Shown here: one piece after another, positions 1 to 64,000 of the stretch | Layout: each line of letters begins with the position of its first letter | Numbering within the stretch: the stretch's first letter is position 1 | Source: Candidatus Polarisedimenticolia bacterium | GTDB taxonomy: Bacteria > Acidobacteriota > Polarisedimenticolia > Gp22-AA2 | Length of the DNA stretch: 64,000 bases | Direction of reading: 5' to 3' | Assembly (NCBI GenBank): GCA_036001465.1 | Contig: DASYUH010000013.1 | Location: 92,554-156,553 of the forward strand | The notes under the pieces: generated by a model | The model's input: the letters and a program-made list of their open reading frames with translations, nothing else | Told to the model about the DNA's origin: nothing | The model's database searches: none | Program-made: the position numbers and the translations under genes

Positions 1-141
1 CAGGCCAGCGGCAGTCCGACATAACCCAGGCCGATGACCGCCACCCTGGCCTCCCGCGCCCTGAGCCTCTCGAGCAGATCCCCGGCAGCCCCGGGCTCCG
101 CGTCCGGGGAATCTCCCACGACCACCGCGGCCGCGACGGAG

Positions 142-1341
142 CTACGGCTCGGGCGTGGTCCCGGGTTTGGGTCCGCCAGGGGTCGTTTCTTCTTCGTCGG
201 CATCGTCTCCCTGTGCCTCGCCTTCCTTCGCACTCTCTTTCGCTCCCTTCTTGCCGTAATGCCGGATCATCCCCTTGCCCACGCGGCTCTTCTGGATGCC
301 CGCCACGATGTCCTTGAGCCCCAGGTACACCTCGGGATCGTTGACGATCCCGCCGAGAGTTCCCTTGCCGCTGTCGACCTTGCGCAGGATCGAGTCGGCG
401 TGGGCGGCGACGCTGTCGATCTTCCTCAGGAGGCCGCTGGCGTAGGCTTCGTCGTGCATCAGCCGGCCGAGCAGGCCCTGGCCCTGGTTGACTCCCTCGG
501 CCGCCTTGCGCAATGCCGAGGCGCCGGCGCGCAGATCGCCCAGCACTCGCGCGCCCTCCCCGTCGGGCTTGCTGATCTGAGCCAGGAAGCCCTGGTCGGC
601 GTCCAGCTTCTCCATGATGGAACGCGCGTGGGTCAGCGCGGCATCGATGTTCTCGATCTGCTTGCGGGCCAGGGCCTCGTCGTTGATGAGCGCTCCGGCC
701 AGCCCCTTGCCCTTCTCCACGCCCTCGAGTGTGCGCCGCAGAGAGGACAGGCTCCCTTCCAGGTTGGTCACCCCTTGGCGGCCGAACTCCGGGTTGTGGA
801 TCATCTCCTGCACGATTCCCCCGCCTCGATTGATCGCCACCAGCAGATCGCGAAGAGAGGCCGTGATCTCCTTGATGTCGTCCGCGATCCCCTGGCTCTG
901 CAGGATGGTCTCCTCCCAGACGGACACTCCGGGTTCGATGAATCCGTTTTTCTCCAGGGCCGGCCGGTCGGGGTCGCCCGGCGTCAGCTCGATGTATTTG
1001 TCCTGGGAGAGGTAGGTGAGCGATTTCAGGAGGGCCTGGGTTCCGGACCGGATGCGGGCGGCGTAGGCCCGGTCGACGGAGAACACGACCTTGATCTTCG
1101 ATTCACGCAGGTCCTCGGGAAATTCGATTTCCGAGACGGTGCCGATCTGCACTCCCACCAGCCGCACGGGCGAGCCCTCGGCCAGTCCGCTGGTGTTGTC
1201 GAACTGGGTCCAGTACTTCGTCTTCCGGGAGAACAACCGCTGTTCCTTGCTGATCGCCATGACGCCGACGGCGAACAGGATCAACCCGATCGAGACGAAG
1301 GCCCCCACGCTGACTTCCTTGGTCGCCCTAGACAGTCGCAC
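142..1341 (-). CDS. mlaD: MlaD/MCE-family periplasmic substrate-binding component of the Mla phospholipid ABC transporter
   Basis: 399 aa. N-terminal TM helix (VGAFVSIGLILFAVGVMAIS), then an MCE domain (PVRLVGVQIGTVSEIEF...KVVFSVD). Long repetitive alpha-helical C-terminal region with GLLGRL / KGTLGG motifs. The 5' end overlaps mlaF by 14 nt on the same strand, consistent with an operon. Confidence 0.8.
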   Translation of the reverse strand: MRLSRATKEVSVGAFVSIGLILFAVGVMAISKEQRLFSRKTKYWTQFDNTSGLAEGSPVRLVGVQIGTVSEIEFPEDLRESKIKVVFSVDRAYAARIRSGTQALLKSLTYLSQDKYIELTPGDPDRPALEKNGFIEPGVSVWEETILQSQGIADDIKEITASLRDLLVAINRGGGIVQEMIHNPEFGRQGVTNLEGSLSSLRRTLEGVEKGKGLAGALINDEALARKQIENIDAALTHARSIMEKLDADQGFLAQISKPDGEGARVLGDLRAGASALRKAAEGVNQGQGLLGRLMHDEAYASGLLRKIDSVAAHADSILRKVDSGKGTLGGIVNDPEVYLGLKDIVAGIQKSRVGKGMIRHYGKKGAKESAKEGEAQGDDADEEETTPGGPKPGTTPEP

Positions 1342-2086
1342 CGGACACCTCCCTGCCGCCGCTGAGAAAATGCCGCAGGCGCGGCTCCCGGGAAACCTTC
1401 GCCTCCTCGACGGTCCCCACGAAGTGCATGCGACCCTCGTACAGGTAGGCGATCCGATCGCCCACGAGGAAGGCGCTCGCGATGTCGTGCGTCACGACCA
1501 CGGACGTGACCTGGATGCGTCTCTGCAGCCCGCGGATGAGCTCGTTGATGGTATTGGCCGTGACCGGATCGAGGCCGGTCGTCGGCTCATCGTACAGGAT
1601 GCAGCGCGGATCCATGGCGATGGAGCGGGCCAGTGCCACCCGCTTCTTCATCCCGCCCGACAGCTCGGCAGGCATGAGCTCCTCGACGCCTTCCAGCCCC
1701 ACGAGGGCGAGCTTGGCGCGCACGTTGTGGCGGATCCGCTCCTCGTCGAGATCCGTATGCTCCCGCAGGCCATAGGCCACGTTGTCCAGGACGTTCATCG
1801 AATCGAACAGGGCGCTCCCCTGGAAGAGCATCGCCACCTTCTGGCGAACCGGGATGAGCCCCTCCTCATCGTAGTCGACGATGTCCTCCCCTTCCACGAA
1901 CACGTGTCCCCGGTCCGGCCGGTGCAGGCCGATGATGTGCCGGATCAGGACCGATTTCCCGCTGCCGCTGCCTCCGAGGACGACCATCGTCTCGCCCCGC
2001 TGGATGTCGACGCTGATCCCGCCCAGGACCTTCTTCTCCCCGAAAGATTTGTGGACATCCTCGAACCTGACGAAGGGGTCGTCCAC
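1328..2086 (-). CDS. mlaF: ABC transporter ATP-binding protein MlaF
   Basis: 252 aa. Walker A GGSGSGKS, signature LSGGMKKRVALAR, Walker B ILYDEPTTGLD, H-loop VVTHD. GTG start. Sits between mlaE and mlaD. Confidence 0.85.
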   Translation of the reverse strand: MDDPFVRFEDVHKSFGEKKVLGGISVDIQRGETMVVLGGSGSGKSVLIRHIIGLHRPDRGHVFVEGEDIVDYDEEGLIPVRQKVAMLFQGSALFDSMNVLDNVAYGLREHTDLDEERIRHNVRAKLALVGLEGVEELMPAELSGGMKKRVALARSIAMDPRCILYDEPTTGLDPVTANTINELIRGLQRRIQVTSVVVTHDIASAFLVGDRIAYLYEGRMHFVGTVEEAKVSREPRLRHFLSGGREVSGATV

Positions 2087-2094
2087 AGCCGCTC

Positions 2095-2850
2095 TCAGAG
2101 CGCCAGAAAGAATTTGGTCAGAAAGAAGTCCGAGACCAGGACCGAGAGCGAGGCCGCGACGACGGTCTGGGTCGTCGCACGCCCGACCCCGTCCGCTCCA
2201 CCCTCGGCGGACAGACCGCTATGGCAGGCAATGAGTGAGATGAACAGGGCGAAGAAAATCGACTTCCCGACGCCGCTGAGGATGTCCTGGACGCTGAGCG
2301 CCTGGACCACGTGTTGCATGTAGAAGGCCCCGGGCTGGTTCAGGCTCGTCGTGGCCATGGTCAGTCCGCCCAGGATACCGACGAAATCGGCGAAGATCGT
2401 GAGGATCGGCAGCATGATCAGGATCGCCAGGACCTTCGGCACCACCAGCTTGCGCACCGGGTTCGCCGCCATGGCGCGAATGGCGTCGATCTGTTCGGTC
2501 ACCTTCATTGTGCCAATCTCGGCGGTGATCCCGGCCCCCACGCGCCCCCCCACCATGAGGGCGGTCAGGACCGGCCCCAGCTCGCGCACCAGCGACAGCG
2601 CCACGATGTCTCCCACGAACAGCTTGGCCCCGTAGGCCGCCAGTGAGTAGGAGGTCTGCAGTGCCAGCACCATGCCGGTGAACAGCGCCGTGACCGTGGC
2701 GATCGCCAGGGAGCGCACCCCCAGGTGGTGCATCTGGTCGAGAATGACAGACCACTCGGGCTTCTTCCGGACCGTCTCCCTGACGGTCTGGGTGAACAGG
2801 AGCGAGATGGCTCCGAGATGTCCCAGCGCCAGATCCAGAAAACTGTTCAT
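2095..2850 (-). CDS. mlaE: ABC transporter permease MlaE
   Basis: Polytopic permease with typical MlaE N-terminus MNSFLDLALGHLGAISLLF. A GGGGGAG Shine-Dalgarno lies 9 nt upstream of the internal ATG at about 2850. The ORF track extends to a GTG at 2862. Confidence 0.85.
   Translation of the reverse strand: MNSFLDLALGHLGAISLLFTQTVRETVRKKPEWSVILDQMHHLGVRSLAIATVTALFTGMVLALQTSYSLAAYGAKLFVGDIVALSLVRELGPVLTALMVGGRVGAGITAEIGTMKVTEQIDAIRAMAANPVRKLVVPKVLAILIMLPILTIFADFVGILGGLTMATTSLNQPGAFYMQHVVQALSVQDILSGVGKSIFFALFISLIACHSGLSAEGGADGVGRATTQTVVAASLSVLVSDFFLTKFFLAL
2803..2850 (-). repeat. Live 5' end of mlaE. It is the partner of a roughly 79%-identical 48-bp ghost copy at 11741-11788 (direct orientation).
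   Basis: Codon-by-codon nucleotide alignment: ATGAACAGTTTTCTGGATCTGGCGCTGGGACATCTCGGAGCCATC versus GTGAACAGTGTTCTGGACTTGGCGTTGGGGCATCTCGGCGCGATC. Confidence 0.6.
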
Positions 2851-3367
2851 CGAGACAACCACTCCCCCCCTCGATGGCGTTCCGGCTGCGCAAGGGGCCA
2901 GATGCCCTCCTCCCTGGCGGCGGCTCGGGTCTCATTTTCCGCGGTAGCGTACCACAGAGCCGTCGACCAGAGTCGGGCTGGCGGGCGGCTTCACCAGGCT
3001 GGATTCGAGCCATGAGTTCCCGGGCTCTTGTTCCGCTCCGATTCATGAAGGTCTCCTCAGGAACCCGCTGACATCGGGTCCCGGGCGGGAGCCATGTGAA
3101 CTGCGCTTTGGGTCTTCGGATACGGGTCGCTGGTCTGGCGGCCCGCGTTCACCTTCGCCGAGCGCCTCGAACACCGAGAGCGTGCGCGATCGCGCCGCCG
3201 ACCTCGCGGCCCTCGCCCCCGGTTGACGCCACCCGCTCAAGAGCGGACCACAGTTTACCTGCGCAGCCCCTGACCGTGATCCCGCGAGAACCTCCTCGCG
3301 ATCCGGCGGCGAGGACGACTCCGAGCCGCATGCCCAGGAGGGATCGGCTTGGGTTACACTATGTCGG

Positions 3368-4810
3368 ATGCCGGCGGGTCAGGGCCGCCCGTCCGGAACG
3401 GAGCTTCTCGGCGATGCTGTCCGCGTGAAGTCCTCCTCTTGGTACCGATTCGTCAGAGTTACTCTTCGCGTGAAACAGTCGGTTCTTGATCGTTGGGATC
3501 TCGCCGCTCTTCTCTGTCTCGCTGCGAGCTTCCTTCTCGTGGCGAATGTGGGGTTCAAACCAAAGCCGTTTGGCGACACGGACTTCCACATCGAAGCCAA
3601 GGCTCTCTCCGCGGCCCTCCGCGGCGAGATGCCCTGGACCAGCGTCGCCATGACGAAGGCTCCGGCCCCCGTCGTCTACTACGCGATTCCTTATCTGTTC
3701 ATCAAACAAGGTTCGTCCGACGACGACTATTGGCGCGTTGGCGTGTTCTGGACCGCACTGTGGATGGGCGTCTCCCTGCTGTTGCTGCGAAGAGCCGCCG
3801 CTCGCGTTGGAGGGACAACGGCCGGGCTCTTCGCAGTCGTCATCACGTTGCTCAACCCGTTCAACATCTACTACGCGTTTGGCATCAGCGCAGAGAACCC
3901 GGCGTATCTCGGCGCCATATTGATGATCGCCGCATGGTTCTGGGCGAACGACAAGACTCCCGCCGACAAGAGCTCCTGGTCCAGCGCGCTGGCATTGGCG
4001 CTCGGCACCACGGTGTTGATCCTCTCGAGGCCCAACAGTGCGTTGATGCTGCCGCTGATGGTGCTGGGCGCAGTCGTCCTGGCAAGACGTGGTGACCGCG
4101 CGGGTATCCTTCTCGGTCGCAGCGTTCTCGTCGTGGTGCTCGCCCTAGCGGTGACTCGGATGGTGATCGCGCAGCTTCCCGGCCGCCCGGAGATCGCCCG
4201 ACAGGGCTCGTATCTCGCTCACGTGATGTTCCACGGCAGCTTCCAGTACCGCACGGAGACGTGGGATTGGCGCTTCTGGGACATCAAGACCCGCCCGGAC
4301 AGTGTGGACTACATCACCTGGAGCGAAGAGCTCACGTCGCTGGAGCTCGAAGCTGGACGCAAGAACGTGCCGCTCGCGTCTCTCGAATATCAGTGGATTT
4401 GGAACGATTTCCTCAGAAATCCACTCCTCCGACTGAAGATGGTCGCGGTGCGGGCGCTATCGATCCATTTCGCTCGCGTCAACTCGGTCAGTCGTCAGAC
4501 CTTCAAGATTGGTCCTTGGGAAGGACCGGCCGCGTATTGGAGCGTTCATATCGCGATCAATGCGCTGAGCGTCCTCGTTCTTGCCTGCGCACTCATCTTC
4601 ACGTTCCACCACCCGGGAGGTCCCTGGTCGGTTTGGCCGATATGGGTGCCTTGGGTCGCACTGTTGGCGTTTCACACCCTGTTTTACGCCGAGCCGCGCT
4701 ATCTGTTGCCGACGCGGCCCGGCCTGATCGTCGGGGCTGCTGCGCTGATTTCCGGCGTCCTGTCACAGCGGCGCCGATCCAACGTCACGAAGAGCTCAGG
4801 ATCGATCTGA
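3368..4810 (+). CDS. Polytopic membrane protein, probably a GT-C-fold (ArnT/PMT-like) glycosyltransferase
   Basis: 480-aa ORF with at least 9 predicted hydrophobic helices and no soluble catalytic domain. GC is lower (about 60%) than its neighbours. The start is uncertain (ATG 3368 or in-frame GTG at about 3470). Family assignment comes from overall architecture only. Confidence 0.5.
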   Translation: MPAGQGRPSGTELLGDAVRVKSSSWYRFVRVTLRVKQSVLDRWDLAALLCLAASFLLVANVGFKPKPFGDTDFHIEAKALSAALRGEMPWTSVAMTKAPAPVVYYAIPYLFIKQGSSDDDYWRVGVFWTALWMGVSLLLLRRAAARVGGTTAGLFAVVITLLNPFNIYYAFGISAENPAYLGAILMIAAWFWANDKTPADKSSWSSALALALGTTVLILSRPNSALMLPLMVLGAVVLARRGDRAGILLGRSVLVVVLALAVTRMVIAQLPGRPEIARQGSYLAHVMFHGSFQYRTETWDWRFWDIKTRPDSVDYITWSEELTSLELEAGRKNVPLASLEYQWIWNDFLRNPLLRLKMVAVRALSIHFARVNSVSRQTFKIGPWEGPAAYWSVHIAINALSVLVLACALIFTFHHPGGPWSVWPIWVPWVALLAFHTLFYAEPRYLLPTRPGLIVGAAALISGVLSQRRRSNVTKSSGSI

Positions 4811-4915
4811 CCCGCCGGCGTTCATCGGACCTGTAGCCTGCGACCTCGGTGACGACGGCGAACGGCCTCGCCTTGACCTCGTCGAAGATGCGGCCAACGT
4901 ACTCGCCGAGGACAC

Positions 4916-5902
4916 CTAGCGCCCCGCCGCAGGGCGGCGCACACGGGCCTCAACCCCGTTCCCCCCGTATTCGCACCAGATCTCCACCCCGCCGATGCGC
5001 TCGAGAGCGCGGCGGATTTGGTCGCGAGTGCGGAAATGCTTGTACCAGTCCGTCAGCGAATCGTGCGTGTCGAGCAGCGACCATTGGCGCTGCAGATCGT
5101 CGTTGAGCGGCAGCGCGTGGTAGTAGGACAGCACCGGAGATACCCTGCTGAGGAGGGCCTGCGCCACTCGGCTTCGGCGGGCCGCCCGGTGCAGTGGGAA
5201 CAGCCACCGGACCAGGCGGTCGGTCCAGAGCATTCCCTGCTCGGGCGGCAGGTGGCGCAAGACGATGCGGAACAGCGGCGCCGTCTTGGTGAACTGTGAG
5301 AGAGTATAGGTGTAGTGGTCCAGAACGAGCCAACCGCCCGGCTTCACCTGGGCGTACAGTCGCGCCAGTGCCTCCTCGGGGCTGGGTGTGTGCTGCACGA
5401 CACCCAGGCAGAATACGATGTCGTACTGCGCGGGAGCGAAGGGCAGCGAGAGGATGTCCGCCTGGACGACGCGGTGCCGATCGTCCTGCGGGAAGTTCTC
5501 CTGGTTGGCCTCGACGGCGGAGCTCAAGTCCACCGAGGTGACGCAGGCACCCGTCGACAGCAGCACTTCGGTAAATCGTCCCGCCCCGCAACCCACCTCG
5601 AGCACGTGGGTCCTGCCGGGAGCCTGGAGCGCCCGCCAGAGGGACTCTCCCAGACAGCGCCGCGCCCGGTCACGGGAGATAGTCGTGCGGGTGTAGGAGT
5701 CGAGCTGCGTCCTGCGATGAACGTTCCACTGCAAGCCGAAGGCGTCCGCGTACCCTCGTTCGGGCACGAAGCGGGGAATGCCGGCCCGCTCGGCCCAGGC
5801 ATGGCCCCGGCGGCAGGCGAGTCCCGCCGCGGCTCGCTCGAGCGGCTGGGCGTCATCCGGGCAGACGAGGGCCGGCCAGGCATCCGTCAAGAGCGCCGCC
5901 AC
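4916..5902 (-). CDS. Class I SAM-dependent methyltransferase with a Trm112-like N-terminal segment
   Basis: SAM motif I VLEVGCGAGRFTEVL. Acidic motif DLS. Motif IIl YDIVFCLGVVQHTP. The N-terminus LVCPDDAQPLE...YADAFGLQWN resembles the degenerate zinc-ribbon/Trm112 fold seen ahead of some methyltransferases. The ORF track runs on to 6541 in a G/R/P-rich frame that overlaps capA, which is probably spurious. A GTG near 5902 is proposed as the start. Confidence 0.6.
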   Translation of the reverse strand: MAALLTDAWPALVCPDDAQPLERAAAGLACRRGHAWAERAGIPRFVPERGYADAFGLQWNVHRRTQLDSYTRTTISRDRARRCLGESLWRALQAPGRTHVLEVGCGAGRFTEVLLSTGACVTSVDLSSAVEANQENFPQDDRHRVVQADILSLPFAPAQYDIVFCLGVVQHTPSPEEALARLYAQVKPGGWLVLDHYTYTLSQFTKTAPLFRIVLRHLPPEQGMLWTDRLVRWLFPLHRAARRSRVAQALLSRVSPVLSYYHALPLNDDLQRQWSLLDTHDSLTDWYKHFRTRDQIRRALERIGGVEIWCEYGGNGVEARVRRPAAGR

Positions 5903-7044
5903 AACGCCGCGAGCCTGTGCATGGCGAACCGGCCGAGCATTACGAGGTGCTCCGGGCGCGCGCGCGACATGTTCGAGGTCAGCTCCCGCCAGTGACCTTT
6001 GCGAAGGTGAATCCAGAGCCAGCTCAAGAGGTTCCCGGTGTTCAGCGAGGCTCTCTGGCGGGTGAACGCCTCTCGATACCGATCCAGGCGGATGTCCAGG
6101 CTGACCGCCTCGAGATGATCGATGATCCGCCGCGCCTCCGTTTCGACCGCCGGCACGACGCGGTAATCGTCCGTCACCTGGATCGGCACCACGGCGATCG
6201 TGCGGACCCCTTCCTTGTCGATCTCCATGATGAAGATGGCGGATTCCCTCTGCTTTTCGGGCACCGGCGGGACGCCCAGCTCTCCCTCGAAGACATCTGC
6301 GACGAAGTTGCCGAGGTTGTAAACCGCCGCCCGTCCTCCTTCCACGCCATAGCCCTGGAGGACGTGGGCGTGGTGCATGAGGACGACATGCGCGCCGGCG
6401 GCCAGGAGGCGGTCGGCGATCTCCTTGAACTCCGGTTTCGGGTAGTCGAGCCACATCAACCCGATGTGGATCGAGATGATGACGCAATCGACGCGATCCC
6501 GCAGCGCCGCAACCGATCGCATCGCGAGCCCCTCGTCCCATTCGACGAAGCCGGGCACCTCGGGATCGTCCTGCCGCTGCAGCGTCCTGCCGAATCCCAG
6601 CAGGCCGATCCGCAAGCCCTGTGCCTCGATTTCGACGGGCTGCGACGCCTCTTCCTGCGTCCCACCGGCGCCCAGCGGAAGCATCCCCGCGGCCGCCACG
6701 ACGCGACGCGTCTCCTGCAGTCCGCCGGGACCGTACTCCAGGATGTGGTTATTGGCCAGCGACAGCACCGTGAACCCGGCGCGCGACAGAGGCCCGGCCA
6801 TCGCCGGGTCACCCCTGAAGAGCTCCCGTCCCGGTCGCGGGGCGCACAGCGGGGTCTCCAGATTGCCGAAGACGATGTCCCCCGAGCGCAGGATCGGAGC
6901 GACCGCGGCGAACGCTTCGTCCGCGCCGGCCGCTCCCGGGTAGCGCCGGCGCACGCCGCCGGAGAGCATCAGGTCGCCGACTGCGACCAGACGGCAGGAG
7001 GCGCCCGCGGGCGCCCCCGGACGGCGGTAGAGCAGACGCTCCAC
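5887..7044 (-). CDS. CapA-family protein (poly-gamma-glutamate synthesis CapA-like metallophosphoesterase)
   Basis: 385 aa. Calcineurin-like fold motifs VAVGDLML, GNLETPL, LANNHILEYG, ISIHIGLMW...VLMHHAHVLQGY. Confidence 0.75.
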   Translation of the reverse strand: MERLLYRRPGAPAGASCRLVAVGDLMLSGGVRRRYPGAAGADEAFAAVAPILRSGDIVFGNLETPLCAPRPGRELFRGDPAMAGPLSRAGFTVLSLANNHILEYGPGGLQETRRVVAAAGMLPLGAGGTQEEASQPVEIEAQGLRIGLLGFGRTLQRQDDPEVPGFVEWDEGLAMRSVAALRDRVDCVIISIHIGLMWLDYPKPEFKEIADRLLAAGAHVVLMHHAHVLQGYGVEGGRAAVYNLGNFVADVFEGELGVPPVPEKQRESAIFIMEIDKEGVRTIAVVPIQVTDDYRVVPAVETEARRIIDHLEAVSLDIRLDRYREAFTRQRASLNTGNLLSWLWIHLRKGHWRELTSNMSRARPEHLVMLGRFAMHRLAALWRRS

Positions 7045-7340
7045 CTAATGCCTCACAGCGGTCGTGGGGATCGGCATCAGCACAGTTGCCATCAAGGATT
7101 CACCAGGGCTTCCGCGGTTGCGAGGGCCTGAATATACCCCGGCGGCCGGTGTACGGCAATGCTCATTCCGATCACGGATACCGTTCCTTCCGGCCAGCAT
7201 GGCAACCCTAGCCAGGCGCTGGGTCGCCAACTATCTCAGGCGGTGGGAAGCGGTGGAGCGGGTCTCACAAGCATTGGAGCCAGGGGAAACCGGGCGCACG
7301 CCCGAACATGCAGTCCAGGGCCCGCACGGGTACTGATGCG

Positions 7341-9083
7341 TCAGTCTGCACGTTCGTAGATGTCGATGTTCGGTCCGGGCCTCTCGACGTCGTGGAAACC
7401 GGCGAAGGGCAAATAGAACGCGTCCTGTTGATCGAAGAAGTTGTCCTTCCGATCGAGTTCGGTCACGTGGAAGGACCTCGTACGTCTGTAGGATTCTTCC
7501 AATAGGCGTCCTATCCCGGCCGGGATCTCATTGCGCGTTGAAAGCGGTGACGAGGCCGTGATGATGTATCGGGGTCGATCATGTCTGATCTCATGGCCAA
7601 AAGCGAACTTGCGAGATTTCGGATCATAGGCCCATTCCTCGAACACCCGGATCTGCTTCGCCTCTTGATGATCGGCTAGGATGCGGTCCATCTCCGCCCT
7701 CATCTCCCCGATGGCACCGGACGCAGGCTCAGAGGTCCTCTCCAGGGATTCACGAGTTTCGGGCAGCCGCAGGCGCTCCCAGCCGCCGGTTTGATAGACG
7801 GAACTGTGTCCCTCGAGGTGAGCCTGTGCCCAGTTGGTGGCCAGGAGGCGACTATCGGGTCTGTCGAGAAGCGAGTTTGATCGGATTACGTTATGGGCCG
7901 AAGGGAAGACAATGAGGCCCGCGAGGGCCAGGGTCGCACCGTTCTTCAGATAGGAGGAACGACCCCGTGCAATGAGGTCGGCGAGGTCAATGACACTGAC
8001 GGCTGCCGCGATGCAGAGAAAAGGGACGACGGGAATCATGTACCTGAGGAACACGGTCAACCCTTTTCCCGCGATGGCGTAATAGACCATGGGAAAGGAC
8101 CAGAGGACGAGCGCGGTTCTCGGACTTCGGCGTGCGAAAATGAACAATCCGACCAGCGATGCGACCAGCAGGCTCCATCCAAGGCCGTGCCACAAGGTAA
8201 AGCGGAGGTGGTACCACCATCCCCTGCCTAGGTCGATGCGATCGCCCGAAGAGAGATGCCACGCCTCGTAGAGAACCCCGGAAAGGAACGTCCGGAAATC
8301 GATCAACGCGAACGGTGTCCCGGCCAGGAAGGCGAATACCATCCCAAGGACAAAGACCAAGATCCGTCTATCGATCAAGGACCCGAGCACGCTGACGTAC
8401 AACGGGCGGACAAGCGACACGTGGCACAAAAGGAGAGGGACGGCCAGAAAAAGACCACTGTACTTCGTGGACATGGCCAGTCCGGCGAAAATCCCGGCGA
8501 GCAGGTAATTCGTCCGAGTCGGATGAGCATGGATTCTGGATATGAACAGAACGGAGCACATGATCAGAAACGCCAGCGGTACGTCCGTGACGCCAAAGTG
8601 CGAGTCTCGGACATGGAGGTGTGTCAGGGCGAGAAAAAGTGCTGCGACGAGGCCCGTCCTCCGGTCGACGGAGCGCGCGCAAATGCGGTAGACGAGCCAG
8701 ACGGTCGCGATGCCGAGAGTTGCCGAAATGGTTCTGTCAATGAGGTAGAAGTTGGACGGATCGAGCGCGTATTCGGTGAGAAAGTCGGGTCGCGATGAAT
8801 ACCTTCCCGACAGGGTCCCGAGAAGGTAGTAGCAACCATACAAGAAGAACAGGACATACATGTAGAGCGTGGGATAGTTAAACACGTGCGGATTGAAATC
8901 GCCGGAACTGAAGCGAAGCGCCGTTCTGATCAGGTGAGCTTCGTCGGGCCGGCACTCCGGGTTCGGGAGCCCGAAGCCGATTCCCCAGAATCTTACGAAG
9001 GCGGCGACACACAGAACAGCGAGGAGCGCCAGGCGGTGCCCCGTCGAATTCGAGTGCGAGCCCTGGTCACGTTCCGTGGTCAT
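7341..9083 (-). CDS. GT-C-fold glycosyltransferase, family 39/83-like (ArnT / protein O-mannosyltransferase-like)
   Basis: Polytopic membrane protein. N-terminal loop RPDEAHLIRTALRF has a DE-type motif after TM1. Many TM helices, then a C-terminal soluble domain of about 180 aa. GC about 57%. The ATG at 9083 (MTTERDQ...) has a GAGG 10 nt upstream. The ORF track TTG is at 9137. Confidence 0.7.
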   Translation of the reverse strand: MTTERDQGSHSNSTGHRLALLAVLCVAAFVRFWGIGFGLPNPECRPDEAHLIRTALRFSSGDFNPHVFNYPTLYMYVLFFLYGCYYLLGTLSGRYSSRPDFLTEYALDPSNFYLIDRTISATLGIATVWLVYRICARSVDRRTGLVAALFLALTHLHVRDSHFGVTDVPLAFLIMCSVLFISRIHAHPTRTNYLLAGIFAGLAMSTKYSGLFLAVPLLLCHVSLVRPLYVSVLGSLIDRRILVFVLGMVFAFLAGTPFALIDFRTFLSGVLYEAWHLSSGDRIDLGRGWWYHLRFTLWHGLGWSLLVASLVGLFIFARRSPRTALVLWSFPMVYYAIAGKGLTVFLRYMIPVVPFLCIAAAVSVIDLADLIARGRSSYLKNGATLALAGLIVFPSAHNVIRSNSLLDRPDSRLLATNWAQAHLEGHSSVYQTGGWERLRLPETRESLERTSEPASGAIGEMRAEMDRILADHQEAKQIRVFEEWAYDPKSRKFAFGHEIRHDRPRYIITASSPLSTRNEIPAGIGRLLEESYRRTRSFHVTELDRKDNFFDQQDAFYLPFAGFHDVERPGPNIDIYERAD

Positions 9084-9434
9084 CCCGAAGCCTCGGATTC
9101 GGATGGAAGGGGGGCCATTGCGGCGCTCAGAAGTCAAATCGTAAGGGCGCAGCGACCGCGTACAGGGAATGGCAGGATGAGCGTCATCTTCTCGAATTCA
9201 TGGGAGCGGAAGGTCCCCATGCATAGATCGGCCGCGCGGACGCATCACGCCGGCCCCTACGAGGGGTGTCAGGCCGATGGCCATGATGGCCGTGCGTCGT
9301 TCCAGCGATCGCAAGGCTAGGACCATGCCGGCATTCTAGCACTGTCGGGGCCTTGGCCGAGATGGCCTATCCTGCGCGGCGATCGTCCCAAGACAGCCAT
9401 TGGCTGCGTGCGACGGGCCTTCCGCGCGAAGGGT

Positions 9435-9554
9435 CCGGTGGTCCTCATCGACTGCGGCCGGAAGAACAACCAGGTGTGCATGCTCCTGGAGAAGAGCGCG
9501 GAGGGCGGCCAGGGACATCGTCTTCAGGTTGCTGGTGAGGCCTGTCTTGGACAT
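9435..9554 (-). pseudogene. Composite ghost: a carA-internal fragment (plus strand, about 9435-9500) fused to a DUF4388 5'-end fragment (minus strand, about 9490-9554)
   Basis: 40 of 41 nt are identical to carA codons for PVVLIDCGRKNNQ (CCGGTGGTCCTCATCGACTGCGGCCG[G/C]AAGAACAACCAGG). The antisense side encodes MSKTGLTSNLKTMSLAAL, versus the live DUF4388 start MSMKGLTGNLKTMSLPDL. Confidence 0.55.
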
Positions 9555-9692
9555 CGCTCCTCAGGGGCGGTCCGGACGGGGCCGCGGAACGCCCGGTCCT
9601 GGTGGGGAATCACCGGGACCGGGGATGGTTGGCGATTGCATGCCCCGGGCAAACGTCGTATATTCTGAGACCCGGCGGACCCAAGTTACGCG

Positions 9693-10157
9693 ATGAACCC
9701 CTTGGCCAGGAAGGCCCTGCTCTTCGCCCTCTTCTCCCTGCTTCTGGGAGGGGAGACGGCCTACTTCGGGCGCGAGTGCGCCGCCACAGTCCAGCGACAG
9801 CGGGGCGAGCGGGCCTTCTTCTGGAACGATCACCGCACCTCGTGGGGCCACAATCGGGCTGCTCTCGCCTGGGGAAGCAACCCCGAGCGCCTGCGGCGGA
9901 AGAGACCGATCGACCTCCAGGCCCCGTCAGAGGATCCCCGCGAGAACCTGACCCCCGCCCTCATCGAGATCGATGCCGCGCGCCTTTTGGTCGCGCAGGA
10001 CGAGCGCGATTGCACCGTGGAGTTCCGGAAGAAGGCCATCGCGATCGACCCGTGCTCCTACGATGCCCGGTTCCTGCTCGGGCTCCTCGCCCTGAACCCT
10101 GGCGCGAGCGGCCACCGGGAGCAGTGCGCCAGCATGGCGCCGGGGACGGCACGATGA
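9693..10157 (+). CDS. Small secreted protein with signal peptide and TPR-like C-terminus
   Basis: 154 aa. N-terminus MNPLARKALLFALFSLLLGGETAYF looks like a signal peptide. C-terminus AIAIDPCSYDARFLLGLLALNPG is TPR-like. Its TGA overlaps the ATG of the downstream ligase-like gene (ATGA), which suggests translational coupling. Confidence 0.45.
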   Translation: MNPLARKALLFALFSLLLGGETAYFGRECAATVQRQRGERAFFWNDHRTSWGHNRAALAWGSNPERLRRKRPIDLQAPSEDPRENLTPALIEIDAARLLVAQDERDCTVEFRKKAIAIDPCSYDARFLLGLLALNPGASGHREQCASMAPGTAR

Positions 10158-11578
10158 GCACGCTGCGTCGCGACATGAGCCGCCCGATCATGATGCTGAT
10201 CGTGTTGGGCTACCTGACGCTGCTGGCCGTCGGACTGATCCGGATGCACCTCGATCCGGACGTCGTGGCGGCCCTGACGATCGGCGGGATCGGCCTGGTC
10301 ATCCTGGCGCTGCGCCCGTACCTCGGGATCCATGCGTTCATCGCGGTCATGTACCTCGAAAACGTCCTTCCCAGCGAGGGCGGTGTCACGGGCCCGAAGG
10401 TGCTCGGTGCGGTCATCCTCACGGGATGGCTCCTGAGCGCCGCCCTGCGGCGCGGGCTGGGCTTCCGGCTGGGCGCGTTCGTGCTGGTGATGCTCGCGTT
10501 CGTGACCTGGACCGGCGTCTCCTCGGTCTACGCTCTCGACGACGAGCTGGCGCTCGCCCGCGTCTTCAGCTTCGTGCAGCTGGCGGGCGCGACGCTGATG
10601 TTCATCTCGGTCATCGATCGCCCGAGCCGGATGCGGGGAGTGCAGTGGGCCATCGTCCTGTGGACTTGCCTCGCCACCATCTTCGCCCTGGCGGAGTACT
10701 ACCTGGGGTTGACCAACGTCGCCGTGGGATTCATCGGCAACCGGAACGGGCTCGCCAGCGGGATCAGCTTCGCGATCGTCTTCGCCTGCTTGCTCTACCA
10801 GGCGGATCCGGGGCGACTGGCGAGGCTGTTCCTTATCTTCACCCTGCCGGTCTTCTTCCTCGGACTCGCGCTCACCCTGTCGCGCACCGGCTTCATCATG
10901 CTCGCCGTGGGGCTTCTGGCGGTCTGGTACAGGGTCGTCAGGGACAAGGGTCTTCTGATCCTGGCGGGATCGGTGGCCGCGCTCAGTCTGGTTACCGTCC
11001 TGCTACCGGACACCGTCTGGCAGCGCGTCGGCAGCATCGTCCCGGCCATCCGGCAGCAGCGGGACACCTTCGGATTGCGGGTCCGGCTGTGGCAGGCCGG
11101 CATGCGGATGATCGAAGACCGGCCGGTGTTCGGCGTGGGGCCGGGCAACTTCGTCGCGGCCCTGCCGCGTTACTCCCCGGGGGAGCTGACGGGCCGGCAG
11201 CTCGTGGCCCACAACTCGTACGTGAGCGTCGCGGCCGAGATGGGGCTCGTCGGCTTGGCCCTTTTCCTGATGATGTACCTGCTGGCGCTCCGCGAGGCCG
11301 GCTTCGCTTTGCGATGGGGGCGACGGTCGGGATCGAAGGAGTTGGAACTCCACGCGTTCGCGATGGAGATCAGCCTGATCCTGGTGATGACCGGGGCCCT
11401 CGCCGGCAGCCTCGAGAGCCTCAAGTACAACTGGATGTGCCTGGGGCTGGCCGTCGGTGTCGGGCAGGTGGCACGGCAGGCCTCGTCGAGGGCCGGGGCG
11501 CAACTCCGCGGCAGGGCGGTCGGCGCCGTCACGGAGGGTGCGGGCGGCCCAAACGTGGAGCCGCGGCGACTCGGCTGA
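10154..11578 (+). CDS. O-antigen ligase / Wzy_C-family membrane protein (polymerase/ligase-like)
   Basis: About 474 aa from the ATG at 10154. About 10 TM helices. Characteristic periplasmic loop motif RPVFGVGPGNF...AHNSYVSVAAEMGLVGLALF. The ORF-track 5' extension (9602-10153) is G/R/P-rich and overlaps the upstream gene. Confidence 0.75.
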   Translation: MSTLRRDMSRPIMMLIVLGYLTLLAVGLIRMHLDPDVVAALTIGGIGLVILALRPYLGIHAFIAVMYLENVLPSEGGVTGPKVLGAVILTGWLLSAALRRGLGFRLGAFVLVMLAFVTWTGVSSVYALDDELALARVFSFVQLAGATLMFISVIDRPSRMRGVQWAIVLWTCLATIFALAEYYLGLTNVAVGFIGNRNGLASGISFAIVFACLLYQADPGRLARLFLIFTLPVFFLGLALTLSRTGFIMLAVGLLAVWYRVVRDKGLLILAGSVAALSLVTVLLPDTVWQRVGSIVPAIRQQRDTFGLRVRLWQAGMRMIEDRPVFGVGPGNFVAALPRYSPGELTGRQLVAHNSYVSVAAEMGLVGLALFLMMYLLALREAGFALRWGRRSGSKELELHAFAMEISLILVMTGALAGSLESLKYNWMCLGLAVGVGQVARQASSRAGAQLRGRAVGAVTEGAGGPNVEPRRLG

Positions 11579-11740
11579 CGGACCCCCCGGCGCTTCACCG
11601 GCTGGTGCTCGTCGTCGGGCAGCTCACCCTCGCGGGCTCGAGAGACAGGTCGTCCTGCTGGCTTCCGGTCTCGATCGTCGCCCGTTCGAGATCGGCGAGG
11701 TCTCGCTCACCGCCTGTGGCATTTGGGGAAAGGCTCTGGG

Positions 11741-11788
11741 CGAGATCGCGCCGAGATGCCCCAACGCCAAGTCCAGAACACTGTTCAC
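11741..11788 (-). repeat. Ghost copy of the mlaE 5' end (translates VNSVLDLALGHLGAIS)
   Basis: About 79% nucleotide identity to 2803-2850, same strand. ATG is replaced by GTG and there is no SD. Lies in the 590-bp gap between the ligase-like gene and plsC. Confidence 0.55.
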
Positions 11789-12170
11789 GGAACTCGCCGC
11801 ATCATGGCAAGATGGATCAGCCCGCCCAGCAGCACGTGCAGGCCAAGGTTGAGGATTTGGAGAGGGACGGGATTCCGGCCGCAGAGAGCCTGGGCGGCCG
11901 ACGCCGGAACCTTTAAAAAGCCGGATCCGAAGTAAAACTGGAAGTCATCGGAAACGTAGCCGCCGGTCAGCCCCACGCCCTATACGGCCACACAGGCCGC
12001 CGAAAGAAGCGTCAGGCAAAGGCCGGAGGCGTTCCGCGGAGTTGCGTTTTCGGCACGGATGAAAGAGAACGGAAGTCTAACGGAGCGACGTGCTCCGGTC
12101 AAGGAACGGAGCGCACAGTCTATACTTGCCGCCGGAGGGACCGCACCATCCCGCGACCGAGTCTGCGCTG

Positions 12171-12902
12171 ATGAACCTGCTTCGCCTGGCGCTCATTGTC
12201 CTGTACACCTTCGTGATCGGAACGATCACGATTGTCCTCTGTGTTCTGGTCCCTGGGGGTTCGACTCTGAGGCCGCTGGCGCGCCTCTGGTCCTGGCTGG
12301 TGCTGCGGACCTGCCGGGTGCGCTCCCGGGCCATCTACCATCCGCACCTGGATCCTGCCCGACCGAGCATTTACATCGCGAACCACCAGAGCCAGTTCGA
12401 CATCCCCGCGCTCGCACTGGCCATGAAATCCGATTTCCGGATGGTCTCCAAGCGAGAGCTCCTTTACGTGCCCGTTTTCGGTTGGGCTCTCTGGTTCGCG
12501 GGATTCGTCTTCATCGACCGCACCAACCGCGCCAAGGCGATCCAGAGCCTGGATCGGACGGCACGCATGATTCGCAAGGGAACCTCGGTCGTCGTGTTCG
12601 CAGAGGGCACGCGCAGCCCCGACCGCCGGCTCCTCCCCTTCAAGAAGGGAGGGTTCATCCTCGCGTTGCAGGCCGGCGTGCCGATCGTCCCCGTCTCCAT
12701 CCGAGGTGGACACGACGTCCTGCCCAAGGGCAGTCTGCGGATCCGGCCCGGCACCATCGAGGTAGTGTTCGGCGAACCGGTTCCGACCTCCTCCTATTCC
12801 CTGGAGACCAAGGACGATCTGATCGCCGCAGTGCGGGAGCGGATCACGGCGGGACTCGCTCAGACGCCGGACCTGTTCCGCGTCTCCACATCTGCTATTT
12901 GA
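12171..12902 (+). CDS. plsC: 1-acyl-sn-glycerol-3-phosphate acyltransferase family (PlsC/LPLAT)
   Basis: N-terminal TM helix, then HxxxxD catalytic motif (ANHQSQFD), FAEGTRS and PIVPVSI motifs. ATG at 12171 (MNLLRLALIVLY). Confidence 0.75.
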   Translation: MNLLRLALIVLYTFVIGTITIVLCVLVPGGSTLRPLARLWSWLVLRTCRVRSRAIYHPHLDPARPSIYIANHQSQFDIPALALAMKSDFRMVSKRELLYVPVFGWALWFAGFVFIDRTNRAKAIQSLDRTARMIRKGTSVVVFAEGTRSPDRRLLPFKKGGFILALQAGVPIVPVSIRGGHDVLPKGSLRIRPGTIEVVFGEPVPTSSYSLETKDDLIAAVRERITAGLAQTPDLFRVSTSAI

Positions 12903-14814
12903 TGTCGTGCAGCGAATCCTGGCGGCCCAGATCCCCATCCATGAACATACGGAACCACAGCTCGAGCCAGAGGAGCGCCCACAATTTCGAGGACTGGTCC
13001 TCGCCAGCCATGTGGCGAGCGATGAGGCTCCGCACCTCCGACCGATGGAAGTAGCCGCGACTCTCGAAACGCGGGTGCGTGAGCAGCACTTCGAGCGGCT
13101 TTCTCAGGGGTCCGCGCAGCCACGACGCCAGCGGGATGCCGAAGCCCTGTTTGGGGCGGTAGACGACCGAGGGAGGGACCAGTCGCGCGGCCAGGGTCTT
13201 GAGAAGATGCTTCCCCTGCAGCCATTTGAATTTCATCGAGGACGGCAGCGCGGCGGCGAACTCCAGGATGCGGAAATCGAGCAGCGGCGAACGGGTCTCG
13301 AGCGAGTTCGCCATCGACGCGATATCCATTTTCACCAGTAGATCGTCGGGAAGATAGGTCTGGATCACCACCTGCAGCCCCCTGTCCACCTCGTCCGCTC
13401 CATCGGTGCCGAGGTACACCTCATGGCAGTACTCGGCCGGATCGAGGCTGGTCAGCTGCGAACGGAAGGAGGGAAGGTAAAGCCTCTCCAAGTCTAACCT
13501 TTTATACCCCGGCCAGATCCAGAAGAGGTCGGCGGCCGAGCGCTCGGCCCACTCCGGCAGCAGGCCCACCAGGGTCAGGAGCCGGCCGTGGGCCCCCGGC
13601 ACCCGCTTCAATGCGCTCCCGAGAGACTTCAGGGCGGCGCGGCTCAAGCGTCGGCCCGCCAGACGGCGGCACCACTCGATCGTTCGAATCGCGCGGTTCC
13701 AGGGGTAGCCTGCGAAGGGCTCGTCGCCCCCGTCGCCATTCAAGGCGACCTTGACGTGCTTGCGGGCCGCTTCCGACACGTAGTAGCTCGGAACCGCGCT
13801 TGAATCGGCGAAGGGCTCCCCGTAATGCCACACCAGCCTGGGAAGGATGGCCGCGGCGTCCGCCTCGACGCGGATTTCAGTGTGCTCCGTGTGCAGCGCC
13901 TCCGCGACAGCCCGTGCATGGGGCAGCTCGTTGTGGCTCTCTTCGGCGAACCCGACCGAGAACGTCCGCACGGCGCCACCGGCCCGGCTCATCATGGCGA
14001 CGACCGTGCTCGAATCAACTCCGCCGCTGAGGAATGCCCCCAGAGGCACGTCGCCGATGAGGCGCAGCCGGGTCGCGTTCTCGAGGAGTTCATCGAGCCG
14101 CTCGACCGCCTCTTCCTGGGTGCAACGGATTTTTTCTCGAAACGACAGCTTCCAGTAGGAATCGGTGCGCGCTCCTGTCCGCGTGCAGGTCATGACGCTT
14201 CCGGGCGGCACCTTGCGCACGCCCGCGTAGATGGACATGTCACCGGGAACGCACAGGTAGCCGAGGTAGGAGTTCAGGGCGGCCTGGTCGACCGGTGGGA
14301 TGCTCTTCAGTCCCCGGACCAGCGCCCGCACCTCGGAGGCAAAGACGACTTCACCGTCTCCGTCCCGGTAGAAGAGCGGCTTCTTGCCGACCCGGTCCCG
14401 GGCCAGGTAGAGCGTCTGCCGCGGCGCGTCCCACAGGGCGATGGCGAACATGCCGTTGAGGCGCCTGACCACGTCGATCCCCCAGTGCATGTATCCCTGC
14501 AGGATGACCTCGGTATCGCTCTGGGTGAGGAAGCGCCGCCCCTGCGACTCCAGATCGGATCGCAGCTCCCGATAGTTGTAGATCTCGCCGTTGAAAACGA
14601 TCCGGGCGGATCCGTCCTCCGGCCCCATGGGCTGATTCGCCGTGGGGGAAAGATCGATGATGGCGAGACGGTTGAAGGCCAGACCGATGTGCGGCGACGT
14701 GTGCAGGCCTTGGTCATCCGGACCTCGGTGCGCCTGGTCGTCCCTCATCCGCAGGAGACGATTGACCTGGATCGGCGAGTCTCCCCGACTGAAGATCCCA
14801 GCGATGCCGCACAT
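12895..14814 (-). CDS. Asparagine-synthase-family glutamine amidotransferase, paralog 1
   Basis: 639 aa. Starts MCGIAG (Cys2 Ntn nucleophile). Class-II GATase motifs RGPDD, RLAIIDL, GEIYN. Synthetase-domain PP-loop SGGVDSS. 19 nt downstream of the large OM protein gene on the same strand. Confidence 0.85.
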   Translation of the reverse strand: MCGIAGIFSRGDSPIQVNRLLRMRDDQAHRGPDDQGLHTSPHIGLAFNRLAIIDLSPTANQPMGPEDGSARIVFNGEIYNYRELRSDLESQGRRFLTQSDTEVILQGYMHWGIDVVRRLNGMFAIALWDAPRQTLYLARDRVGKKPLFYRDGDGEVVFASEVRALVRGLKSIPPVDQAALNSYLGYLCVPGDMSIYAGVRKVPPGSVMTCTRTGARTDSYWKLSFREKIRCTQEEAVERLDELLENATRLRLIGDVPLGAFLSGGVDSSTVVAMMSRAGGAVRTFSVGFAEESHNELPHARAVAEALHTEHTEIRVEADAAAILPRLVWHYGEPFADSSAVPSYYVSEAARKHVKVALNGDGGDEPFAGYPWNRAIRTIEWCRRLAGRRLSRAALKSLGSALKRVPGAHGRLLTLVGLLPEWAERSAADLFWIWPGYKRLDLERLYLPSFRSQLTSLDPAEYCHEVYLGTDGADEVDRGLQVVIQTYLPDDLLVKMDIASMANSLETRSPLLDFRILEFAAALPSSMKFKWLQGKHLLKTLAARLVPPSVVYRPKQGFGIPLASWLRGPLRKPLEVLLTHPRFESRGYFHRSEVRSLIARHMAGEDQSSKLWALLWLELWFRMFMDGDLGRQDSLHDIK

Positions 14815-14833
14815 GGATCGGTCCTTTACTTCA

Positions 14834-17800
14834 TCAAAAGTATTTCAACAGACCGATCTGGAACTCGGTCCCACCCTTGAGGGGCTCGAAATCTGATTGC
14901 AGGGCCACCCCGACGTCGAACTGCAGGACCGTCTCCCAGGGCCCCATCATGTTGCCCGAGATCCCGAGCCCGGTGAACGAGTGGTAGTCGTCCGAGGTCA
15001 GGACGTCGCGGACCCGGGCCCTGTCGAGGGAGGCGTCGAAGCGGACGACGTTGGCGATGTTGAAGGCGTACTGCGCCCGGACGATCCCTCCGCGGTCGTA
15101 GCGCACGCCCGACCCGGAGAAGCCGCGCACCCGGGTCCCGAAGAACGAAAACTGGAACTCGCTGAACCGGTCCAGGCGCGATCCCGTCTGCCACATCGCC
15201 TCGAACCGCAGCTTCTGGAACAAGGGAAGAAAAACCTGCTTCGCCACGCTGAACTCGTAGGTCTCGTAGTCATTCTGGGCGGCGTCGAAATCCGACAGGC
15301 ACGATCCGGGGGACGGACAGGGCAGGGTCTCATCGCCCCATGCCCCCCATCGGCTGCGGAAGCTCTTCTGGCCGGACGCGACCACGCTCCATGCCGCGCG
15401 ATTGAATTCCCACTGGATTCCCGGCGACTGGATGAACGTGTCCCGGGGCACGACGAACGTCTCGGAGTCAACGTCGCGGCTGTAGTTGACATAGTCCAGT
15501 CCGTAGGTCGCCTTCAATCGCATGAAGCTCCCGAGCGAAGCGCCCAGCGATCCGGACAGGCTCTGGGACCGCGCGTCGACGTTGCTTTCTGCAAGCTCCT
15601 TGCCCTGGACGAAGAGCTGGTCGGTCAGGTTCACGGCCAGCGTCACCACCTGCGCGGTGGCGTCCAGCCGCTTCCCGAAGAGGTGCGGGTCGGTGTAGGA
15701 GAACAGGTTGATCACTCCGCCCAGGAGCGCGGTCGTCTGCACGTTCCGGCCGCCCACGTCGTAGTTGAAGTACCCGGCTCCCAGGAGCGGCAGGACCGGG
15801 TAGTCGAGTCCGGGCTGGCGATAGAGGCCGGCGAGGCCCAGCAGCGCGGATTTCCTGGTCTGTTCCTTCACCTGGCGCTCCCCGCTCTCGGTGCGCTCGA
15901 GGTACCTGAGTCCTTCGCGGGTGTCGCGCAGCATCTGGCGATCGGAGCGGTAGGCCTCCTCCCTCGCCTGCGCGAACCCGGCGTCGTTGATCGACACGTT
16001 CTTGAAGTCGATCTCCCGCGACAGGACCAGGGCCTGGCCCGCCACCGAGAGGATCTGCTGCCCTTCCACCCGAGTCAGGAGCCAGTAGGTCGAGCCGTCC
16101 GGCCCTGCGTGCGGCCTGTAGAAATCGACCTCCTCGTTGGAGGTCAGGGGCGGCGAAAGCTTCGTCTGGACGGTGGACGTCTTCACCGGCGCGAACGTCC
16201 GGGTCTCGATCCAGGCCCGTCCTTCGTACAGGTTCCTGCTGCGATCGATCGGCTTGAACTCGAGGACATGGCAGTCGAACCCGCCCACCTTGTCCTCGCT
16301 GACGTACTCGTAGACGTAGTCCTTGTTCAGGTTGATGTCGAGGGGCAGGGTGAACACCTTCTCGGGCTGCGGGATCGGCAGCTCCGGCAGCTTCTTCCCT
16401 TTCCAGCGGACGCCGTTGTAGTACAGGGCGCGCTGCTCCCACTCGGCCCCCGTCGCCGGATCCCAGAAGAAGGCGTTGTCGAAGCTGACGTCGATGGTGT
16501 TGCTGCCCGCGACCTTCCCGTGGTAGGTCAGGATGGCGTCGGCCCGGTAGTTCTTCAGCCTGAACCTCTGGTCGGCCATGAAGGCCTGGTGGCCGGTGAT
16601 GACCTCCTCGGCGGTGATGAGCCCCTTCCCCTCAATGTGCAGCTGCTCCTTCTCCGCCTCGAACCCCTTGATCGCCACCCGGGAGTACTGCAGGACGAGC
16701 GGGCGGGCGTACAGGGGGACGGGGACGCGGGTCGTGTTGCTCTTGAAGTCCGGCTCGACGGCCCCTCCCGGCGGGCCGGCCGCCCCCCCGATGATGTCGT
16801 AGATCGCCGCGCCCCGTACCGCGGCGGTTGGAATCACCACCCTCGCGCCCCGCTCGGGCAGCGGACCGCGGGCGAAGAAGCCGACAAGCCCCTGGTAGGC
16901 CCCGGCGTCGAAGAACGCATAGGACGTGATCCCTTCGATCCGCCGGCCCGCCCCCTCGCCGGTCGCCTCGAACGCCAGGGCGCCGCTCACCGGCGCGTAG
17001 GTCGGCAGAAACAGCTTGTGCAGGTCCAGGAGCACGCCGGGGAATTCCGGCTGCCCGTTCACGTCGGTCTCGAGATCGAAGCTGACCACCGCCGCCCCCT
17101 CCCCCTGGGCCGTGATGAACCGGCCGAGGAGATCGGAGGCCCGTTCGCGATCGGTGACTCCCTCCGCCGCCACGCGGACCGCCCAGAGCTGGGCCGAGGG
17201 GTCCTGATCCAGGAGCAGCGCCGAGGCCTTGGCTATCGCGCGCTCGATCGGGAGGCCGGCTGGCGGGCGCACCGGCAGGACATCGACGTACGTTGCGATC
17301 CCCTGGTCGTAGAGGGCCTTTTGCCAGTCCAAGTCGGCCTCCAGAGACTCGGCTCCGAGGTCGAGGGCTCCCTGGGCGATCCGGCCCTCGGGGTCCGCGG
17401 ACCGGATGACCACCGAGGTGTTCTTGAGCACGTAGGCGAAGTCCATCACCCCGGCGGCCGCCCATCCCTGCTCCCGGTTGGGCGCGTCCGCGATCTCGTA
17501 GTAGCGCACCCGGCCCTTGAAGTGCAGCGCTGCCGCGCGGGTGAACCCGAGCCAGGCCTTCAGGACGGCCGGCCGGCCGGGAGAAGGCATCGAACCACCC
17601 GGGTCGATGGCGGGGTTGGGCCCGTACAGGCATAGCGTCACGACGAAGTGCGCCGCCCGATAGGGATCGACGATCCGGTCCACCTCGCTCCAGTCGTACG
17701 TCCCCTCGCCCGGTTCCAGAAGGGACCACGGGGCGCGGATACGGACGTAGAGCGGATGGTCCGGGGCGATGGACGGATCCAGGACGGGATCCGGCAGCAG

Positions 17801-17965
17801 GAATTCTTCGCGTCCCGACCCCAGGTCGTATTCGTAGCCGAGACCGAGAGTGGGCGGCCGGGGCGCCGCCCCGCCTGCCGGCGCCGCCGGGGCAAATGTC
17901 GGAACCGCGATCGTCAGAAGCAGCCAGCCGGCCGCATCGCGGACGCTCCGGAGCGCTCGTCGCAT
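14834..17965 (-). CDS. Large secreted/outer-membrane protein with an N-terminal glycosyl-hydrolase-like TIM-barrel domain, a LolA-like middle domain and a C-terminal beta-barrel
   Basis: 1043 aa. Signal peptide MRRALRSVRDAAGWLLLTIAVPTFAPA. N-terminal region WSLLEPGEGTYDWSEVDRIV...RYYEIADAPN resembles the GH5/GH39-type (W..EP..G.YDW ... YEI.NEPN) pattern, but with DAP in place of NEP. Middle region DKVGGFDCHVLEFKPIDRS...STYWLLTRVEG is LolA-like. C-terminal about 400 aa show alternating hydrophobic beta-strand periodicity, ending LLKYF with a terminal aromatic. Confidence 0.65.
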   Translation of the reverse strand: MRRALRSVRDAAGWLLLTIAVPTFAPAAPAGGAAPRPPTLGLGYEYDLGSGREEFLLPDPVLDPSIAPDHPLYVRIRAPWSLLEPGEGTYDWSEVDRIVDPYRAAHFVVTLCLYGPNPAIDPGGSMPSPGRPAVLKAWLGFTRAAALHFKGRVRYYEIADAPNREQGWAAAGVMDFAYVLKNTSVVIRSADPEGRIAQGALDLGAESLEADLDWQKALYDQGIATYVDVLPVRPPAGLPIERAIAKASALLLDQDPSAQLWAVRVAAEGVTDRERASDLLGRFITAQGEGAAVVSFDLETDVNGQPEFPGVLLDLHKLFLPTYAPVSGALAFEATGEGAGRRIEGITSYAFFDAGAYQGLVGFFARGPLPERGARVVIPTAAVRGAAIYDIIGGAAGPPGGAVEPDFKSNTTRVPVPLYARPLVLQYSRVAIKGFEAEKEQLHIEGKGLITAEEVITGHQAFMADQRFRLKNYRADAILTYHGKVAGSNTIDVSFDNAFFWDPATGAEWEQRALYYNGVRWKGKKLPELPIPQPEKVFTLPLDINLNKDYVYEYVSEDKVGGFDCHVLEFKPIDRSRNLYEGRAWIETRTFAPVKTSTVQTKLSPPLTSNEEVDFYRPHAGPDGSTYWLLTRVEGQQILSVAGQALVLSREIDFKNVSINDAGFAQAREEAYRSDRQMLRDTREGLRYLERTESGERQVKEQTRKSALLGLAGLYRQPGLDYPVLPLLGAGYFNYDVGGRNVQTTALLGGVINLFSYTDPHLFGKRLDATAQVVTLAVNLTDQLFVQGKELAESNVDARSQSLSGSLGASLGSFMRLKATYGLDYVNYSRDVDSETFVVPRDTFIQSPGIQWEFNRAAWSVVASGQKSFRSRWGAWGDETLPCPSPGSCLSDFDAAQNDYETYEFSVAKQVFLPLFQKLRFEAMWQTGSRLDRFSEFQFSFFGTRVRGFSGSGVRYDRGGIVRAQYAFNIANVVRFDASLDRARVRDVLTSDDYHSFTGLGISGNMMGPWETVLQFDVGVALQSDFEPLKGGTEFQIGLLKYF

Positions 17966-18095
17966 GGACGAGGGACGTTATCAGACAGACCGGTGGCAGT
18001 CAAACCACGGTGTCGTCCCGCAGCCAGCCATCCGTGCTATGGTATACGCCCCCGTCGAGGGCGCGAGGCGCAAGGGATTCAACGAGATCGACCGG

Positions 18096-19289
18096 ATGAG
18101 AATCGCAGCCGAATTGCTGATCGCGGGCTCGGTCCGCACGCCTCTGGGAAAGTTCGGTGGCGCCCTGGCGTCGCTCAGCGCCCCGGAGCTGGGGGCCGCG
18201 GCCTCGCGCGCCGCTCTCGAGCGGGCCGGTATCCGGCCGGACGATGTCCAGGAGACCATCATGGGGAACGCCCGGCCGGCGGGCACCGGACCGAATCCCG
18301 CCCGCCAGATCGCCCACAGGGCCGGGATTCCGGACAGCGCCCCCGCCTACACGGTCAACATGGCCTGCGGCTCCTCGCTCCGCGCCATCCTGAACGCCTG
18401 CCAGAGCATCGCGGCCGGCGACCGCGAGGTCGTGCTGGTCGGGGGGGCCGAGTCGATGAGCCGCGTCCCCTACCTGCTGGAGGGGGCCCGCTTCGGGTAC
18501 AAGATGGGCCACCAGCGCCTCACCGACGCCATGTACCGGGACGGATTTCTCTGCCCCCTGTGCGACCAGGTCATGGGGGAGACCGCCGAAACGCTGGCGG
18601 AACGCTACGAGATTTCCCGCGTCGAGCAGGATGCCTTCGCCGCGGAGTCCCAGCAGCGCTGCGAGCGGGCCAGGACATCGGGTAGCTTCACCGCTGAAAT
18701 CGTCCCGTTGACGGTCGCGGGACCCAAGGGCTCCGCCCTGGTTTCCGAGGACGAGCACCCTCGGGACGGCGTGACCGCCGAATCCCTCGCAAGCCTGCCG
18801 CCGGTGTTCAGGAAGAACGGGACGGTCCACGCCGGCTCGTCCTCCGGGCTGGTCGACGGCGCTTCGGCGATGGTCCTGCTGTCCTCCGACGCCGCCCGCC
18901 GGCTCGGGGTGCAGCCCCAGGCCCGCGTGGTGGCCTACTCCACGGCGGGCGTCGATCCCGCGGTCATGGGGATCGGGCCCGTTCCGGCGGTCCGGGATCT
19001 CCTGCGCCGAACGGGTCTCACCCTCGAGGAGATTGACCTGATCGAGATCAACGAGGCGTTCGCCGCACAGGTCCTGGCGTGCCAGCGCGATCTCCGGTTC
19101 GATCTGTCACGCACCAACGTCAACGGCGGGGCCATCGCCCTCGGACACCCGATCGGCGCGACCGGGGCCCGCATCACGACCACCCTGATCCACGAGATGC
19201 TGCGGCGCAAGGCCCGCCGGGGCCTGGCCACCCTGTGCATCAGCGGCGGTCTGGGGATCGCGCTCCTCGTCGAGCCGGTTTCCTCGTGA
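18096..19289 (+). CDS. Acetyl-CoA C-acetyltransferase (thiolase II family)
   Basis: VRTPLGKFGG and NMACGSSL (active-site Cys). C-terminal motifs NGGAIALGHPIGATGARI and CISGGLGIALLV. ATG at 18096. Confidence 0.85.
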   Translation: MRIAAELLIAGSVRTPLGKFGGALASLSAPELGAAASRAALERAGIRPDDVQETIMGNARPAGTGPNPARQIAHRAGIPDSAPAYTVNMACGSSLRAILNACQSIAAGDREVVLVGGAESMSRVPYLLEGARFGYKMGHQRLTDAMYRDGFLCPLCDQVMGETAETLAERYEISRVEQDAFAAESQQRCERARTSGSFTAEIVPLTVAGPKGSALVSEDEHPRDGVTAESLASLPPVFRKNGTVHAGSSSGLVDGASAMVLLSSDAARRLGVQPQARVVAYSTAGVDPAVMGIGPVPAVRDLLRRTGLTLEEIDLIEINEAFAAQVLACQRDLRFDLSRTNVNGGAIALGHPIGATGARITTTLIHEMLRRKARRGLATLCISGGLGIALLVEPVSS

Positions 19290-19296
19290 CGCCGGC

Positions 19297-20469
19297 ATGA
19301 AGCGCCCTTACCAGGCTCTCGACTTCTTCGCGGTGGACGCCCTCCTGAGCGACGAGGAGCTCATGGTCCGCGATACCGCGCGGGCGTTCGTCACCGACAG
19401 GGTGCTCCCCATCATCGAGGCGCACTTCCGCGACGGCACGTTCCCGTCCGAGCTCGTGCCTGAGATGGCGTCGATGGGCCTGCTCGGCGCCAACCTCGAA
19501 GGGTACGGCTGCGCCGGGCTCAACAGCGTCGCCTACGGCCTGATCATGCAGGAGCTGGAGCGCGGCGACAGCGGGATCCGGTCGTTCGTCTCGGTGCAGG
19601 GCGCGCTGTGCATGTATCCGATCCACGCGTTCGGCTCGCCCGAGCAGAAGGAGCGCTGGATCCCGGCCATGGCGAAGGGAAAGGCCGTCGGCTGCTTCGG
19701 CCTGACCGAGCCGGACGCCGGCAGCGACCCGGCGAGCCTCCGGACGCGGGCGGCCAGGAAGGGCGGGCGCTACGTTCTCAACGGCGCGAAGGCCTGGATC
19801 ACCAACGGATCGATCGCCGATGTCGCGGTGGTCTGGGCCCGTTGCGAGGACGGCGTGATCCGCGGCTTCCTGGTGGAGCGCGGAACCGCGGGTTTCTCCG
19901 CCCGGGATCACGGGGGCAAGTTCTCGCTGCGGGCGTCGGTCACCTCCGAGCTCATCCTTCAGGATTGCGAGGTTCCGGCCGCGGCGCTGCTTCCGGGGAC
20001 CGGGGGATTGAGATCACCGCTGATGTGCCTCAGCCAGGCGCGGTATGGCATTGCGTGGGGCGGCATCGGTTCGGCGCAGGCCGTGTTCGATGAGGCCCTG
20101 GGCTACGCAAAAGCCCGCATCGCCTTCGGCAAGCCGATCGCCGCGTTTCAGATCCAGCAGGAGAAGCTCGTCTGGATGGCCAGCGAGATCACCAAGGCGC
20201 AGATCCTGGCCCTGCGCCTGGGACGGCTCAAGGATGAAGGCAAGGCGACCCCGGCGCAGATCTCCATGGGCAAGCGGAACAACATCTGGGTGGCGCGGGA
20301 GTGCGCCCGACTGGCCCGGGAGATCCTGGGCGCCAACGGGATCACCGATGAATACCAGGTGGGGCGCCACCTGTGCAACATCGAGTCGGTCTACACTTAC
20401 GAGGGAACGCACGACATTCATACCCTCATCCTGGGCGAGGCCCTGACGGGACTCTCCGCGTTTTCCTGA
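19297..20469 (+). CDS. Acyl-CoA dehydrogenase, glutaryl-CoA dehydrogenase-like
   Basis: 390 aa. CFGLTEPDAGSD, YVLNGAKAWITNG, and C-terminal YTYEGTHDIHTLILGEALTG typical of the GCDH subfamily. 7 nt after the thiolase stop. Confidence 0.85.
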   Translation: MKRPYQALDFFAVDALLSDEELMVRDTARAFVTDRVLPIIEAHFRDGTFPSELVPEMASMGLLGANLEGYGCAGLNSVAYGLIMQELERGDSGIRSFVSVQGALCMYPIHAFGSPEQKERWIPAMAKGKAVGCFGLTEPDAGSDPASLRTRAARKGGRYVLNGAKAWITNGSIADVAVVWARCEDGVIRGFLVERGTAGFSARDHGGKFSLRASVTSELILQDCEVPAAALLPGTGGLRSPLMCLSQARYGIAWGGIGSAQAVFDEALGYAKARIAFGKPIAAFQIQQEKLVWMASEITKAQILALRLGRLKDEGKATPAQISMGKRNNIWVARECARLAREILGANGITDEYQVGRHLCNIESVYTYEGTHDIHTLILGEALTGLSAFS

Positions 20470-20514
20470 GGAAGGCCGAGTGCCGACCATGCCACCTTCC
20501 CCTTCAGGCCCGAC

Positions 20515-21654
20515 ATGGTGAACCCGGCCCCGAGCGCCGTTCCGGGAATGAACCCGCCGTCCGAGCGGGCGTCTCCGGACTCGCTCCCGCGCCTCTGCTT
20601 CATCGGGCCCCTGATGGCGGAGCGTCATTCCGGGTACGTGGTGACCCAGGGCGTGGTCCTGTCGGGTCGCTTCCGAAGCGCCGGCTACCCGGTTGTGACC
20701 GCCTCGGCGTCCCCCAACCGGTATCTCCGGCTCCTCGACGTCGCCCGCACGATCGTCCAGCGCCGAGGGGCCATCGACATCCTGATCGTCCATGTTTACA
20801 GCGGCCCGAGCTTCGTCGTGGAGGACGTCGCAAGCTGGCTCGGCCGGCGCTTCGGCCTGCGGATCATCCTGCTGCTCCACGGGGGCGCCATGCCGGAGTT
20901 CATGGCGAAATTTCCGGACTGGACGCGCCGGGTCCTCGGCCGCGCCGACGCCATCGTCGCCCCCTCCCCGTTTCTCGCCCGATCCGCGGCCGCGCACGGC
21001 TTCGAGTGCCAGGTCATCCCGAACCTCATCGACTTGAATCGCTACCCCCATCGACGGCGCGGCACGCTCGAGCCCCGCCTCTTCTGGATGCGCTCCTTCC
21101 ACCCCGTGTACAACCCTATCCTGGCGGTCCGCGTGCTGGAACGCCTGCGGGCCACGCATCCGCGCGCCACTCTGGTCATGGGGGGACCGGACAAGGGGAT
21201 GCAGTCCGAGGTCCAGGCGCTCGCGCGGCGAATCGGTCTGGGGGACGCGGTGCGGTTTCCGGGCTTCCTGGACATGGCGGGCAAGGCGCGGGAGGGCCAG
21301 GCGGCCGATGTTTTCATCAACACGAGCCGCGTCGACAACATGCCCGTGTGCGTCGTCGAGGCCGCCGCCATGGGGATCCCCGTGGTGAGCACGGCCGTGG
21401 GAGGCGTCACGGACCTGGTGCAGGACGGGGAGACGGCGCTGCTCGTCCCCGACGACGACGTCGAGGCGATGGCGGGGTCGATCCAGCGCCTGCTGCGCGA
21501 TCCGGATCTGGCCGGCCGGCTGTCCGAGAAGGGTCGCAGGCTCGCCGAGCGATCCGCCTGGGAGCAGGTCCATCCCCTCTGGGAGGCGCTTTTCGCCCGC
21601 CTGCAGTCCCACCCCTCTCCCACCCCGCGCCGAGGCACCGATGTGCGGCATTAG
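20515..21654 (+). CDS. Glycosyltransferase family 4 (GT-B, retaining)
   Basis: N-terminal domain RLCFIGP. C-terminal domain VRFPGFLD...ADVFINTSRVDNMPVCVVEAAAMGIPVVST (E-x7-E-like). 45 nt after the dehydrogenase. 3' end overlaps the next AsnB paralog by 14 nt. Confidence 0.8.
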   Translation: MVNPAPSAVPGMNPPSERASPDSLPRLCFIGPLMAERHSGYVVTQGVVLSGRFRSAGYPVVTASASPNRYLRLLDVARTIVQRRGAIDILIVHVYSGPSFVVEDVASWLGRRFGLRIILLLHGGAMPEFMAKFPDWTRRVLGRADAIVAPSPFLARSAAAHGFECQVIPNLIDLNRYPHRRRGTLEPRLFWMRSFHPVYNPILAVRVLERLRATHPRATLVMGGPDKGMQSEVQALARRIGLGDAVRFPGFLDMAGKAREGQAADVFINTSRVDNMPVCVVEAAAMGIPVVSTAVGGVTDLVQDGETALLVPDDDVEAMAGSIQRLLRDPDLAGRLSEKGRRLAERSAWEQVHPLWEALFARLQSHPSPTPRRGTDVRH

Positions 21655-23482
21655 CGGCGTCGGCGGGTCGCGCGCGGTCGCCGAGATGGAACTCGTCGCG
21701 ATGCGCGATTCCCTGGCCCACCGCGGACCGGACGATGCCGCCCATGTCATGTCGCCCGGGGTGGCCCTGGCATCCCGGCGGCTCGCGATTCTCGATCTCT
21801 CGAGCCGCGGACGGATGCCGATGTCCACGCCGGACGGCCGGTACTGCATCACGTACAACGGCGCGGTCTACAACTTCCGGGAGCTGCGCTCCTTTCTGGA
21901 GGGGCGCGGCCATACGTTCCGGACCCAGACCGACACCGAAGTGATCCTCCAGCTGTATGCGGAGGAGGGCCCCGCCATGCTGGGGCGGCTGAACGGCATG
22001 TTCGCCCTGGCCATCTGGGATGCCCGCGAGCGTTCGCTGTTCCTCGCCCGTGATCGGCTGGGCGTGAAGCCCCTCTTCTACGCGGAGCACGACGGGCGGC
22101 TGTACTTTGCCTCCGAGCAGAAGGCGCTGTTCGCCGCCGGCGTTCCGATCCGTTTCGACCCCGCTGCATGGGAGGAGCTCCTGTGCTTCCGCTACGTCAG
22201 CGGCACGAAGACCCCCTACTCCGGGGTCGAGAAACTCCTCCCCGGCCATTACATGATCTGGAAGGACGGGCACACCGCGATTCATCGCTGGTGGATCCTC
22301 GCCGATCGCGCCCGCTCTCTCAGGGATTCCCTCCCCGCCGACCCCGTCCGCTGGTACCGAGAGACCCTCGACAGCGCCGTGGACCTGCGATGCATCAGCG
22401 ATGTTCCGGTCGGCGTCCTCTTGAGCGGCGGACTGGACTCTTCGAGCATCGCCTCATCTCTGGCGCAGCACGAGCGCTCGGGCCTCGCCAGCTTCACCGT
22501 CCGCTTCTCGGAATCAGGATACGACGAGGGACCCCTGGCGCGAGAGGTCGCGTCGCGCTTCGGGCTGGAGTACAACGAGACGACGGTCGGCACCGACCTC
22601 CTGGTCGACAGGATCCTGGAGGCTTCCCATCTCAACGACGAGCCCCTGGCGCACGACAGCGACCTGCACCTCCTCGCCATCTCGAGGTATGCCAGGCCGC
22701 GGGTCACGGTGCTGCTCTCAGGGGAAGGAGCGGATGAGACGCTCGGCGGCTACGTCCGCTACCGGCCGCTTCGCAGCCCCCAGCTGCTGGCGGTCGCGCG
22801 GCCCGTCTATCCCGCCGCCGCCATGCTGTTCGGGGCGGGCGGGAGGCTGCGCAAGCTCGCGCGCTTCCTCGACCTGGGGGGGCTGCGCTCGTACATCCTG
22901 TACAACGCCTGCAATGTCCTGCCGTGCGACCTGCGCGCGCTGGGGATGACGCCGACCTGCGACTTTCCCTACCGTCAGGCCGTTCTCGAGGAGGCGGAGA
23001 CTCTCTACCCCACGGAACCGGTCCGGCAGGCGATGTACGCCGACCAGCACACGTTCCTCTGCTCGGTCCTCGATCGAAACGATCGGATGACCATGGGAGC
23101 CTCGATCGAGTGTCGCGTCCCCTTTCTCGACTACCGCCTCGTGGAAGCCCTCGCGGCCATGCCATCCTCCGTTCTGGGCCCGGGGCGGCGCGGCAAGCCC
23201 CTCCTGCAGCGCTCCATGAGCGACCGGCTGCCTCCCGCCGTTCGTCACAACAGGAAATGGGGCTTCGGGGTACCCTGGGGCTCCTACCTGAGAGACTGTC
23301 CACCGCTGCGCGGCCTGGTCCAGGATCTTCCGGACCTCGAGCCGATCCGGAGCGGACCGCTCGATCGCGGCCGGCTGGCGACGGCGATCCGGGAGTTCCT
23401 CGCCGGGGACGAGGCCCACGTGGCGCTGGTGCGGCAACTCGTGATGATCGCGGCCTGGCACCGTGCGTGCGTCAAGTCCTGA
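21641..23482 (+). CDS. Asparagine-synthase-family glutamine amidotransferase, paralog 2
   Basis: 613 aa. MCGISG start, RGPDD, RLAILDL, GAVYNF, PP-loop SGGLDSS. Confidence 0.85.
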   Translation: MCGISGVGGSRAVAEMELVAMRDSLAHRGPDDAAHVMSPGVALASRRLAILDLSSRGRMPMSTPDGRYCITYNGAVYNFRELRSFLEGRGHTFRTQTDTEVILQLYAEEGPAMLGRLNGMFALAIWDARERSLFLARDRLGVKPLFYAEHDGRLYFASEQKALFAAGVPIRFDPAAWEELLCFRYVSGTKTPYSGVEKLLPGHYMIWKDGHTAIHRWWILADRARSLRDSLPADPVRWYRETLDSAVDLRCISDVPVGVLLSGGLDSSSIASSLAQHERSGLASFTVRFSESGYDEGPLAREVASRFGLEYNETTVGTDLLVDRILEASHLNDEPLAHDSDLHLLAISRYARPRVTVLLSGEGADETLGGYVRYRPLRSPQLLAVARPVYPAAAMLFGAGGRLRKLARFLDLGGLRSYILYNACNVLPCDLRALGMTPTCDFPYRQAVLEEAETLYPTEPVRQAMYADQHTFLCSVLDRNDRMTMGASIECRVPFLDYRLVEALAAMPSSVLGPGRRGKPLLQRSMSDRLPPAVRHNRKWGFGVPWGSYLRDCPPLRGLVQDLPDLEPIRSGPLDRGRLATAIREFLAGDEAHVALVRQLVMIAAWHRACVKS

Positions 23483-23490
23483 CCCAAGGC

Positions 23491-25419
23491 CTACCACCCG
23501 AGCTTCCGGTCCCGCAGCCAGAGCTCCAGGGCGAGGAGCATGAGCACCCTCTGGTAGAGCCCGCCCCGGCTGATCGTGCCCACCCTGCGCCCCGCTCCCG
23601 CCGCGCGAAACCACTCCAGCCAGCGGTCCACCAGAGCGCCGCTCAGGAACCCCCGGATCCGCGCGCCGCCCGACCGGAGCAGATCGTCGAGCATGGCGTG
23701 GAACGCGGGACCGACCATGCGATCGAGAGGGATGGAGAAGCCCTGCTTCCGGTGCTCCGCCACCTTCCGGGGAAGCCAGCGCCTGGCCAGGGCGCGAAGC
23801 ACGAGTTTGCCCTCGCGCCCGTCCGTCTTCAGTCGATGCGGGAGCCGGAGCCCGCAGCGGACGACCTCCTCATCCAGCATCGGCACCCGCACCTCGATGC
23901 TGGCGCGCATGCTCATCATGTCGACCTTGCGCAACATGTCCCCCGGGAGGCTCGCGGCGAAGATGGCCTCCGTCAGCCGCCGCGACAGGGGCTCGAGGTC
24001 CATGACCCCGGCCGGATCGTACGGTCCGAACATGCGGTCGACCGGCAAGAGCCCCGCCCGCGCGTCGGGCAGGACCAGCTCCTCCTTCTGGGATTCGCTC
24101 AGATAGCTGTAGAACCTTGCGAACAGACGGGCGGTGCTCTCCCCTCCCGTCCCGGCCAGCCGGACGATCTTGGCGGCCTGCCTTCCCAGATCGGCCGTCC
24201 ACGGCTCGAGAAGGTCCCCTCCCCGTGCCAGGAGTTCGCGGAGCGGACCCGGAAGGCGGCTCAGCCGGTGGAGGAGATTGAGCCGCCAGAAGGATGCATA
24301 CCCCCCGAAGCCCTCGTCGCCCCCGTCGCCGGACACCGTGCAGATGATCCCGTTGTCACGGATTGCGCGGCTCACGGCGTAGGTGGGCAGGAGGCTGGAG
24401 TCGGCAAACGGCTGATCGAAGTGCCGCAGCAGGTCGTTCACTGAATCGGGAGCGAGCACGCGGTCGTCCACCTCGATCGAGCGATGCCGGGTTCCGTAGT
24501 GGCTCGCCACGGCGAGCGCCATCTCGGTCTCGTCGTACCCGGATTCCGGAAAGCGGACGTTGAACGTCGAGGGGGTCCCGGAGGTCGTCCGGCAGAGCGC
24601 GGCCACCACCAGGGACGAGTCGATGCCGCCGCTCAGGAGCGCGGCCACGGGCACATCGGCGCGCGATTGCTCCGCCGCGGCGCGCAGGAGAGCCGCCTCT
24701 GCGGCGTCGACCGCCTCCTCCAGGGTCAGGCCGTCCTCCGGCTCGGGATGGACGGTATGGAATCTCTTCGGGATCCGCCCCTTGCAGTCGACGAGGAGAG
24801 TGGTGCCGGTGGGCAGCATCTCGATCCCGAGGAAGCCGGTCGCCGGCTCCGGCACGTATCCGAGCGCCAGGAAGTCGTAGCAGGCCTGGCGATCCACGCC
24901 CGCCTCGATCACCGCCGACGTGAGGATCGCCTTGATCTCGCTGGCGAAGACGAGATGGTCGCCCCGCACCGCGTAGTAGAGCGGCTTGATGCCGAAGCGA
25001 TCGCGCCCCAGAAGGAGCGACCGCCTGTTCCGGTCGTAGATGGCGAAGGCGAACATGCCCCGCAGCCGCCCGGCGAGGGCGGCGCCTTCCTCCTCGTACA
25101 GATGGGCGAGGACTTCGGTATCCGAGGTCCCTCGAAACCTGTGACCCCGTTGCTGCAGCTCCCGCCGGAGCTCGGGATGGTTGTAGATCTCCCCGTTGAA
25201 CACCACCTGGACGCTGCCATCCTCGTTGGGCATGGGCTGATTGCCGGTCGGCGTCAGATCGATGATGGCCAGGCGCCGAAACACGAGCTCGCAGGTGCCG
25301 TCGTGGAAGTGCCCGCCTCCGTCGGGTCCGCGGTGCTGCAGGAGAGCGTCGGCATGGACCCGCCAGGCGGGATCGGGAGGCAGTTGGTTCGGGTGAAAAC
25401 GGCCGGCAATCCCGCACAT
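23491..25419 (-). CDS. Asparagine-synthase-family glutamine amidotransferase, paralog 3
   Basis: Start trimmed to the ATG at 25419 so the product begins MCGIAG (the ORF track begins 17 codons earlier). RGPDG, RLAIIDL, GEIYNH, PP-loop SGGIDSS. Convergent with paralog 2, 8 nt apart. Confidence 0.85.
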   Translation of the reverse strand: MCGIAGRFHPNQLPPDPAWRVHADALLQHRGPDGGGHFHDGTCELVFRRLAIIDLTPTGNQPMPNEDGSVQVVFNGEIYNHPELRRELQQRGHRFRGTSDTEVLAHLYEEEGAALAGRLRGMFAFAIYDRNRRSLLLGRDRFGIKPLYYAVRGDHLVFASEIKAILTSAVIEAGVDRQACYDFLALGYVPEPATGFLGIEMLPTGTTLLVDCKGRIPKRFHTVHPEPEDGLTLEEAVDAAEAALLRAAAEQSRADVPVAALLSGGIDSSLVVAALCRTTSGTPSTFNVRFPESGYDETEMALAVASHYGTRHRSIEVDDRVLAPDSVNDLLRHFDQPFADSSLLPTYAVSRAIRDNGIICTVSGDGGDEGFGGYASFWRLNLLHRLSRLPGPLRELLARGGDLLEPWTADLGRQAAKIVRLAGTGGESTARLFARFYSYLSESQKEELVLPDARAGLLPVDRMFGPYDPAGVMDLEPLSRRLTEAIFAASLPGDMLRKVDMMSMRASIEVRVPMLDEEVVRCGLRLPHRLKTDGREGKLVLRALARRWLPRKVAEHRKQGFSIPLDRMVGPAFHAMLDDLLRSGGARIRGFLSGALVDRWLEWFRAAGAGRRVGTISRGGLYQRVLMLLALELWLRDRKLGW

Positions 25420-25674
25420 GGGTTGCGGCACAGTACGCCATGGTGCATCCAAATGCAATGGCGAATGCACGACGACCGTATGGATTTGGCGGTGCGCCAG
25501 GCACCGTAATCCGCGGGTCTAGCGCCCTGCGCTCCGCCCTCACGGTCTCGGCGGTGCGCGTTCTCAACATGCTGCTGTATCTCGTGTTCGCTCTCGGTGA
25601 CTTACTTCGGGACGAGCGTGCAGCGCGCGAGCATTTTATTGAGACACCTCGATCGGCACCCTTGAAATTCGGCT

Positions 25675-26355
25675 TTGAATGCTGACGTGACCAGGTCTGG
25701 AGGTGGCGATGAAGGCGACGAAGAAGGGCGCTTCCATGCAATGCGGAAAGATGCGCTCCGCCTGCTGTTCATGCGGCACGGGGCGCCTTTGGTGCTGAAG
25801 TCGGACAACGGCGCGTGCTTCACCTCGGCGGATGTCCGCTCTCCATGCGAACAGAACGGTGTGCTACAGTTGTTCACCGGAGGGCACCTCCGCCCACAAC
25901 GTCAGCGTCGAGGCCGGCATTGGGTCACTTCAGACACGCGCGCACTATGAATCAGCCCGGCACGGACGTCTTCTGGAATGGACCTGAGATGACTGGAGGC
26001 GATGCGCCTAAGCTACAAAACAGCCCATCCTCAGAGGCGCTTCGGCCCGACCCCGGAGCAGGCTTGGGCGTCGCACCCCGCTATCACCGCCGCCCAGCGT
26101 CATTGGTTCAGGGCCAGCCGTGTGCATCACGCCGAGCGCGAACGCGCCGACCGGAGCATCCCTCCCGGCCTCCAGTTCGGCCATCGGGCGCGGGCATTGA
26201 TCAACCGTTTCGTCGACAGGAAACAGCTGCGGCTCCGCTACGAGGCCTACTGTCGGCAACCGGCGCACAAAAGTTCCCTCTCCTTCAAATTCCGCGGACT
26301 GGCGCTGGAGATCTGGGCGCGACGATTCGAGTCTTGTCTGCGGCTCGGCGGATGA
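25675..26355 (+). pseudogene. Decayed DDE transposase/integrase-core (rve) remnant
   Basis: The frame at 25675-25950 encodes PLVLKSDNGACFTS...CEQNGV, which resembles the rve-core second-Asp region (hSDNGsqFts). The following frames carry possible C-terminal remnants. Multiple frame breaks. GC is visibly lower than the flanks. Confidence 0.35.
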
Positions 26356-26386
26356 AAGAACGTTCGCGGGACGGGCATCCGTTACG

Positions 26387-27313
26387 ATGAAGTGGACCAC
26401 GAAAGCGCTCATCCAGCGAACGCTCTCACGGACCCCGGCCGGAGGGACCGTGTACTTTTGGGGGCAGAAATGGTTCGGCGGCTACCGGCACTTCACGATC
26501 GACCAGAAGGTTCAGCAGGGAATGGTCCTTGCGGAAAGCCTGTTCCAGTCAGGCCAGACCTTTTCAGGTCGCCGAACCGTCGAGATCGGTTGTGGCTGGA
26601 CGCCGGTGGTGCCGCTGCTCTTCTGGATGTACGGACAGGAGGAGTGTCACACTTACGATGTATCCCGGTTGCTCCGGCGCTCACTGATGCTTGAAACAGT
26701 CCGGCAGATCGGGGAGTTTCACGGACTGGATCGCGATCTGCCGGACGGGGAACACCGGGAACGGCTTCGGAAGCGCGCTGCGATTCTGGCCGACCTGGCG
26801 CGGTTACGGGCCGCCACAGGGGACATCCTGGCACGCTGCAGCATCGTCTACCACGCGCCGCACGACGCGTCGGCCACGGGTCTGGCGAACGGCTCGATCG
26901 ATGTCGTGTACTCAAACACCGTTCTCGAGCACATCCCCGAGGAAGCTCTCGCCGGCCTGTTTGCCGAGGCGCATCGGGTCCTCCGTCCCGGAGGTCACAT
27001 GCTTCACCTCATCGACCTGAGCGATCATTTCTCGCATGGTGATCCCACCATCTCGTCCATCAACTTCCTGCGCTTCTCGGAAGCGTCCTTCTCGAAATAC
27101 AACACGACATTTCTCTATCAGAACCGCCTGCGCTCCCATCAGTGGCGGCGGATCTTCGAAGACTCGGGGTTCGAGATCCGGGTCTGGCAGGAGATTCGTG
27201 ACGCCGGGATCCGCTCTTTGTTGCCCCGGTTTCCGCTCGATCGGGCGTTTGCCCATTTGAGCGAGGAAGAGCTATGCATCGGCTCCATTCGCGTGGTCGC
27301 GACCCGGGCGTGA
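26387..27313 (+). CDS. Class I SAM-dependent methyltransferase
   Basis: 308 aa. Motif I VEIGCGWTP. Motif post-I/II IDVVYSNTVLEHIPEE. LRPGGHMLHL. ATG at 26387. Confidence 0.7.
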   Translation: MKWTTKALIQRTLSRTPAGGTVYFWGQKWFGGYRHFTIDQKVQQGMVLAESLFQSGQTFSGRRTVEIGCGWTPVVPLLFWMYGQEECHTYDVSRLLRRSLMLETVRQIGEFHGLDRDLPDGEHRERLRKRAAILADLARLRAATGDILARCSIVYHAPHDASATGLANGSIDVVYSNTVLEHIPEEALAGLFAEAHRVLRPGGHMLHLIDLSDHFSHGDPTISSINFLRFSEASFSKYNTTFLYQNRLRSHQWRRIFEDSGFEIRVWQEIRDAGIRSLLPRFPLDRAFAHLSEEELCIGSIRVVATRA

Positions 27314-27470
27314 TGCCCGCATCATCGAGCCCTGGCAGGCGGCCTGAAGAGGCGGCCGCACGCGGGACACTGGAATGGGGAATGGTGGTGATCCCGGGGC
27401 CGGACCTGCGGAGACGGTAGAATAGGCGCAGGCCAGGGCTTTCGGTGCGTTGGGAGAGCGGGAACAGGCG

Positions 27471-29447
27471 ATGTGCGGCATTTTCGGAATTGTGGGAGAC
27501 CCGGTGCCTGCCGGGATCGATCGAGCCTGCGACGCCATGCGCCACCGCGGCCCCGACGACCGGGGCACCTACCTCGACGCCGGCGCCGGGCTGGGAATGA
27601 CCCGGCTGGCGATCCTCGACCTGTCCCGGGCCGGCCACCAGCCGATGGGCACCGAAGACGACTCCCTGTGGATCGTCCACAACGGCGAGGTCTACAACTT
27701 CGGGGAGGAGCGACGCCGGCTGGAGGCGAAGGGTCTACGATTCCGATCACACACGGACACCGAGGTGATCCTGCGCCTGTACGAAGAGCTGGGCCCGGCG
27801 TGCATCGATCGCCTGCGGGGGATGTTCGCTTTCGCGGTCTGGGATGCCCGGAATCGGCGCCTGTTTGCGGCACGGGACCGCCTGGGCATCAAGCCCCTTT
27901 ATTATGCGTGGGACAGCCACCGGCTCGTCTTCGCTTCCGAGCTGAAGGCCCTGCTGGCCAGTGGCCTGGTGGAGGGCCGCCTCTCCATGGAGGGGCTGGC
28001 GCTGTACCTGACCTTTGGCTACGTCCCCTCACCCTGCACGCTGATCGAAGGGGTGCAGGCGCTGCAGCCCGGGCATCACCTGACCCTGGAGAAGGGGCGC
28101 TTGACGGTGAGGCGCTACTGGGATCTGCCGACGGGCAGCGATCGGCACGCCTCGCGGTCGGCAGACGAGAGGGAGGCTGCCGCGGAACTCCGCGCCCTCC
28201 TGACGGAGAGCGTCCGCCTCCGGCTGATCAGCGACGTGCCGATTGGCGCCTTCTTGAGCGGGGGGATCGACTCGGCGGCCGTGGTCGCCCTCATGGCCGA
28301 GGCCCGCTCGGGGCCGGTCAAGACTTTCTCCATCGGCTTCGATGCCGACGGGAAAACCCTGGACGAGACCGACGACGCGGGCTTTCTCGCCAAGCACCTG
28401 GGAACCGACCACACGCGGCGCATCGTGACGGGCCGCGAGGTCGCCGACCTCGTCGATCGTCTCGGCCGGGCCCTCGACCAGCCGTCATTCGATGGAATCA
28501 ACAGCTATATCGTGTCGCAAGTGGCACGCACTGGCGTGACCGTGGCCCTGACGGGACTCGGAGGAGACGAGCTGTTCGCGGGCTACCCTCATTTCTGGCG
28601 TCTCCATTGGGAATACCGGAATGGAGGATGGCCGCACACGATCCAGAGGTCGATCAAGACGGCCCTCGCGGGGGCAGGCACCTTGATCCAGCCCTGGTTT
28701 CGGGGGACGCCTCTGGATCGGTATGCGGACTGGGCCCGCGTGCAGCACGGTTTCGTCACCCGCTACGGTCTATCTCACACCCTTTTCCCGCCGGCGCAAC
28801 AGCACGCCCTCTGCACCCCCGGATTGGCCGCATCGGCCCCGATCGGGCGGCTTGCCTCCGACTACCTGGGAGCCCTCGACGACCCGCGCGCCCATGATCT
28901 GATCGCGCGCGTCAGCCGCCTCGACCTCAAGGGGTACATGGCGCACCGGCTGCTGAGAGACATGGATGCCATGAGCATGGCCCACTCCCTCGAGGTGAGG
29001 GTGCCTCTCATCGACCATCGGCTCGTCGAGTTCGCCTACGCCCTGCCGGCTTCCTACAAGTATCAACCCGGGAGCGCCGCCCCGCCCGGCGGCGAACGGG
29101 AGGCCAGCTATCGTCAGTTGGGGGCGAAGAGGATTCTCATCGATTCGGTTCGGGATCTGCTGCCAGTCGGCTACGAGGACCGCCCCAAGACCGGATTCCA
29201 CCTTCCCATGGCCTCCTGGATGAAGAGCGACCTCCGACCCGCCGTGGACGACCTGCTGAGCCGGGAGTCCGTGCGGCGGCGAGGGCTGTTCCGCCCGGAG
29301 GCCGTTGCGCGGCTTTTGGCGGGGTTCCATGGAGGCGCGGTTCCGTGGCACCAGGTCTGGGCGCTCGCGGCGCTCGAGTTGTGGCAGCGCCAGGTTCTTT
29401 ACTCGGGCGCCGCCGCCCCGGCGGGCGACCAGCGGGCGACCGCGTGA
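27471..29447 (+). CDS. Asparagine-synthase-family glutamine amidotransferase, paralog 4
   Basis: Start set at the ATG at 27471 so the product begins MCGIFG. RGPDD, RLAILDL, GEVYNF, PP-loop SGGIDSA. Its TGA overlaps the GTG of the downstream GT4 (GTGA). Confidence 0.85.
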   Translation: MCGIFGIVGDPVPAGIDRACDAMRHRGPDDRGTYLDAGAGLGMTRLAILDLSRAGHQPMGTEDDSLWIVHNGEVYNFGEERRRLEAKGLRFRSHTDTEVILRLYEELGPACIDRLRGMFAFAVWDARNRRLFAARDRLGIKPLYYAWDSHRLVFASELKALLASGLVEGRLSMEGLALYLTFGYVPSPCTLIEGVQALQPGHHLTLEKGRLTVRRYWDLPTGSDRHASRSADEREAAAELRALLTESVRLRLISDVPIGAFLSGGIDSAAVVALMAEARSGPVKTFSIGFDADGKTLDETDDAGFLAKHLGTDHTRRIVTGREVADLVDRLGRALDQPSFDGINSYIVSQVARTGVTVALTGLGGDELFAGYPHFWRLHWEYRNGGWPHTIQRSIKTALAGAGTLIQPWFRGTPLDRYADWARVQHGFVTRYGLSHTLFPPAQQHALCTPGLAASAPIGRLASDYLGALDDPRAHDLIARVSRLDLKGYMAHRLLRDMDAMSMAHSLEVRVPLIDHRLVEFAYALPASYKYQPGSAAPPGGEREASYRQLGAKRILIDSVRDLLPVGYEDRPKTGFHLPMASWMKSDLRPAVDDLLSRESVRRRGLFRPEAVARLLAGFHGGAVPWHQVWALAALELWQRQVLYSGAAAPAGDQRATA

Positions 29448-30757
29448 GCCAGGGCACCCCCCTCTCCCTTATCTATCTACAAAACGGCAGCGGCACGGGA
29501 GGGGCCGGATTCAGCCTGGACGTCCTGCTGGCCCATCTGGACGCCGGCCGGTTCCGGCCGATCGTCTGGACCTGCGACGACGGACTCATGGTGCGGCGGT
29601 GGGAAGGGCGAGGGGCCCGGGTGGTGGTCCGCCGCATGCATCTCTTCGAGGGGCTCGACACGCACTTCGTGCAGGGCGCCATCGAACGCGATCCATCGGG
29701 ATGGCGCCGATCCAGCCTCCAGGCTCTCACGGCCGCCAGGGCTGCGGCCGCCCTGCCGGGCGAGATCGCCTTCCTGCGGCGCCTGCGGGCCCGTCAGGGG
29801 GTCGTCGTGCATGTGAACTCAATCGTCGCGTTGAGCGCGGGCCTTGCGGCTCGGCTCCTCGGCCTGCCGATCGTCTGGCATGTCCGCGAAATCCTCGCCC
29901 CGGGCGTCTGGGGGCGCATCGCCCGCCGGATCATCCTCTATTCGGCCTCCCGTATCGTCGCCGTGTCCGCTGCGGCCGCCGCCCCCTTTCAGGACGCGGG
30001 CGTTCCGGTGCAGGTCGTTCATAACGCGATCGAACTGAAGGCGTTCGATCCGTCCCTCGACGGCGCCCCCGTCCGCCGCGAGCTGGGTCTCCCCCCGGAC
30101 ACGCCCGTCGTCGGCTTCGTCGGGAGGCTGTTCCCGAGCAAGGGGACCTTCGATCTCCTACAGGCCATGTCAATCGTCTCCCGGGAGTTTCCCGGCGCTC
30201 ACCTCCTGATCGTGGGGGGGGACGATCCTCCGCAGGCCCACTCGTCAGGGGCGACCTGGAAAGGCAGGCTCCGCCGTCGTCTCGGTTTCGGGCAGGCGCC
30301 CGACTACCTGCCGCTCCTCCGGTCGGAGGCGGACCGTCTGGGCCTGGGGGACCGCGTCCATCTCCTCGGGCCGCGGCACGACACGCCCCGGCTCCTGGCG
30401 GCCATGGACGTCGTCGCGCTGCCGTCGCGCACGGAGGCGTTCGGCAGGACCATCATCGAGGCGATGGCCATGGCCAGGCCGGTCGTGTCCGTCGCCGTCG
30501 AGGGAATTCTCGATCTGATCCGGCACGACGAGAACGGGATCCTGATCCCGCCCCCCTCCCGGGTGGAGGATCTGGCCGTCGCCATCGCTGCGCTCCTCAA
30601 GGACCCGGGCCGCCGGGAGGCCCTGGGGCGGGAAGGTCGTCTATCCGTGGTCGATCGGTTCTCGGCGGAGCGTCACGCGCGGGCGATCATGGCCGTCTAC
30701 GAGGATCTGGCGGCCGGTCACATCGGACGCCAGGTCCAGATGCCGCGGGCGTATTGA
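29444..30757 (+). CDS. Glycosyltransferase family 4
   Basis: GTG at 29444 overlaps the paralog-4 stop. N-terminal domain SLIYLQNGSGTGGAGFS. C-terminal domain VHLLGPRHD...MDVVALPSRTEAFGRTIIEAMAMARPVVS. Confidence 0.8.
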   Translation: MSQGTPLSLIYLQNGSGTGGAGFSLDVLLAHLDAGRFRPIVWTCDDGLMVRRWEGRGARVVVRRMHLFEGLDTHFVQGAIERDPSGWRRSSLQALTAARAAAALPGEIAFLRRLRARQGVVVHVNSIVALSAGLAARLLGLPIVWHVREILAPGVWGRIARRIILYSASRIVAVSAAAAAPFQDAGVPVQVVHNAIELKAFDPSLDGAPVRRELGLPPDTPVVGFVGRLFPSKGTFDLLQAMSIVSREFPGAHLLIVGGDDPPQAHSSGATWKGRLRRRLGFGQAPDYLPLLRSEADRLGLGDRVHLLGPRHDTPRLLAAMDVVALPSRTEAFGRTIIEAMAMARPVVSVAVEGILDLIRHDENGILIPPPSRVEDLAVAIAALLKDPGRREALGREGRLSVVDRFSAERHARAIMAVYEDLAAGHIGRQVQMPRAY

Positions 30758-31656
30758 AACCGCAGGCGCAGGTCGCCGAGCGGCAGCGCCCCCAGGATCG
30801 ACTTGATCAGGCCGATGAGCACCGTGGCCGGGACGTCCACCACCTGGAGCGCGAGGCGGTAGAGTCGCGCAGGCCGGCGGCCGAAGCAGCGCTCGAGGTA
30901 GCGCTGAATACTGATGGCTCCGTTCACCAGTGTCCGGACCGGCGCCTGGCGGGCGCTCCGCCCTCCCAGGTGGGCAACCCTGGCTTCCGGCACGAAGTAG
31001 ATCTTCCATCCATCGCGGCGGATTCGGAAGCAGAGATCCAGGTCCTCGCCGCAGTGGATGAAGCATTCGCCGAACCCTCCCCCCTTCTCGAACAGGTCGC
31101 GGCGGAGCAGCATGGCGGCCCCCGAAATCGCCTGGACCTCCTGGACCACCTGGGGGTCGTAGGGTGAGACCAGCCGCTTCCTGAACCATGGTCCTACGAG
31201 AGGGAGCTTCTGGAGCCTGAACACGTCGATGGCCACGAGCCGCGCCGCGGTCGGCTGGACGCGGGCCGAGGTCTCCTGGAAGGTGCCGTCCTCGTTCCAC
31301 AGGGAGGGGCCCAGCATGCCCGCATCCGGGTGCTCCTGAAGGAAACGGATCAGGATCCCGAGGGCGCCCGGCATCACGATCGTATCCGGGTTCAGGAGCA
31401 GGACGAATCGTGCCGTCGCCAGGCGGAGGCCCAGGTTGCTCGCCCGGGCGAACCCCAGGTTGGCGCCGTTGACGATCACCTGGACCGATGGAAATTCGCC
31501 GCGCAGCATCGCGACGCTGTCGTCCGAGGACGCGTTGTCGACCACGATCAACTGCAGCGACAGGCTCGACGCGTCGGCGACCAGCGAGCGGATGCACTGC
31601 CGGAGGAGCGGCGCCACATTCCAGCTGACGATGATGACGGAGACGTCGGGGATCAT
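30718..31656 (-). CDS. Glycosyltransferase family 2
   Basis: 312 aa. VSVIIVSWN, VVDNASSDDS (DxD-type), LLLNPD, HCGEDLDLCFR. Convergent with the GT4 and overlaps it by about 40 nt. Confidence 0.8.
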   Translation of the reverse strand: MIPDVSVIIVSWNVAPLLRQCIRSLVADASSLSLQLIVVDNASSDDSVAMLRGEFPSVQVIVNGANLGFARASNLGLRLATARFVLLLNPDTIVMPGALGILIRFLQEHPDAGMLGPSLWNEDGTFQETSARVQPTAARLVAIDVFRLQKLPLVGPWFRKRLVSPYDPQVVQEVQAISGAAMLLRRDLFEKGGGFGECFIHCGEDLDLCFRIRRDGWKIYFVPEARVAHLGGRSARQAPVRTLVNGAISIQRYLERCFGRRPARLYRLALQVVDVPATVLIGLIKSILGALPLGDLRLRFQYARGIWTWRPM

Positions 31657-31668
31657 GAGCGTCCGGTC

Positions 31669-32628
31669 CTAGGTCGAGGGTCGAAGCACCGCGTGCCCGT
31701 ACTCGGGAATCGACGTCATCGGGCGGTGGGGAGGATCCAGCTCGCAAAGATCATAACCGACGCTCGCCAGGAAACCGCGCAGGGCCGCTTCGGTCGTGTC
31801 GAACAGCCGCCAAGCAAAGGAGTGCACCTCGAGGAAGATCCACGGACGGGCCGTCCGGAGCGTCTCGGCGGCGCCCTGCAGGGCCCAGAGCTCGGCCCCC
31901 TCCACGTCGATCTTCATGACTGAGGGCGGCGGCCCCCCGGCACGGACGAACTCGTCGAGCCGGATCGCGCAGATCGGCACCCAGGACGGTTGCGCGTCTT
32001 CCTGAGGATAGACGTTGCGCAACGCGTTGCCCGACGCCCAGGTCGTGGCGAGGGTCGGCCAGACGGGCATCGACACCACGCCGGCAGTGTTGGAGCAGGC
32101 TGCCTCCATGACCCGGATGCGATCGTCGAGGCCGTTCAGGGCGCAGTGTCGCCTGAGCAGACGGACCGTCTCGGGAACCGGTTCGAAGGCGACGACGCGC
32201 CCGTGCTCCTCCACGCGCCGGCAGGCGGCGATGGCGTACCAGCCGACGAAGCTGCCCACGTCATAGAACACGTGTCCCGGCTCGAGGTGCGCCAGCAGGG
32301 CGGCCAGCAGCCGATCGTCGCGCGGCACGGGGTAGCCGACCAGGAAATCGAAGTCCAGCCACAACGACTCCTCAACCGACGGCAGCTTGCAGCGGGCACG
32401 GCCGCGTCGCAGCGCGCGCTCCACGGCGAGGCTTGCCGCCTTGACGTTCCGGGCGCAGCGCCGTGCCGGCGCCTCGAGGGTTGAGCCTCGAATCCATGCG
32501 GGCATGGCCCAACGCGCGACCCATCCCGGACGGTTCATCGCTTCGTCACCTGGAACTCCCCGTTCCCTTTGCGCCCGGCGCGGAGCCTCAGCAACCCTCC
32601 GATGACCACGCGCGCATCGTCGATTCAC
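31669..32628 (-). CDS. FkbM-family methyltransferase
   Basis: Motifs FYDVGSFVGWY, VVAFEPVPE, MKIDVEGAEL. The 5' end is uncertain. The first 30-60 codons are R-rich and abut the flippase-fragment repeat. ATG candidates lie at about 32538 and 32502. Confidence 0.65.
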   Translation of the reverse strand: MNRRCARGHRRVAEAPRRAQRERGVPGDEAMNRPGWVARWAMPAWIRGSTLEAPARRCARNVKAASLAVERALRRGRARCKLPSVEESLWLDFDFLVGYPVPRDDRLLAALLAHLEPGHVFYDVGSFVGWYAIAACRRVEEHGRVVAFEPVPETVRLLRRHCALNGLDDRIRVMEAACSNTAGVVSMPVWPTLATTWASGNALRNVYPQEDAQPSWVPICAIRLDEFVRAGGPPPSVMKIDVEGAELWALQGAAETLRTARPWIFLEVHSFAWRLFDTTEAALRGFLASVGYDLCELDPPHRPMTSIPEYGHAVLRPST

Positions 32629-32867
32629 AGGCCGTGCAACTGGGCGGCGTAGATTCCAATCCCGAGAGTGCGCCCCGTCATGACCTGCACGATCCGCGGC
32701 CCCTCCCTTCCAAGCTCGGCTAGGCGCTCGAAAACGCCTGCCCAGGCCAGAAGGGGCACCCCCATGACGACGGCAGCCGCGAGGACCCTGGCGGCGAATA
32801 GGGTATCACCCGGGCCCCAAACTGTCCCGACCCCTCGGAGCACCAGGAGAAGCAGGATGAGGAGGAA
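32625..32867 (-). pseudogene. Duplicated 3'-end fragment of the MurJ/Wzx-like flippase gene (repeat copy A)
   Basis: Encodes ...LLILLLLVLRGVGTVWGPGDTLFAARVLAAAVVMGVPLLAWAGVFERLAELGREGPRIVQVMTGRTLGIGIYAAQLHGL*. This is about 65% identical to the C-terminus of the intact flippase at 35834-36077. It shares an exact 28-mer GCGGCGAATAGGGTATCACCCGGGCCCC (32791-32818 versus 36000-36027). Confidence 0.6.
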
Positions 32868-32879
32868 ACCACGCACGTA

Positions 32880-33108
32880 CGCCTCTCCCGAGGCTCTCGC
32901 GGATACCATCGTGTCCGTCATGAAGAATGACGCAAAACGTGCGGCAATCGGGCGCACTGCCCGCCATGCGGTGTTGCAGCGGTTCTACGCGGCGTATCGC
33001 GCGGATCGAATGATGGCCGTCGGCTCCGGCTCGAAGGCAGGCGTGACACCTGGGGGAACCGATCCTAGCCGCCTCAAAGCGCTCCTGAACCTTGGCTCAA
33101 ATCTCTGA
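32880..33108 (+). pseudogene. GT4 glycosyltransferase 3'-end fragment
   Basis: Encodes ...PEALADTIVSVMKNDAKRAAIGRTARHAVLQRFYAAYRADRMMAV, which parallels the C-terminus of the GT4 at 29444-30757 (VEDLAVAIAALLKDPGRREALGREGRLSVVDRFSAERHARAIMAV). No N-terminal domain is present. Confidence 0.35.
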
Positions 33109-34783
33109 CGAAGATGGAATACGCCCCGAACGTCGCCGAGTGACGATAGTTTCGCGTGAGATAGGCATCGAGTAGAGCCGCTCCCTCTTCCCGGTTGGCT
33201 GCGGTCGTCGACTCGGCATCGGCTCCCGACCAGAGAACGACGTACCGCACATCGCGTGCTGCAAGATCCTTCGCAATCTCACCCTGTACGCGCTCCGTGG
33301 TAGCGACGCCGGGGTGCAGCTCGTGATATCGGGTGGCGCTGTCCCTGTCCGCGAGAAAATAGAAGAGCACATCGTTTGTCTCGACCCTGCGGTGTGTCCA
33401 GAGTCCCACAAAGATACGCTCGCCCGGTCCCACGTGATCAACGATGTATCCGACAGCGGCCAATTCGTCCGGGTCGGCCACCGCGTACCCCAACCGACGC
33501 TCCGGCAAGGTCGACCAATCCCCGCTCCGCGGGAGAGCTTCCGTCGGAGGTCCCAGGATCACGCGTGCCTTGACGTAGACGGGCTCGACGAGCATGGGGA
33601 GTAACAGAACCAGCGCCGCGACTGCCGGCAGATAGGACGCCCCGCCGGAAGGTCGCTTCAGGATCCCCTGCCCCAGAGGCAGGAGGAGGAGCACGGGGAC
33701 GGAGAAGACAAGCAGATGAGGCAGGTCCGCTCGGACGAGTATTTGAGGAAACAGAGCTCCCGCGAGCAGCGTAAGGTGCAGGATTGTCCATCGTCGGGCC
33801 CGGTCGAGGGAGTCCTGAACGTGAGGTCGCCCCACAAGGAGCAACATGGACAGCACAAACACCAGCGGAACGACATAGTAGGGAAGGGCGGTCAGTGAGT
33901 ACGAGAGATACGAGCGAAGCGAGAGAGAACCATTGAGGAAGAGAGAGAGGCCCGGCGGACGAGGATACGGGAGGGCGCGCACGGAGGGAAATACATGGGC
34001 CGGGAAGATGATCAGATCCTCTATTACTTCCTTCAGAGGAACGGCTATCACGAGACAGAGTGCGACTGGGAGCACGATAATCGCAACCCCTAACACATAG
34101 AGGAGGATTCCCTGCATCCTGCTGGCAACCCGCGCCCATGAGCCCGACTCGGTGACAGTTCCGGTGGATGCCGAGAAAGTCAGGACAATCAGTCCTGCGA
34201 GGGACGCGTAGAATCCCACGTCATGACGGAATACTGCTGTAGCTCCGGCAGCCATACCTCCGAGAAGCAGTCTGAGCGGGCTCGTCGGATCGATGCTGTG
34301 GCGCTCGAGCAGCAGGACGGATGTCATGCTGAGAAGAAGGGCTATCAGCACGGAGGAGCCGAAGGGCGAGAACCTACCGAGCCAGACGGTCCCCACGAGC
34401 CAGCACAGGAGGGCTGTGCTCCGGGAGACGAAGGGCGCCGTGATTCTCCAGGCGAGCAGCACCAAGGATGAGCGGATGAGGATGTTCGAAACACGCTCCA
34501 CCAGGAGGGACGGCCCGAACAGCTTGAAGAGTGCCGCCAGGAGGTAGAACTGGCCGGGCGGGTACATCGTCCACCAGTCCCGGTAAGGGAGTTCTCCTCT
34601 CAACACCCTGAGGGCCCCGTAGACGATGACACCTTCGTCATACGGATTGGCGTGGAGGGTCACATCGGGAAGAAAGTAAAGCACCGAAAGTATCGCCAGC
34701 GATGGATAGAGCCACGCCTCATTCAGGGGCTGCCTCCACCTCCGGGTGCGTTCCAGCCGTAGATCCACCAGGCGCGCCTCCAC
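33074..34783 (-). CDS. GT-C-fold glycosyltransferase, ArnT/PMT-like (family 39/83-like)
   Basis: 569 aa. First periplasmic loop YDEGVIVYGALRVLRGELPYRDWWTMYPPGQFYLLAALFKLFG is the ArnT/PMT DE-motif region. 10 or more TM helices, then a C-terminal soluble domain. GC about 58-60%. Confidence 0.65.
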   Translation of the reverse strand: MEARLVDLRLERTRRWRQPLNEAWLYPSLAILSVLYFLPDVTLHANPYDEGVIVYGALRVLRGELPYRDWWTMYPPGQFYLLAALFKLFGPSLLVERVSNILIRSSLVLLAWRITAPFVSRSTALLCWLVGTVWLGRFSPFGSSVLIALLLSMTSVLLLERHSIDPTSPLRLLLGGMAAGATAVFRHDVGFYASLAGLIVLTFSASTGTVTESGSWARVASRMQGILLYVLGVAIIVLPVALCLVIAVPLKEVIEDLIIFPAHVFPSVRALPYPRPPGLSLFLNGSLSLRSYLSYSLTALPYYVVPLVFVLSMLLLVGRPHVQDSLDRARRWTILHLTLLAGALFPQILVRADLPHLLVFSVPVLLLLPLGQGILKRPSGGASYLPAVAALVLLLPMLVEPVYVKARVILGPPTEALPRSGDWSTLPERRLGYAVADPDELAAVGYIVDHVGPGERIFVGLWTHRRVETNDVLFYFLADRDSATRYHELHPGVATTERVQGEIAKDLAARDVRYVVLWSGADAESTTAANREEGAALLDAYLTRNYRHSATFGAYSIFVRDLSQGSGAL

Positions 34784-34853
34784 AGCCTCGGTAGGTCAAT
34801 CTTCCTGCTTCTAAACCCGATCGCTGGTCCTTCGAGCGTTCGGTCTGGGTCGT

Positions 34854-35420
34854 TTACCCTCGACAGCCATTCCTGCGGAGCACCACCGTGCCCTTTTCAC
34901 TCGGGATGCGTTCGACATCGAGGGCGACGAATTCGTGCAGCCAGCGACCAAGGACGATCGCCTCGTCTTCGCGACTCCCATCGTCGAGGACGACCACGGC
35001 GCCCGGACTCAGTGTCTCGACGATCAGGGGAAGCGCCGGATACCGAACCAACCTGCGCGCCTGTCCATGCTGGAGGGGGCCATCCACGATCAGCACGTCG
35101 ATCGGAGCGAACTTCGCCAGAGCCGTGGTGTCATACCATTCCCAGGTCCGCGGTCCCAGCGCCACGGACCGGAGCGGGGCGTGGACAACCCTCGCGACAT
35201 CCGCGAGTCCGTGATCCTCCAGGTACTCCGTCGGCAGCCTCGCGTAGCGCTCCTCCTGCTCGAGCGACAGGATTCGACCCTGGCCCACCTCCCTGAGACA
35301 GGAGGCGGCAATCAGCGTGGACACACCGCTGCCCGCTTCCACGATCAGGCCAGGTCTGTGCCGGCGGATCAGGGTGACCAGGTTGGTTGCAAAGTCCGGA
35401 GAGATGGCGGCGGCTCTCAT
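34854..35420 (-). CDS. Class I SAM-dependent methyltransferase (Methyltransf_24 / TylF-MycF-like)
   Basis: 188 aa. LIVEAGSGVSTL (motif I). VLIVDGP...VVVLDD. Confidence 0.6.
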   Translation of the reverse strand: MRAAAISPDFATNLVTLIRRHRPGLIVEAGSGVSTLIAASCLREVGQGRILSLEQEERYARLPTEYLEDHGLADVARVVHAPLRSVALGPRTWEWYDTTALAKFAPIDVLIVDGPLQHGQARRLVRYPALPLIVETLSPGAVVVLDDGSREDEAIVLGRWLHEFVALDVERIPSEKGTVVLRRNGCRG

Positions 35421-35764
35421 GGGCGGCAGTGGGTGGGTGGATCTTCAGGGACACGAAAAGCGACGGGAGCGCTTCCATCTGACGGTAATTCGCCGTGGGG
35501 TTGGTCGCGCTGTTCAGCACGATGCTCTGGATCCGACGGTAGATTTCAATCTGGGTTGTCAGGATGATGATCAGGGCGAACACGATGGAGCACTCAAGGG
35601 ACCAGTCTGGAACCAACCACCGCGTGAGGGACGAGCCGACGATGACGAGCAGGAGAAGGCCGACAATGCAGACGACGTCTTTCCTCGAAAGGCTCATCGG
35701 ATCGGTCCTTCCTTCGCAGTCGCAGCGGGCATGGATCTCGAGGCTCGGAACGAGGAGAACACGT

Positions 35765-37348
35765 TCATGGCCGCCGAACCAAACCGGTGGCGGACGAGAG
35801 GACCCGCGCCAAAATGTCACGCGCCTCATCGACGCGCAGAAGGTGCAGAAGGGCGAGATAGGTTCCAACTCCGAGCGCGAGTCCCGACATGACCTGAATG
35901 ATCCGCGGCCCCTCTTTCCCCAGATCAGCGAGGTTCCCGAAAAACCCTGCCCACACCAGAAGGACCGCCCCCATGATGGTGGCGGACACGAGAACCCTCG
36001 CGGCGAATAGGGTATCACCCGGGCCCCGGATCGCCCCGACCTCCCGGCGCACCAGGGGAATGAGGACGAGGAGGGAGACGAGCGACACGGCGGTCGTGGC
36101 GAGGGCTATTCCGGCAAGGCCGAACGGCTTGACCAGGAGTGAATTCAATACGGCATTCGCCGCAATGGCGCCCGCAGAGGACCAGGCGAGCGCGGCGAGA
36201 CAGCGCCGCGCGAACAGAACTCGAGCCAGGATGACCTGATGGCCCATGAAAAGGATTTCGGGTGCATAACAGGCGATGAGCCGCGCCACCATCGCGGTCG
36301 ATTCGGGAGGGAATGCGCCCCGCTCGAAGAGGAGGCGCGCCAGCGGGGTGCCGAACGTCAGGGCTCCGGCACACAAGGGCGCGGTCAGGATGAGCATGTG
36401 ACGCTGGCTCGACCGGAGGATCCCGGCGAGCTCCCCCCGGCCAGCCTGCGCCGCGGCCGCCAGTCGCGGGAAGACGACCTCGGCGAGAGAGAGGGACGTC
36501 AGCAATTCCGCGTTGGAGATGATGACGAAGGCGAACCCCAGAGTCGTGATGCTGCCGGACGGCAGGAAGGACGCGAAGGCATTGTCCACCAGGAGATTGA
36601 TCGTTCCGGTGTTCGCGGCGAGGCTCATCGGCAGGAACGCGACCCAGAAGTCCCGCCGGTGCTCCGCGTGCAAGCCTCCGGCTTCCGCCTGGGGGGAGAA
36701 TCCCGCAGGGTCGCGGAGCATTCGGGCGGCGGCCAGTGAGAGCAGCCCGACCGCGATGACCGCGCCCAGGAGCGATCCGAGCGGCAGGGCGAAAATCCCC
36801 AGCCGGCCTACCAGGAGAACCAAGACGATCACGGACACCAGGTTGATCAGGACGTGCGTGAGGTTCGATACCCCGAAGCGGCCACGGACCTCGAACAGGC
36901 AGCGCGTCACCGTGAAGTAGACGCCTCCGGCCAGCCCGAAAATTGAGATGCGCAGCAGGCTGGCGCTCAGCGCGGCACGGTCGGGTGTGAACCCCGGTGC
37001 AATCAAGGCGGTGAAGTGGCGCGCTCCGGCGAGAACGACCAAAATGCACGGGGTGAGCCACAGCGTCACCTGCCAGAGAGTCCGGCGGGCGAAGCGTTTC
37101 TGTCCTGAAATCCCGTCCCGACGACCAACCGCAGCCAGCGAGACGAGCAGATTGCCGTACAGGCCGCCCATCAGGAACGTGGAGATGAGGTTGGGGATAG
37201 TCTGGGCCACCAGGTAACAGTCCTTCGCCACGCTGGTCCCGAAATAGGTCGCCGAGAGCATCCCGAGGGCCAGCGCGAGACCGGCGTTCGTCAGGCGGCA
37301 CGCCGAAACGACAAGAGTGGCGCGGAACGCGCTGGCGTTCTGGCTCAC
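35765..37348 (-). CDS. MurJ/MviN-family (MOP superfamily) flippase, Wzx-like
   Basis: 527 aa with 12-14 TM helices. N-terminal region YFGTSVAKDCYLVAQTIPNLISTFLMGG matches the MurJ family pattern. The C-terminal 80 aa are duplicated at 32625-32867. Confidence 0.8.
   Translation of the reverse strand: MSQNASAFRATLVVSACRLTNAGLALALGMLSATYFGTSVAKDCYLVAQTIPNLISTFLMGGLYGNLLVSLAAVGRRDGISGQKRFARRTLWQVTLWLTPCILVVLAGARHFTALIAPGFTPDRAALSASLLRISIFGLAGGVYFTVTRCLFEVRGRFGVSNLTHVLINLVSVIVLVLLVGRLGIFALPLGSLLGAVIAVGLLSLAAARMLRDPAGFSPQAEAGGLHAEHRRDFWVAFLPMSLAANTGTINLLVDNAFASFLPSGSITTLGFAFVIISNAELLTSLSLAEVVFPRLAAAAQAGRGELAGILRSSQRHMLILTAPLCAGALTFGTPLARLLFERGAFPPESTAMVARLIACYAPEILFMGHQVILARVLFARRCLAALAWSSAGAIAANAVLNSLLVKPFGLAGIALATTAVSLVSLLVLIPLVRREVGAIRGPGDTLFAARVLVSATIMGAVLLVWAGFFGNLADLGKEGPRIIQVMSGLALGVGTYLALLHLLRVDEARDILARVLSSATGLVRRP
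35834..36077 (-). repeat. Repeat copy B (live 3' end of the flippase gene), direct repeat of 32625-32867
   Basis: See copy A. The two copies bracket a lower-GC segment of about 3 kb. Confidence 0.6.
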
Positions 37349-37879
37349 GTTCCTGGCGGCATGGGGCGCGGGATAGCCGCGCTTGCGGCGGTGCGGGCGT
37401 GGAATGCCCTTCGCGCCCGCGGCATCGAGGTGAACGACCGGAGGCTACTCTCGCCACACTCAGACATTTCGCCCTCACCCGGGCGTCTCTTCGCCGCTGC
37501 AGGAAGCAGATTCTCACTTCATCGATTTGTGGCTTAGATCAGTGGCGATTTTCGCGAGGGAGCACAGGCTCTCGTCGCGGGCCTCTCAGCTCCCACCGCT
37601 CGCGGGCACTCGTCCACGGCAGGAGCCGCCTTCTTCCCGCCCCTATCGAGGCAGATGATCGGATGGCCTGACAACTCGGTGGATTCAGCATTTGCAGGAT
37701 GCCCCCGCTCAACGAAGAGCACAAAGTACGCTAGACGGTCCGCAATTGCAACGCCTTTCAGGGGGACGACCGGGGGGGGCGGGTTGGGTGCACAGCGACG
37801 CCGCCGCCAGGCCCCGGCTTGCACCGCCTCGAGCGGCTCCCTATATTCAAGCGGGCTTCTGACGGTGTTCGTCCGCGCA

Positions 37880-37897
37880 CTGTCAGCCGCCTGACAG
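37880..37897. promoter_or_regulatory. Perfect palindrome CTGTCAG-CCGC-CTGACAG about 65 nt upstream of the DUF4388 gene
   Basis: 7-bp inverted repeat with a 4-nt spacer in the divergent MurJ / DUF4388 intergenic region. Candidate operator or small hairpin. Confidence 0.3.
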
Positions 37898-37961
37898 CGG
37901 GCGGCGTGGTGGCCAGCCCGGAAACTGGACCTGTCCCGGCCCGAGCGGCCCACGAGCGCCG

Positions 37962-39110
37962 ATGTCGATGAAGGGTCTGACCGGCAACCTGAAAACCATG
38001 TCCCTCCCGGACCTTCTTCAGTGGGCCGGGGCCGGCCGAAAGACCGGGACGCTCGCCCTGAAGAGCGGCCCACTTCACAAGAAAATCTATTTCCAGGACG
38101 GGGCGATCATCGGATCGTCCAGCGACGACAGCCGGGAATACCTCGGTCAGTTCATGCTCAGCGAGGGGATCATTACCGAGCAGCAGCTCAAAGACGCCTT
38201 CGACCTGCAGTCGCAGACCAAGGTCATGCTGGGGCGAATCCTGGTCAAGAAGGGCCTCGTGTCGGAAGCCAAGGTCGGCGAGGTTCTGCGACTGAAGGCC
38301 GAGGAAACGATCTACTCGCTCTTCCTGTGGATGGAAGCCGATTTCGAATTCCTGGAGGCCGAGCTTCCGCCGGGGGACCAGGTGCTGATCTCCATCAAAG
38401 TCGAAGACGTGCTGATGGAGGGGCTGCGACGCTACGACACCTCGAAGAAGATCCGCCAGGTCCTGCCGCACAACGGGGTCGTGCTGCGCCGCTGTCCCAG
38501 GCCGCTTCCGTCCGACATCGCCGCGAAGAAGTTCCCGCGGCGGATCTACGACCTGGTGGACGGCCGGAGAACGCTGGCCCAGATCGTCCTCGAGGCGCAC
38601 GCCTCCGAGTACAACGTCTGCCAGGTGCTCTTCGTCATGGTCCAGAAGAAGTTCCTGGAAATCGTCCAGGCGGAGTCCGTGGCGCCGTCTCCCGCCCGTC
38701 CACCTGCCGACAGCCCGCAGGCGCTGATGGATGCGGCCAAGGAGCTCATCAAGAGCGGCGATTCGGAAGGAGCGCTGGTGATCCTGGAAAAGGCGCGCAA
38801 GAGCGCGGGCAAGAACCCCGAGATGAACGCCTTGATTCAGGTCGCCGAGGAGCACTTCATCGACAAGGCCTACCGCCACTACCTGCCGCCCAAGAAGATC
38901 CCCGTTCTGAAGAAGCCGCTGGAATCGCTGATGAGCCAGGATCTCAGCCCGGAGGAGGGCTTCCTGGTCAGCCGGGTCAACGGCTCCTGGGATCTGCGGT
39001 CGATCATCAGCATCTCGCCGTTGCGCGAAGTGGACGCGCTGCGCGCCTTCAAGAAGCTGCGCGAGCGCGGCATCCTCGACCTGATCGACGCTCAGGCCAG
39101 GACGGCCTGA
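37962..39110 (+). CDS. DUF4388 domain-containing protein
   Basis: 382 aa. N-terminus GNLKTMSLPDLLQWAGAGRKTGTLAL...IYFQDGAIIGSSSD is the DUF4388 signature. K/E-rich, GC about 60%. 3' end overlaps carB convergently by about 19 nt. Confidence 0.75.
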   Translation: MSMKGLTGNLKTMSLPDLLQWAGAGRKTGTLALKSGPLHKKIYFQDGAIIGSSSDDSREYLGQFMLSEGIITEQQLKDAFDLQSQTKVMLGRILVKKGLVSEAKVGEVLRLKAEETIYSLFLWMEADFEFLEAELPPGDQVLISIKVEDVLMEGLRRYDTSKKIRQVLPHNGVVLRRCPRPLPSDIAAKKFPRRIYDLVDGRRTLAQIVLEAHASEYNVCQVLFVMVQKKFLEIVQAESVAPSPARPPADSPQALMDAAKELIKSGDSEGALVILEKARKSAGKNPEMNALIQVAEEHFIDKAYRHYLPPKKIPVLKKPLESLMSQDLSPEEGFLVSRVNGSWDLRSIISISPLREVDALRAFKKLRERGILDLIDAQARTA

Positions 39111-42100
39111 GCCTCCGGCCCGACGCGGATCCGCCGGCGACCGGGCTTCCGTCCCACGGCCAGGGGGCTCGGGCCGTCGCGACCCGCGCCCGATTCCCCC
39201 TCGCGCGCGGCCTCCCGGGCGAACGCCGGCCCCCGGCTCTCCCCCGCTCCGCTCCGACTCCATCCCGCGGCGGGGGCCACGTAGTGATCGTACGGCTCAA
39301 TTTTCAAGTCGTCCCATTTCGTGCTCGCGATCGACTTCACGAACAGCTCGGCCAGCTGGAGGTTGGTGAACAGCGGAATCCCCACGTCGGTGGCCCGGCG
39401 GCGGATGATGTAGCCGTCGGTCAGCTCCTTCCGGTCGTAGCCGGCAGGCACGTTGATGATCAGGTCCAGCCGGTTCGGCGTGATGTAGTCGAGAAGGGAG
39501 GGCTTGCGCCGCTCGTGGATCTTGTAGAGCCGCACGTTCGGAACGCCGTTGTCCTCCAGGAAGCGCGAGGTGTAACGCGTCGCGTAAAGCGTGAAGCCCA
39601 AGTCGTGGAGGGCGCGGGCCGAGGGCAGGAAGCGCGTCTTGTCCCGCAGCGACCCGATCGTCAGGAGCACCTGCTTGCGTGTCGGGGGCTTGAAACCGGC
39701 GGCCAGGATCGCTTTCAGGAAGGCGTCCGGAAGGTCATGCCCCAGGCAGGCCACCTCCCCGGTCGAGGCCATCTCGACCCGCAGCGCCGGGTCCGCCCCC
39801 TTGATGCGCGAGAACGAGAACTGCGGCGCCTTCACGCCGATGTGATCGAGGTCGAGGAGCGAGGCCGGCATAGGGCGCACTTCGGCTCCCATCATGGCCC
39901 GGGTCGCCAGGTCCACGAAATCGACGCCGCTCACCTTGGAGATGAACGGGAACGAGCGCGAGGCGCGCAGGTTGCATTCGATGACCATGACCTGGTTGTC
40001 CACCGCCAGGAACTGGACGTTGAACGGCCCGGTGATTCTCAAGCCCCGGGCCAGCTCGGCGGTGATCGACCGGATGCGCCGCACCGTCTCGAGGTAGATC
40101 TTCTGGGGCGGCAGGACCACGGTGGCGTCCCCCGAGTGGACACCGGCGTTCTCCACGTGCTCCGTCACCGCGACCGCCAGGACCCTTCCCCGCACTGCCA
40201 CCGCGTCCGCTTCCAGCTCTTTGGCGCCCTCCACGAATTTTGAAAGCACCACCGGGTGCCGGCGCGACACCTCCTCCGCCCCCTTCAAGGCGGCCGCGAG
40301 CCCCGCACCGTCCGAGGCGATGCGCATCGCGGCGCCGGACAGGACATAGGACGGGCGGACCAGGACCGGAAAGCCGACGCGGGCGGCGAAACGCAGCGCC
40401 TCGCGGCGCGAGGTCACCTCGGCCCAGGCCGGTTGTGGCACGCCGAGCCGATCCAGAAGCGAGGAAAACTTGTGGCGATCTTCGGCCCGGTCGATGTCCT
40501 CCGGCCGGGTGCCGAACACCCGGATTCCGGCCGCGGCGCACGCCAGGGCGTGGTTGTTCGGAATCTGTCCCCCGAACGCCAGCAGGACCCCGAGGGGCCT
40601 CTCCTTCAGGTAGATGTCGTGGATGCGCTCGAAGGTCAGCTCCTCGAAGTAGAGGGTGTGCCCCATGTCGTAGTCGGTGGAGACCGTCTCCGGATTGCAG
40701 TTGATCACGATCGGCGAGTAGCCGAGGCGGCGCAGCGCCTCGGTGGCCGACACGCAGCACCAGTCGAACTCGACCGACGAGCCGATGCGATAGGCCCCCG
40801 ACCCCAGGACCAGGACCTTCCGTTCTCCGTCGGCCGGGACCAGGTCGTCCTCGGTCCCGTGGTAAGTTGTGTACAGGTAGTTCGTCTTCACCGGCCACTC
40901 GGCGGCGAGCGTGTCGATCTGCTTCACCACCGGGACGACGCCGGCAGCCGCGCGGCGCCGCGCCACCGCTGCGGCGGAGCGCCCAGTGAACGCGGCAATC
41001 TGCTCGTCGGCGAAGCCGGCCTCCTTGACCAGTCGCAGCAGTGCCGCGGGGAGGGGGCCGCGCCCGCCCCGGCGGCGACCGGCGGCCCCGAGGACGCCGC
41101 GCAGCGCCACGATCCGCTTCATCTTCTCGAGGAACCAGGGGTCGATCCCCGTCCGGGCATGCAGCTCGGAGACGGGCCGGCCGCGCGCCAGGGACTCCGC
41201 CAGGGCGAAGACGCGGCGCGGCGTCGGCTGCGAGACGTCCCGGAGCGACTGGCGGATGTTGAAGTCGTTGCCCACCAGACCCTGGATGCCGTCGCCCAGC
41301 ATCCGGCAGCCCTTCTGCAGCGCCTCTTCGAAGCTGCGGCCGATCGCCATCACCTCTCCGACCGATTTCATTTCGCTGCCGATGAAGTGGGAGGCGCCCT
41401 GGAACTTCTCCAGGTCCCATTTCGGCATCTTGACCACCATGTAGTCGAGGGCCGGCTCGAAGCAGGCGGTCGTGGTGTCGTTCATCGAGTTCTTCAGATC
41501 CGGCAGGAGGTGCCCGAGAGCCAGCTTGGCGGCGATGCGGGCGAGCGGGTAGCCGGTCGCCTTGCTCGCCAGGGCGGACGACCGGGACAGCCGGGCGTTC
41601 ACCTCGATGACGCGATAGCGGTTCGAGCGCGGGTCGAGGGCGAACTGGATGTTGCATTCGCCGACGATCCCGAAGTGGCGGATCACCTTGAACGCCAGCG
41701 CGCGCAGGAAGAAGTACTCCTCGTCGGTCAGGGTCTGCGACGGCGCCACCACGATCGACTCGCCGGTATGCACGCCGAGCGGGTCGACGTTTTCCATGTT
41801 GCACACCGTGATGCAGTTGTCGGCCGCGTCGCGCACGACTTCGTACTCGACCTCCTTCCACCCCGTCAGGTCCTCCTCGACCAGCACCTGGGGGGAAGTG
41901 GTGAACGCCTCCGCGGCCATGCGCCTGAGCTCGCCTTCGCTCCGGGCGATGCCCGAACCGCGCCCGCCCAGCGTGAAGGCGGTGCGCATCATGACCGGGT
42001 ACCCGATGCGCCGCGACTCGGCCAGCGCCCCGGACACGTCGCGGGCGGCGCCGCTGCGCGGCACGTCGACGCCGATCGAGCGCAGCTCGCGCGCGAACCG

Positions 42101-42514
42101 GGCACGGTCTTCGGTCTTCTCGATCGCCGCGATCGGCGTGCCCAGGACCCGCACGCCGTGCCTTCGCAGCACCCCTTCCCGGTGCAGGGCCAGCCCGCAG
42201 TTGAGCGCCGTCTGGCCTCCGAACGACAGGAGGATGCCGTCGGGCTTCCCGCGGGCGATCACCCGGGACACGAAGTGCGGGGTGACGGGCAGCAGGAAGA
42301 TCCGGTCGGCGAGCCCCGGGGAAGTCTGGATCGTGGCGATGTTCGGGTTGACCAGCCAGACCTCGACCCCCTCCTCCTTGAGCGCCTTGATCGCCTGCGA
42401 TCCGGAGTAGTCGAACTCCCCGGCCTCGCCGATCTTGAGCGCCCCGGAGCCCAGGACGAGGACGCGCGTCGGATGGTCGCGGTGCGCGCGCCGCCGCTCC
42501 GTCGGGCGCTTCAC
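39092..42514 (-). CDS. carB: Carbamoyl-phosphate synthase large subunit
   Basis: Two ATP-grasp halves (RVLVLGSGALKIGEAGEFDYSGSQAIKALKEEG... and KVLVLGSGAYRIGSSVEFDWCCVSA...), an oligomerisation domain and an MGS-like C-terminus. GTG start at 42514 overlaps the carA TGA (GTGA). There is a C-terminal extension of about 70 aa past IEPYDHYV. The ORF-track 5' extension to 43642 lies in the carA antisense-shifted frame and is spurious. Confidence 0.9.
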   Translation of the reverse strand: MKRPTERRRAHRDHPTRVLVLGSGALKIGEAGEFDYSGSQAIKALKEEGVEVWLVNPNIATIQTSPGLADRIFLLPVTPHFVSRVIARGKPDGILLSFGGQTALNCGLALHREGVLRRHGVRVLGTPIAAIEKTEDRARFARELRSIGVDVPRSGAARDVSGALAESRRIGYPVMMRTAFTLGGRGSGIARSEGELRRMAAEAFTTSPQVLVEEDLTGWKEVEYEVVRDAADNCITVCNMENVDPLGVHTGESIVVAPSQTLTDEEYFFLRALAFKVIRHFGIVGECNIQFALDPRSNRYRVIEVNARLSRSSALASKATGYPLARIAAKLALGHLLPDLKNSMNDTTTACFEPALDYMVVKMPKWDLEKFQGASHFIGSEMKSVGEVMAIGRSFEEALQKGCRMLGDGIQGLVGNDFNIRQSLRDVSQPTPRRVFALAESLARGRPVSELHARTGIDPWFLEKMKRIVALRGVLGAAGRRRGGRGPLPAALLRLVKEAGFADEQIAAFTGRSAAAVARRRAAAGVVPVVKQIDTLAAEWPVKTNYLYTTYHGTEDDLVPADGERKVLVLGSGAYRIGSSVEFDWCCVSATEALRRLGYSPIVINCNPETVSTDYDMGHTLYFEELTFERIHDIYLKERPLGVLLAFGGQIPNNHALACAAAGIRVFGTRPEDIDRAEDRHKFSSLLDRLGVPQPAWAEVTSRREALRFAARVGFPVLVRPSYVLSGAAMRIASDGAGLAAALKGAEEVSRRHPVVLSKFVEGAKELEADAVAVRGRVLAVAVTEHVENAGVHSGDATVVLPPQKIYLETVRRIRSITAELARGLRITGPFNVQFLAVDNQVMVIECNLRASRSFPFISKVSGVDFVDLATRAMMGAEVRPMPASLLDLDHIGVKAPQFSFSRIKGADPALRVEMASTGEVACLGHDLPDAFLKAILAAGFKPPTRKQVLLTIGSLRDKTRFLPSARALHDLGFTLYATRYTSRFLEDNGVPNVRLYKIHERRKPSLLDYITPNRLDLIINVPAGYDRKELTDGYIIRRRATDVGIPLFTNLQLAELFVKSIASTKWDDLKIEPYDHYVAPAAGWSRSGAGESRGPAFAREAAREGESGAGRDGPSPLAVGRKPGRRRIRVGPEAQAVLA

Positions 42515-43623
42515 CGGATCTCCCCCAGGAACTCCTCCAGGATCCATTCCGTTCCGGTCGGGCCCGGGGCCGCCTCGGGGTGGAACTGGACCGATCGCCA
42601 CGGGCCGCTCTGGTGCCTGATCCCCTCGTTGGTCCCGTCGTTGGCGTTCCGGAACCACGCCTCCCAGCCGCGCGGCAGGCTTGCGCCGTCGACGGCGTAG
42701 CCGTGGTTCTGGCTCGTCTGGTAGCAGCGGCCCCCGCGCGTCTCGACGCATGGCTGGTTGTGCGCCCGGTGGCCGAATTTCATCTTGTACGTGCGCGCCC
42801 CGGCGGCCAGCGCCAGGAGCTGGTGCCCGAGGCAGATTCCCAGGATCGGAACCCTGCGGCGCATGAGCCAGCGGGCGGTCGCGACGGTCCGCGCGGCGAG
42901 CCGGGGATCGCCGGGCCCGTTGCTGATGACCACGCCGGCGCACTGGCGCGCCAGGGATCGGAGGTCGTGGTCCCACGGGACGACGATCACCTCCGCCCCC
43001 ATCCTGACCAGCATCCTCGCCTGGTTGTTCTTGCGGCCGCAGTCGATGAGGACCACCGGCACGCCGCCCCGGCCGTATCGGGCCACCTGGCGTGCCGACA
43101 CCTCCTCGACCAGGTTGCGCTCGTTCGGATCGACGAACTCCGGCGCCACGCGCCCCTCGATCTCGATCCGGCCGAGAAGGGCGCCGTGAATTCTGATCTT
43201 CTTGGTGAGCGCCCGCGTGTCGACCCCGGTCAGCCCGGGGACGCTCTCGCCGGCGAGCCAGTCTCCCAGGCTGGTGGCCGCCGTGTGGTGCGAGAAGCTC
43301 TCCGAGTACGCGGCGCAGACGACTCCTGAGGCATGGATCCGATCCGATTCCCAGGGGCGATCCGTCAGGCCGTCCTCGCCGGCCGGCCGCGGCCGGGGGA
43401 CGCCGTAGTTTCCCAGGGACGGATAGGTGAACAGGAGGATCTGGCCGCGATAGGAGGGGTCGGTGAGGGCCTCCGGATAGCCGACCATCCCCGTGGTGAA
43501 CACCACCTCGCCGGCGACCGGCTGCGGAGATCCGAAGGACACGCCGGGGAACACGGTGCCGTCCTGGAGGACCAGCCGGCCTCGCGTCGTCTGGCGCCGC
43601 ACCCCTCGGGTTCCGTCCCGCAT
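42511..43623 (-). CDS. carA: Carbamoyl-phosphate synthase small subunit (glutaminase)
   Basis: N-terminal LVLQDGTVFPG. GATase-1 triad region ILGICLGHQLL (Cys), with H and E downstream. Start trimmed to MRDGTRG. Confidence 0.85.
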   Translation of the reverse strand: MRDGTRGVRRQTTRGRLVLQDGTVFPGVSFGSPQPVAGEVVFTTGMVGYPEALTDPSYRGQILLFTYPSLGNYGVPRPRPAGEDGLTDRPWESDRIHASGVVCAAYSESFSHHTAATSLGDWLAGESVPGLTGVDTRALTKKIRIHGALLGRIEIEGRVAPEFVDPNERNLVEEVSARQVARYGRGGVPVVLIDCGRKNNQARMLVRMGAEVIVVPWDHDLRSLARQCAGVVISNGPGDPRLAARTVATARWLMRRRVPILGICLGHQLLALAAGARTYKMKFGHRAHNQPCVETRGGRCYQTSQNHGYAVDGASLPRGWEAWFRNANDGTNEGIRHQSGPWRSVQFHPEAAPGPTGTEWILEEFLGEIR

Positions 43624-43719
43624 CGGGCGCGCAGAATAGCACACCAGGAGTGTGCCCGAGCGTTCGGCCGGGCTGACGGAGAGTGCTACAATGCCTGGGT
43701 GCGTTGAGAGGTCCGTCCG

Positions 43720-44391
43720 ATGCCCAGGCCCGTCCGGACTGTGATCCTGGCGTTCTCCATGTCAGCGCTCGTCCCCCTGCTCGCCGACCCCGGGCCTTCG
43801 GCCTGGGCTGCGCCGCCCGCTGAAGAGACGATCTACCAGTCGAGCGATCTTCGGATCTACCGCACGGTCAACCGCGACGGGGCGCCGGTCGTGGTGCTCA
43901 CCAACGTCGACGCCGAGGGCCAGTACTTCCCCGGCCGGCCCGCGGACTCCCCGCGACGGGAGGAACGGGCTTTCCCCCCGTACGCGCCGCCCCCCGCGGC
44001 CCCGGTCGGAGCGCCGGAACGGCCGCAGCCGCCACCGGTCAAGGTGGTGGTGAACCGGGGAGAGGGCGAGGATCCCGCCGCCGAGGCCGAAGTCGCGAGC
44101 GACACCGGCGGAGGAACGACGGTGATCATCAACATCCATCCTCCGGCGCCGCCACCCCGCGAGACGGCCGTCCTTCCGGTCGCCTATGTGCCGGTTTCCT
44201 ACGGCGGCCTCGTCGGCCCGTTCCGGTATCCCGACCACCAGTACTTCCTAGGATACGCGCCCGGCACGGCGTCGCCGTCCTTCTTCGGCGGGCTGGGACT
44301 CAACGCGGGCAACGGTTTTGGGCTGAAGACCGGCGCCTCATGCGATCGCGGCTACGACTGCATGTTCGGCCCGACGGGCGATCACCCCTGA
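43720..44391 (+). CDS. Secreted proline-rich hypothetical protein
   Basis: Signal peptide MPRPVRTVILAFSMSALVPLLADPGPSAWA. PPxP-rich middle. Gly-rich C-terminus. Confidence 0.45.
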   Translation: MPRPVRTVILAFSMSALVPLLADPGPSAWAAPPAEETIYQSSDLRIYRTVNRDGAPVVVLTNVDAEGQYFPGRPADSPRREERAFPPYAPPPAAPVGAPERPQPPPVKVVVNRGEGEDPAAEAEVASDTGGGTTVIINIHPPAPPPRETAVLPVAYVPVSYGGLVGPFRYPDHQYFLGYAPGTASPSFFGGLGLNAGNGFGLKTGASCDRGYDCMFGPTGDHP

Positions 44392-44428
44392 CAAGCCGCC
44401 CTCCTCTCGGGGGGCGCGGGATGTTCCG

Positions 44429-45325
44429 GTGTCCGAGCGGATCAACGTCAACGGCGTCCTCGGCCCGCCCGACCGGGCGGTGGTGTCCCCCCTGGATCGG
44501 GGCTTCCTCTACGGTGATGGCGTCTACGAGACCCTCCGCACGTATGGCGGCCGACCGTTCCTCCTGCGGGAGCACCTCGATCGCCTGCGCCGCTCCGCCG
44601 AGCGGCTGGATATTCCCTACGAGGGAACCCCGGTCGACGTCGGGAGGGAGATTCTCCGCACCATCGCCGACACCGGCGCGGCCGAAGCCGCCGTGCGGGT
44701 CGTCCTGACGCGCGGCCCCGGACCGATCGGCTACGACCCGGTGCCGTGCGGCCCGCCGACCGTCGTGATCTACGCCCGCCCCTGCCCGGAGATCCCGGAA
44801 GCCTGGCTGCGCGAGGGGGTGGACGTCGCCATCGTGGACGTGACGCGCAACGCCCCGACGGCGCTCGATCCGGCCATCAAATCGGGCAATCTGCTCAACA
44901 ACTTCCTGGCATGGCAGGAGTCCAGGCGCCTGGGAGCCTACGAGCCGATCCTGCTCAACGCCTCCGGGCGCCTGGCCGAGGGGGCCACGAGCAACGTGTT
45001 CCTGGTGCGGAAGAACCGGCTGACGACCCCCCGCCTCGAGGAGGGGCTCCTCGAGGGAATCACGCGCGGTGCGGTCCTCGGGCTGGCGCGGCGCGACGGA
45101 ATCGAGACCACGGAAGAGGCGCTCGGACCGGATGACCTGCGTCAGGCCGACGAGGCGTTTCTGACCGGCACGCTGAAAGGCGTCCTGCCGATTCGCCGCT
45201 GCGACGGCTGGCCGATCCGCCACGGCCGGCCCGGGGCGATCACGCTCAGGATCATGGGCCTCTTCCAGGATCTCGCTCAGGCCGAGGCGAAGGCCGGCTC
45301 GGCCCCCGGATCGATCCTCAGGTAG
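44429..45325 (+). CDS. Class IV (fold type IV) PLP aminotransferase: branched-chain/D-amino-acid aminotransferase or aminodeoxychorismate lyase family
   Basis: 298 aa. FLYGDGVYETLRTY, and the EGATSNVF region typical of IlvE/PabC/Dat. Confidence 0.7.
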   Translation: MSERINVNGVLGPPDRAVVSPLDRGFLYGDGVYETLRTYGGRPFLLREHLDRLRRSAERLDIPYEGTPVDVGREILRTIADTGAAEAAVRVVLTRGPGPIGYDPVPCGPPTVVIYARPCPEIPEAWLREGVDVAIVDVTRNAPTALDPAIKSGNLLNNFLAWQESRRLGAYEPILLNASGRLAEGATSNVFLVRKNRLTTPRLEEGLLEGITRGAVLGLARRDGIETTEEALGPDDLRQADEAFLTGTLKGVLPIRRCDGWPIRHGRPGAITLRIMGLFQDLAQAEAKAGSAPGSILR

Positions 45326-46011
45326 CGGTGGCCGGTGCGCCAGGCCGGCAGGACGAACACCGACCCGCGGCTCTCCCCCACCCTGTAGTCGATCCGGCGC
45401 TCGTCGTGGAAGTGGCCGAACACCAGGATCTCGTCCCCGACCCCGATCCGACGGCGCGCATACGCCTCGCATTCGGAAAACGGGAAGCCGCCGCGAAACT
45501 CGACGTTGGTCTTCGCGAGCCGCGTCTCCAGCCGATCGGCGATGGCCAGCCGGGCACCCGCCGGCAGCAGGCTGAAGCAGGAGAAAAACAGACGACTCTT
45601 GGACAGGCGGCGCCACGCCAGGTACTGGCGGTCGCGCGAGTTGACCAGGTCGCCGTGCGCCAGGTGGACCCGGCGTCCCGACTCCGTGATCTCGAGGGAG
45701 TCCGGGGCAAGCCGGTCGAACGGCCGGCCCCCATCCATCCGCTCCAGGAAGAAATCGTGGTTCCCCTCGATGTACAGCAGGACGCAACCTCGCGCGCGCA
45801 GGCGCTCGAGCGCCGCGATGACGCGTCGATGGTGCGGACGCTGGAGATCGGGCGAACCGATCCAGACGGCGAACAGGTCTCCCAGGATGGCCAGCGTGCG
45901 GATGTCGCCCGGCAGGGCGTCGAGAAACCGGACGAATGCGGCGATCTCGGGGTCGTCCTCGCGCAGGTGGGCGTCTCCCAGGAGGACGATCGGCGCATCA
46001 GGCGACGCCAT
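45277..46011 (-). CDS. lpxH: UDP-2,3-diacylglucosamine hydrolase-like metallophosphoesterase
   Basis: LLGDAHL, ILGDLF, YIEGNHD, FGHFH calcineurin-like motifs, in the LpxH order. Confidence 0.65.
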   Translation of the reverse strand: MASPDAPIVLLGDAHLREDDPEIAAFVRFLDALPGDIRTLAILGDLFAVWIGSPDLQRPHHRRVIAALERLRARGCVLLYIEGNHDFFLERMDGGRPFDRLAPDSLEITESGRRVHLAHGDLVNSRDRQYLAWRRLSKSRLFFSCFSLLPAGARLAIADRLETRLAKTNVEFRGGFPFSECEAYARRRIGVGDEILVFGHFHDERRIDYRVGESRGSVFVLPAWRTGHRYLRIDPGAEPAFASA

Positions 46012-46050
46012 GCACCTTCCGGCCGGGAGCCGGGCCTGGCCGCCGGGCGT

Positions 46051-47172
46051 TCAGCGGCGCACCAGGTCGGCGATCCCCTCCTTGAGCGTGAACTCCTGCA
46101 TGGCCCTCATGCGCAGAAAGTACTCGATCAGCAGAGCCACGAAACGCTTCTGGTGGAGGGCCACCTCGGCCGGCAGCGAATCGCCCGGCTGGTAGGAATT
46201 CTTGACGCGCGCCGCCCTGAAGTCTTTGGCGGTCTCCTTGACCCGCGCCGCAAGGACCTCGTCCGGAAGCCTTTGGATCAGGCTGCCGTCGACGTCCTTG
46301 TCGTCCAGGGGCTCGACGGCCTTGGCCTTCTTCGCCAGGTCGCCGCCGTACTGGGACTCGGTGGAGGTCTCGCCCTTGTCCTCGCCGAAACGCGCGATCG
46401 CATCCTCGTAGCGGTGGACCGCCAGGAGCGCCAGGGCATGGTGGAACGGCCTGATCTGATTGTTGGGAGGGTACAGCTTCAGGGCCTCGTCGAATTCCTC
46501 GGCCGCGTTGGGAAAGTGGCCGGCGGCCAGGTCGTAATCGGCCACGCGGGCCAGCGCCAGGGAGCGGTAGGAGGCCGCGCCTCCCTTCGCCTTGGAGAAG
46601 GCCGACACCGAACGGCGGTAGGCCGCCTCGGCGAGAGAGGCTTCCGACAGAAAATCGTGCAGGCGTCCCAGGCGGAACCAGTCCTCGCCGCCCAGGCCGT
46701 TCGGGTTGGGGCCTTTCTCGAATTGCTCCACCGCCTGGCGGGCATACTTGGTCATGTCGTCGAAACGGTCGGTGTCGGAGTGGATCACGGTCAGGTAGTA
46801 GAGGCGCTCGAGGGTCGCCCCTCCCGTCTGGACGATTTCCTGCGCCAGGAGCGGCTCCGCCTCACGCCACGTCTCGCGCCGCGGCTCCGGGCTGTGTTCC
46901 ACGACTTCGCGGCAGAAGCCGAGCTGGTAGAGCAGCGTGCCGTCCTTCAGCCCCGATTCGCGGGCCTTCTGGAGCACGGGCAGCGCCTCGGCGTATTTTC
47001 CCTCGTTGTACAGCGCCATGCCCTGCGCCAGGGTCCGACGCGCGGCGCTCTCCTTCGAGCAGGACGCGCAGGCCATCGCGACGAGCACGATCGGGATCGA
47101 GCGCAACAGGGCGGCGCCGCGGCGCACGGCGGTCTTCGAGAAGGCGTCCGGCATCGCGCGCGATGATATCAC
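46051..47172 (-). CDS. TPR-repeat lipoprotein
   Basis: Possible lipobox VAMACASCS. Multiple TPR-like helices (YNEGKYAEALPVLQKA...). Start overlaps the tgt stop by 4 nt. Confidence 0.55.
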   Translation of the reverse strand: MISSRAMPDAFSKTAVRRGAALLRSIPIVLVAMACASCSKESAARRTLAQGMALYNEGKYAEALPVLQKARESGLKDGTLLYQLGFCREVVEHSPEPRRETWREAEPLLAQEIVQTGGATLERLYYLTVIHSDTDRFDDMTKYARQAVEQFEKGPNPNGLGGEDWFRLGRLHDFLSEASLAEAAYRRSVSAFSKAKGGAASYRSLALARVADYDLAAGHFPNAAEEFDEALKLYPPNNQIRPFHHALALLAVHRYEDAIARFGEDKGETSTESQYGGDLAKKAKAVEPLDDKDVDGSLIQRLPDEVLAARVKETAKDFRAARVKNSYQPGDSLPAEVALHQKRFVALLIEYFLRMRAMQEFTLKEGIADLVRR

Positions 47173-48308
47173 CCGATTTCCTCGCTCGCAATCTTCGCGT
47201 CCCCCATGGCACGCCTGCCGGCGGCGAACTCGGCATAGCGGCCGGCCTCGATCGCGGCGCGCGCGCCCCGCATCAGATCCGCGTAGACATGCAGGTTGTG
47301 CAGAGTGTTAAGCCGCATGGCCAGGATCTCCCCCGCCATGAAGAGGTGGCGCAGGTAGGCGCGCGAAAAGCGCCGGCAGACGGGGCACGTGCACGACTCG
47401 TCCACCGGTCGTGGGTCGTCCGCAAACTCCCGCCGCTTGATCGACAGGCGTCCCGCGGAGGTGAACAGGCTCCCGTTGCGCGCGTTGCGTGTCGGCAGGA
47501 CACAGTCGAACAGGTCGCACCCCAGCCCGATCATCTCGACCAGGTCGTCCGGCGTGCCCATGCCCATCAGGTAGCGCGGGCGGTCCGCCGGCAGGAGCGG
47601 CACGGTGAGATCCACGATGGCTCGGCTGAGCCCGACGGATTCGCCCACCGAGACGCCGCCGATGGCGTGCCCCTCGAACCCGACGGCGGTGATCTCCGCC
47701 GCGCTCTGCTCCCGCAGCGCGCGATCGTCGCCGCCCTGGACGATGCCGAACAGCGCCCGTCCCTCGCTCCGGAACGCGTCGCGGCTCCGCCGCGCCCACA
47801 GGGTCGTCCGTCTGACGGCCGCCTCGATCCGGGGCGGATCGGAAGGCAGGGCCGGGCAGTCGTCGAAGACCATCGCGATGTCGCTGCCGAGCGCCTCCTG
47901 GATCTGCATGCTGCGCTCCGGTGTCATCGACAGAAGGGATCCGTCCAGGTGCGAGCGGAAATCGACCCCGTCGTCGGACACGGTCCGCAGGTCGGCGAGG
48001 CTCAGCACCTGGAAGCCGCCGCTGTCGGTCAGGATGGCGCGCTCCCATCCCATGAAGCGGTGCAGGCCGCCGAGACGCCGCACCACGTCTTCGCCGGGAC
48101 GGAGGGCAAGGTGATAGGTGTTGCCGAGAATCATCTCGAACCCGAGGGCCTCGAGCTCCTCGGGCGCCATCGCCTTCACCGCCCCGGCCGTGCCCACCGG
48201 CATGAACGCCGGCGTCTCGATGGTGCCGTGGGGCGTGGTGATCCGGCCGCGCCGCGCCGCCGATCCGGGGTCGCGCGCCAGCGTGTGGAACGAGAAGGCC
48301 GCGCTCAC
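47169..48308 (-). CDS. tgt: Queuine tRNA-ribosyltransferase
   Basis: ITTPHGTIETPAFMPVGT, Zn-site CTCPVC. GTG at 48308 overlaps the queA TGA (GTGA). The ORF-track extension to 49394 is G/R/P-rich antisense of queA. Confidence 0.85.
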   Translation of the reverse strand: MSAAFSFHTLARDPGSAARRGRITTPHGTIETPAFMPVGTAGAVKAMAPEELEALGFEMILGNTYHLALRPGEDVVRRLGGLHRFMGWERAILTDSGGFQVLSLADLRTVSDDGVDFRSHLDGSLLSMTPERSMQIQEALGSDIAMVFDDCPALPSDPPRIEAAVRRTTLWARRSRDAFRSEGRALFGIVQGGDDRALREQSAAEITAVGFEGHAIGGVSVGESVGLSRAIVDLTVPLLPADRPRYLMGMGTPDDLVEMIGLGCDLFDCVLPTRNARNGSLFTSAGRLSIKRREFADDPRPVDESCTCPVCRRFSRAYLRHLFMAGEILAMRLNTLHNLHVYADLMRGARAAIEAGRYAEFAAGRRAMGDAKIASEEIG

Positions 48309-49357
48309 AGGATCAGCATCGCGTCGCCGTACGAGTAGAAACGCAGGCCCCGCGCGATGGCTTCCTCGTAGGCGGCCAGGATGCGCTCCCGTCCCGCGAA
48401 GGCGGCGACCAGGATCAGCAGCGAGGTCCGCGGCAGGTGGAAATTCGTCAGGAGCGCGTCCACGGCCCGGAACCGGTGCCCCGGCGTGATATAGGCTCCG
48501 CACCATCCCTCGCCCGGCTCGACCCTTCCGTCGCCGCGGGCCCGCTCCTCCAGCACCCTGACGACCGTCGTCCCCACGGCCACGACGCGCCCGCCGCGCG
48601 CCCGGCAGCCCGCGACGGCCGCGGCCGTTTCCTCCGGCAGCCGGAAGGCCTCCGGCAGCAGCCGGTGCTCCTCGACGATCGCGGAGCGCACCGGCTGAAA
48701 CGTTCCCGGGCCAACATGGAGCGTCAGGGCGGCGGTGCCGATTCCCCGGGCGCGCAGCCCTTCCAGAAGCTCCTCCGTGAAGTGGAGCCCCGCCGTCGGC
48801 GCCGCGATGGCGCCGTTCGCCCGCGCGTACACCGTCTGGTACCGCTCCCGGTCGATCGCGTCCCGCGCGTCCGCGCCGTCCCGCCGGATATAGGGAGGCA
48901 GCGGGACCGTCCCGTGCCGCTCGATCGCACCTTCGAGGTCTCCGCCTTCGGCGTGGAGCCGCACACGCACGCGTCCTCCCGCGGCCTCGCCCAGGAATTC
49001 CGCCTCGAATCCGGGGGCGATGCCGAGCCGCGATCCCGATTTCAGGCCGCGAGACGCGGACGCCAGGCAGATCCAGGTCCGGCCAAGGGGATCGGACCCC
49101 TCGCGCGCCACCAGCAGGAGCTCCACCAGCCCCCCCGTGGACTTCCGGCAACGCAGTCGCGCCGGGATCACGCGCGTGTCGTTCAGGACCAGCAGGTCCC
49201 CCGCGGCGAGGTGATCGCCAATCGAGGCGAAGGCCGCCTCCTCGACTCCCGGGCTCCCCCGGTCGAGCACCAGCAGGCGGGAGGCGTCCCGCCGCGCGGC
49301 CGGCACCTGCGCCACGCGGTCCGGCGGCAGGCGGTAGTCGAACTCTTCGAGCTTCAT
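48305..49357 (-). CDS. queA: S-adenosylmethionine:tRNA ribosyltransferase-isomerase
   Basis: MKLEEFDYRLPPDRVAQ... and full-length QueA pattern (GTVPLPPYI, FHLPRTSLLILVAAF). Confidence 0.9.
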   Translation of the reverse strand: MKLEEFDYRLPPDRVAQVPAARRDASRLLVLDRGSPGVEEAAFASIGDHLAAGDLLVLNDTRVIPARLRCRKSTGGLVELLLVAREGSDPLGRTWICLASASRGLKSGSRLGIAPGFEAEFLGEAAGGRVRVRLHAEGGDLEGAIERHGTVPLPPYIRRDGADARDAIDRERYQTVYARANGAIAAPTAGLHFTEELLEGLRARGIGTAALTLHVGPGTFQPVRSAIVEEHRLLPEAFRLPEETAAAVAGCRARGGRVVAVGTTVVRVLEERARGDGRVEPGEGWCGAYITPGHRFRAVDALLTNFHLPRTSLLILVAAFAGRERILAAYEEAIARGLRFYSYGDAMLIL

Positions 49358-50040
49358 GGTGGGTACGGAATCGGGTCGCGGGCGCCGGCCTCACGGAACC
49401 CTTTCAGGCGCAGCGCGCAGGATTCGCAGCGGCCGCAGGCGATCTCCTGCCGCGTGTAGCAGGACCAGGTCAGATGCAGAGGAGCCTCGAGCCGCAGCCC
49501 CTCCCTGACGATGTCCGCCTTGCTCATGTGGATGAGCGGGGTCACGACGTGGAGCCGCGCCTCCGGCCGCGCCGCCACGCTGAGGAGCCGGTTGAACTCC
49601 CGGTAATACTCCTCCCGGCAGTCGGGGTAGCCGCTGCCGTCCTCCTCGACCGCGCCGATGTAGATCGGGCGAGCCCCCAGGACCTCGGCCCAGGAGGCGG
49701 CCATGGCGAGCAGGTGGGTGTTGCGCAGGGGGACGTACGTGTCGGGGATCGTCGAGTCGGGGCGGCGGGCGTTCACGGCATCGCGGGTGTCGTCGGTCAG
49801 CGCCGATCCACCGATCGCCTTCAGGTGCTCGAGCCGGGCGACGAGCCGCCGGGCGATCCCGTAGTGGTCGGCGATGGCGTGAAAGGCCCGGAGCTCGCGC
49901 GCCTCCGTCCTCTGACCATACGAGACGTGCAGCAGCGCAGGCTCGCACGTCTGGCGGGCGATGGCGGCGGCCACGCACGAGTCCATGCCGCCGCTCAAGA
50001 GCACGACGGCCAGACGCCTGTCGCCGGCTGCTGGGTGCAT
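49354..50040 (-). CDS. queC: 7-cyano-7-deazaguanine synthase
   Basis: PP-loop LLSGGMDS. C-terminal Zn-binding CGRCESC. Confidence 0.85.
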   Translation of the reverse strand: MHPAAGDRRLAVVLLSGGMDSCVAAAIARQTCEPALLHVSYGQRTEARELRAFHAIADHYGIARRLVARLEHLKAIGGSALTDDTRDAVNARRPDSTIPDTYVPLRNTHLLAMAASWAEVLGARPIYIGAVEEDGSGYPDCREEYYREFNRLLSVAARPEARLHVVTPLIHMSKADIVREGLRLEAPLHLTWSCYTRQEIACGRCESCALRLKGFREAGARDPIPYPP

Positions 50041-50052
50041 GGGCGGCCCGCG

Positions 50053-50730
50053 TCACACCCCCCGCAGATCGGGGGGCCAGATGTACTTGTGGATCTGCAG
50101 CTGCACGCGCACCGGGAGTCGATCGGCCAGGACCCACTCGGACAGGGGCCGCGGGTGAAGCACCCCGTGCACCGGGGAAAAGAGGACGCCGACGCGCTCA
50201 TCCAGGCGCAGGCGGGTGACGACGTCCCGGGCCCATTCGTAGTCGCTCCGGCCCGCGAGGACGAATTTCACCTCGTCGGAAGGCTTGAGGAGCTCCAGGT
50301 TCTCCCAGCGGTTCTGCCCGCTCATGCCGCTTCCGGGACACTTCAAGTCCATCACCACCATCACCCGCCTGTCGAGCGGCGAGAGGTCGAGGCTTCCTCC
50401 CGTTTCCATCGCGACCTCGTGGCCGCGGTCGCACAACTCGCCGGTCAGATCATGGACGCTTTCCTGGGCCAGCGGCTCGCCGCCCGTCACCAGGACGTAC
50501 CGCGTGCCGTACGCCGCGATCCGCTCGAGGATGGCGGCGATCGGGAGGTCGATTCCCTCCTCGAAGGCGTAGGCAGTGTCGCACCACGCGCAGCGCAGGT
50601 TGCAGCCAGTCAGCCGGACGAACACGCACGGCCGCCCCGCGTGGCGCGACTCCCCCTGGATCGAGTGGAAGATCTCGTTGATCCTGAGGAGCGTCGTCGC
50701 GCGCTCCGGCCGGACCGACGCCGCGCTCAC
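50053..50730 (-). CDS. queE: 7-carboxy-7-deazaguanine synthase (radical SAM)
   Basis: IFHSIQGESRHAGRPCVFVRLTGCNLRCAWCDT. Cx14CxxC variant typical of QueE. Confidence 0.85.
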   Translation of the reverse strand: MSAASVRPERATTLLRINEIFHSIQGESRHAGRPCVFVRLTGCNLRCAWCDTAYAFEEGIDLPIAAILERIAAYGTRYVLVTGGEPLAQESVHDLTGELCDRGHEVAMETGGSLDLSPLDRRVMVVMDLKCPGSGMSGQNRWENLELLKPSDEVKFVLAGRSDYEWARDVVTRLRLDERVGVLFSPVHGVLHPRPLSEWVLADRLPVRVQLQIHKYIWPPDLRGV

Positions 50731-51677
50731 GGCCGCCTTCCGGCGGCCGCGGCGATCCTCCCGAGCGGCCGGCAGCCGGGGCGCCGCGCCACAAGGCCGA
50801 TGAGCCGGTCGAGGTTCTCCACGTCCTCCTGGAGCGTTGTTTCGTCCTTCGGCGTCTCCAGGACCAACGGAACGCTCAGGAAACGCGCGTCGTTCATCAG
50901 GAGCCGGAACGCCTCCCTTCCCAGGAAGCCCTTGCCGATGTGTTCGTGCCGGTCGACCCGCGATCCGAGGTCACGCTTGGAGTCGTTGACGTGGACGGCC
51001 CGCAGGCGCGCCAGTCCGATCTCCCCCTCGAACATGCGCAGCGTCTCCTCATACGCCGGCGGCGTCCTGAGATCGTAACCGGCGGCGAACACGTGGCAGG
51101 TGTCGAAGCAGACCCCCACGCGATCGGGATCGCGGGTCAGGGCGATGACCCGGGCGATCTGATCAAAGCGGTGGCCGATCACGGTCCCCTGGCCCGCCAT
51201 GGTCTCGAGGGCGATCGAGGCCCCGGCACGCGGCACCCGGTCGTGGATCCGATCGATCGCACCGGCCAGCCGGCGGATGGCGAAATCCTCACCCTGCCCC
51301 ATGTGGCCCCCCGGGTGGACGACGAGCGTCTCGATGCCGAGACGGGCGCAGCGTTCGAGCTCGAGAAGGCAGGACTCGATCGATTTCTCGTACAGGCGGT
51401 CGTCCGGTGAGCAGAGGTTGATGAGGTACGAGTCGTGGGCCACCACGGGAAGGTCTCCGTGACGTGCCCGCTCGGCCCTGAAGCGCAGGACTTCGTCCTC
51501 CGGGAGCGGCCTGGCGGCCCACTGGTTGTTGCTCTTGGTGAAAATCTGGATCGCCGCACAGCCGATGGAAAAACCGCGTCCGATCGCCCGGTCCACGCCG
51601 CCGGCGATGGACATGTGGGCGCCCAGGGGCCGACGCGGAATGACCCAGGAAACCTGCTTCAGTCGGGGCTTCTGCAC
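50727..51677 (-). CDS. nfo: Endonuclease IV (AP endonuclease family 2)
   Basis: GAHMSIAGG, HDSYLINL, HPG, CFDTCH, HVNDSK motifs. Overlaps the queE start by 4 nt. Confidence 0.8.
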   Translation of the reverse strand: MQKPRLKQVSWVIPRRPLGAHMSIAGGVDRAIGRGFSIGCAAIQIFTKSNNQWAARPLPEDEVLRFRAERARHGDLPVVAHDSYLINLCSPDDRLYEKSIESCLLELERCARLGIETLVVHPGGHMGQGEDFAIRRLAGAIDRIHDRVPRAGASIALETMAGQGTVIGHRFDQIARVIALTRDPDRVGVCFDTCHVFAAGYDLRTPPAYEETLRMFEGEIGLARLRAVHVNDSKRDLGSRVDRHEHIGKGFLGREAFRLLMNDARFLSVPLVLETPKDETTLQEDVENLDRLIGLVARRPGCRPLGRIAAAAGRRP

Positions 51678-51710
51678 GAATCGTAGACTACCACTCGCGG
51701 ATCGGAGGGG

Positions 51711-52799
51711 TCAATCGCACCAGGCCCACGGCGGCACGCTCCTCACGGAATGGCGGCGCGGACGGACGGCGCGCGCCATGGCCCTGCCGAGTGCCTTCCA
51801 TCCCAGCCGCAGGGCGTCCCCCGGGCCGTCCATGGTCAGGGGACGGAGCGGGAACCGCCAGGCCGACTCGTTCGACACGCGGAAGAGCTCGAGCGGCTCC
51901 TCGCTGCGGTAGAGCCCGTACAAGGCGCGCTGCAGGCGCCCGGGGGCCAGGGCCTCGATCCAACCCGACGGGACCTCGCCGGGGAACAGCCTCGCGACAT
52001 GAGTCAGCGCGAGAGACGTGGCGGTACGAGCCCGCCACGAGCCGCACCCATCCGACACGGTCCCCAGGTCCGGCCGCCACCGTCGGAGCATCTCCCGCAG
52101 GTCGACGACCCATTTCAACTGGGGGCCGAAGTAGTGCGCCGCCAAGTGCGCGGTGTGATAGGGGATCGCGTCGACCGGGGCCAGCCTGCGGCAGGGCACC
52201 CCTTCGAGGCTGCCGGGCACCGATCGCGCCCACAGCCCTTTCGCCAGGGACTCCGGCCTCTCGTCCAGGATGTCCCAGTGCAACTCGAAACGGCAGGCGC
52301 CCTCGACCGGGCGCCACATCTCGAAGCGGCGGTTCCAGGGGTAATCGACCGCAATCTCCCCGCGGTAGCCGGCGTCCAGGAGCCGCCGGGCTATGCGACC
52401 CGCGTCCTCGCGACGCATGAGGAGATCGATGTCGGTCAGCCGGCGCGTCCCGGGGTCCACGTACAGATCGTTCAGGTATGCCCCCCCCTTCAGGACGATG
52501 ACCGACACCCCCAAGTCGACGAGGAACCGGCCCAGCAGCCGGAATTCAGCCAGTGCCGCCAGGCTGTCCACAGCCGTCTTGCGATGCGCGCGGCGCAGCG
52601 CCTCCTGCCAGGCCCCTGGGAGATACTCGAGCCGCCCGGCTTCCGACCATCTGGCGTGCAGGTAGCCGCCGAGCTCGTATCGATTCAGCGACGCGTCGAT
52701 AGCCTCGCGCGCGGGCGTGACTGTGGGGTCCTCGACGCGCAGGAGCGACAGCACCGACGCGGCAAGACGCGGATCGACGGCGATCTCCGATGACGACAA
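51711..52799 (-). CDS. Uncharacterised nucleotidyltransferase-family protein (NTP_transf_5-like)
   Basis: VIVLKGGAYLNDLYVDPGTRRLTDIDLLM is a GS/GG...D.D minimal nucleotidyltransferase-like motif. 362 aa. Confidence 0.5.
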   Translation of the reverse strand: MSSSEIAVDPRLAASVLSLLRVEDPTVTPAREAIDASLNRYELGGYLHARWSEAGRLEYLPGAWQEALRRAHRKTAVDSLAALAEFRLLGRFLVDLGVSVIVLKGGAYLNDLYVDPGTRRLTDIDLLMRREDAGRIARRLLDAGYRGEIAVDYPWNRRFEMWRPVEGACRFELHWDILDERPESLAKGLWARSVPGSLEGVPCRRLAPVDAIPYHTAHLAAHYFGPQLKWVVDLREMLRRWRPDLGTVSDGCGSWRARTATSLALTHVARLFPGEVPSGWIEALAPGRLQRALYGLYRSEEPLELFRVSNESAWRFPLRPLTMDGPGDALRLGWKALGRAMARAVRPRRHSVRSVPPWAWCD

Positions 52800-52896
52800 G
52801 GTGCTTGGGCCTCCGGCGGCATTATATCCGCCGTGAAACGCTTGCGCCGCGCCTTCCCGCGGCGCGGTTCACCCCGGCGGACGCCCCACCGTTTCC

Positions 52897-53463
52897 TTGA
52901 CTTGCCCCGGGGCCGGCGGTAGACTCCCCGTTTCTGTCAGGATATCGAAAGCAAGAAGGAGAGCCCCAGTGCCGATCGCGCGCGGACACATCAATCTCGT
53001 CGTCGCAAGCCTTGTCATTCTGCTCACGGCCGTCACCTGCTCCAAGGGGGACACGTCCGTGGTCTCCGCGCCGAAGGACGAGCCCGCGGCGCAGGCGACC
53101 CCGGCACCCGCCGAGCCCGAAGCGAAGAAGGACGCGGCCGCCGGGGAGGACGAGGCGGACACCGCGCAGGCCCCGGAGCTCCTCCCGCAGAACGCCGCCG
53201 GGGCGGTCCAGGGCGAGCCGGCGCCGACGAATACCGTGCCCATCGTCGCGGTTGCCAATTACTTCACCGAGCTGCCGGGGATCGACATCGCGGGGCTGAA
53301 GCGCGGGCAGAAGGAGAAGTTCCTGCAGCGCGTCAACAGCGAGATTTGCTCCTGCGGCTGCAAGAACGACACGCTGGCCCGCTGTTACGTCAACGACCCG
53401 CGCTGCCCCCTCGTGAAGCCCGTCGTGCAGAAGATCTACGAGGACATCAAAGCCGGGAAGTGA
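52897..53463 (+). CDS. Secreted/lipoprotein-like hypothetical protein with a Cys-rich C-terminus
   Basis: Hydrophobic leader LVVASLVILLTAVTCS. Acidic/Ala-Pro-rich linker. C-terminal CSCGCKNDTLARCYVNDPRCP. Start uncertain (internal GTG at about 52969 is possible). Confidence 0.45.
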   Translation: MTCPGAGGRLPVSVRISKARRRAPVPIARGHINLVVASLVILLTAVTCSKGDTSVVSAPKDEPAAQATPAPAEPEAKKDAAAGEDEADTAQAPELLPQNAAGAVQGEPAPTNTVPIVAVANYFTELPGIDIAGLKRGQKEKFLQRVNSEICSCGCKNDTLARCYVNDPRCPLVKPVVQKIYEDIKAGK

Positions 53464-53489
53464 CGTGCGCGGGTTGAGGGAACCCACGC

Positions 53490-55598
53490 ATGAAGGTCTA
53501 TGAGATCTCGGAAATCCGCAACCTGGCCGTCATCGGCCACGGCTCCTCCGGCAAGACCTCCCTCACCTCCTCCCTCCTGTTCTCCTCCGGCGCGGTCAAC
53601 CGTCTCGGCCGCGTCGACCAGGGGACGACCGTCACCGATTTCGAGGAGGAGGAGATTGCCCGCAAGGTCAGCATTTCGTCCGCCCTCTGCCATCTCGAGT
53701 GGAAGAGGGTCAAGCTCAACCTGATCGACACGCCCGGGTACGGGGCGTTCATCGCCGACGCCAAGGCGGCGCTTCGCGTGGTGGACGGCGCCCTGGTGGT
53801 CGTGGACGCCGTGTCAGGCGTCGAGGTGCAGACCGAGGAGGCCTGGGGCTACGCGGAGGGGTTCGACCTCCCCCGGCTCCTGGTCATCAACAAGCTGGAC
53901 CGTGAGAACGCCTCGTTCACACGCGCCCTCGAGTCAATCACCGGGACGTTCGGCCGCCAGGCGGTACCCGTGCAGGTCCCGATCGGCGCGGAGAAGGGGT
54001 TCTCGGGAGTCGTGGACCTGGTCGCCAACAAGGCCTTCGTCTATGAGAAGGACGAGAGCGGCAGCCACAAGGTCCAGGACGTCCCCGCCGACCTGGCGGC
54101 CGAGGTGAAGGAGGCGCGCGACCGGCTGATGGAGATGGTCGCCGAGGTGGACGACTCCCTGATGGAGAAGTTCTTCGAGAGCGGCGCCCTGTCGCAGGAG
54201 GATCTGAGCCAGGGGCTGGCACGGGGGGTGAAGCAGCGCCGCCTGTATCCGGTTCTCGCCGCCTCCGGGCTCCTCAACATCGGCGCGCACCCGCTCCTCG
54301 ACACCCTGGTGGCCTGCCTGCCCCATCCGGGCGAGCGCGCCCCCTACAAGGGCGAGGCCCCCAAGGATCACGCTCCCGTGGAGCGCCAGGGGAAGGCGGA
54401 CGAGCCGTCCTCGGCGTTCGTCTTCAAGACAATCGCCGATCCGTACTCCGGCAAGATCTCGCTGTTCCGGGTCTACTCCGGGGTGATCAAGTCCGACTCG
54501 ACCGTGCACAATGCCAGCCGCGACATTCAGGAACGATTCGGCGCCATCCTGGTCCTGCAGGGGAAGGAATCGGAGAGCGTCACCGAGGTGCGTGCCGGGG
54601 ACATCGCCGCCATTCCCAAGCTGAAGGAGACCGAGACCGGCGACACCCTGGCCGACAAGGCGCACCCGATCCTCTATCCCAAGGTGACCTATCCCGAGCC
54701 TTCGATCACCTTCGCGCTGCAGCCGAAGTCGCGCGCCGACGAGGAGAAGATCTCCCAGGTGCTGCACCGACTGGCGGAGGAGGACCCGACGATCCAGTTC
54801 CGCCGCGATGCGCAGACGCACGAGCTGATCATCGCCGGGAACAGCGACCTGCACGTCGAGGTCTCCCTGGCGCGCATGAAGAAGAAATTCGGCGTCGAGG
54901 CGATCCTGCACGCCCCCAAGGTCCCCTATTTCGAGACGATCAAGCGCAAGGCGGAGGCGCAGGGCCGGCACAAGAAGCAGACGGGCGGCCACGGCCAGTT
55001 CGGCGACTGCTGGATAAGGCTCGAGCCGCTGCAGCGCGGCGCGGGGTTCGAGTTCAAGGACGACATCCACGGCGGCGCCATCCCCAAGAACTTCATCCCG
55101 TCCGTCGAGAAGGGGATCCAGGAGGCCCGGGTGCACGGGTTCCTGGCCGGCTACCCGGTGGTCGATTTCCGCGTCGTCCTGTTCGACGGCTCGTACCACA
55201 CCGTCGATTCCTCGGACATCGCGTTCAAGATCGCCGGCTCCCTGGGGTTCAAGAAGGCGATGGAGGAGGCCGGGGCGACCCTGCTCGAGCCCATCATGAA
55301 CGTGGAGATCAACTCCCCCGAGCAGTACATGGGAGACATCATGGGGGACCTGAACTCACGGCGCGGGCGGGTCCAGGGGATGAACTCCCAGGGATCTCAG
55401 CAGGTGATCAAGGCTCAGGTGCCGATGTCCGAGATGCTCACCTACGCCTCGACGCTCAAGTCGATCACCGGGGGGCGCGGCTCCTACCACATGGCGATGT
55501 CGCACTACGAGGAAGTCCCCGCCCACCAGCAGACCAAGATCATCGCGGCGCACAAGGCGGCCAAGGAAGGGACCGGCGCCGCCGCACCACACCACTGA
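53490..55598 (+). CDS. Elongation factor G family GTPase (EF-G2-like paralog)
   Basis: 702 aa. G1 AVIGHGSSGKTS, G3 DTPGY, G4 NKLD, domains II-V present. The P-loop HGSSGKTS differs from the canonical AHIDAGKTT. Confidence 0.85.
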   Translation: MKVYEISEIRNLAVIGHGSSGKTSLTSSLLFSSGAVNRLGRVDQGTTVTDFEEEEIARKVSISSALCHLEWKRVKLNLIDTPGYGAFIADAKAALRVVDGALVVVDAVSGVEVQTEEAWGYAEGFDLPRLLVINKLDRENASFTRALESITGTFGRQAVPVQVPIGAEKGFSGVVDLVANKAFVYEKDESGSHKVQDVPADLAAEVKEARDRLMEMVAEVDDSLMEKFFESGALSQEDLSQGLARGVKQRRLYPVLAASGLLNIGAHPLLDTLVACLPHPGERAPYKGEAPKDHAPVERQGKADEPSSAFVFKTIADPYSGKISLFRVYSGVIKSDSTVHNASRDIQERFGAILVLQGKESESVTEVRAGDIAAIPKLKETETGDTLADKAHPILYPKVTYPEPSITFALQPKSRADEEKISQVLHRLAEEDPTIQFRRDAQTHELIIAGNSDLHVEVSLARMKKKFGVEAILHAPKVPYFETIKRKAEAQGRHKKQTGGHGQFGDCWIRLEPLQRGAGFEFKDDIHGGAIPKNFIPSVEKGIQEARVHGFLAGYPVVDFRVVLFDGSYHTVDSSDIAFKIAGSLGFKKAMEEAGATLLEPIMNVEINSPEQYMGDIMGDLNSRRGRVQGMNSQGSQQVIKAQVPMSEMLTYASTLKSITGGRGSYHMAMSHYEEVPAHQQTKIIAAHKAAKEGTGAAAPHH

Positions 55599-55618
55599 GC
55601 CGGAAGGACTCCCGATCG

Positions 55619-56584
55619 TCACTCCGTCCACTGCGTCGACGGGTCCGGCATTCCCATGAGCACCTGCAAGGCGATCGGGCCGGGGCGCGCGAGAAACGTC
55701 CGGGGAAGCCCGCGGAGATCGAGGATGGCTTCGCGCCGGGCACCCAGGGCCGTGAGCTGCAGCGCCACTCTGGCCAGGAGGGCCGCGTCGCAGGCCGCCG
55801 GATCGGCGAAGAAGGTCAGCGACTCCCTCTCCCAGACGACCAGCCCCGACGGCCCGAGCGGCCCGCCGCCCGCCTCGGCCGGGCCGCCGTACCGCTCCGC
55901 ATCCCTGGCCTTCGCCAGGAGCACCACCCGGAAGCCGGCGACCCGAAGCGGCAGGAACCGTCGCGCCCGCAGCCCGGGGAAGAGCCGGAACCACAGGCTT
56001 CCCATCGACCGCGCGTAGAGGCCGAAGAGCAGGGATCGGTCTCTCCACCCGGCCGGCTCGAGCCGGAGCGCCGGGGTGGCGGCGCCGATGGTGGTCAGGA
56101 CGGAGAGCGGGGCGCTGCCGTGGAGGGTTCGCCCGGCTTCGAAGCCGCACCTCTCGTGCGCCGCCAGCGACGCCTCGTTTCCCCAGTCGACGTACGAGTA
56201 GAGGCGCGCCCCGGCGGGGAGGAGGCCGGCCCCCTCGCGCAGGAGCCGCCTGCCGATTCCTTCCCGGCGGCGGCCCGCGGCGATCCGCCAGTGACCGAAC
56301 ATCCAGGTCCCCCGGTCACGGCGGGAACGCAGGAACTGGACGCTCCCCAGGACGCCTCCCGGCCGCCCCTCGAGCGCCAGCGCCGTCCGCGACAGCGTGC
56401 CTCGCAGCCCCCAGCCGATCCGCCGTGCCAGGGGGGGGCACAGGATATCGACGACGCCGGGCGGATGGCCGAGGCGCATGAGCGCGTTCCGGTCGGCGGA
56501 CCGGCAGAGCCTGACCTCGACCTCCGGCCTTGGGGCCGGTCCTCCCCCTCCCTCGACGGGCATTCGATCCCCCATCCAAAGCAA
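55619..56584 (-). CDS. GNAT-family N-acetyltransferase domain protein with a C-terminal uncharacterised region
   Basis: N-terminal half has an acetyl-CoA-binding-like R/Q-x-x-G-x-G/A segment (RREGIGRRLL) and ERCGFE. Arg/Gly-rich overall. Confidence 0.45.
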   Translation of the reverse strand: MLWMGDRMPVEGGGGPAPRPEVEVRLCRSADRNALMRLGHPPGVVDILCPPLARRIGWGLRGTLSRTALALEGRPGGVLGSVQFLRSRRDRGTWMFGHWRIAAGRRREGIGRRLLREGAGLLPAGARLYSYVDWGNEASLAAHERCGFEAGRTLHGSAPLSVLTTIGAATPALRLEPAGWRDRSLLFGLYARSMGSLWFRLFPGLRARRFLPLRVAGFRVVLLAKARDAERYGGPAEAGGGPLGPSGLVVWERESLTFFADPAACDAALLARVALQLTALGARREAILDLRGLPRTFLARPGPIALQVLMGMPDPSTQWTE

Positions 56585-56672
56585 CGCTCTTTATATCATT
56601 CGGCCGACTCGGGGGATTCCGCGGCAGGCCGGGCCCGAACTGCTATAATTCCCGCCTCTTACCGGAGATCGA

Positions 56673-57995
<1,323 letters not shown>

Positions 57996-58008
57996 GAGCG
58001 ATCCCCCG

Positions 58009-59367
58009 ATGATCAAGGTCGGCATGGTCAGCCTGGGCTGCCCCAAGAACCTGGTGGACAGCGAGGTGATGCTGGGCACGCTCAAGCAGAGCGGCTACGA
58101 GCTGACGCCGGACCCGGCGTCCGCCGACGTCATCGTGGTCAACACCTGCACGTTCATCGAGCCGGCACGGCGCGAGTCGATCGACACCATCCTGGAGATG
58201 GCCGGGCACAAGAAGTCGGGCCGCTGCCGGAGGCTCGTGGTCGCGGGCTGCATGGTGCAGCGCAATCACGACGAGCTGCGCGAGGCCATTCCCGAAATCG
58301 ACGCCCTGGTCGGCCTGAACGACATCGAGCGGATCGCCGAGGCCTGCGCGCTGGAGGCCGGGTCCCGATTCGAGGCCGGCCGGGAGCGCGCGACCTATCT
58401 CTACACCCATGCGTCGCCGCGTCTCCTGACGACGCCCCGGCACACGGCGTACATCAAGATTTCCGAAGGCTGCGACCACACCTGCTCCTTCTGCGCCATT
58501 CCCTCGTTCCGCGGCCTGCAGCGCTCCCGCTCCATCGAATCGATCGTCGAGGAGGCCCGGGCCCTGGCGGGCTCGGGGGTGGTCGAGATCAGTTTGATCG
58601 CCCAGGACACCACCGACTACGGGCGCGATCGATCGGACGGGGCCAGTCTGGCGGGCCTCCTGCGAGCGCTCGACGCCGTCGGCGGGATCCGCTGGATCCG
58701 TGTCCTGTATGCCTATCCAAACCGCATCACTCCCGAATTCGTCGAGGCGCTCGGGTCGTCCGCCCGGGCCGCGCGCTACCTGGACGTGCCGCTGCAGCAT
58801 GCCGACGCGGCCATGCTCAAGACGATGCGCCGGGGCGGCAGCGCCGAGACGCACCGGAAGCTGATCGAGTCCCTGCGTCGCGGGGTCCCGGGAATCGCCC
58901 TCCGGACGACCTTCATCGTCGGCTTCCCGGGAGAGACGGCCCAGCAGTTCCAGGCCCTCTGCGCGTTCGCGCGCGAGGCCGAGTTCGACCATCTGGGCGT
59001 GTTCACCTATTCGGAGGAGAAGGGGACCGAGGCGGCCGGGCGGCCCGACGATGTGCCGGCCGAGGTCAAGGAGGAGAGGCGCATGACCTTGATGGCGATC
59101 CAGGAAGGGATCGCGGCGCGCCGCAACCGGTCCCTCGTCGGTCGCGAGATCGAAGTGCTGGTCGACGGCGCGCCCGAGGACAGCGACCTGGTCCTCTGCG
59201 GCCGCACGGAGGGCCAGGCACCGGAGATCGACGGCCGCGTGATCCTCACGGACGCGCCGGGGCCGCTCTCCGCCGGAACCTTCGTCCGGGCGCGCATCGA
59301 CGAGGCGCACCCGTTCGACCTGGTCGGGTCCGCCGTCGAGGTCCTTCCCGCGGGCCGTCCGGCGTGA
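58009..59367 (+). CDS. rimO: Ribosomal protein S12 methylthiotransferase
   Basis: MTTase N-domain SLGCPKNLVDSE...VNTCTF. Radical-SAM CDHTCSFC. C-terminal TRAM domain. Confidence 0.9.
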   Translation: MIKVGMVSLGCPKNLVDSEVMLGTLKQSGYELTPDPASADVIVVNTCTFIEPARRESIDTILEMAGHKKSGRCRRLVVAGCMVQRNHDELREAIPEIDALVGLNDIERIAEACALEAGSRFEAGRERATYLYTHASPRLLTTPRHTAYIKISEGCDHTCSFCAIPSFRGLQRSRSIESIVEEARALAGSGVVEISLIAQDTTDYGRDRSDGASLAGLLRALDAVGGIRWIRVLYAYPNRITPEFVEALGSSARAARYLDVPLQHADAAMLKTMRRGGSAETHRKLIESLRRGVPGIALRTTFIVGFPGETAQQFQALCAFAREAEFDHLGVFTYSEEKGTEAAGRPDDVPAEVKEERRMTLMAIQEGIAARRNRSLVGREIEVLVDGAPEDSDLVLCGRTEGQAPEIDGRVILTDAPGPLSAGTFVRARIDEAHPFDLVGSAVEVLPAGRPA

Positions 59368-59852
59368 CCCGCCGATCGTTCGGAGCCGCCTCCGCGATCC
59401 TCGCAGCGACCCTGTTCGGCGCCGGCCGCTCGCCGTACGTCCCCGGCACCGTCGGCACGCTCGCGGCGATGCCCCTGGCGATCCTGGCGCAGCGGCTCCT
59501 GCAGCCCTGGTGGTTCTTCGCGGCGGCCGTCGGCCTGACGGTGATCGCCGTCTGGTCGGCCCACGTGGCGGCGATCGAGCTGGCGCGGCACGATCCGGGG
59601 CCGGTGGTCATCGACGAGGCCGCGGGTCTGTTCGTGACCCTGCTGTTCCAGCCGCCTGGATCGTGGACGCTCCCCTTCTACGTTCTGGCCTTCGTCCTGT
59701 TCCGGGCCATGGACATCGTCAAGCCCCCTCCGGCTCGAAGGGCCGAGCGGCTCCCGGGGGGATGGGGGATCGTGACGGACGACCTGGTGGCGGGCGTGTA
59801 TGCCAACGTGGCGCTTCGGCTCCTGGGGTGGCTCGTCCTCCGTCCCGCCTGA
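59364..59852 (+). CDS. pgpA: Phosphatidylglycerophosphatase A
   Basis: GRSPYVPGTVGTLAAMPLA...VIDEAAG...GWGIVTDDLVAGVYA, the PgpA family pattern. Start overlaps the rimO stop. Confidence 0.75.
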   Translation: MTRRSFGAASAILAATLFGAGRSPYVPGTVGTLAAMPLAILAQRLLQPWWFFAAAVGLTVIAVWSAHVAAIELARHDPGPVVIDEAAGLFVTLLFQPPGSWTLPFYVLAFVLFRAMDIVKPPPARRAERLPGGWGIVTDDLVAGVYANVALRLLGWLVLRPA

Positions 59853-59877
59853 CGGAGTCGGGGGATCCTGTCTCGCG

Positions 59878-60837
59878 ATGAGAATCTTCGACGACATCCC
59901 GACGCTCAGGGCGCACTTGAAGACTCCGGTGGCGACCGTCGGAAATTTCGACGGCCTGCACCGCGGTCACCAGGCTATCGTGGCGACCGTTCTCGATCGC
60001 AGCCGCGCCACGGGCGGCAGCAGCCTCCTCATCACCTTCGAACCGCACCCGCTCAAGATCCTGGCGCCCGAGCGCGCGCCGCTCATGCTCACGACCCGGA
60101 AGCAGAAGCTGGCCCTGATCGAGGCCGCGGGGATCGAATTCCTGCTCGTCCTGCCCTTCACCATGGAGCTGGCGGAGGTTGCCGCCGAGCAGTTCGTCAA
60201 CGAGCACCTGGCCGCGGGCCTCGGTGTGCGGGAGGTCTACGTCGGGGCCAATTTCAACTTCGGCCGCCACCGCAAGGGGGACGCCGAGCTCCTGGTCCGA
60301 TTGTGCGGCGATCTCGGGATCCGGGCGGCCCAGGTGGCGGAAGTCCGCTGTCTGGACAGCCCGGTCAGCAGCAGCCGCATCCGCCGCGCCCTGCAGGCGG
60401 GAGAGGTGGAGCTGGCGCGCGAGCTCCTCGGCCGCCCGTACGCGGTCCAGGGGACCGTCATCCACGGCGAATCGCGCGGCGCGTCCCTGGGATTTCCCAC
60501 CGCGAACCTGGCGACCGAGAACGAGCTCGTTCCACGGGATGGCGTCTACGTGACCGAAGCCATCCTCGAGGGCGCGACGCGACCGGCCGTGACCAACATC
60601 GGCGGCCGGCCGACGTTCGAAGGGGCGAACTTCGCCGTCGAGACCCACATCCTGGACGGCGGAGGCGACCTCTACGACAGGCCCCTCGAGGTGCGTTTCC
60701 TGGCGCGCCTCAGGCTGGAGCTCAGGTTCGCATCCCCCCAGGCGCTCGTCGACCAGGTTCGCAGGGACATCCAGCGGGCGCGCGACTATTTCGCGGGCCG
60801 CTGGGCGCCTCCTCCACCGGCCCCGGCCGAGCGCTGA
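59878..60837 (+). CDS. ribF: Bifunctional riboflavin kinase / FMN adenylyltransferase
   Basis: GNFDGLHRGHQ. C-terminal kinase GESRGASLGFPTANL. ATG at 59878 (MRIFDDIPTL). Confidence 0.85.
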   Translation: MRIFDDIPTLRAHLKTPVATVGNFDGLHRGHQAIVATVLDRSRATGGSSLLITFEPHPLKILAPERAPLMLTTRKQKLALIEAAGIEFLLVLPFTMELAEVAAEQFVNEHLAAGLGVREVYVGANFNFGRHRKGDAELLVRLCGDLGIRAAQVAEVRCLDSPVSSSRIRRALQAGEVELARELLGRPYAVQGTVIHGESRGASLGFPTANLATENELVPRDGVYVTEAILEGATRPAVTNIGGRPTFEGANFAVETHILDGGGDLYDRPLEVRFLARLRLELRFASPQALVDQVRRDIQRARDYFAGRWAPPPPAPAER

Positions 60838-60976
60838 GATCGGGAGGGGCGATGGCCGGACCGGCTCGTGCCGGACCGGCTCGCGGTGTCGCCACGTCGG
60901 TCTGTGCTACCATGCGCTCCCTGCACTCCGCCGCGGCCCGCCGCAGCGTTCACGAACGCGAACGACCCCGGAGACC

Positions 60977-61641
60977 ATGAGCGAAACGCCCCGGACCAGC
61001 CGATTCATCACCTTCGAGGGAGTCGAGGGGTCGGGCAAGACGACCCAGATCCAGATGCTCTCCAACCACCTCGAAGAGCGCGGCATCGATCATCTCCTGA
61101 CGCGCGAGCCGGGCGGCACGCCGATTGGCGATCAGATCCGGAGACTGGTGCTCGACCCCCGGAACGCCGACATGACCCCGATCTGCGAGCTGCTCCTGTA
61201 CGCCGCCGCCCGGGCCCAGCACATCGAGCAGGTCATCCGGCCGGCCCTCCTTTCCGGAAGGCTCGTCCTGTGCGATCGGTTCAAGGACGCGACCATGGCC
61301 TACCAGGGATCGGGACGCGGCATCCGTCTCGACCTGATCGACGCGCTGCACGGGCTCGAGAACCTGGCGATCCAGCCGGACCTGACCATCCTGTTCGATC
61401 TTGAGGAGGACACCGCCCTGAAGCGGGCGCGCGTCCGCGACCACACCCGGACGAACGACGAGACCCGCTTCGAGCGGGAGTCCCTGGAATTTCACAAGCG
61501 CGTCCGCTCCGGTTATCTCGACATGGCCCGCCAGGAGCCGGGACGCTTCGTCGTGGTGGACGCGCACGGCACCGTGGAGGAGGTGCATCACCGGGTCATC
61601 GAATCGATGGACCGCTTCCTCACCACGCGGGGGGCGCCGGA

Positions 61642-61645
<4 letters not shown>
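60977..61645 (+). CDS. tmk: Thymidylate kinase
   Basis: FITFEGVEGSGKTTQ P-loop, DRF motif, LID region. Confidence 0.9.
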
Positions 61646-62775
<1,130 letters not shown>

Positions 62776-62779
62776 ACGC

Positions 62780-64000
62780 GTGTCCCTGATCCTCCGACAC
62801 CTGCGAGCCAACCTCCGGGCCTTCGTCCTGGGGTTGCTCTGTCTGGTCGCGACCAGCGCCCTCACGCTGTACGTTCCCTGGCTCCTCAAGGAGGCCATCG
62901 AAGCGCTGCACCGCGGCTCGCCGATGCGCCAGGTGACCCTCGACGTCGTGCTGATCGTGGGGGTGGCTGCGGTCCTGTGCGTGATCCGGACGTGGTCCAG
63001 GCTCCACATCCTGGGCGCGTCGCGGCGCATCGTCTGCGACATCCGGAACGACGTCTACGCCCACCTGCTCACGCTCCCCGCGTCGTTCTACGCCCGCAGG
63101 CGGACGGGCGAGATCATGTCGCTCATGGTGAACGATCTCATGCTCGTCCGCTCCCTCTTCGGTCCCGGAATCCTGAACGTCCTCAACGTCGTCCTTCTCT
63201 ATTCGGCCGGATTGACGCTCATGGCCCTGCTCGACCCTGTCCTGACCCTGGTCGCCGTCCTCCCCTATCCGTTCCTTCTCGCCGGCGTGTTCAGGGTGAG
63301 CCGATCGATTCACAAGCGCAGCAACGCCACGCAGGAGCAGCTCGCGGAGATCAGCAACAAGGCCCAGGAGACGCTCAGCGGCATCAACATGGTGAAGGCG
63401 TTCGCGCGCGAGTCGGGGGAGGCCGACGCCTTCGATCGCCTCAGCCTCGAGTACCGCCGCCGGTCGCTCCGGCTGGCCAGGAGCCGCGGCCTGATCGTCA
63501 CTCTCATGGGAGGCCTGGGGGGCGTGAGCACGATCGCGGTCCTGTGGCTGGGGGGACGGCACGTGATCGAAGGCTCGCTGAGCCTCGGCGGCCTGGTCGC
63601 GTTCACGTCGTACCTCGCCCTCCTGGCCGGCCCGACCGTCATGATGGGCTGGGTCCTCGGCGTGTTCCAGCGCGGCCTGGGTGCCATCGCGCGGATCGAG
63701 CAGATCCGGGCGATTCGAACCGATCTGCCGAGCGATCTCGCCCCCGGCCCCGGCCCCGAGGTGCGCGGGACGGTGTCGTTCAGCGGCCTGGATTTCTCCT
63801 ACCCTCAGGGCGACGGGCCGGCGCGACCGGTCCTGCGCCGCATCGACCTCGAGGTCCCGGCCGGCACGACCCTGGGGATCGTCGGTCGCGTCGGATCGGG
63901 GAAGTCGACCCTGGTGCACCTGGTGGCGGCGGTGCACCCGGTCAAGGACGGGATGATCCGGATCGACGGCCGCGATCTGAACGGCATCCCCACGGGTCAC
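62780..64000 (+). CDS. ABC transporter permease/ATPase fusion (MsbA/lipid-exporter-like), 3'-truncated by the window edge
   Basis: GTG at 62780, 5 nt after the holB stop. Six-TM domain with RRTGEIMSLMVNDL. Then Walker A GRVGSGKST near the window end. Not in the ORF track, probably because the frame has no in-window stop and no early ATG. Confidence 0.75.
   Translation, partial: MSLILRHLRANLRAFVLGLLCLVATSALTLYVPWLLKEAIEALHRGSPMRQVTLDVVLIVGVAAVLCVIRTWSRLHILGASRRIVCDIRNDVYAHLLTLPASFYARRRTGEIMSLMVNDLMLVRSLFGPGILNVLNVVLLYSAGLTLMALLDPVLTLVAVLPYPFLLAGVFRVSRSIHKRSNATQEQLAEISNKAQETLSGINMVKAFARESGEADAFDRLSLEYRRRSLRLARSRGLIVTLMGGLGGVSTIAVLWLGGRHVIEGSLSLGGLVAFTSYLALLAGPTVMMGWVLGVFQRGLGAIARIEQIRAIRTDLPSDLAPGPGPEVRGTVSFSGLDFSYPQGDGPARPVLRRIDLEVPAGTTLGIVGRVGSGKSTLVHLVAAVHPVKDGMIRIDGRDLNGIPTGH

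Follow-up and report, generated by a model that had tools for sequence, protein, structure and literature searches.

A relic of the mlaE start beside plsC, at the edge of a probable surface-glycan island in an uncultured acidobacterium

The window analysed here is a 64,000-nucleotide stretch of contig DASYUH010000013.1 from a Candidatus Polarisedimenticolia bacterium (assembly GCA_036001465.1). Near its left end, Pfam identifies MlaE, the MlaF ATPase and the MCE-domain protein MlaD encoded together between 142 and 2850, which makes up an Mla lipid transport operon. All three genes lie on the minus strand: mlaE (2095..2850; Pfam MlaE, E 5e-78), whose product matches GenBank entry HEV8700154.1 from a Candidatus Polarisedimenticolia MAG exactly, mlaF for the ABC ATPase (1328..2086; ABC_tran, E 1.5e-29) and mlaD, the last operon gene in the window (142..1341; MlaD, E 5e-17; 77-92% amino-acid identity to relatives). 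The current upstream region of mlaE (2851..2982, minus strand), which includes TGGTACGCT, is common to the related lineages L088, L090, L093 and L103, and its homology to relatives in blastn extends to 2982.

The genes that follow are predominantly predicted to act in glycan biosynthesis. GTC1 (3368..4810, plus strand; GC3 0.76), a GT-C-like membrane glycosyltransferase with weak Pfam matches to Glyco_transf_22/PMT_2, has only 19 homologues and is the sole gene of the block in common with L088/89 and L090. A SAM-dependent methyltransferase, MT (4916..5902; Methyltransf_11; also called as a gene in L086), and a CapA/PGA_cap-like gene (5887..7044; PGA_cap, E 2e-55) are encoded on the minus strand, each with a GC3 of 0.85 and neither present in L093/94. 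On the same strand lies GTC2 (7341..9137; GC3 0.72), a PMT-family GT-C glycosyltransferase (Pfam PMT/PMT_2) found at 87-90% amino-acid identity in L091, L093 and L096; with the start as called in L086, it has 580 residues and spans about 7341-9083. The plus strand carries orf154 (9693..10157), which is called as a gene in L086, recovered by tblastn, enlarged in L093 and matched by no PHROG, and the right-hand gene of the block, an O-antigen ligase/polymerase-like Wzy_C gene (10154..11578; E 6.5e-23; 80-90% amino-acid identity in L093 and L096). Beyond a non-coding flank (11579..11740; 86% nucleotide identity to L093 versus 92-96% for genes) follow, on the minus strand, a second copy of the first 16 codons of mlaE with a GTG start (11741..11788), referred to below as the ghost, a 285-nt leader (11789..12073; 89% identical to L093, which has two deletions there) and a promoter of the sequence TTGACC-17-TAGACT, P' (12074..12102). 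The -10 box of plsC, CTATACT (12120..12126, plus strand), is kept in every arrangement except that of L096-98. It precedes plsC itself (12171..12902, plus strand; Acyltransferase, E 1.4e-35; 64-95% amino-acid identity to relatives), a gene of the 1-acylglycerol-3-phosphate acyltransferase family. Next to it, on the minus strand, is an AsnB-like amidotransferase gene (12895..14814; Asn_synthase), found between plsC and a gene for a 1043-residue protein only in the lineages with large islands (the window, L086/87, L093/94 and L096-98) and missing from this position in L088/89 and L090. The ghost is thus intergenic, the Wzy_C gene stopping at 11578 and plsC starting with its ATG at 12171, and the gap to its right, put at about 380 bp in the preliminary description of this DNA, measures 382 nt up to the divergently transcribed plsC. 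The gene calls of that description (mla genes, glycosyltransferases, methyltransferase, PGA_cap, Wzy_C and Acyltransferase) agree with Pfam.

The two copies of the mlaE start form a direct repeat on the minus strand, as had been described, including the change from ATG to GTG in the second copy. Codons 1-16 of mlaE (2850..2803) and the ghost (11788..11741) align without gaps and are identical at 40 of 48 positions, i.e. 83% and not the roughly 79% given at first; moving the register by one base gives 41/48, and extension to 17 codons 42/51. Outside the repeat the identity falls at once to the random level of 33% on both sides, and the longest perfect stretch common to both copies is 8 nt. Weak repeats are abundant in high-GC coding DNA, and a comparison with shuffled sequence had been named as a check on the match: when the 64-kb window was simulated 300 times with an order-1 Markov model and both strands were scored against the 48-mer, the best match averaged 27.0 and never exceeded 30 of 48, and the next-best match elsewhere in the real window reaches 26. 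Two independent Logan assemblies (L086 and L087; 99.4% nucleotide identity) carry the block and the ghost in a form identical to the window, and a diverged form of the structure is found in ENA and JGI contigs. With a match of 41/48, compared to at most 30/48 under the null model, and recurrence in independent assemblies, an origin of the repeat by chance similarity or as an assembly chimera is practically ruled out.

The ancestral gene order can be read from the relatives. Among the 16 nearest species representatives, 6 (distant Thermoanaerobaculia) have plsC and mlaE directly divergent, and the same adjacency is found in the close relatives L082-L085 (MlaE 86-88% identical) and L101/L102 (92%); the synteny of relatives hence bears out the earlier proposal that mlaE-mlaF-mlaD divergent from plsC is the ancestral order. 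The spacer measures about 145 bp in close and distant relatives alike, 144-146 bp in these close ones, and contains a conserved promoter, TTGAC-N17-TAGAAT/TAGACT, which is separated from the -10 box of plsC by 15-17 nt. In the window, a promoter of this type occurs only at 12102-12074, where it adjoins plsC at a distance of 17 nt from its -10 box and points toward the ghost, and a promoter scan finds none upstream of the working mlaE (2851..2982). P' is the sole promoter-like site in 11500-12300; 128 kb of sequence contain the motif two times, and the chance of its landing in the 80-nt target is about 0.001. The remainder of the spacer is less instructive: a blastn comparison of the region upstream of either copy with the relatives' spacer gives nothing significant past the coding part, so that this comparison is informative at the level of the promoter motif only, an Rfam search of the spacer has no match, and the promoter-to-mlaE distance is 64-66 nt in the relatives versus the 285-nt leader before the ghost. 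Since plsC and mlaE are adjacent in relatives and their type of promoter is kept only beside plsC, the ghost marks an original mlaE start, as had been suggested together with its promoter: it is what is left of this start, no longer alive but still sitting in the ancestral position divergent from plsC.

The history of the ghost after it was cut off is recorded in its relationships. The ghost and the window's mlaE are mutual nearest sequences, sharing Ser3 AGT, Asp6 and Leu12, and a 93%-identical relative, L081, matches at just 30-31 of 48 positions. The mlaE similarity of the ghost ends abruptly at the start of codon 17, with a breakpoint somewhere within 11738-11740, where identity drops from 83% to 33%; L093 has the same junction, with CCC at codon 17. 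The sister lineage L093/94 contains an orthologous, decayed ghost that shares TTG9, GGC13, GCG14 and CCC17; its frame holds a TGA, and both the start codon and P' have been deleted. A comparison of the window with L093 gives 87% identity for the ghost, 86-89% for its non-coding flanks and 92-96% for genes; the 5' end of the working mlaE (2803..2850) is identical at 48/48 positions, and matches L088 at 47/48. Because the ghost in L093/94 diverges like the surrounding non-coding DNA, it is a dead fragment that is older than the window's strain and drifts neutrally.

The substitutions that separate the ghost from mlaE are biased to synonymous-type sites (P 0.002-0.03), and its GTG start and Val4 are both present in working mlaE alleles of sister lineages. 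With L088 as outgroup and all changes assigned to the ghost, the bias has P values of 0.002-0.011; when the L093 ghost is added, it weakens to 0.006-0.03, and the lineages proved mosaic. The bias is partly due to chance, since three of the seven synonymous-type changes fall on a branch along which the ghost clearly does not code. It is as would be expected if the copies had in part diverged as functional alleles, at moderate significance. A full-length mlaE encoding the ghost's peptide was not found in the JGI metagenome collection, and a search with a 21-mer of the ghost leader matched only the L094 contig, the leader being known only from ghost-bearing contigs.

The content of the block differs between relatives, which carry no gene, one, two or differing sets of genes between mlaE and plsC: GTC1 alone in L088/89, GTC1 and a GT2 in L090, a version without MT and CapA but with a broken GTC1 and additional, different genes in L093/94, and yet another gene set in L096-98. 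The flanks are conserved throughout, MlaE being 92-97% identical across lineages with different islands. In L088/89, L090 and L103, the order mlaE, new upstream region and then GTC1 exists in a ghost-free form of the type expected for a donor. In L096-98 and L091, a C-terminal fragment of plsC lies beside mlaE together with an intact ancestral promoter, and a full plsC is located at the far end of the island; the fragment, a C-terminal half that is 46-59% identical to every plsC, is a second relic of a flanking gene, probably left by an event of the opposite side. No trace of plsC is detectable upstream of the window's mlaE, and no lineage has both relics. A simple mirror-image target duplication, comprising mlaE codons 1-16, the spacer and the plsC 5' end, was rejected on two grounds: what survives of plsC is its C-terminal half, and the window lacks a plsC trace upstream of mlaE. 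A foreign origin of plsC in island-bearing lineages was likewise dismissed, as plsC evolves about three times faster than MlaE and shows no clear break.

With Wzy_C, PMT/PMT_2, Glyco_transf_22-like and PGA_cap domains among its products (Pfam), the block is best read as a variable surface-glycan island between conserved flanks, a mosaic that was probably remade by recombination between lineages. Its composition is patchy. The low GC ascribed to the block applies to GTC1 and GTC2 only (GC 61% and 58%), and the remaining genes are flank-like (GC3 0.85-0.91 for MT, CapA, orf154 and Wzy; 0.81-0.90 for the flanks); the flanking mla and plsC genes have a GC content of 64-65% instead of the earlier figure of about 70%. 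Variable surface-polysaccharide loci between conserved flanks are well known, for example the O-antigen locus between galF and gnd and the pneumococcal cps locus between dexB and aliA. As in those loci, the Wzy and glycosyltransferase content varies between close lineages while the flanks are conserved, base composition changes from gene to gene with some low-GC stretches, and pseudogene fragments occur at the cassette borders. In contrast to them, it is the mla lipid-transport operon and plsC that flank the present island, which interrupts a formerly shared divergent promoter, and the hosts are uncultured Acidobacteriota whose island is known from its genes alone.

The relic was probably stranded by a one-sided homologous and illegitimate joining within a glycan-island mosaic that was being rebuilt, and not by a single mobile element; the probability of this reading is put at about 55%. 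The recombination mechanism and its direction, as we infer them, would be the following: The plsC-mlaE junction became a site of variable surface-glycan genes in this Polarisedimenticolia clade, and the island was reassembled several times by recombination between related lineages. DNA arriving from such a lineage would already have held GTC1 and more glycan genes in addition to mlaE with its new upstream region. Homologous pairing in or beyond the mla operon, as in homology-facilitated illegitimate recombination, may have been accompanied by illegitimate joining of the far end of the incoming DNA inside the resident mlaE at codon 17. The resident mla genes would thereby have been replaced, except that codons 1-16 stayed behind beside plsC along with their former leader and promoter. 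The stranded relic then drifted neutrally, and the working mlaE is now expressed from a different upstream region. This scenario is favored by the existence of the donor-type arrangement in relatives and by the abrupt cut of the resident gene at the junction. Points that count against it are that neither the collection nor the leader search yielded a donor or recipient genome, that the left-hand homologous crossover is hidden by the end of the window in mlaD and by the mosaic nature of the lineages, that the leader is 285 nt long versus about 65 nt in relatives, and that the number of substitutions also fits a duplicate that arose identical in situ.

Such an in-situ duplicative insertion, by a Campbell-type crossover of a circularised fragment with the 48 nt or by template switching, followed by decay of the spare copy, is possible but rather unlikely. 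It would account well for the two copies being mutual closest relatives with shared lineage-specific states, for the present neutral rate of the ghost, for a difference count that by estimate corresponds to about 2.4 times the divergence between the window and L093, and for the missing donor allele in the JGI collection. However, 48 nt of imperfect homology are a very poor substrate for RecA, decay that was neutral throughout should have produced more nonsynonymous-type changes (P 0.002-0.03), Val4 and GTG are states known from natural alleles in sister lineages and not random changes, and the plsC relic of L096/L091 is left unaccounted for. Both kinds of relic speak for another model, in which the whole plsC-promoter-mlaE junction was duplicated, or a second complete module imported, with the island in between and the redundant mlaE (as in the window) or plsC (as in L096) lost to fragments: an mlaE 5' end adjoins plsC in one case and a plsC fragment adjoins mlaE in the other, both accompanied by a promoter of the ancestral type. 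This model requires more steps and is improbable, as the two relics are never found together, nothing of plsC is left upstream of the window's mlaE, and an identity of 46-59% for the plsC relic versus 83% (nucleotide) for the ghost is unlike the products of one duplication. The preliminary description, right about the ancestral adjacency and the relic start and promoter, had attributed the block to one insertion event of 8.9 kb that resembled attL/attR integration, and this part finds no support. A site-specific element that brought along a copy of the mlaE 5' end and a new promoter, integrated at the start of mlaE and later lost its integrase would explain imperfect direct repeats that bracket the block, the regenerated working gene, homology that begins exactly at the start codon, and a synonymous-biased divergence like that in the documented e14/icd-icdC case (PMC13626634). 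Yet, in keeping with the earlier remark that no integrase is left, Pfam, PHROGs and a tRNA search revealed no integrase, transposase, phage-like gene or tRNA in the block, and the Pfam lists of the relatives' versions (L086-L098) show no integrase, excisionase, transposase, phage-like gene or remnant either. No relative gains or lacks the block as a whole (they have GTC1 only, GTC1 and GT2, or other sets), its cargo is entirely glycan biosynthesis with heterogeneous GC3, and with perfect runs of at most 8 nt no identical att core of the usual length is visible, which decay of the copies could explain; a history of this kind is distinctly improbable.

It is also conceivable that the ghost has a function, as the start of a small protein or as a stranded promoter driving an antisense or regulatory RNA against Wzy. 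The GTG opens a frame of 54 codons (11624-11788) and overlaps as GTGA with an upstream 63-residue ORF (11785-11976), an intact consensus-like promoter points at it, changes are biased to the synonymous type, and conservation with L093 reaches about 95% in one block of the leader. However, deletions in L093/94 have taken away the start codon, the promoter and the larger part of the upstream ORF, and the frame there holds a TGA; the divergence is like that of the surrounding non-coding DNA, no gene is called there in L086/87, and neither Pfam nor Rfam gives a match, which makes a functional ghost hardly credible. Very improbable, too, is a more far-reaching scheme in which the plsC-mlaE promoter of Polarisedimenticolia serves as a dedicated landing pad for glycan cassettes, exchanged by an unrecognised recombinase-independent process that also restores the end of the flanking gene, with the stranded promoter and its conserved leader kept in some lineages for an antisense or regulatory RNA; such a transcript would tie expression of the island, through Wzy, to the envelope-lipid genes.

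The preferred one-sided joining has well-studied counterparts. Homology-facilitated illegitimate recombination combines one homologous anchor with one illegitimate end and leaves relic genes, documented as orphan immunity genes and effector remnants in T6SS clusters of Vibrio cholerae and as orphan Rhs 3' ends (PMC3240628; PMC5361080). Similar to these, new genes lie beside a conserved anchor, an abruptly truncated remainder of the resident gene is left behind on the distal side of the new DNA, related strains show intermediate arrangements, and there is no recombinase. The present case differs in its glycan cargo, in that a promoter-bearing 5' end was stranded here and not a 3' end or immunity gene, and in that the mechanism is deduced here without a donor, a mapped anchor crossover or junction microhomology. 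The prophage e14, which integrates into E. coli icd by means of an integrase, regenerates the gene end and leaves the icdC pseudogene (PMC13626634, citing Hill et al. 1989); the phage-borne icd end differs from that of the host mostly at synonymous sites (PMC13626634). The succession of working gene, insert and short pseudogene copy in the same orientation, with mostly synonymous differences, is common to both cases. Unlike e14, with its integrase, precise excision and 3'-end target, the mlaE locus has no recombinase and no unit block, and a 5' end is affected.

What remains is the trace of a genome rearrangement, clear but of an ordinary kind, in a soil acidobacterium from an uncultured class, with no new type of element or mechanism. 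It provides a clean and datable footprint of the growth of a surface-polysaccharide island inside a promoter shared by two envelope-lipid genes, in the course of which mlaE was rewired to a new upstream region. Organised in at least five different ways in lineages that share 92-97% of their MlaE residues, the plsC-mlaE junction is a recombination hotspot, and short gene-end relics of this kind are usable to infer the order and direction of rearrangements.

A 70-nt inverted match was additionally noted within the window, between 9435-9504 and 42990-43059.

The first 16 codons of mlaE (2850..2803, minus strand) recur gap-free and on the same strand at 11788..11741, with 40 of 48 bases matching (41/48 in the register 2802-2849 versus 11740-11787); immediately upstream of the start codon and past codon 17, identity is 33%. 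When the window was simulated 300 times with an order-1 Markov model and both strands were searched, the 48-mer found a best match of 27.0 on average and 30 at most; elsewhere in the real window, the next best is 26. The repeat of the mlaE 5' end around a block of genes, as read in the preliminary description, is thus well above chance. The second copy, referred to here as the ghost, begins with GTG instead of ATG, as had been noted, heads a 54-codon ORF and lies inside the 592-nt gap between the stop of the Wzy_C gene (Wzy, 11578) and the ATG of plsC (12171). Pfam agrees with the genes previously assigned to the block: two GT-C glycosyltransferases (GTC1 and GTC2), a methyltransferase (MT), a CapA-like gene, the small orf154 and Wzy. 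The same block (GTC1, MT, CapA, GTC2, orf154, Wzy, ghost), with an identical ghost, is present in L086 and L087, two independent assemblies at 99.4% identity to the window, which excludes an assembly artefact.

The MlaE of the window (GenBank HEV8700154.1, from a Candidatus Polarisedimenticolia MAG, phylum Acidobacteriota) reaches approximately 60% identity at best among GTDB species representatives and up to 97% in a large protein collection, from which genomic contexts of relatives were recovered. In six of the 16 nearest GTDB loci (L003, L006-L009, L016), plsC is the immediate upstream neighbour of mlaE and is transcribed divergently; the same direct arrangement, with no genes in between, is found in L082-L085 (MlaE 86-88% identical) and L101/L102 (92%). 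The ancestral-type spacer measures 144-146 bp and contains a conserved promoter, TTGAC-N17-TAGAAT/TAGACT, at a distance of 50-53 nt to the start of plsC and 64-66 nt to the ATG of mlaE; an AGTATAG box 15 nt away provides, on its other strand, a TATACT -10 box for plsC. The proposed ancestral order, mlaE divergent from plsC, is therefore borne out. On the minus strand of the window, the motif occurs only at 12102-12074, directed at the ghost, 17 nt from an AGTATAG/CTATACT box and ~68 nt from the plsC ATG; it is found twice in the window's 128 kb, and the probability that a copy lands by chance in this 80-nt target is ~0.001. A promoter scan upstream of the working mlaE did not find the ancestral type; a different 130-nt region is present there, common to L088, L090, L093 and L103. 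Since the ancestral promoter is kept beside plsC and is absent upstream of the working gene, the ghost marks where an mlaE originally began, as had been suggested. Promoter and ghost are 285 nt apart in the window (11789-12073), as opposed to ~65 nt in the relatives, and this leader has no match elsewhere, Rfam included; a block of ~100 nt within it is ~95% identical to L093, above the surrounding non-coding DNA. Yet another arrangement of the plsC-mlaE junction is seen on a short contig, L081 (MlaE 93%), where an FG-GAP/TSP_3 gene (L081:10-1279) takes the place of plsC, its end lying 20 nt short of the ancestral mlaE promoter.

Lineages diverge rapidly in the first 48 nt of mlaE: in L081, a relative at 93% identity, just 30/48 positions match. 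As the ghost nevertheless shares Ser3 (AGT), Asp6 and Leu12 with the window mlaE, it derives from within this small clade. An orthologous ghost is present within the same Wzy-plsC spacer in L093/L094 (MlaE 97%, plsC 95%) and has TTG9, GGC13, GCG14 and, as junction codon, CCC17 in common with that of the window; there, the start has been lost by a 67-nt deletion, codon 10 is an in-frame TGA, and the promoter has been lost by a 93-nt deletion. Between the window and L093, nucleotide identity is 87% in the ghost, 86-89% in the non-coding flanks and 92-96% in the genes. Because the L093 ortholog is broken and the ghost is no more conserved than its non-coding flanks, the ghost is a relic without function, older than the split between the window and L093 and now drifting at the neutral rate. 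If it began as an identical copy, its age is suggested to be ~2.4 times that of this split, a figure that we estimated from substitution counts and identities and that is not a program's output. At its 5' end, the working mlaE (first 48 nt, 2803-2850) matches L093:10001-10048 at 48/48 and L088:9565-9612 at 47/48 positions, although the whole genes are 93.5% and ~85.5% identical to the window, respectively; this near-identity, synonymous sites included, points to local recombination or to selection on the mlaE 5' end.

A single 8.9-kb insertion of the att/integrase type, with the block entering as one unit between attL and attR, had been proposed for the origin of the island. It is not supported, because the content is mosaic, GC3 is mixed and mobile-element genes and tRNA are lacking: in agreement with the earlier remark that no integrase remains, neither a recombinase nor a transposase, phage-like protein or tRNA was found in the block. 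The claim of lower GC holds for GTC1 and GTC2 (GC3 0.76 and 0.72) but not for MT, CapA, orf154 and Wzy (0.85-0.91), which resemble the flanks (0.81-0.90), and values like those of the GT-C genes also occur outside the island (0.74 at 26201-27313, 0.71 at 33074-34795). In relatives, the content is piecemeal. L088/L089 (MlaE 94%) have GTC1 alone, 93 nt from plsC, and L090 (96%) has GTC1 and a GT2 gene, both types without a ghost; L093/L094 (L093:8697-9422 and L093:5398-6621) have a broken GTC1, reduced to two fragments (85% amino acid identity), PMT, a gene of CPSase_sm type, an orf154 of increased size, Wzy and the ghost, with MT and CapA missing. L096-L098 and L091 (93%) have orf442, PMT, orf110 and Wzy, followed by a full plsC 45 nt from Wzy, the contig of L091 stopping short of Wzy and plsC. 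The island decays and is rebuilt one gene at a time. A second variable spot adjoins it: an AsnB-like amidotransferase (12895-14814 in the window) lies between plsC and a 1043-aa LolA-like gene in the window, L086/L087, L093/L094 and L096-L098, and in the ancestral-type relatives L082-L085 and L101 plsC and the large gene overlap convergently with nothing between.

In L096-L098, the 45-nt Wzy-plsC spacer lacks even the plsC -10 box, which marks it as a deletion derivative. Here, a plsC remnant covering the C-terminal half (aa ~121-227; L096:9513-9812, also L097 and L098; L091:4221-4521), 46-59% identical to any full plsC, abuts the intact ancestral promoter before mlaE, and the full plsC bounds the island at its other end. 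The working mlaE has a GTG start (VNGVLD...; L091:4592, L096:9884) and was cut to 212 aa by the gene caller in L096-L098. The two relics are thus opposite, an mlaE 5' end beside plsC in the window type and a plsC fragment beside mlaE in the L096 type; both keep the ancestral promoter, and each faces the full-length same gene across the island. This is the expected outcome of one-sided recombination: island-bearing DNA would enter a genome with the ancestral plsC-mlaE adjacency, one end would recombine homologously, and the far end would join illegitimately, stranding a relic of the resident gene. We infer this mechanism for both relics; such joining has been shown experimentally and has also been put forward to explain orphan gene relics in other systems (PMC3240628; PMC5361080).

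The lineages are mosaic, which makes any direction of transfer tentative. The donor-like order (mlaE, new upstream region, then GTC1) is seen in L088, L090 and L103, and the GTG start and Val4 of the ghost are also found among the working alleles of sister lineages. A serious rival is a duplicative insertion in situ, followed by neutral decay of the spare copy. Six of seven differences between ghost and mlaE in codons 2-16 are synonymous (P 0.002-0.011), as are 7/10 events by type when both ghosts are placed on the tree (P 0.006-0.03), a bias that would fit divergence between functional alleles before truncation. It is only suggestive, since three changes fall on the window-ghost branch, which was already non-coding, since a gene-end replica carried by a phage, such as e14/icd-icdC (PMC13626634), should show it as well, and since metagenome searches (full-length ghost allele, leader) found no donor or recipient genome.

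The layout of working gene, insert and pseudogene copy of the gene end resembles e14/icd-icdC; in contrast to an integrase-type island, the locus has no recombinase, is not a unit and has no distinct composition. In the tests that were run, it behaves as a variable glycan island with conserved genes on either side and as a relic formed by illegitimate joining. The observation and the ancestral synteny of the preliminary description are thereby retained and its mobile-element mechanism is not; the locus is a fresh example, of modest interest, of a familiar type of genome evolution. Among further repeats in the window, a 70-nt inverted match (83%) connects the small-ORF region of the island (9435-9504) to a distant large ORF (42990-43059), and a 255-nt direct repeat (32611-32865 / 35820-36074, 76%) and Asn-synthase-like repeats (14548-14670 / 25153-25275, 72%) are probably both paralogous genes.

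Follow-up and report, generated by a model that had tools for sequence, protein, structure and literature searches.

We propose that the glycan genes lying between positions 3368 and 37348 of the window, by which we mean the whole 64-kb stretch analyzed, encode a strain-variable surface heteropolysaccharide of the Wzx/Wzy type. This O-antigen- or EPS-like product would contain uronamides, be methylated and be decorated in the periplasm by GT-C enzymes, with the initiating transferase encoded elsewhere in the genome. We give this reading roughly even chances. The locus is an unusual mix of familiar parts and no new kind of system, and its glycan blocks may not all work towards a single product.

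Genes in the 64-kb window, which comes from an uncultured acidobacterium of soil or sediment, were called by a GC3-based method and then scanned against Pfam and NCBIfam. Every gene class claimed in the first-pass annotation was found at its coordinates by these scans and by structure, weakly so for the first GT-C gene. Glycan-related families account for 17 of the ~22 genes of 3368-37348, far above chance expectation, and comprise three GT-C, two GT4 and one GT2 enzyme, a MurJ-like flippase, a Wzy_C protein, four methyltransferases, a CapA-like protein and four AsnB proteins. All subfamily-level NCBIfam matches score under the curated cut-off. The interval also encodes PlsC, a thiolase and an acyl-CoA dehydrogenase, which had not been listed previously. 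The features are:

3..203 (-), N-terminus of a WecC/TviB-like nucleotide-sugar 6-dehydrogenase, truncated by the window edge
142..2862 (-), MlaD, MlaF and MlaE (phospholipid transport); backbone, non-glycan
3368..4810 (+), GT-C 'a', probable glycosyltransferase with multiple hydrophobic segments
4916..5902 (-), class I SAM methyltransferase (Methyltransf_11)
5887..7044 (-), PGA_cap (CapA-like) metallophosphoesterase-fold protein (Pfam E 2e-55)
7341..9083 (-), GT-C 'b', PMT_2/PMT-type glycosyltransferase
9693..10157 (+), 154-aa secreted protein without an assigned family
10154..11578 (+), Wzy_C family protein (Pfam), candidate polymerase/ligase
12171..12902 (+), PlsC-type acyltransferase; backbone
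12895..14814 (-), AsnB-type glutamine amidotransferase 1
14834..17965 (-), 1043-aa outer-membrane fusion protein; backbone
18039..19289 (+), thiolase; backbone
19297..20469 (+), acyl-CoA dehydrogenase; backbone
20515..21654 (+), GT4 glycosyltransferase a
21641..23482 (+), AsnB-type amidotransferase 2
23491..25470 (-), AsnB-type amidotransferase 3, its right-hand boundary at 25419 or 25470
25675..25950 (+), DDE transposase remnant (rve core)
26387..27313 (+), SAM methyltransferase (Methyltransf_23/11)
27450..29447 (+), AsnB-type amidotransferase 4
29345..30757 (+), GT4 glycosyltransferase b
30718..31656 (-), GT2 glycosyltransferase
31669..32628 (-), FkbM-family methyltransferase
32611..32957 (-), relic 3' end of a second MurJ-like gene
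33074..34783 (-), GT-C 'c', divergent PMT_2-type, 569 aa with a C-terminal soluble domain
34854..35420 (-), Methyltransf_24 methyltransferase
35765..37348 (-), MurJ-family MOP flippase
37962..39110 (+), DUF4388/PatA_N protein with an MshEN-type c-di-GMP-binding motif; backbone, right border marker

Comparison with 80+ related Acidobacteriota loci revealed a common backbone order of DUF4388, acyl-CoA dehydrogenase, thiolase, outer-membrane fusion, PlsC and MlaEFD, continuing beyond MlaEFD with two NDP-sugar dehydrogenases and two epimerases, a small GT2, ManC, Wzy_C and a TPR protein. The three Mla genes are kept in 17-23 related loci and PlsC in 28. Thus, what had been described as a single 34-kb locus consists of lineage-specific glycan blocks (3368-11578, 12895-14814 and 20515-37348) within a backbone that includes the fusion gene, thiolase, acyl-CoA dehydrogenase and PlsC. 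The 17-kb right block is wholly absent from a 70% relative, in which DUF4388 abuts the acyl-CoA dehydrogenase and AsnB1 is the sole block gene; AsnB1 adjoins the fusion gene in close relatives. The thiolase and acyl-CoA dehydrogenase genes are co-directional with GT4a and AsnB2.

GT-C 'b' matches Pfam PMT_2 and PMT (E about 1e-14). GT-C 'c' itself has no direct Pfam match; 29 of 31 members of its family match PMT_2, and its AF2 model (pLDDT 85) matches GT-C folds only (OST/STT3, AftA, ArnT, Pmt4 and PglB). Because hhalign links GT-C 'b' to this 569-aa family at 91%, with the acidic loop motifs aligned, the two appear to be homologous. No such link to the family was found by hhalign for GT-C 'a', whose start in the public gene call is 3539. 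Its Pfam matches are weak (Glyco_transf_22 at 24.9 bits, just over its gathering score of 23.8, with DUF2142 and PMT_2 under their cut-offs), and its product is a probable GT-C glycosyltransferase.

All four AsnB paralogs retain Cys2, the nucleophile of the MCG motif, and the SGGxDS PP-loop. Since these motifs are intact and the paralogs share only 36-40% pairwise identity, they are probably old and functional. The best NCBIfam match of each is TIGR03108, at 392-563 bits. WbpS (PGN_1234) of the Wbp/Vim pathway, an AsnB-like protein tied to the TIGR03108 family, has been shown by genetics to form a uronamide (PMC7468200). It shares with the AsnB proteins here a two-domain architecture with an N-terminal Cys, a glycan locus with adjoining uronic-acid-forming enzymes and, as far as profile scores indicate, TIGR03108 as the best-matching model. 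In contrast to the single WbpS, there are four divergent copies here, and no WbpB/D/E genes of its pathway were seen at this locus. The O-antigens of Francisella and P. aeruginosa contain GalNAcA-amide, and by analogy the AsnB-like amidotransferases here may amidate hexuronic acids as theirs do.

The locus was followed leftward on contigs that match the window at 99.98-100% identity. The dehydrogenase at 3-203 is 100% identical to P0062, named UDP-GlcNAc dehydrogenase by JGI, and opens a conserved uronic-acid cassette extending outside the window. Straight after MlaD lie two NDP-sugar 6-dehydrogenases, two SDR epimerases, one of which is a TviC-like 4-epimerase, and a ManC-like nucleotidyltransferase; the reported lack of nucleotide-sugar genes was therefore an artefact of the window edge. 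The extension also contains a second Wzy_C, a TPR protein, a GT4 and a GT2. The small GT2, ~4.5 kb past the left edge, has AglJ, PpgS, ArnC and Dol-P-hexose transferases as its best matches and resembles a polyprenyl-phosphate-sugar synthase, lending direct support to the earlier suggestion that the GT-C enzymes use polyprenyl-phosphate sugars made elsewhere.

The first-pass annotation was right that a priming transferase (PF02397/PF00953-type), Wza and Wzc are missing from the window, as scans of all ORFs in the 64 kb detected none. In ~75 kb of this genome, made up of the window and a further 11 kb, the search likewise yielded no priming phosphoglycosyl transferase, no chain-length regulator and no OPX protein, nor did ~35 kb of the 71% relative or 23-kb loci around the 55% and 70% relatives. 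Wzx/Wzy O-antigen clusters normally come without their own priming enzyme or Wza/Wzc, as illustrated by E. coli wecA.

As had been proposed, the locus is best read as making a tailored glycan, amidated and methylated, that would be assembled on a polyprenyl carrier and completed in the periplasm. The family and fold assignments, the intact AsnB motifs, the synteny, the variation among relatives and the mosaic scars are observed directly, whereas the substrates, step order and final acceptor of the pathway are inferred. UDP-(N-acetyl)hexuronic acids would be supplied by the adjacent dehydrogenases and epimerases, and the repeat unit would be built on a polyprenyl carrier by the GT4 and GT2 enzymes. 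The four WbpS-like AsnB proteins would convert uronic carboxylates to uronamides with glutamine-derived ammonia, and the four methyltransferases would methylate the glycan. The unit would then be flipped over the inner membrane by the MurJ-like MOP protein, which scores 199.6 bits against a MurJ equivalog cut-off of 235.6 and could be the housekeeping lipid II flippase. Polymerization or ligation would fall to the Wzy_C proteins, which are candidate polymerases, ligases or O-oligosaccharyltransferases judging from their family. Finally, the three GT-C enzymes would attach periplasmic side sugars, with a polyprenyl-phosphate-sugar made by the small GT2 as donor, and the initiating transferase would be encoded elsewhere, as is usual in O-antigen clusters.

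Like Wzx/Wzy O-antigen clusters of the E. coli/Salmonella type, the locus has a variable glycosyltransferase block, a MOP flippase, Wzy_C and sugar-nucleotide genes between conserved flanks, and such clusters also have their priming enzyme, Wzz and export machinery encoded elsewhere. Unlike in those clusters, lipid and outer-membrane genes of the backbone interrupt the blocks, the flippase is of the MurJ and not the Wzx (Polysacc_synt) family, and AsnB paralogs and methyltransferases number four each, alongside three GT-C enzymes. The claim that no textbook system matches was overstated, given primer-less O-antigen clusters, the uronamide-making WbpS (PMC7468200) and EPS clusters with two asparagine synthetases (PMC9012009).

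The element of greatest intrigue is the conserved outer-membrane fusion protein. It has, in order, a signal peptide, a PslG-like TIM barrel with a beta-sandwich, a LolA-like domain and an Omp85/TamA-like C-terminal beta-barrel, and its predicted structure confirms the hydrolase-barrel fusion. The N-terminal half shares its predicted fold with PslG, the GH39-like hydrolase of Psl EPS (Foldseek E 1.5e-14), and the C-terminal part is predicted to resemble the TamA/BamA barrels of the Omp85 family (E about 1e-9). Unlike either, it joins both in one 1043-aa chain; it also has no POTRA domains, in contrast to TamA/BamA, and has lost the acid/base Glu motif.

These folds bear on a second reading, a secreted EPS system in the style of the XrtA/PEP-CTERM exopolysaccharide loci reportedly described by Haft in 2006, which we consider unlikely. 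The fusion protein would replace Wza/Wzc as outer-membrane exporter and trimmer, and the amidotransferases, the Wzy_C 'O-glycosylation ligase', the stp2-like GT4 enzymes and a PrsT-like TPR protein, all resembling components of such loci, would form the machinery. Indeed, TIGR03108 (AsnB), TIGR03097 (Wzy_C), TIGR03088 (GT4) and TIGR02917 (TPR) are the best NCBIfam matches, DUF3473-type deacetylases, an AMP-binding ligase and an FkbH-like gene adjoin the fusion gene in relatives, and PEP-CTERM EPS clusters of Zoogloea/Aquincola likewise carry more than one asparagine-synthetase gene, namely two (PMC9012009). However, all marker matches fall far under their cut-offs (816.9 bits for the AsnB model; 73.8 against 188 bits for Wzy_C), and exosortase, PEP-CTERM proteins, an EpsB-type transferase, PCP and OPX, found in XrtA/PEP-CTERM loci, are all absent from the ~75 kb. 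The fusion gene, moreover, stays beside Mla, thiolase and DUF4388 even in distant relatives without the window's glycan blocks, and its glycosidase acid/base motif varies, reading IADAPN here but WDEPN in some relatives.

Decoration alone, as in the three-component Arn/Rgt/Gtr systems, is quite unlikely. The GT-C enzymes would then move single sugars, such as GalA or GalNAcA, from polyprenyl-phosphate to a pre-existing acceptor (lipid A/core, another polymer or proteins), and the cytoplasmic glycosyltransferase/AsnB/methyltransferase pathway would be separate. In rhizobia, RgtE makes bactoprenyl-P-GalA for the GT-C transferases RgtD and RgtF (PMC7663294), a route mirrored here by the Ugd-like dehydrogenase, TviC-like 4-epimerase and small GT2 cassette conserved beside Mla/PlsC, with ArnT/PMT_2-like GT-C enzymes near the uronic-acid genes. 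Similarly, a PMT_2 GT-C directly adjoins the fusion gene in the 71% relative, and a GtrB-sized GT2 plus a 479-aa protein (no Pfam match) fill the same slot in the 70% relative. Yet the GT-C enzymes are of three different kinds, a search of the locus gave no small flippase of the GtrA or ArnE/F type, the small GT2 scores under every equivalog cut-off, and the co-directional GT4-AsnB units and the MurJ-like and Wzy_C genes within the same blocks are left unexplained.

The blocks bear the marks of a mosaic. The MurJ-like relic (255 nt, 76% identity to 35820-36074), the transposase remnant (E 1.1e-4, under the gathering score, in a 1-kb non-coding gap) and a CapA remnant are scars, and non-coding gaps of 590-1030 nt occur in the interval. 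GC3 is heterogeneous, at 0.71-0.78 in the GT-C genes (0.78, 0.72 and 0.71 for 'a', 'b' and 'c') and two methyltransferase genes (0.76 at 26387-27313) compared to 0.85-0.92 in the backbone, and block content differs completely among the 55-71% relatives. These features would fit horizontally acquired, partly decaying genes accreted at a recombination hot spot and making several unrelated glycans or none, but this is very unlikely: each of the 17 glycan genes is an undisrupted ORF of full length, with catalytic motifs kept where checked, several gene pairs are translationally coupled by overlaps of 4-16 nt (16 nt between the PGA_cap and Methyltransf_11 genes; the 154-aa secreted-protein gene is coupled to Wzy_C), and several independent metagenome assemblies contain the identical sequence.

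The first-pass annotation had described positions 3368-37348 of the window as one glycan locus of about 34 kb. Instead, we found a mosaic in which glycan genes fill three slots of a conserved backbone. The 1043-aa outer-membrane protein encoded within the interval belongs to a family aligned from more than 450 relatives, found by tblastn in GTDB species genomes and almost all Acidobacteriota (Polarisedimenticolia, Thermoanaerobaculia, Terriglobia MAGs and strain Mor1). Members invariably show synteny with thiolase, DUF4388 and/or Mla genes. The window protein is identical to one from a 'Candidatus Polarisedimenticolia bacterium' MAG (Acidobacteriota), and it recurs on metagenome contigs from JGI and Logan that match the window at 100% identity. 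When window proteins were mapped onto 80 loci of relatives, the backbone order was DUF4388, acyl-CoA dehydrogenase, thiolase, outer-membrane protein, variable slot(s), PlsC and MlaE/F/D, followed by an NDP-sugar dehydrogenase, an epimerase, a UDP-Glc dehydrogenase, an epimerase, a small GT2 and ManC. The slots in the window are as follows.

Slots of the backbone
Between the outer-membrane protein and PlsC: AsnB1
3368-11578, between PlsC and MlaE: six genes
20515-37348, between acyl-CoA dehydrogenase and DUF4388: eleven genes and one gene fragment

Slot contents differ completely among relatives. At locus L179, from a 70% relative, DUF4388 directly adjoins acyl-CoA dehydrogenase, and the PlsC-MlaE slot holds a GT2 and an unassigned 479-aa protein, nothing else. 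The set of a 71% relative (L177) comprises PMT_2, a GFO/ADH fusion, two GT4, a methyltransferase, DUF362 and CapK_C; that of a 55% relative (L004) includes deacetylases, an AMP-ligase, GT4 enzymes and one AsnB.

Since the G+C content of the window is 62-72%, genes were called by third-position GC and then scanned against Pfam and NCBIfam. Every gene class previously named for the interval was recovered, GT-C 'a' only as a probable member of its class, together with three genes missing from the earlier list (PlsC, thiolase and acyl-CoA dehydrogenase).

Genes of 3368-37348
3368-4810: probable GT-C enzyme 'a', weak matches to GT22, DUF2142 and PMT_2
4916-5902: methyltransferase
5887-7044: PGA_cap protein
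7341-9083: GT-C enzyme 'b', PMT_2/PMT
10154-11578: Wzy_C protein (PF04932, E 6.5e-23)
12171-12902: PlsC
12895-14814: AsnB1, AsnB-type amidotransferase
14834-17965(-): secreted 1043-aa protein
18039-19289: thiolase
19297-20469: acyl-CoA dehydrogenase
20515-21654: GT4
21641-23482: AsnB2
23491-25419: AsnB3
26387-27313: methyltransferase
27450-29447: AsnB4
29345-30757: GT4
30718-31656: GT2
31669-32628: methyltransferase
33074-34783: GT-C enzyme 'c', 569 aa, by family membership and predicted fold, with no direct Pfam match
34854-35420: methyltransferase
35765-37348: MurJ-family flippase (PF03023 MurJ, E 1.9e-53)

Nucleotide-sugar synthesis genes had been reported missing, an artefact of the window edge. 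Positions 3-203(-) already code for the 67 N-terminal residues of a nucleotide-sugar dehydrogenase, and two JGI contigs that extend the window leftwards, L095 (99.98% identical over 1-10044) and L096 (100% over 1-4353), carry such genes just beyond it. We read 11.2 kb of this extension.

Genes left of the window, in order
1: WecC/TviB-like dehydrogenase
2: SDR epimerase
3: TuaD-like UDP-glucose dehydrogenase (554 bits)
4: TviC-like 4-epimerase
5: small GT2, 227 aa (L095:14485-15168)
6: ManC-like nucleotidyltransferase
7: second Wzy_C protein
8: PrsT-like TPR protein
9: stp2-like GT4
10: another GT2, partial

The genes from the first dehydrogenase through the second Wzy_C are conserved in relatives, including that for the 227-aa GT2, and distant relatives still keep the first two to four. 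The 227-aa GT2 has its best matches exclusively among polyprenyl-phosphate sugar synthases (AglJ, PpgS, ArnC, Dol-P-hexose transferase), each below cut-off. With the L095 GT4 as query for related loci, we recovered GT4 proteins only, at no more than 37% identity. A CapA/PGA_cap relic lies some 10.5 kb beyond the left edge (L095 20548-20811); this 87-aa ORF fuses N- and C-terminal pieces and looks like an internally deleted pseudogene. Four independent Logan assemblies (L087-L090) all end within the first dehydrogenase gene, 580-590 nt past the left edge, at a point through which the JGI assemblies run; the break may reflect strain heterogeneity.

We propose that the product is a strain-variable heteropolysaccharide of the Wzx/Wzy type. 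The adjacent cassette would supply UDP-hexuronic and UDP-N-acetylhexuronic acids, and the GT4 and GT2 enzymes would assemble a lipid-linked repeat unit, to be amidated by the AsnB enzymes and methylated by the methyltransferases. The MurJ-like MOP protein would flip this unit, the Wzy_C proteins would polymerise or ligate it, and the GT-C enzymes would add side sugars from polyprenyl-P-sugar, as in Gtr, Arn and Rgt systems. Of these, Rgt relies on rgtE to form bactoprenyl-P-GalA and on rgtD and rgtF to transfer the GalA (PMC7663294). A MOP-superfamily flippase, as expected of a Wzx/Wzy cluster, is present, but it belongs to the MurJ family and not to the Wzx family; with 199.6 bits it falls short of the MurJ equivalog cut-off, 235.6 (TIGR01695). 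Wzy_C proteins, candidate polymerases and/or ligases, occur both in the window and to its left.

The reported lack of a priming transferase, Wza and Wzc stood for all window ORFs in the Pfam and NCBIfam scans. Across all ORFs of the 64-kb window and 11 kb leftwards, we found no WbaP/WecA-type initiating polyprenyl-phosphate sugar-1-phosphate transferase, and neither OPX (Poly_export) nor PCP-2a tyrosine kinase (Wza/Wzc) gave a match in the window, the left extension or three relatives' loci. O-antigen clusters normally lack a priming enzyme, Wzz and Wza/Wzc; wecA of E. coli is located in the ECA cluster, and LPS exits the cell via Lpt. An initiating transferase is not required inside a Wzx/Wzy-type cluster.

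The four AsnB paralogs are 36-40% identical to one another, combine GATase_7 and Asn_synthase domains in the WbpS-type architecture, and share the glutamine-binding residues as well as an invariant N-terminal Met-Cys-Gly nucleophile and SGGxDS PP-loop. Because these catalytic motifs are kept, all four are probably active glutamine-dependent amidotransferases. Their closest solved relative is the hydroxyamidotransferase 7ylz, indicating that the family acts on carboxylates besides aspartate. In P. gingivalis, the AsnB-like WbpS (PGN_1234) is needed for glucuronamide formation, and WbpS homologues of PEP-CTERM loci belong to TIGR03108 (PMC7468200). Given the two neighbouring uronic-acid-forming dehydrogenases, conversion of uronic acid to uronamide is the best-supported function that we infer for these enzymes.

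The top model for the AsnB proteins is TIGR03108, the XrtA/PEP-CTERM amidotransferase, which brings in the leading rival, an XrtA-like secreted exopolysaccharide with the 1043-aa protein as exporter. Every XrtA marker scored under its cut-off (TIGR03108, 392-563 bits vs 816.9; TIGR03097, 73.8 vs 188.1; TIGR03088, 81-195 vs 409; TIGR02917, 75 vs 312). In the roughly 75 kb examined, neither an exosortase gene nor PEP-CTERM substrates turned up. Three readings of another kind were rejected. A lasso-peptide or RiPP cluster, with an AsnB-like cyclase and an MslH-like PGA_cap epimerase, does not fit the intact glutaminase domains and missing B protein, and its models fell below cut-off (cyclase NF033535, 180-232 vs 525; epimerase NF038314, 51.6 vs 700). 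For a poly-gamma-glutamate capsule (CapBCA), PGA_cap alone is present, with no CapB or CapC in the window, and a peptidoglycan amidation locus would leave the GT4, GT2, GT-C and Wzy_C genes unexplained.

A second rival is that the GT-C enzymes purely decorate lipid A/core or proteins. A GT-C fold transferase, as expected for periplasmic glycosylation of the Arn/Rgt/Gtr type, is present. The family of GT-C 'c' comprises 4863 cluster representatives, and 29 of 31 sampled members match PMT_2. GT-C 'c' keeps the N-Y-D-E-G loop motif, and the structural matches of its AF2 model (pLDDT 85, pTM 0.88) are all GT-C enzymes: STT3, AftA, AglB, DPY19, ArnT, Pmt4 and PglB. The PMT-like GT-C 'b' aligned to this family with an hhalign probability of 91%, and GT-C 'a' showed no hhalign link to it. 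PDB sequence searches with the three GT-C proteins and the two Wzy_C proteins yielded nothing usable. The small flippase of such systems (GtrA, ArnE/F) had no Pfam match; the sole small membrane ORF (32625-32957) is a MurJ fragment.

The first-pass description of the 1043-aa protein as a hydrolase-porin fusion proved apt in terms of fold. Its AF2 model (pLDDT 77) consists of a signal peptide, a TIM barrel with a beta-sandwich, a LolA-like domain and a C-terminal beta-barrel ending in Phe. In Foldseek, the N-terminal half, with the TIM barrel and beta-sandwich of GH39/PslG-like hydrolases, resembles PslG (5bx9 and 9g17, E ~1.5e-14, TM-score (target) 0.62-0.64), and the C-terminal barrel resembles Omp85-like TamA/BamA (E ~1e-9). 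At the GH39 acid/base Glu (N-E-P motif after strand 4), the window protein reads I-A-D-A-P-N. This position varies over the family (WDEPN, WQDPN, GRAPN) and is degenerate in many members. Instead of cleaving glycan, the PslG-like domain may bind it.

The gene for this protein is itself part of the backbone, conserved with Mla, PlsC, thiolase and the DUF4388 protein. The latter, a DUF4388/PatA_N protein at 37962-39110(+), has an MshEN-type c-di-GMP-binding motif (NF053729, 52.9 bits vs a cut-off of 38), which hints at c-di-GMP control of something nearby. It is possible, though in our judgement improbable, that the conserved backbone is an undescribed Acidobacteriota envelope pathway for a uronic-acid-rich glycan or glycolipid, operating without a WbaP/WecA-type primer, Wzc or Wza. 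Its parts would be the c-di-GMP-binding DUF4388 protein, the fusion protein, PlsC, Mla, the uronic-acid cassette, the polyprenyl-P-sugar synthase, Wzy_C and the TPR protein. GT-C enzymes would build the product in the periplasm, the fusion protein, with its PslG-like pseudo-glycosidase, LolA-like domain and Omp85-like barrel, would export it, and differences between strains would come from the variable blocks of AsnB, methyltransferase and GT genes. Thiolase and acyl-CoA dehydrogenase were rejected as glycan-lipid tailoring enzymes, being backbone genes kept in relatives without the blocks.

GC3 is 0.71-0.78 in the three GT-C and two methyltransferase genes vs 0.85-0.92 in backbone genes. A 255-nt copy of the MurJ 3' end at 32611-32865(-), within a 110-codon ORF (32611-32957), is 76% identical to 35820-36074(-). 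The genes for GT-C 'c' and a Methyltransf_24 protein sit between this fragment and the intact MurJ-like gene, an arrangement that suggests insertion or exchange of a cassette. Additionally, a degenerate DDE-transposase (rve) remnant at 25675-25950(+) (E 1.1e-4) lies in a 1-kb non-coding gap (25420-26450) flanked by AsnB3 and a methyltransferase gene. Another frame of this gap holds a possible 'TPEQAW' tail. The transposase-like ORF had no match among plasmids by tblastn. The MurJ copy, the rve remnant and the CapA relic are visible scars of rearrangement. In distant relatives, the slot also carries non-glycan genes. Variable content between conserved flanks, a mark of Wzx/Wzy clusters, is found here. 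The weakest rival is an accretion of unrelated genes. Thiolase, acyl-CoA dehydrogenase, the first GT4 and AsnB2 all run in one direction at 18039-23482(+), separated by 7, 144 and -14 nt; the inserted glycan genes may therefore be read through from a backbone lipid-metabolism operon.

All components of the proposed heteropolysaccharide system come from known families. Uronamide O-antigens have been described. Exopolysaccharide clusters with multiple AsnB have been described as well (PMC9012009). Two features are unusual: how many tailoring genes there are (four AsnB, four methyltransferases and three GT-C) and their insertion in a backbone of outer-membrane and lipid genes, in an uncultured lineage. 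Acidobacteriota rank with the most abundant bacteria of soils and sediments, and to our knowledge almost nothing is known of their surface glycans. If our proposal is correct, Polarisedimenticolia vary their cell surface by exchanging whole blocks of tailoring genes, for amidation, methylation and periplasmic GT-C decoration, in fixed slots of a conserved outer-membrane neighbourhood, in parallel to the O-antigen and capsule serotype variation of pathogens. The blocks supply concrete candidate uronamide-forming enzymes, and the widespread outer-membrane fusion protein is a candidate exporter of glycan or glycolipid.

The right flank of the locus is housekeeping: carAB, tgt/queA/queC, fusA, an Asp/Asn-tRNA ligase, a miaB-like gene, pgpA, ribF, tmk, holB and an MsbA-like ABC protein. 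The 64-kb window contains no Rfam families or tRNA genes. Between carA and a class IV aminotransferase, 43720-44391(+) encodes a secreted, proline-rich 223-aa protein with no Pfam family. Lastly, a queuosine gene set occupies 47172-50730(-), comprising tgt (47172-~48250), queA, queC and a QueE-like radical SAM gene; tgt is overlapped by shadow ORFs and is therefore missed by simple ORF filters.

Follow-up and report, generated by a model that had tools for sequence, protein, structure and literature searches.

Introduction

Antigenic variation in enteric and in Gram-positive bacteria is driven by AT-rich genes of the GT-C or Wzy type that are carried in polysaccharide loci and exchanged horizontally. 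One described mechanism is the three-component periplasmic system GtrA/GtrB/GtrC, which is responsible for O-antigen glucosylation in Salmonella and Shigella and whose operons sit in a prophage context. Soils and sediments harbor Acidobacteriota in abundance, and the surface polysaccharides of these bacteria bear on aggregation, desiccation tolerance, and phage interactions; we know of almost no experimental work on how the glycans of Acidobacteriota are built and diversified. Alg9-like/GT22 and Dol-P-Man-dependent mannosyltransferases (ALG9, ALG12, PIG-M, and PimE) are also among the closest known systems. The pentofuranose system of Citrobacter youngae is a three-component periplasmic glycosylation system with a GT-C enzyme of family GT136 (PMC11127046), and multicomponent systems of Gram-positive bacteria decorate cell wall glycopolymers (PMC8035078).

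Here, we analyzed a stretch of 64,000 nucleotides (the window) from an uncultured member of the Acidobacteriota, class Polarisedimenticolia, which contains a variable surface polysaccharide region with three GT-C-fold glycosyltransferases of three different families (GTC-1, GTC-2, and GTC-3). Like the three-component systems, the region has GT-C enzymes within or beside a locus for a polysaccharide of the Wzx/Wzy type (here by gene context), with a putative catalytic acidic residue following transmembrane helix 1 and with variable, serotype-like accessory genes; GTC-2 and GTC-3 also resemble GT136 with its CBM in carrying extra C-terminal, putatively periplasmic domains. Unlike in those systems, none of the GT-C genes in the window has a cognate polyprenyl-phosphate-sugar synthase gene or a donor flippase gene as its neighbor, and unlike in gtr operons, the GT-C genes lack a prophage context. 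The arrangement is well known in kind and is no new type of system. We assign a probability of about 0.6 to the explanation as a whole, namely, that three GT-C families would carry out periplasmic decoration from polyprenyl-phosphate sugars and are exchanged as independent cassettes. The region offers a concrete, testable example of three GT-C enzymes as swappable decoration modules, and its recombination scars show module movement without mobile-element genes. Its value lies in incremental annotation and in a candidate enzyme family (that of GTC-1, which has no characterized member), with no new concept.

Results

NCBI protein VGV60_02780, from a Candidatus Polarisedimenticolia MAG, has the same sequence as GTC-3 (100% identity). 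The polysaccharide region is flanked by the Mla operon and by DUF4388-carBA, and annotation of the neighboring genes with Pfam and NCBIfam assigned to it one Wzy_C protein, one flippase of the MurJ/MOP family, three glycosyltransferases (two GT4 and one GT2), four amidotransferases resembling AsnB, four methyltransferases, and one acyltransferase. The Wzy_C gene product scored 72 bits against TIGR03097, under the cutoff of that model, and MurJ scored 199.6 bits against TIGR01695, not reaching the cutoff of 235. MurJ leads the gene string murJ-methyltransferase-GTC-3-FkbM-GT2, and the SAM-dependent methyltransferase gene (GC3, 0.84) forms the end of the string GTC-2-PGA_cap-methyltransferase. 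The three ORFs named in a preliminary description of this DNA were confirmed (Table 1). Their placement in one locus was generous: a distance of 24 kb, which includes genes for thiolase and acyl-CoA dehydrogenase, separates GTC-1 and GTC-2 from GTC-3.

Table 1. Features of the window discussed in the text
Feature	Coordinates	Strand	Evidence or remark
GTC-1, GT-C-fold glycosyltransferase of a small uncharacterized family, 480 aa	3368..4810	+	
Methyltransferase, SAM-dependent, 328 aa	4916..5902	-	Methyltransf_11/25/12/23 matches; same call on identical contig
PGA_cap (CapA-like) protein, downstream of GTC-2	5887..7044	-	Pfam PGA_cap, 188 bits
GTC-2, PMT_2/PMT-domain GT-C glycosyltransferase, 580 aa	7341..9083	-	Pfam PMT_2 and PMT
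Region upstream of GTC-2, moves with it as part of the cassette	9084..9441	-	
Wzy_C-domain membrane protein, O-antigen ligase/polymerase-like	10154..11578	+	Pfam Wzy_C, 81.6 bits
Pseudogene fragment, a relic of the 3' end of murJ, abuts the FkbM start	32611..32865	-	Downstream arm of direct repeat
GTC-3, divergent PMT_2-like GT-C glycosyltransferase, 569 aa	33074..34783	-	
Methyltransf_24 (TylF-like) methyltransferase, in repeat-bracketed segment beside GTC-3	34854..35420	-	Pfam, 44 bits
MurJ/MOP-family flippase	35765..37348	-	Pfam MurJ, 182 bits

GTC-2 matched PF13231 (PMT_2; 56.2 bits, gathering threshold 26.1) and PF02366 (PMT; 54.3 bits, gathering threshold 22.7), and almost all of its homologues (n = 637) carry the same pair. 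Homologues of 580 aa back its start at the ATG at 9083, as do the gene calls for identical contigs. The first-loop motif is RPDE, with D47 and E48 conserved at ≥90% in the family, and the protein has a conserved C-terminal soluble region of ~180 aa.

GTC-3 itself gave no match in the Pfam scan, and PF13231 is present in about 40 of its 98 homologues, the closest nonidentical one sharing 37% identity. The first-loop motif is YDEG (D49, E50, and G51 conserved at ≥90% in the family). The AlphaFold model (pLDDT, 89; pTM, 0.91) comprises ~10 to 12 helices of membrane length and was matched by Foldseek with a probability of 1.0 to AglB, STT3, ArnT, AftA, DPY19, and Pmt2. The C-terminal α/β domain of ~140 aa is conserved and was assigned to no known type.

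GTC-1 belongs to a family of ~300 clusters at 50% identity among 1.8 billion representatives. Since homology and confident structure set in near residue 40, its start is uncertain and could lie anywhere from 3368 to about 3480, up to ~110 nt downstream of the ORF start. G69 and D70 of its first-loop motif, FGDxDFHxEAK, are invariant within the family, other signatures of which are the conserved, putatively periplasmic insert FQYRTExWDWRFW and a C-terminal YAEPRY. Its score against PF13231 stayed under the gathering threshold (19.7 versus 26.1 bits), and its marginal Pfam match is to the Alg9-like family GT22 (PF03901). The AlphaFold model, again with ~10 to 12 helices of membrane length, gave Foldseek probabilities of 1.0 to STT3, ArnT, PglB, ALG9, and ALG12, and its fold is equally far from those of Pmt4, AglB, ArnT, and ALG12.

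The three had been described as ArnT/PMT-like paralogs. Full-length sequence similarity among them was not found, and recent paralogy is rejected: the GTC-2 and GTC-3 families share a remote N-terminal module only (hhalign, 97%; E value, 2.8e-11; 165 columns, with the DE motifs aligned), while the GTC-1 profile showed no significant similarity to GTC-2 or GTC-3 (probabilities of 4.5% and 13%). The ArnT/PMT-like label suits GTC-2 and, remotely, GTC-3, but not GTC-1, with its marginal GT22 match, and none of the three is orthologous to ArnT or to canonical PMTs. The polytopic nature claimed for all three agrees with the AlphaFold helices of GTC-1 and GTC-3 and with the hydropathy of GTC-2, in line with the range of ~7 to 13 transmembrane helices of the GT-C superfamily. 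In each, the first long helix of the model is closely followed by an acidic motif conserved within its family, and the DE/DEG first-loop motif reported for two of them is present in GTC-2 and GTC-3. Moreover, their structural likeness to solved GT-C enzymes is well above that to other membrane folds. Pfam, the homologues, and Foldseek thus bear out the original GT-C assignment, and we conclude with high confidence that the three proteins are membrane glycosyltransferases with the GT-C fold, not transporters.

The GC contents of GTC-1, GTC-2, and GTC-3 are 0.614, 0.583, and 0.612, compared to 0.65 to 0.71 in the GT4, GT2, and AsnB neighbors. The AT-richer composition noted earlier also survives a computed GC3 test. 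At synonymous sites, the GC3 values (0.742, 0.707, and 0.702) fall 2.9 to 3.9 standard deviations under the mean of 39 other window genes (mean, 0.855; standard deviation, 0.039; minimum, 0.757), and relative to the GC3 expected from the amino acid content of each protein, z equals −8.1, −10.7, and −11.8. Among other polytopic genes, the Wzy_C gene (0.80) and murJ (0.81) are less affected, and the copies of the GT-C genes in the relatives L003 and L004 have low GC3 as well. Independent recombination of cassettes, and not the amino acid bias of membrane proteins, would account for this composition.

The separate acquisition proposed in the preliminary description gains comparative support from each of the three genes, and we consider it probable that they are independent accessory cassettes, separately gained, moved, and lost by recombination; we infer the direction of each transfer event. 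GTC-2 stands at different sites: its neighbor is carA in L003 and the Wzy_C gene in both L004 and the window. Window positions 7330 to 9441 align to L004 9647 to 11754 (93% identity) and positions 9228 to 9441 to L003 8958 to 9168 (78% identity), and in L004 fragments of DUF4388 and carA directly precede the GTC-2 upstream region. The third-codon-position identity between the window and L003 is 0.80 for GTC-2 versus 0.56 to 0.63 for five core genes. GTC-1 has been broken by a 718-bp internal deletion in L004, a close relative (91% identical) in which GTC-2 is intact; therefore, the stepwise set that had been suggested is not an obligate one. By blastn, window positions 4919 to 7330 have no counterpart in L004, which thus lacks both the methyltransferase and the PGA_cap gene.

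GTC-3 and the adjacent methyltransferase gene are bracketed by a direct repeat of 255 nt (76% identity; spacing, 3,209 nt), the upstream arm of which is the 3' end of murJ (35820 to 36074). The alignment of the two arms runs on beyond an in-frame stop, and the translation of the downstream copy resembles the MurJ C terminus; a small hydrophobic ORF (32625 to 32957) considered as GtrA was rejected, as it corresponds to this relic. None of 27 related murJ loci sampled contains a GTC-3 homologue. The bracketed methyltransferase gene (GC3, 0.77) has homologues of 57 to 58% identity downstream of murJ in L001 and L024. The best relatives of MurJ are just 66% identical, even though the adjoining DUF4388 gene is 84 to 87% identical in those same loci.

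Alternatively, low GC3 may be no mark of foreign origin: vertically inherited accessory genes for membrane proteins may be poorly expressed or subject to weak translational selection or weak GC-biased gene conversion. GC3 indeed forms a gradient with no clear two-way split, and intermediate values of 0.76 to 0.81 occur elsewhere in the glycan region (methyltransferases, 0.76 to 0.77; Wzy_C gene, MurJ, and acyltransferase, ~0.80). The homologues of GTC-1 (98 to 63% identity) and GTC-2 (91 to 62%) form graded series, a pattern that genes resident in the lineage should show, and the scans, including Pfam, detected no integrase, IS element, or tRNA marking the cassettes at their flanks. Low expression or relaxed codon selection could explain part of the low GC3, and given the graded series, the acquisition of GTC-1 and GTC-2 is not recent, both having resided in the lineage for some time. 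As a full explanation, we nevertheless regard vertical inheritance as unlikely: the chromosomal site of GTC-2 differs among relatives, carA and DUF4388 scars go along with this gene, a duplicated murJ end brackets GTC-3, which has no homologue above 37% identity outside its own strain, and the highly hydrophobic MlaE has a normal GC3 (0.87). The synonymous divergence of GTC-2, markedly lower than that of core genes, is the opposite of the outcome under relaxed constraint.

Discussion

We see somewhat better than even odds that the three enzymes decorate a Wzx/Wzy-type polysaccharide from polyprenyl-phosphate sugars. Each would most likely be an inner membrane protein whose active site faces the periplasm, where the acidic residues after the first transmembrane helix (D70 in GTC-1, D47/E48 in GTC-2, and D49/E50 in GTC-3) would serve to move one sugar from a lipid-linked polyprenyl-phosphate-sugar donor to a repeat unit on its lipid carrier or else to the completed polymer. 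The outcome would be a side-branch decoration of the serotype type. Of the three GTC-3 homologues whose surroundings were sampled, two belong to polysaccharide loci, where the other genes include Bac_transf, Polysacc_synt, and GT4.

The window contains no polyprenyl-phosphate-sugar synthase and no donor flippase of the GtrA, SMR, or MATE type; the GT2 at 30718 to 31656, considered as a donor synthase, matches cytoplasmic EPS-type GT2s and not the GtrB, ArnC, or DPM1 types. Just past its MlaD gene, L004 encodes a pair of NDP-sugar dehydrogenases, a pair of epimerases, a GT2 of 227 aa, and ManC, and the first of these genes is also next to MlaD in the strain of the window. The best NCBIfam matches of the 227-aa GT2 are all polyprenyl-phosphate-sugar synthases (AglJ, PpgS, PgfS, ArnC, and Dol-P-hexose transferase), making this protein, from a relative and outside the window, a candidate synthase and a possible donor supply.

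PMT homologues of Actinobacteria glycosylate secreted or envelope proteins, and GTC-2 above all, or the others, might likewise be protein O-glycosyl(mannosyl)transferases. Besides its PF02366 match and the DE motif in loop 1, GTC-2 found in a profile search a sole sequence match among solved structures, fungal Pmt4 (E value, 2.5e-4), and weak profile matches to Pmt4 and Pmt2 were obtained with the families of GTC-2 and GTC-3. In addition, ManC beside the synthase-like GT2 of L004 fits a polyprenyl-phosphate-mannose donor, and the third sampled GTC-3 homologue sits amid housekeeping genes, outside any glycan locus. However, the Pfam scan of GTC-2 returned only PMT and PMT_2, with no MIR or PMT_4TMC domain at an E value of ≤0.01, so that a canonical GT39 enzyme, such as yeast Pmt1/2/4, is rejected; the sequence likeness to these is limited to ~120 to 150 residues. 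The polysaccharide operon setting, in which GTC-2 neighbors the Wzy_C gene and GTC-3 is part of the murJ string, and the variable-cassette behavior typical of surface glycan diversification further make protein targets improbable compared with the polysaccharide role.

A modification of lipid A or the LPS core with aminoarabinose or a similar sugar, affecting charge and antimicrobial peptide resistance, is very unlikely. ArnT (GT83, undecaprenyl-phosphate-L-Ara4N:lipid A transferase; PDB IDs 5EZM and 5F15) shares the GT-C-A architecture, is among the best structural matches, and has Pfam PMT_2 in common with GTC-2 and the GTC-3 family. Yet ArnT proper is rejected, since no NCBIfam ArnT model matched even at an E value of ≤1, and the profiles of all three families matched no ArnT sequence among solved structures in the PDB. 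Furthermore, the C-terminal domains differ, the neighboring genes scanned include no homologue of the ArnA formyltransferase, ArnB, ArnD, or ArnE/F, and the conserved arn operon bears no resemblance to three different, cassette-like enzymes that vary from one close relative to the next. Finally, that the ORFs encode polytopic transporters or other nonglycosyltransferase membrane proteins, for which the lack of a Pfam match in GTC-3 and the marginal matches of GTC-1 could speak, is effectively refuted.

More tentatively, GTC-1 may found a rare new bacterial GT-C family, and the region, together with the C-terminal domain of GTC-3, might exemplify element-free cassette movement in Acidobacteriota through flanking carA, DUF4388, and murJ fragments instead of phages or IS elements. 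In that case, the GTC-1 family would deserve its own CAZy number, as did ORF12, the founding member of GT136. As for the gene model next to GTC-2, the gene calls indicate that the 658-aa ORF from 9602 probably represents two genes, at 9693 to 10157 and 10154 to 11578.

Results

All three ORFs that the preliminary description had singled out as membrane glycosyltransferases were found where it had placed them: the GT-C gene GTC-1, the PMT_2/PMT-domain GT-C gene GTC-2, and the divergent PMT_2-like GT-C gene GTC-3. Homologues of 580 aa, together with gene calls on identical contigs, back the ATG at 9083 as the start of GTC-2. For GTC-1 the start is ambiguous (3368 to about 3480), with conserved sequence and confident structure from about residue 40. 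With GC contents of 0.614 (GTC-1), 0.583 (GTC-2), and 0.612 (GTC-3), the genes are clearly AT-richer than the window (0.674 overall and 0.696 in its right-hand housekeeping part). Since AT-rich codons at positions 1 and 2 are a feature of hydrophobic proteins, the comparison was made at third positions, with a correction for amino-acid content. GC at synonymous third positions (GC3) is 0.742, 0.707, and 0.702, respectively, versus a mean of 0.855 for the 39 other genes of the window (standard deviation, 0.039; minimum, 0.757), and the z scores relative to the GC3 expected from amino-acid content are -8.1, -10.7, and -11.8. Other polytopic genes are far less lowered (MlaE, 0.87; the Wzy_C gene, 0.80; MurJ, 0.81). 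The compositional difference proposed earlier thus holds when computed properly, and the low GC3 is real rather than a by-product of membrane-protein composition. The GT-C genes also carry it in both relatives, the close relative's contig L004 and the more distant L003.

The identity of GTC-2 is unambiguous: it scores 56 bits against Pfam PMT_2 and 54 bits against PMT, hundreds of homologues have the same two domains, and an RPDE motif (D47/E48) is kept after the first transmembrane helix. GTC-3 itself has no Pfam or NCBIfam match; PF13231 is present on about 40 of 98 of its homologues. Because searches of the family profiles against PDB sequences gave marginal matches only (Pmt4, E = 2.5e-4; Pmt2, E = 0.016) and none for the GTC-1 family, fold comparison was needed. 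The AlphaFold model of GTC-3 is confident (pLDDT 89, pTM 0.91), and Foldseek relates it with a probability of 1.0 to AglB, STT3, ArnT, AftA, DPY19, and Pmt2, with transporters at noise level only. All three proteins are GT-C-fold glycosyltransferases; therefore, the possibility that they belong to unrelated transporter families is ruled out by fold and family evidence.

They are, moreover, three different GT-C families. The GTC-2 and GTC-3 profiles align in hhalign (97%, E = 2.8e-11) over the N-terminal 165 columns, with RPDE and the YDEG of GTC-3 in register, in keeping with the DE/DEG first-loop motif reported for two of the ORFs. GTC-1 has no significant profile similarity to either. The term "paralogs" does not fit in its usual sense; GTC-2 and GTC-3 have just a remote N-terminal catalytic module in common. 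Nor are the three ArnT/PMT orthologues: none matches an ArnT-specific model in the NCBIfam scan, and in Pfam GTC-2 lacks MIR and PMT_4TMC, both of them parts of canonical PMTs. The same NCBIfam scan returned insignificant matches only (WsfD, 16.7 bits; archaeal STT3, 18.3 bits) and assigned no subfamily. Run exhaustively in HMMER (E ≤ 1e-3), the profile of the GTC-1 family recovered only 311 clusters, many fragmentary, among 1.84 billion representatives; GTC-1 belongs to a small GT-C family with no characterised member.

The GTC-3 family also shares an alpha/beta domain of about 140 residues at its C terminus, marked by the strongly conserved motif GERIFVGNxRHDRIFxNDxLFYFLAxRxSATRYHELHPGVATT. 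Scanned as part of the whole protein, this domain has no Pfam match, and the search of PDB sequences gave none either.

The gene order from the left edge of the window to about 37.3 kb is given in the table below. Several neighbours resemble XrtA/PEP-CTERM-associated EPS genes, below curated cut-offs. The four AsnB-like glutamine amidotransferase paralogues find their best NCBIfam match in the XrtA/PEP-CTERM system amidotransferase, also below its cut-off, and the scan of the genes turned up no exosortase. The thiolase and acyl-CoA dehydrogenase genes divide the glycan region into two sub-clusters, an arrangement shared with L004. The 1043-aa protein, for which no transmembrane segment is predicted and whose sole match is a weak LolA_like/TP_0789-like one, is kept in L004 (88% amino acid identity) between AsnB and thiolase.

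Genes and sequence features in and beside the glycan region (window positions)
Order	Feature	Position	Strand	Remark
1	MlaDFE			left edge
2	GTC-1	3368-4810	+	480 aa; right of MlaDFE
3	GTC-2, PGA_cap, SAM methyltransferase			convergent string
	GTC-2	7341-9083	-	580 aa
4	Wzy_C protein, acyltransferase, AsnB-like amidotransferase
	"Wzy_C" ORF	9602-11578	+	658 aa; probably two genes, as called on identical and related contigs
	154-aa gene	9693-10157	+	other frame, higher GC3
	Wzy_C proper	10154-11578	+
	AsnB-like	12895-14814
5	1043-aa protein	14834-17965	-
6	thiolase, acyl-CoA dehydrogenase	17850-20469
7	GT4, three more AsnB paralogues, methyltransferase, second GT4
	AsnB-like	21641-23482; 23491-25470; 27450-29447
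8	murJ, Methyltransf_24, GTC-3, FkbM methyltransferase, GT2		-	minus-strand string
	GT2	30718-31656	-
	murJ 3' repeat, copy 1	32611-32865		degenerate relic, at the FkbM start
	small hydrophobic ORF	32625-32957
	GTC-3	33074-34783	-	569 aa
	GTC-3 C-terminal domain	33074-33500	-	residues ~430-569
	Methyltransf_24	34854-35420	-
	murJ 3' repeat, copy 2	35820-36074		genuine end of murJ
	DUF4388, carBA, queA/queC, EF-G, aminoacyl-tRNA synthetase			right of glycan region; housekeeping
	DUF4388 source of chimera	37977-38231
	carA source of chimera	43397-43597

GTC-3 lies between two copies of a 255-nt direct repeat of the murJ 3' end (76% identity; spacing, 3209 nt), which bracket exactly the Methyltransf_24 and GTC-3 segment. 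In the downstream relic, the homology runs past an in-frame stop, and the relic overlaps the FkbM start. This relic is a pseudogene, for which gene callers give a 98-aa hypothetical protein. The small hydrophobic ORF was considered as a GtrA-like flippase and rejected, since it is a decayed second copy of the 3' end of murJ. Both copies are equally distant from relatives (44 to 49%). A protein of a Candidatus Polarisedimenticolia MAG (Acidobacteriota) matches GTC-3 at 100% identity, the best GTC-3 homologue outside this strain reaches 37% identity, and none of the 27 related murJ loci has a homologue. In those loci, the adjacent DUF4388 gene is 84 to 87% identical, murJ itself only 47 to 66%. 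A strain lacking the Methyltransf_24 and GTC-3 insertion was sought, and the contigs with an identical GT2 all had the same arrangement; the nearest of the other murJ loci share only 66% identity.

GTC-2 occupies different sites in different relatives. It adjoins the Wzy_C gene in the window and in L004, whereas in L003 its homologue and upstream region directly follow DUF4388-carB-carA and precede a different PMT_2 gene and a Methyltransf_24 gene. Immediately upstream of GTC-2, L004 retains pieces of DUF4388 (some 255 bp) and carA (some 200 bp), which resemble what is left of a copied DUF4388-carBA-GTC-2 segment after a later internal deletion. Third-codon-position identity between the window and L003 is 0.80 for GTC-2 versus 0.56 to 0.63 for DUF4388, carB, carA, an aminotransferase, and a TPR gene; therefore, the GTC-2 ancestor is more recent than that of the core genome.

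The L004 fragments form a chimeric 265-aa ORF (8828-9625) annotated CPSase_sm_chain, also found upstream of the GTC-2 orthologue in L005 and L006; in the window this junction spans only about 60 bp. The L003 island beside carA (11505-14624) combines the second, unrelated PMT_2 gene (556 aa; GC3, 0.80) with a TylF/Methyltransf_24 gene of very low GC3 (0.60), a pairing of GT-C and Methyltransf_24 that recurs in the window beside GTC-3.

GTC-1 is degraded in L004, which is about 91% identical overall: the gene lacks window positions 3808-4526, leaving a 241-aa remnant, and the methyltransferase and PGA_cap segment (4919-7330) is missing, while GTC-2 is intact. Pfam scans of the window genes detected no integrase or IS element at the cassettes, and the window contains no tRNA genes; the cassettes look to have moved by recombination through flanking homology. 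Synonymous-site identity to L004 is 0.90 to 0.92 for AsnB1, Wzy_C, and GTC-2; the 1043-aa gene has 0.74 and the Mla genes have 0.82 to 0.87, a mosaic that suggests recombination tracts inside the region.

Discussion

The observation in the preliminary description is confirmed and its interpretation largely right, with two corrections, namely, that these are three families and independent cassettes. Separate acquisition is supported by the other site of GTC-2 in L003, the repeats bracketing GTC-3, and the deletion in GTC-1 in L004. The idea of a stepwise set does not extend to an obligate one, as L004 keeps GTC-2 intact beside a GTC-1 remnant. O-antigen and capsule loci have long been known to harbour AT-rich membrane glycosyltransferase genes that are exchanged horizontally; the added interest is modest and lies in the rare GTC-1 family, the GTC-3 C-terminal domain, and the clear, element-free recombination scars.

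Characterised GT-C enzymes use a polyprenyl-phosphate sugar at the periplasmic face and a first-loop Asp/Glu (summarised in PMC11127046 and PMC8035078). By analogy, each of the three enzymes would bind a polyprenyl-phosphate-linked sugar at that face, with the first-loop Asp/Glu activating the acceptor hydroxyl. Because of the operon context, the acceptor is most likely the lipid-linked repeat units or the finished Wzx/Wzy-type polymer, which would receive side-chain decoration. Two rival roles, protein O-glycosylation and modification of lipid A or its core, are less probable readings and fit the gene context and the family criteria less well. Of three GTC-3 homologues sampled, two lie in polysaccharide loci and one does not.

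Neither a donor synthase nor a donor flippase is present in the window. The GT2 of the murJ string was rejected as a GtrB/ArnC-type synthase, since its best matches are of the MftF, EpsD, and PgaC types; it has a single C-terminal hydrophobic helix and is of the cytoplasmic EPS type. Just past MlaD, L004 encodes two NDP-sugar dehydrogenases, two epimerases, a 227-aa GT2, and ManC. For this 227-aa GT2, the best NCBIfam matches (AglJ, PpgS, PgfS, ArnC, and Dol-P-hexose transferase), although below cut-off, are all polyprenyl-phosphate-sugar synthases. In the window's strain, too, the first gene of this L004 series comes after MlaD, and there the contigs stop. Because of this synthase-like GT2, ManC, and the presence of the first gene in the window's strain, a polyprenyl-phosphate-hexose, possibly mannose, is a reasonable guess for the donor. 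Five independent assemblies with identical Mla genes (L034, L035, L036, L040, and L041) end about 790 bp past MlaD, inside an NDP-sugar dehydrogenase gene, which suggests a repeat or a strain-variable junction; at that junction, L004 has two NDP-sugar dehydrogenase paralogues.

Follow-up and report, generated by a model that had tools for sequence, protein, structure and literature searches.

Bacterial pseudogenes are eroded by microhomology-associated deletion (illegitimate and RecA-independent), and xenologous gene copies arrive with a genomic island, the redundant copy being lost afterwards. In the O-antigen clusters of Salmonella, the wzy remnants of groups B1 and D1 have been degraded "by serial deletions" following lineage-specific paths (PMC3715488), and gene remnants are a recurrent anomaly in nine O-antigen clusters of E. 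coli, where they are interpreted as signs of relatively recent genetic events (PMC7685785). The intergenic relic described here is a familiar gene remnant of variable polysaccharide loci, an already known sort of feature. As in Salmonella and E. coli, cassette exchange has left apparently non-functional fragments within a hypervariable glycan locus or on its border, each lineage retains its own parts of the same original gene through different serial deletions, and the fragments mark past recombination. Unlike the O-antigen remnants, which come from glycan genes, the genes involved here are housekeeping ones (carA, carB, DUF4388 and p230) that seem to have hitch-hiked with a glycosyltransferase gene, and the host belongs to an uncultured lineage of Acidobacteriota. 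Neither an IS element nor an H-repeat was noticed where the pieces join. These hitch-hiking housekeeping remnants, an assignable donor clade and an erosion series over three lineages make the case modestly unusual.

The relic was detected in a 64,000-nucleotide stretch of a Candidatus Polarisedimenticolia contig (the window, with a G+C content of 67%), within a 609-nt spacer at positions 9084-9692. The spacer is flanked on one side by a gene encoding a PMT-type (GT39) glycosyltransferase of 580 aa (7341-9083, minus strand; Pfam PMT/PMT_2; called in six assemblies), and on the other by a 154-aa ORF (p154; 9693-10157, plus strand) paired with the Wzy_C/O-antigen-ligase-like gene that stands behind it on the right flank (10154-11578, plus strand). 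When positions 9300-9700 were queried by BLAST against the whole window, two significant matches were found. The first one, 9435-9484 (plus) against 43059-43010 (minus), with 46 of 50 nt identical (92%, E 2e-15), falls within the resident carA (42511-43644, minus strand; Pfam CPSase_sm_chain and GATase). The second one, 9511-9580 against 38005-37935 (minus), with 53 of 71 positions identical (74.6%, E 9e-7), covers the start of the resident gene for a DUF4388/PatA_N protein (37962-39110, plus strand; Pfam), in such a way that 44 nt are coding and 27 nt lie upstream of the start codon. The resident carB (39092-42514, minus strand) is located between DUF4388 and carA, and the whole intact DUF4388(+)-carB(-)-carA(-) block (37935-43623; Pfam) is the positional orthologue of the blocks found in the contigs L024, L028, L031, L040, L042 and L023. 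Six relatives keep the same DUF4388-carB-carA-small ORF order.

A previous reading of this DNA, made from the letters and called here the sequence-only reading, had placed the carA and DUF4388 points about 5 kb apart in the live locus and in the same relative orientation as the relic pieces; the measured distance is 5,005 nt, both pairs are converging, and the identities that it gave to the two live genes were confirmed by Pfam. It had further claimed 40 of 41 matches between 9435-9475 and carA, with weaker similarity on the flanks. The near-identity of this 41-mer stands, although with 39 of 41 matches (mismatches at 9461 and 9475), and its 13 codons match resident carA at 38/39. The left flank (9408-9434), however, is a donor-type carA-upstream intergenic region and not carA. 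An extension of the carA match towards the left obtained with tblastn (aa 180-195; 9408-9434) was rejected, as a better nucleotide alignment is given by the carA-upstream spacer of L040 and L015, two of the relatives considered below.

The sequences used for comparison were metagenome contigs, not closed genomes. Homologues of the PMT protein with 91%, 88% and 84% identity were traced to the contigs L015-L017, L019-L022 and L023, respectively. A metagenome scan with PMT produced seven loci, mostly the known ones again, and the GTDB species representatives scanned with the same protein gave only distant, non-syntenic matches, the best one being in an Omnitrophota MAG (46%). In a further PMT relative, L037 (77%), no recognisable carA, DUF4388 or p230 was found upstream. 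In the 171-kb contig L023, the genes DUF4388(+)-carB(-)-carA(-)-p230(+)-PMT(+) are intact and contiguous, and its PMT shares 83.6% amino acid identity with that of the window. Once flipped, this block reads PMT(-), p230(-), carA(+), carB(+), DUF4388(-), the exact order and orientation of the relic pieces, in such a way that PMT and the remains p230', spacer, carA' and DUF4388' of the window are colinear with it. The sequence-only reading had raised the comparison with relatives that might keep an intact second DUF4388/carAB copy; in L023 an intact block adjoins a PMT orthologue. Further along, L023 carries AT4, a 244-aa gene, TPR and TGT, which are the genes behind resident carA in the window; this same series lies directly behind the block in L024 and L028, and behind a variable insert in L031, L042 and L023.

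Eroded versions of the block were detected in the closer relatives at the same site. In L015, L016 and L017 the spacer measures 1,219 nt, of which around 0.77 kb is block-derived in L015. In this type of relic, codons 4-121 of carA' run head-on to codons 176-6 of DUF4388', and in the three contigs nt 1-390 of carA' are joined to nt 517-404 of DUF4388', followed by a 136-nt gap and by nt 267 to -27. The DUF4388' piece of L015 is orthologous to that of the window and has a 2-nt deletion that shifts its frame, and positions 1-354 of the L015 intergenic region are 86% identical to 9084-9441 of the window. In L019-L022 the spacer has 412 nt, and only p230', spacer sequence and 34 nt of carA' survive in it. 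The three lineages retain three different subsets of the block, with neither extent nor reading frame conserved, as expected in the absence of purifying selection. These different deletions support that a single ancestral insertion would have been eroded independently three times.

The best reference for the anatomy of the relic in the window was L040 (NCBI GCA_040961615.1), with which three colinear pieces could be aligned. On the PMT side, the N-terminus of p230 (around codons 1-38) is left at 9210-9323, minus strand; in L023 p230 lies between carA and PMT, and its residues 4-38 match window positions 9314 to 9210 at 54% (tblastn, E 3e-7). This p230' relic is also found in L015 and L019, and in blastn positions 9228-9441 are 77.8% identical over 216 nt to 9168-8958 of L023. 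The p230-carA divergent intergenic relic of the foreign block follows at 9324-9441 and stops ~15 nt short of the former start codon of carA, its part 9356-9441 being 88.4% identical over 86 nt to the carA-upstream spacer of L040 (15675-15590, with L040 carA starting at 15575). At a first deletion junction (9435-9441) this upstream sequence is joined to carA nt ~589, with the loss of ~602 nt. The carA' island occupies 9435-9504 on the plus strand, in sense, corresponds to codons 197-220 of an L040-type carA (nt 589-658) and contains the 41-mer. At a second junction (9500-9505), carA nt ~658 is joined to DUF4388 nt ~54, and the ~4,863 nt lost comprise the remainder of carA, the whole of carB and the larger part of DUF4388. 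Beyond it lie the first 18 codons of DUF4388', of L040/L023 type by nucleotide alignment (9501-9554, minus strand), and its ribosome-binding/upstream region, assigned by donor-type similarity (9555-9586, minus strand). Together, 9501-9586 are 93.0% identical to 10054-9969 of L040 (DUF4388 nt 54 to -32), and the donor-type similarity stops beyond ~9586-9615, so that the foreign segment has its right edge there.

Short homologies are found at both junctions, as deduced from the related live L040 and not from the actual sequence before the deletions. At the first one, the alignments to L040 overlap by 7 nt (CCGGTGG, 9435-9441), an imperfect microhomology in L040; at the second one they overlap by 4 nt (9501-9504), with a 6-nt microhomology whose two copies in L040 are both GAGGTC, the window having GAGGGC. 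The locus resembles eroding pseudogenes in these shared end points (~7 nt, imperfect, and 6 nt) and in the independence of the deletions in sister lineages, and differs from the textbook case in that replication slippage and end joining are indistinguishable here. The term relic is used since the homology to functional genes is significant, each gene is covered only as a fragment (24 of ~375 codons for carA', 18 of ~385 for DUF4388' and ~38 of 230 for p230', carB being absent), and intact colinear counterparts exist.

Relics of this kind in high-GC genomes yield spurious gene calls, as in the case of L015. Both L015 (8828-9625, minus) and L017 (3854-4651, minus) have it annotated as a "CPSase_sm_chain" protein of 265 aa, reading from carA' into antisense DUF4388', and in L016 (3956-4831, plus) it is called as a 291-aa ORF on the strand opposite to those calls; these chimeric ORFs are artefacts of the annotation. 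In the window, a 72-aa ORF (9336-9554, minus) consists of the 18 DUF4388 codons fused to sequence antisense to carA'. It was discarded as a real gene, given that it belongs to no Pfam family, is uncalled in six assemblies and has a frameshifted counterpart in L015.

The source of the relic was addressed through its similarity to the live copies. The pieces in the window are 88-94% identical to the L040/L023 clade and 73-83% to the resident genes. For the carA island (9435-9504), 66 of 70 positions match L040 (94.3%), 60 match L023 and 58 match the resident gene (83%). In the DUF4388 piece (9511-9580) the respective values are 65, 64 and 51 of 70; its coding part (9511-9554) gives 41/44, 40/44 and 35/44, and its non-coding part (9555-9580) matches L040 and L023 at 24/26 each and the resident locus at 16/26. 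For the spacer piece no match was found in the resident locus. The longer L015 relic shows the same affinity, with 90-91% identity to L040, 81-87% to L023 and 68-80% to five other live copies over 634 columns, and in a neighbour-joining tree of these columns it groups with L040 and L023 at 100% bootstrap, as sister to L040 at 93%.

An intragenomic inverted duplication of the resident DUF4388-carB-carA block at the other end of the glycan region, with subsequent decay, would fit the order and orientation of the pieces and their significant matches to the resident genes. We consider it unlikely, as all pieces of the relic resemble the L040/L023 clade far more than the resident genes, down to the 26 nt upstream of DUF4388', the L015 relic falls inside this clade with full bootstrap, and the neighbouring PMT gene has the same clade affinity. 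In this gene, the identity between the window and L023 at fourfold sites is 77.9%, in excess over carB (54.6%), carA (49.1%), DUF4388 (57.1%) and AT4 (57.7%); the baseline between the window and L040 is 44-62% over ten genes, and the PMT value equals that of carB between L023 and L040, 77.9%. The differential loss of an ancient paralogue may also be considered, but it needs the L040/L023 copies to be paralogues of the resident one, despite the same synteny on the left flank (thiolase, acyl-CoA dehydrogenase and the MurJ/AsnS glycan genes). This synteny, common to the live copies of L040 and the window, makes them positional orthologues, so that the relic is best read, on the grounds of sequence comparison, as a xenologue from the L040/L023 clade and not as a decayed copy of the resident genes. 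The sequence-only reading had offered either a recombination junction or a second DUF4388-carB-carA neighbourhood, since deleted and decayed. This main reading is right, and it is supported by the intact block of L023 and by the relics of the relatives, but the source is not the resident genes.

None of the contigs found combines an L040-like sequence with PMT adjacency: L040 is the closest one, and L023 has the adjacency but only 89% identity, versus 93-94%. L040 itself was rejected as a donor carrying PMT, as no PMT homologue is present within 10 kb of its block. Compared with known xenologous copies on islands, the likeness is that a foreign and a resident housekeeping operon would have coexisted, one being lost, with phylogeny and synonymous divergence marking the origin. 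Unlike genomic islands, the genes adjoining the relic show no integrase, transposase or other mobility domain in Pfam searches of window positions 7,000-12,000 and of the 10-kb flanks in the relatives.

We conclude that the relic very probably represents the non-functional, eroded remains of a horizontally acquired second p230-carA-carB-DUF4388 copy, of which some 400 bases are left. The donor would belong to the L023/L040 clade of Candidatus Polarisedimenticolia (Acidobacteriota), where the housekeeping block adjoined a PMT-type glycosyltransferase gene. A segment with at least DUF4388-carB-carA-p230-PMT would have been acquired by the ancestor common to the lineages of the window, L015 and L019, and would have landed at the far end of their variable region of glycan synthesis, in inverted orientation with respect to the resident block. 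PMT would then have been retained and the redundant housekeeping genes lost piecemeal, through different deletions in each lineage. In that of the window, two microhomology deletions (~0.6 kb at the first junction and ~4.9 kb at the second one) would have left the carA-upstream spacer, a 70-nt internal island of carA, and 18 codons of DUF4388 with around 30 upstream nt. The direction of the transfer, its single origin, the mechanism of insertion and the lack of present function are the parts of this scenario that we infer. For the inverted position, 28 kb away from the resident block, illegitimate insertion and inversion after the insertion are both possibilities. We also sought one inversion or duplication that would lead from an L023-like gene order to a window-like one, without reaching a unique solution.

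If so, the relic would record the movement of a glycosyltransferase gene between two clades of uncultured soil Acidobacteriota (Polarisedimenticolia) together with its housekeeping neighbours, and the series of three lineages would show how redundant DNA is whittled by short-homology deletions. Its value is mainly practical, and no new biological question is opened by it.

The high identity of the 41-mer had been regarded as surprising for a decayed relic, with recent gene conversion or a functional short element as possible causes. The stretch encoded by it, PVVLIDCGRKNNQ, has a nucleotide sequence that most of the compared lineages conserve, and only for this reason does the island look almost identical to resident carA: six comparable live carA genes match the 41-mer at 35-41 positions, five of them at 38-41, with 41/41 in L040 and 39/41 in the resident gene. 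The 29 nt that follow it match L040 at 25/29 and resident carA at 19/29. Both pieces of the relic are almost equally diverged from L040 (94% and 93% identity for carA' and DUF4388'), and therefore there is no discrepancy of the 41-mer to be explained. Zero mismatches in 41 nt is slightly better than what the ~9% divergence from L040 predicts (a probability of ~0.02 for one fixed 41-nt stretch, non-significant when the choice of the stretch is allowed for). Descent from an L040-like gene accounts for its identity, and neither of the proposed causes is needed.

A recent conversion event or a templated patch, by which the 41-mer was copied from resident carA or was inserted as filler at the deletion junction, would account for the 39 of 40 matches between its first 40 nt and resident carA when the DUF4388 piece reaches only 75%. 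We regard this as very unlikely: the same 41 nt are fully identical in L040, the next 29 nt are of donor type, as is the island overall, and the values of the six live genes make a high identity expected by descent. Gene conversion from the resident copy does not account for the donor-type 3' half of the island.

The relic is neither a repeat nor a product of the assembly. The sequence-only reading had allowed for a generic GC-rich repeat occurring at many unrelated loci; a search of the window and of every fetched locus having the 40-mer located it only at the relic and in carA genes, which discards such a repeat. Regarding the assembly, the sequence is that of a metagenome-assembled genome, and similar samples contain donor-type relatives, so a chimera of reads belonging to two strains present together, or a binning artefact, was considered. 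Its probability is negligible, because six contigs, assembled independently from five samples with two pipelines, agree at 100% over the 609-nt intergenic region, other lineages hold orthologous relics with their own deletions, and the junctions are located at microhomologies within a region of conserved flanks.

With respect to function, no Rfam match at E <= 1 was obtained for the relic. No sigma-70-like promoter site was found in it, and the sole terminator-like match lies outside, inside the PMT coding region. Folding of the minus-strand RNA of 9400-9620 was no better than that of shuffled sequences (z -1.7). The carA' island is absent from L015 and L019, the two closest lineages. A trans-acting antisense sRNA or riboregulator is expected to have a conserved sequence or structure and its own promoter and terminator, and none of these was found. 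These in silico data suggest that the relic is non-functional at present. Just outside it, a putative promoter for p154 and Wzy (TTGCAT-17 nt-TATATT, 9636-9664, plus strand) lies 29 nt upstream of the p154 ATG, in a stretch (9629-9692) whose conservation with L019 is 84%. The consensus scanner left this site unflagged, its first hexamer having only 3/6 matches.

A co-opted relic could act as a minus-strand PMT leader or sRNA, with 40-70 nt antisense to the carA mRNA, or as a plus-strand RNA antisense to the DUF4388 start, and rare recombination between the inverted 40-mers could make the segment between them invertible. Along the first line, the island, read on the minus strand, is antisense to the resident carA mRNA at 39/41 positions and is located on the PMT strand, upstream of that gene, and carAB feeds the pyrimidine supply and hence that of UDP-sugars, so that a link with glycan synthesis is conceivable as an inference; if true, such an RNA may couple the carbamoyl-phosphate/pyrimidine (UDP-sugar) supply to the expression of the glycosyltransferase. 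Co-option and inversion taken together are highly improbable. L015 and L019 lack the island despite having the same PMT and p154/Wzy genes, and the relic shows neither an Rfam match, promoter-like or terminator-like sites, nor unusual folding. An inversion between the 40-mers would, if true, flip a 33-kb segment, switching carA off. The minimum for RecA-mediated exchange is about 26 nt. The longest perfect run common to the 40-mers is just 26 nt, and such an exchange would break the one carA that is intact. The sequence-only reading had raised inversion isomers of the glycan segment that the live and relic copies bracket. No evidence for an invertible segment was found, ten of ten independent contigs showing a single arrangement at each end. 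Neither both orientations nor sufficiently long or identical repeats were found (the repeats match at 39/41), and Pfam detected no recombinase or integrase domain in the genes adjoining the relic or the live block.

Other rearrangements were observed around the glycan locus. A second relic, at 32550-32837 (minus), is homologous to the C-terminal ~85-95 residues of MurJ, with 59% identity to the MurJ of the window (35765-37348) and 60% to that of L040, and it is located directly upstream of the Methyltransf_21 gene, the site occupied in L040 by an intact MurJ, which suggests that it is debris of another cassette replacement. A MurJ-Methyltransf_21-GT2-GT1/4-AsnS cassette is located between acyl-CoA dehydrogenase and DUF4388 both in the window (27471-37348) and in L040 (2701-9366), in opposite orientation, and the version of the window has 3-5 extra ORFs, including a 569-aa ORF and Methyltransf_24. 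The opposite orientation of the cassette indicates that part of the glycan region was inverted between the clades, and this inversion is not bounded by the relic.

On the right-hand side of carA there is a second variable spot, delimited by the small p216/p230 gene and the aminotransferase-IV gene. Nothing is inserted there in the window, L024 and L028, and the spot contains a cation-efflux gene in L042 (16417-17313), a GT1 fragment, AsnS and cation efflux in L031 (16662-19738), and PMT, PMT_2, a methyltransferase, cation efflux and ACPS in L023 (9779-16130). In L040 (16426-21164), four uncharacterised ORFs come after the small ORF, with no aminotransferase-IV gene within the 10-kb flank, the far end of the insert being unseen.

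Within the block, the convergent 3' ends of DUF4388 and carB overlap by 19 nt (39092-39110), and this overlap is kept in L024, L028, L031, L040, L042 and L023. In L027 (JGI 3300009147; 11131-14499), gene calling splits carB into two ORFs (441 and 678 aa), due to either a frameshift or an assembly error, and in the near-identical L024-L026 it is a single gene of 1,137 aa. On the other flank of the relic, p154 (9693-10157) encodes a protein with a signal-peptide-like sequence, and it is a fast-evolving gene: its counterpart in L019 is only 43% identical, and that of L015 is a 310-aa ORF (7849-8781) with an insert inside it, placed between residues ~68 and ~86 in the numbering of the window protein, the homology being distributed in three pieces.
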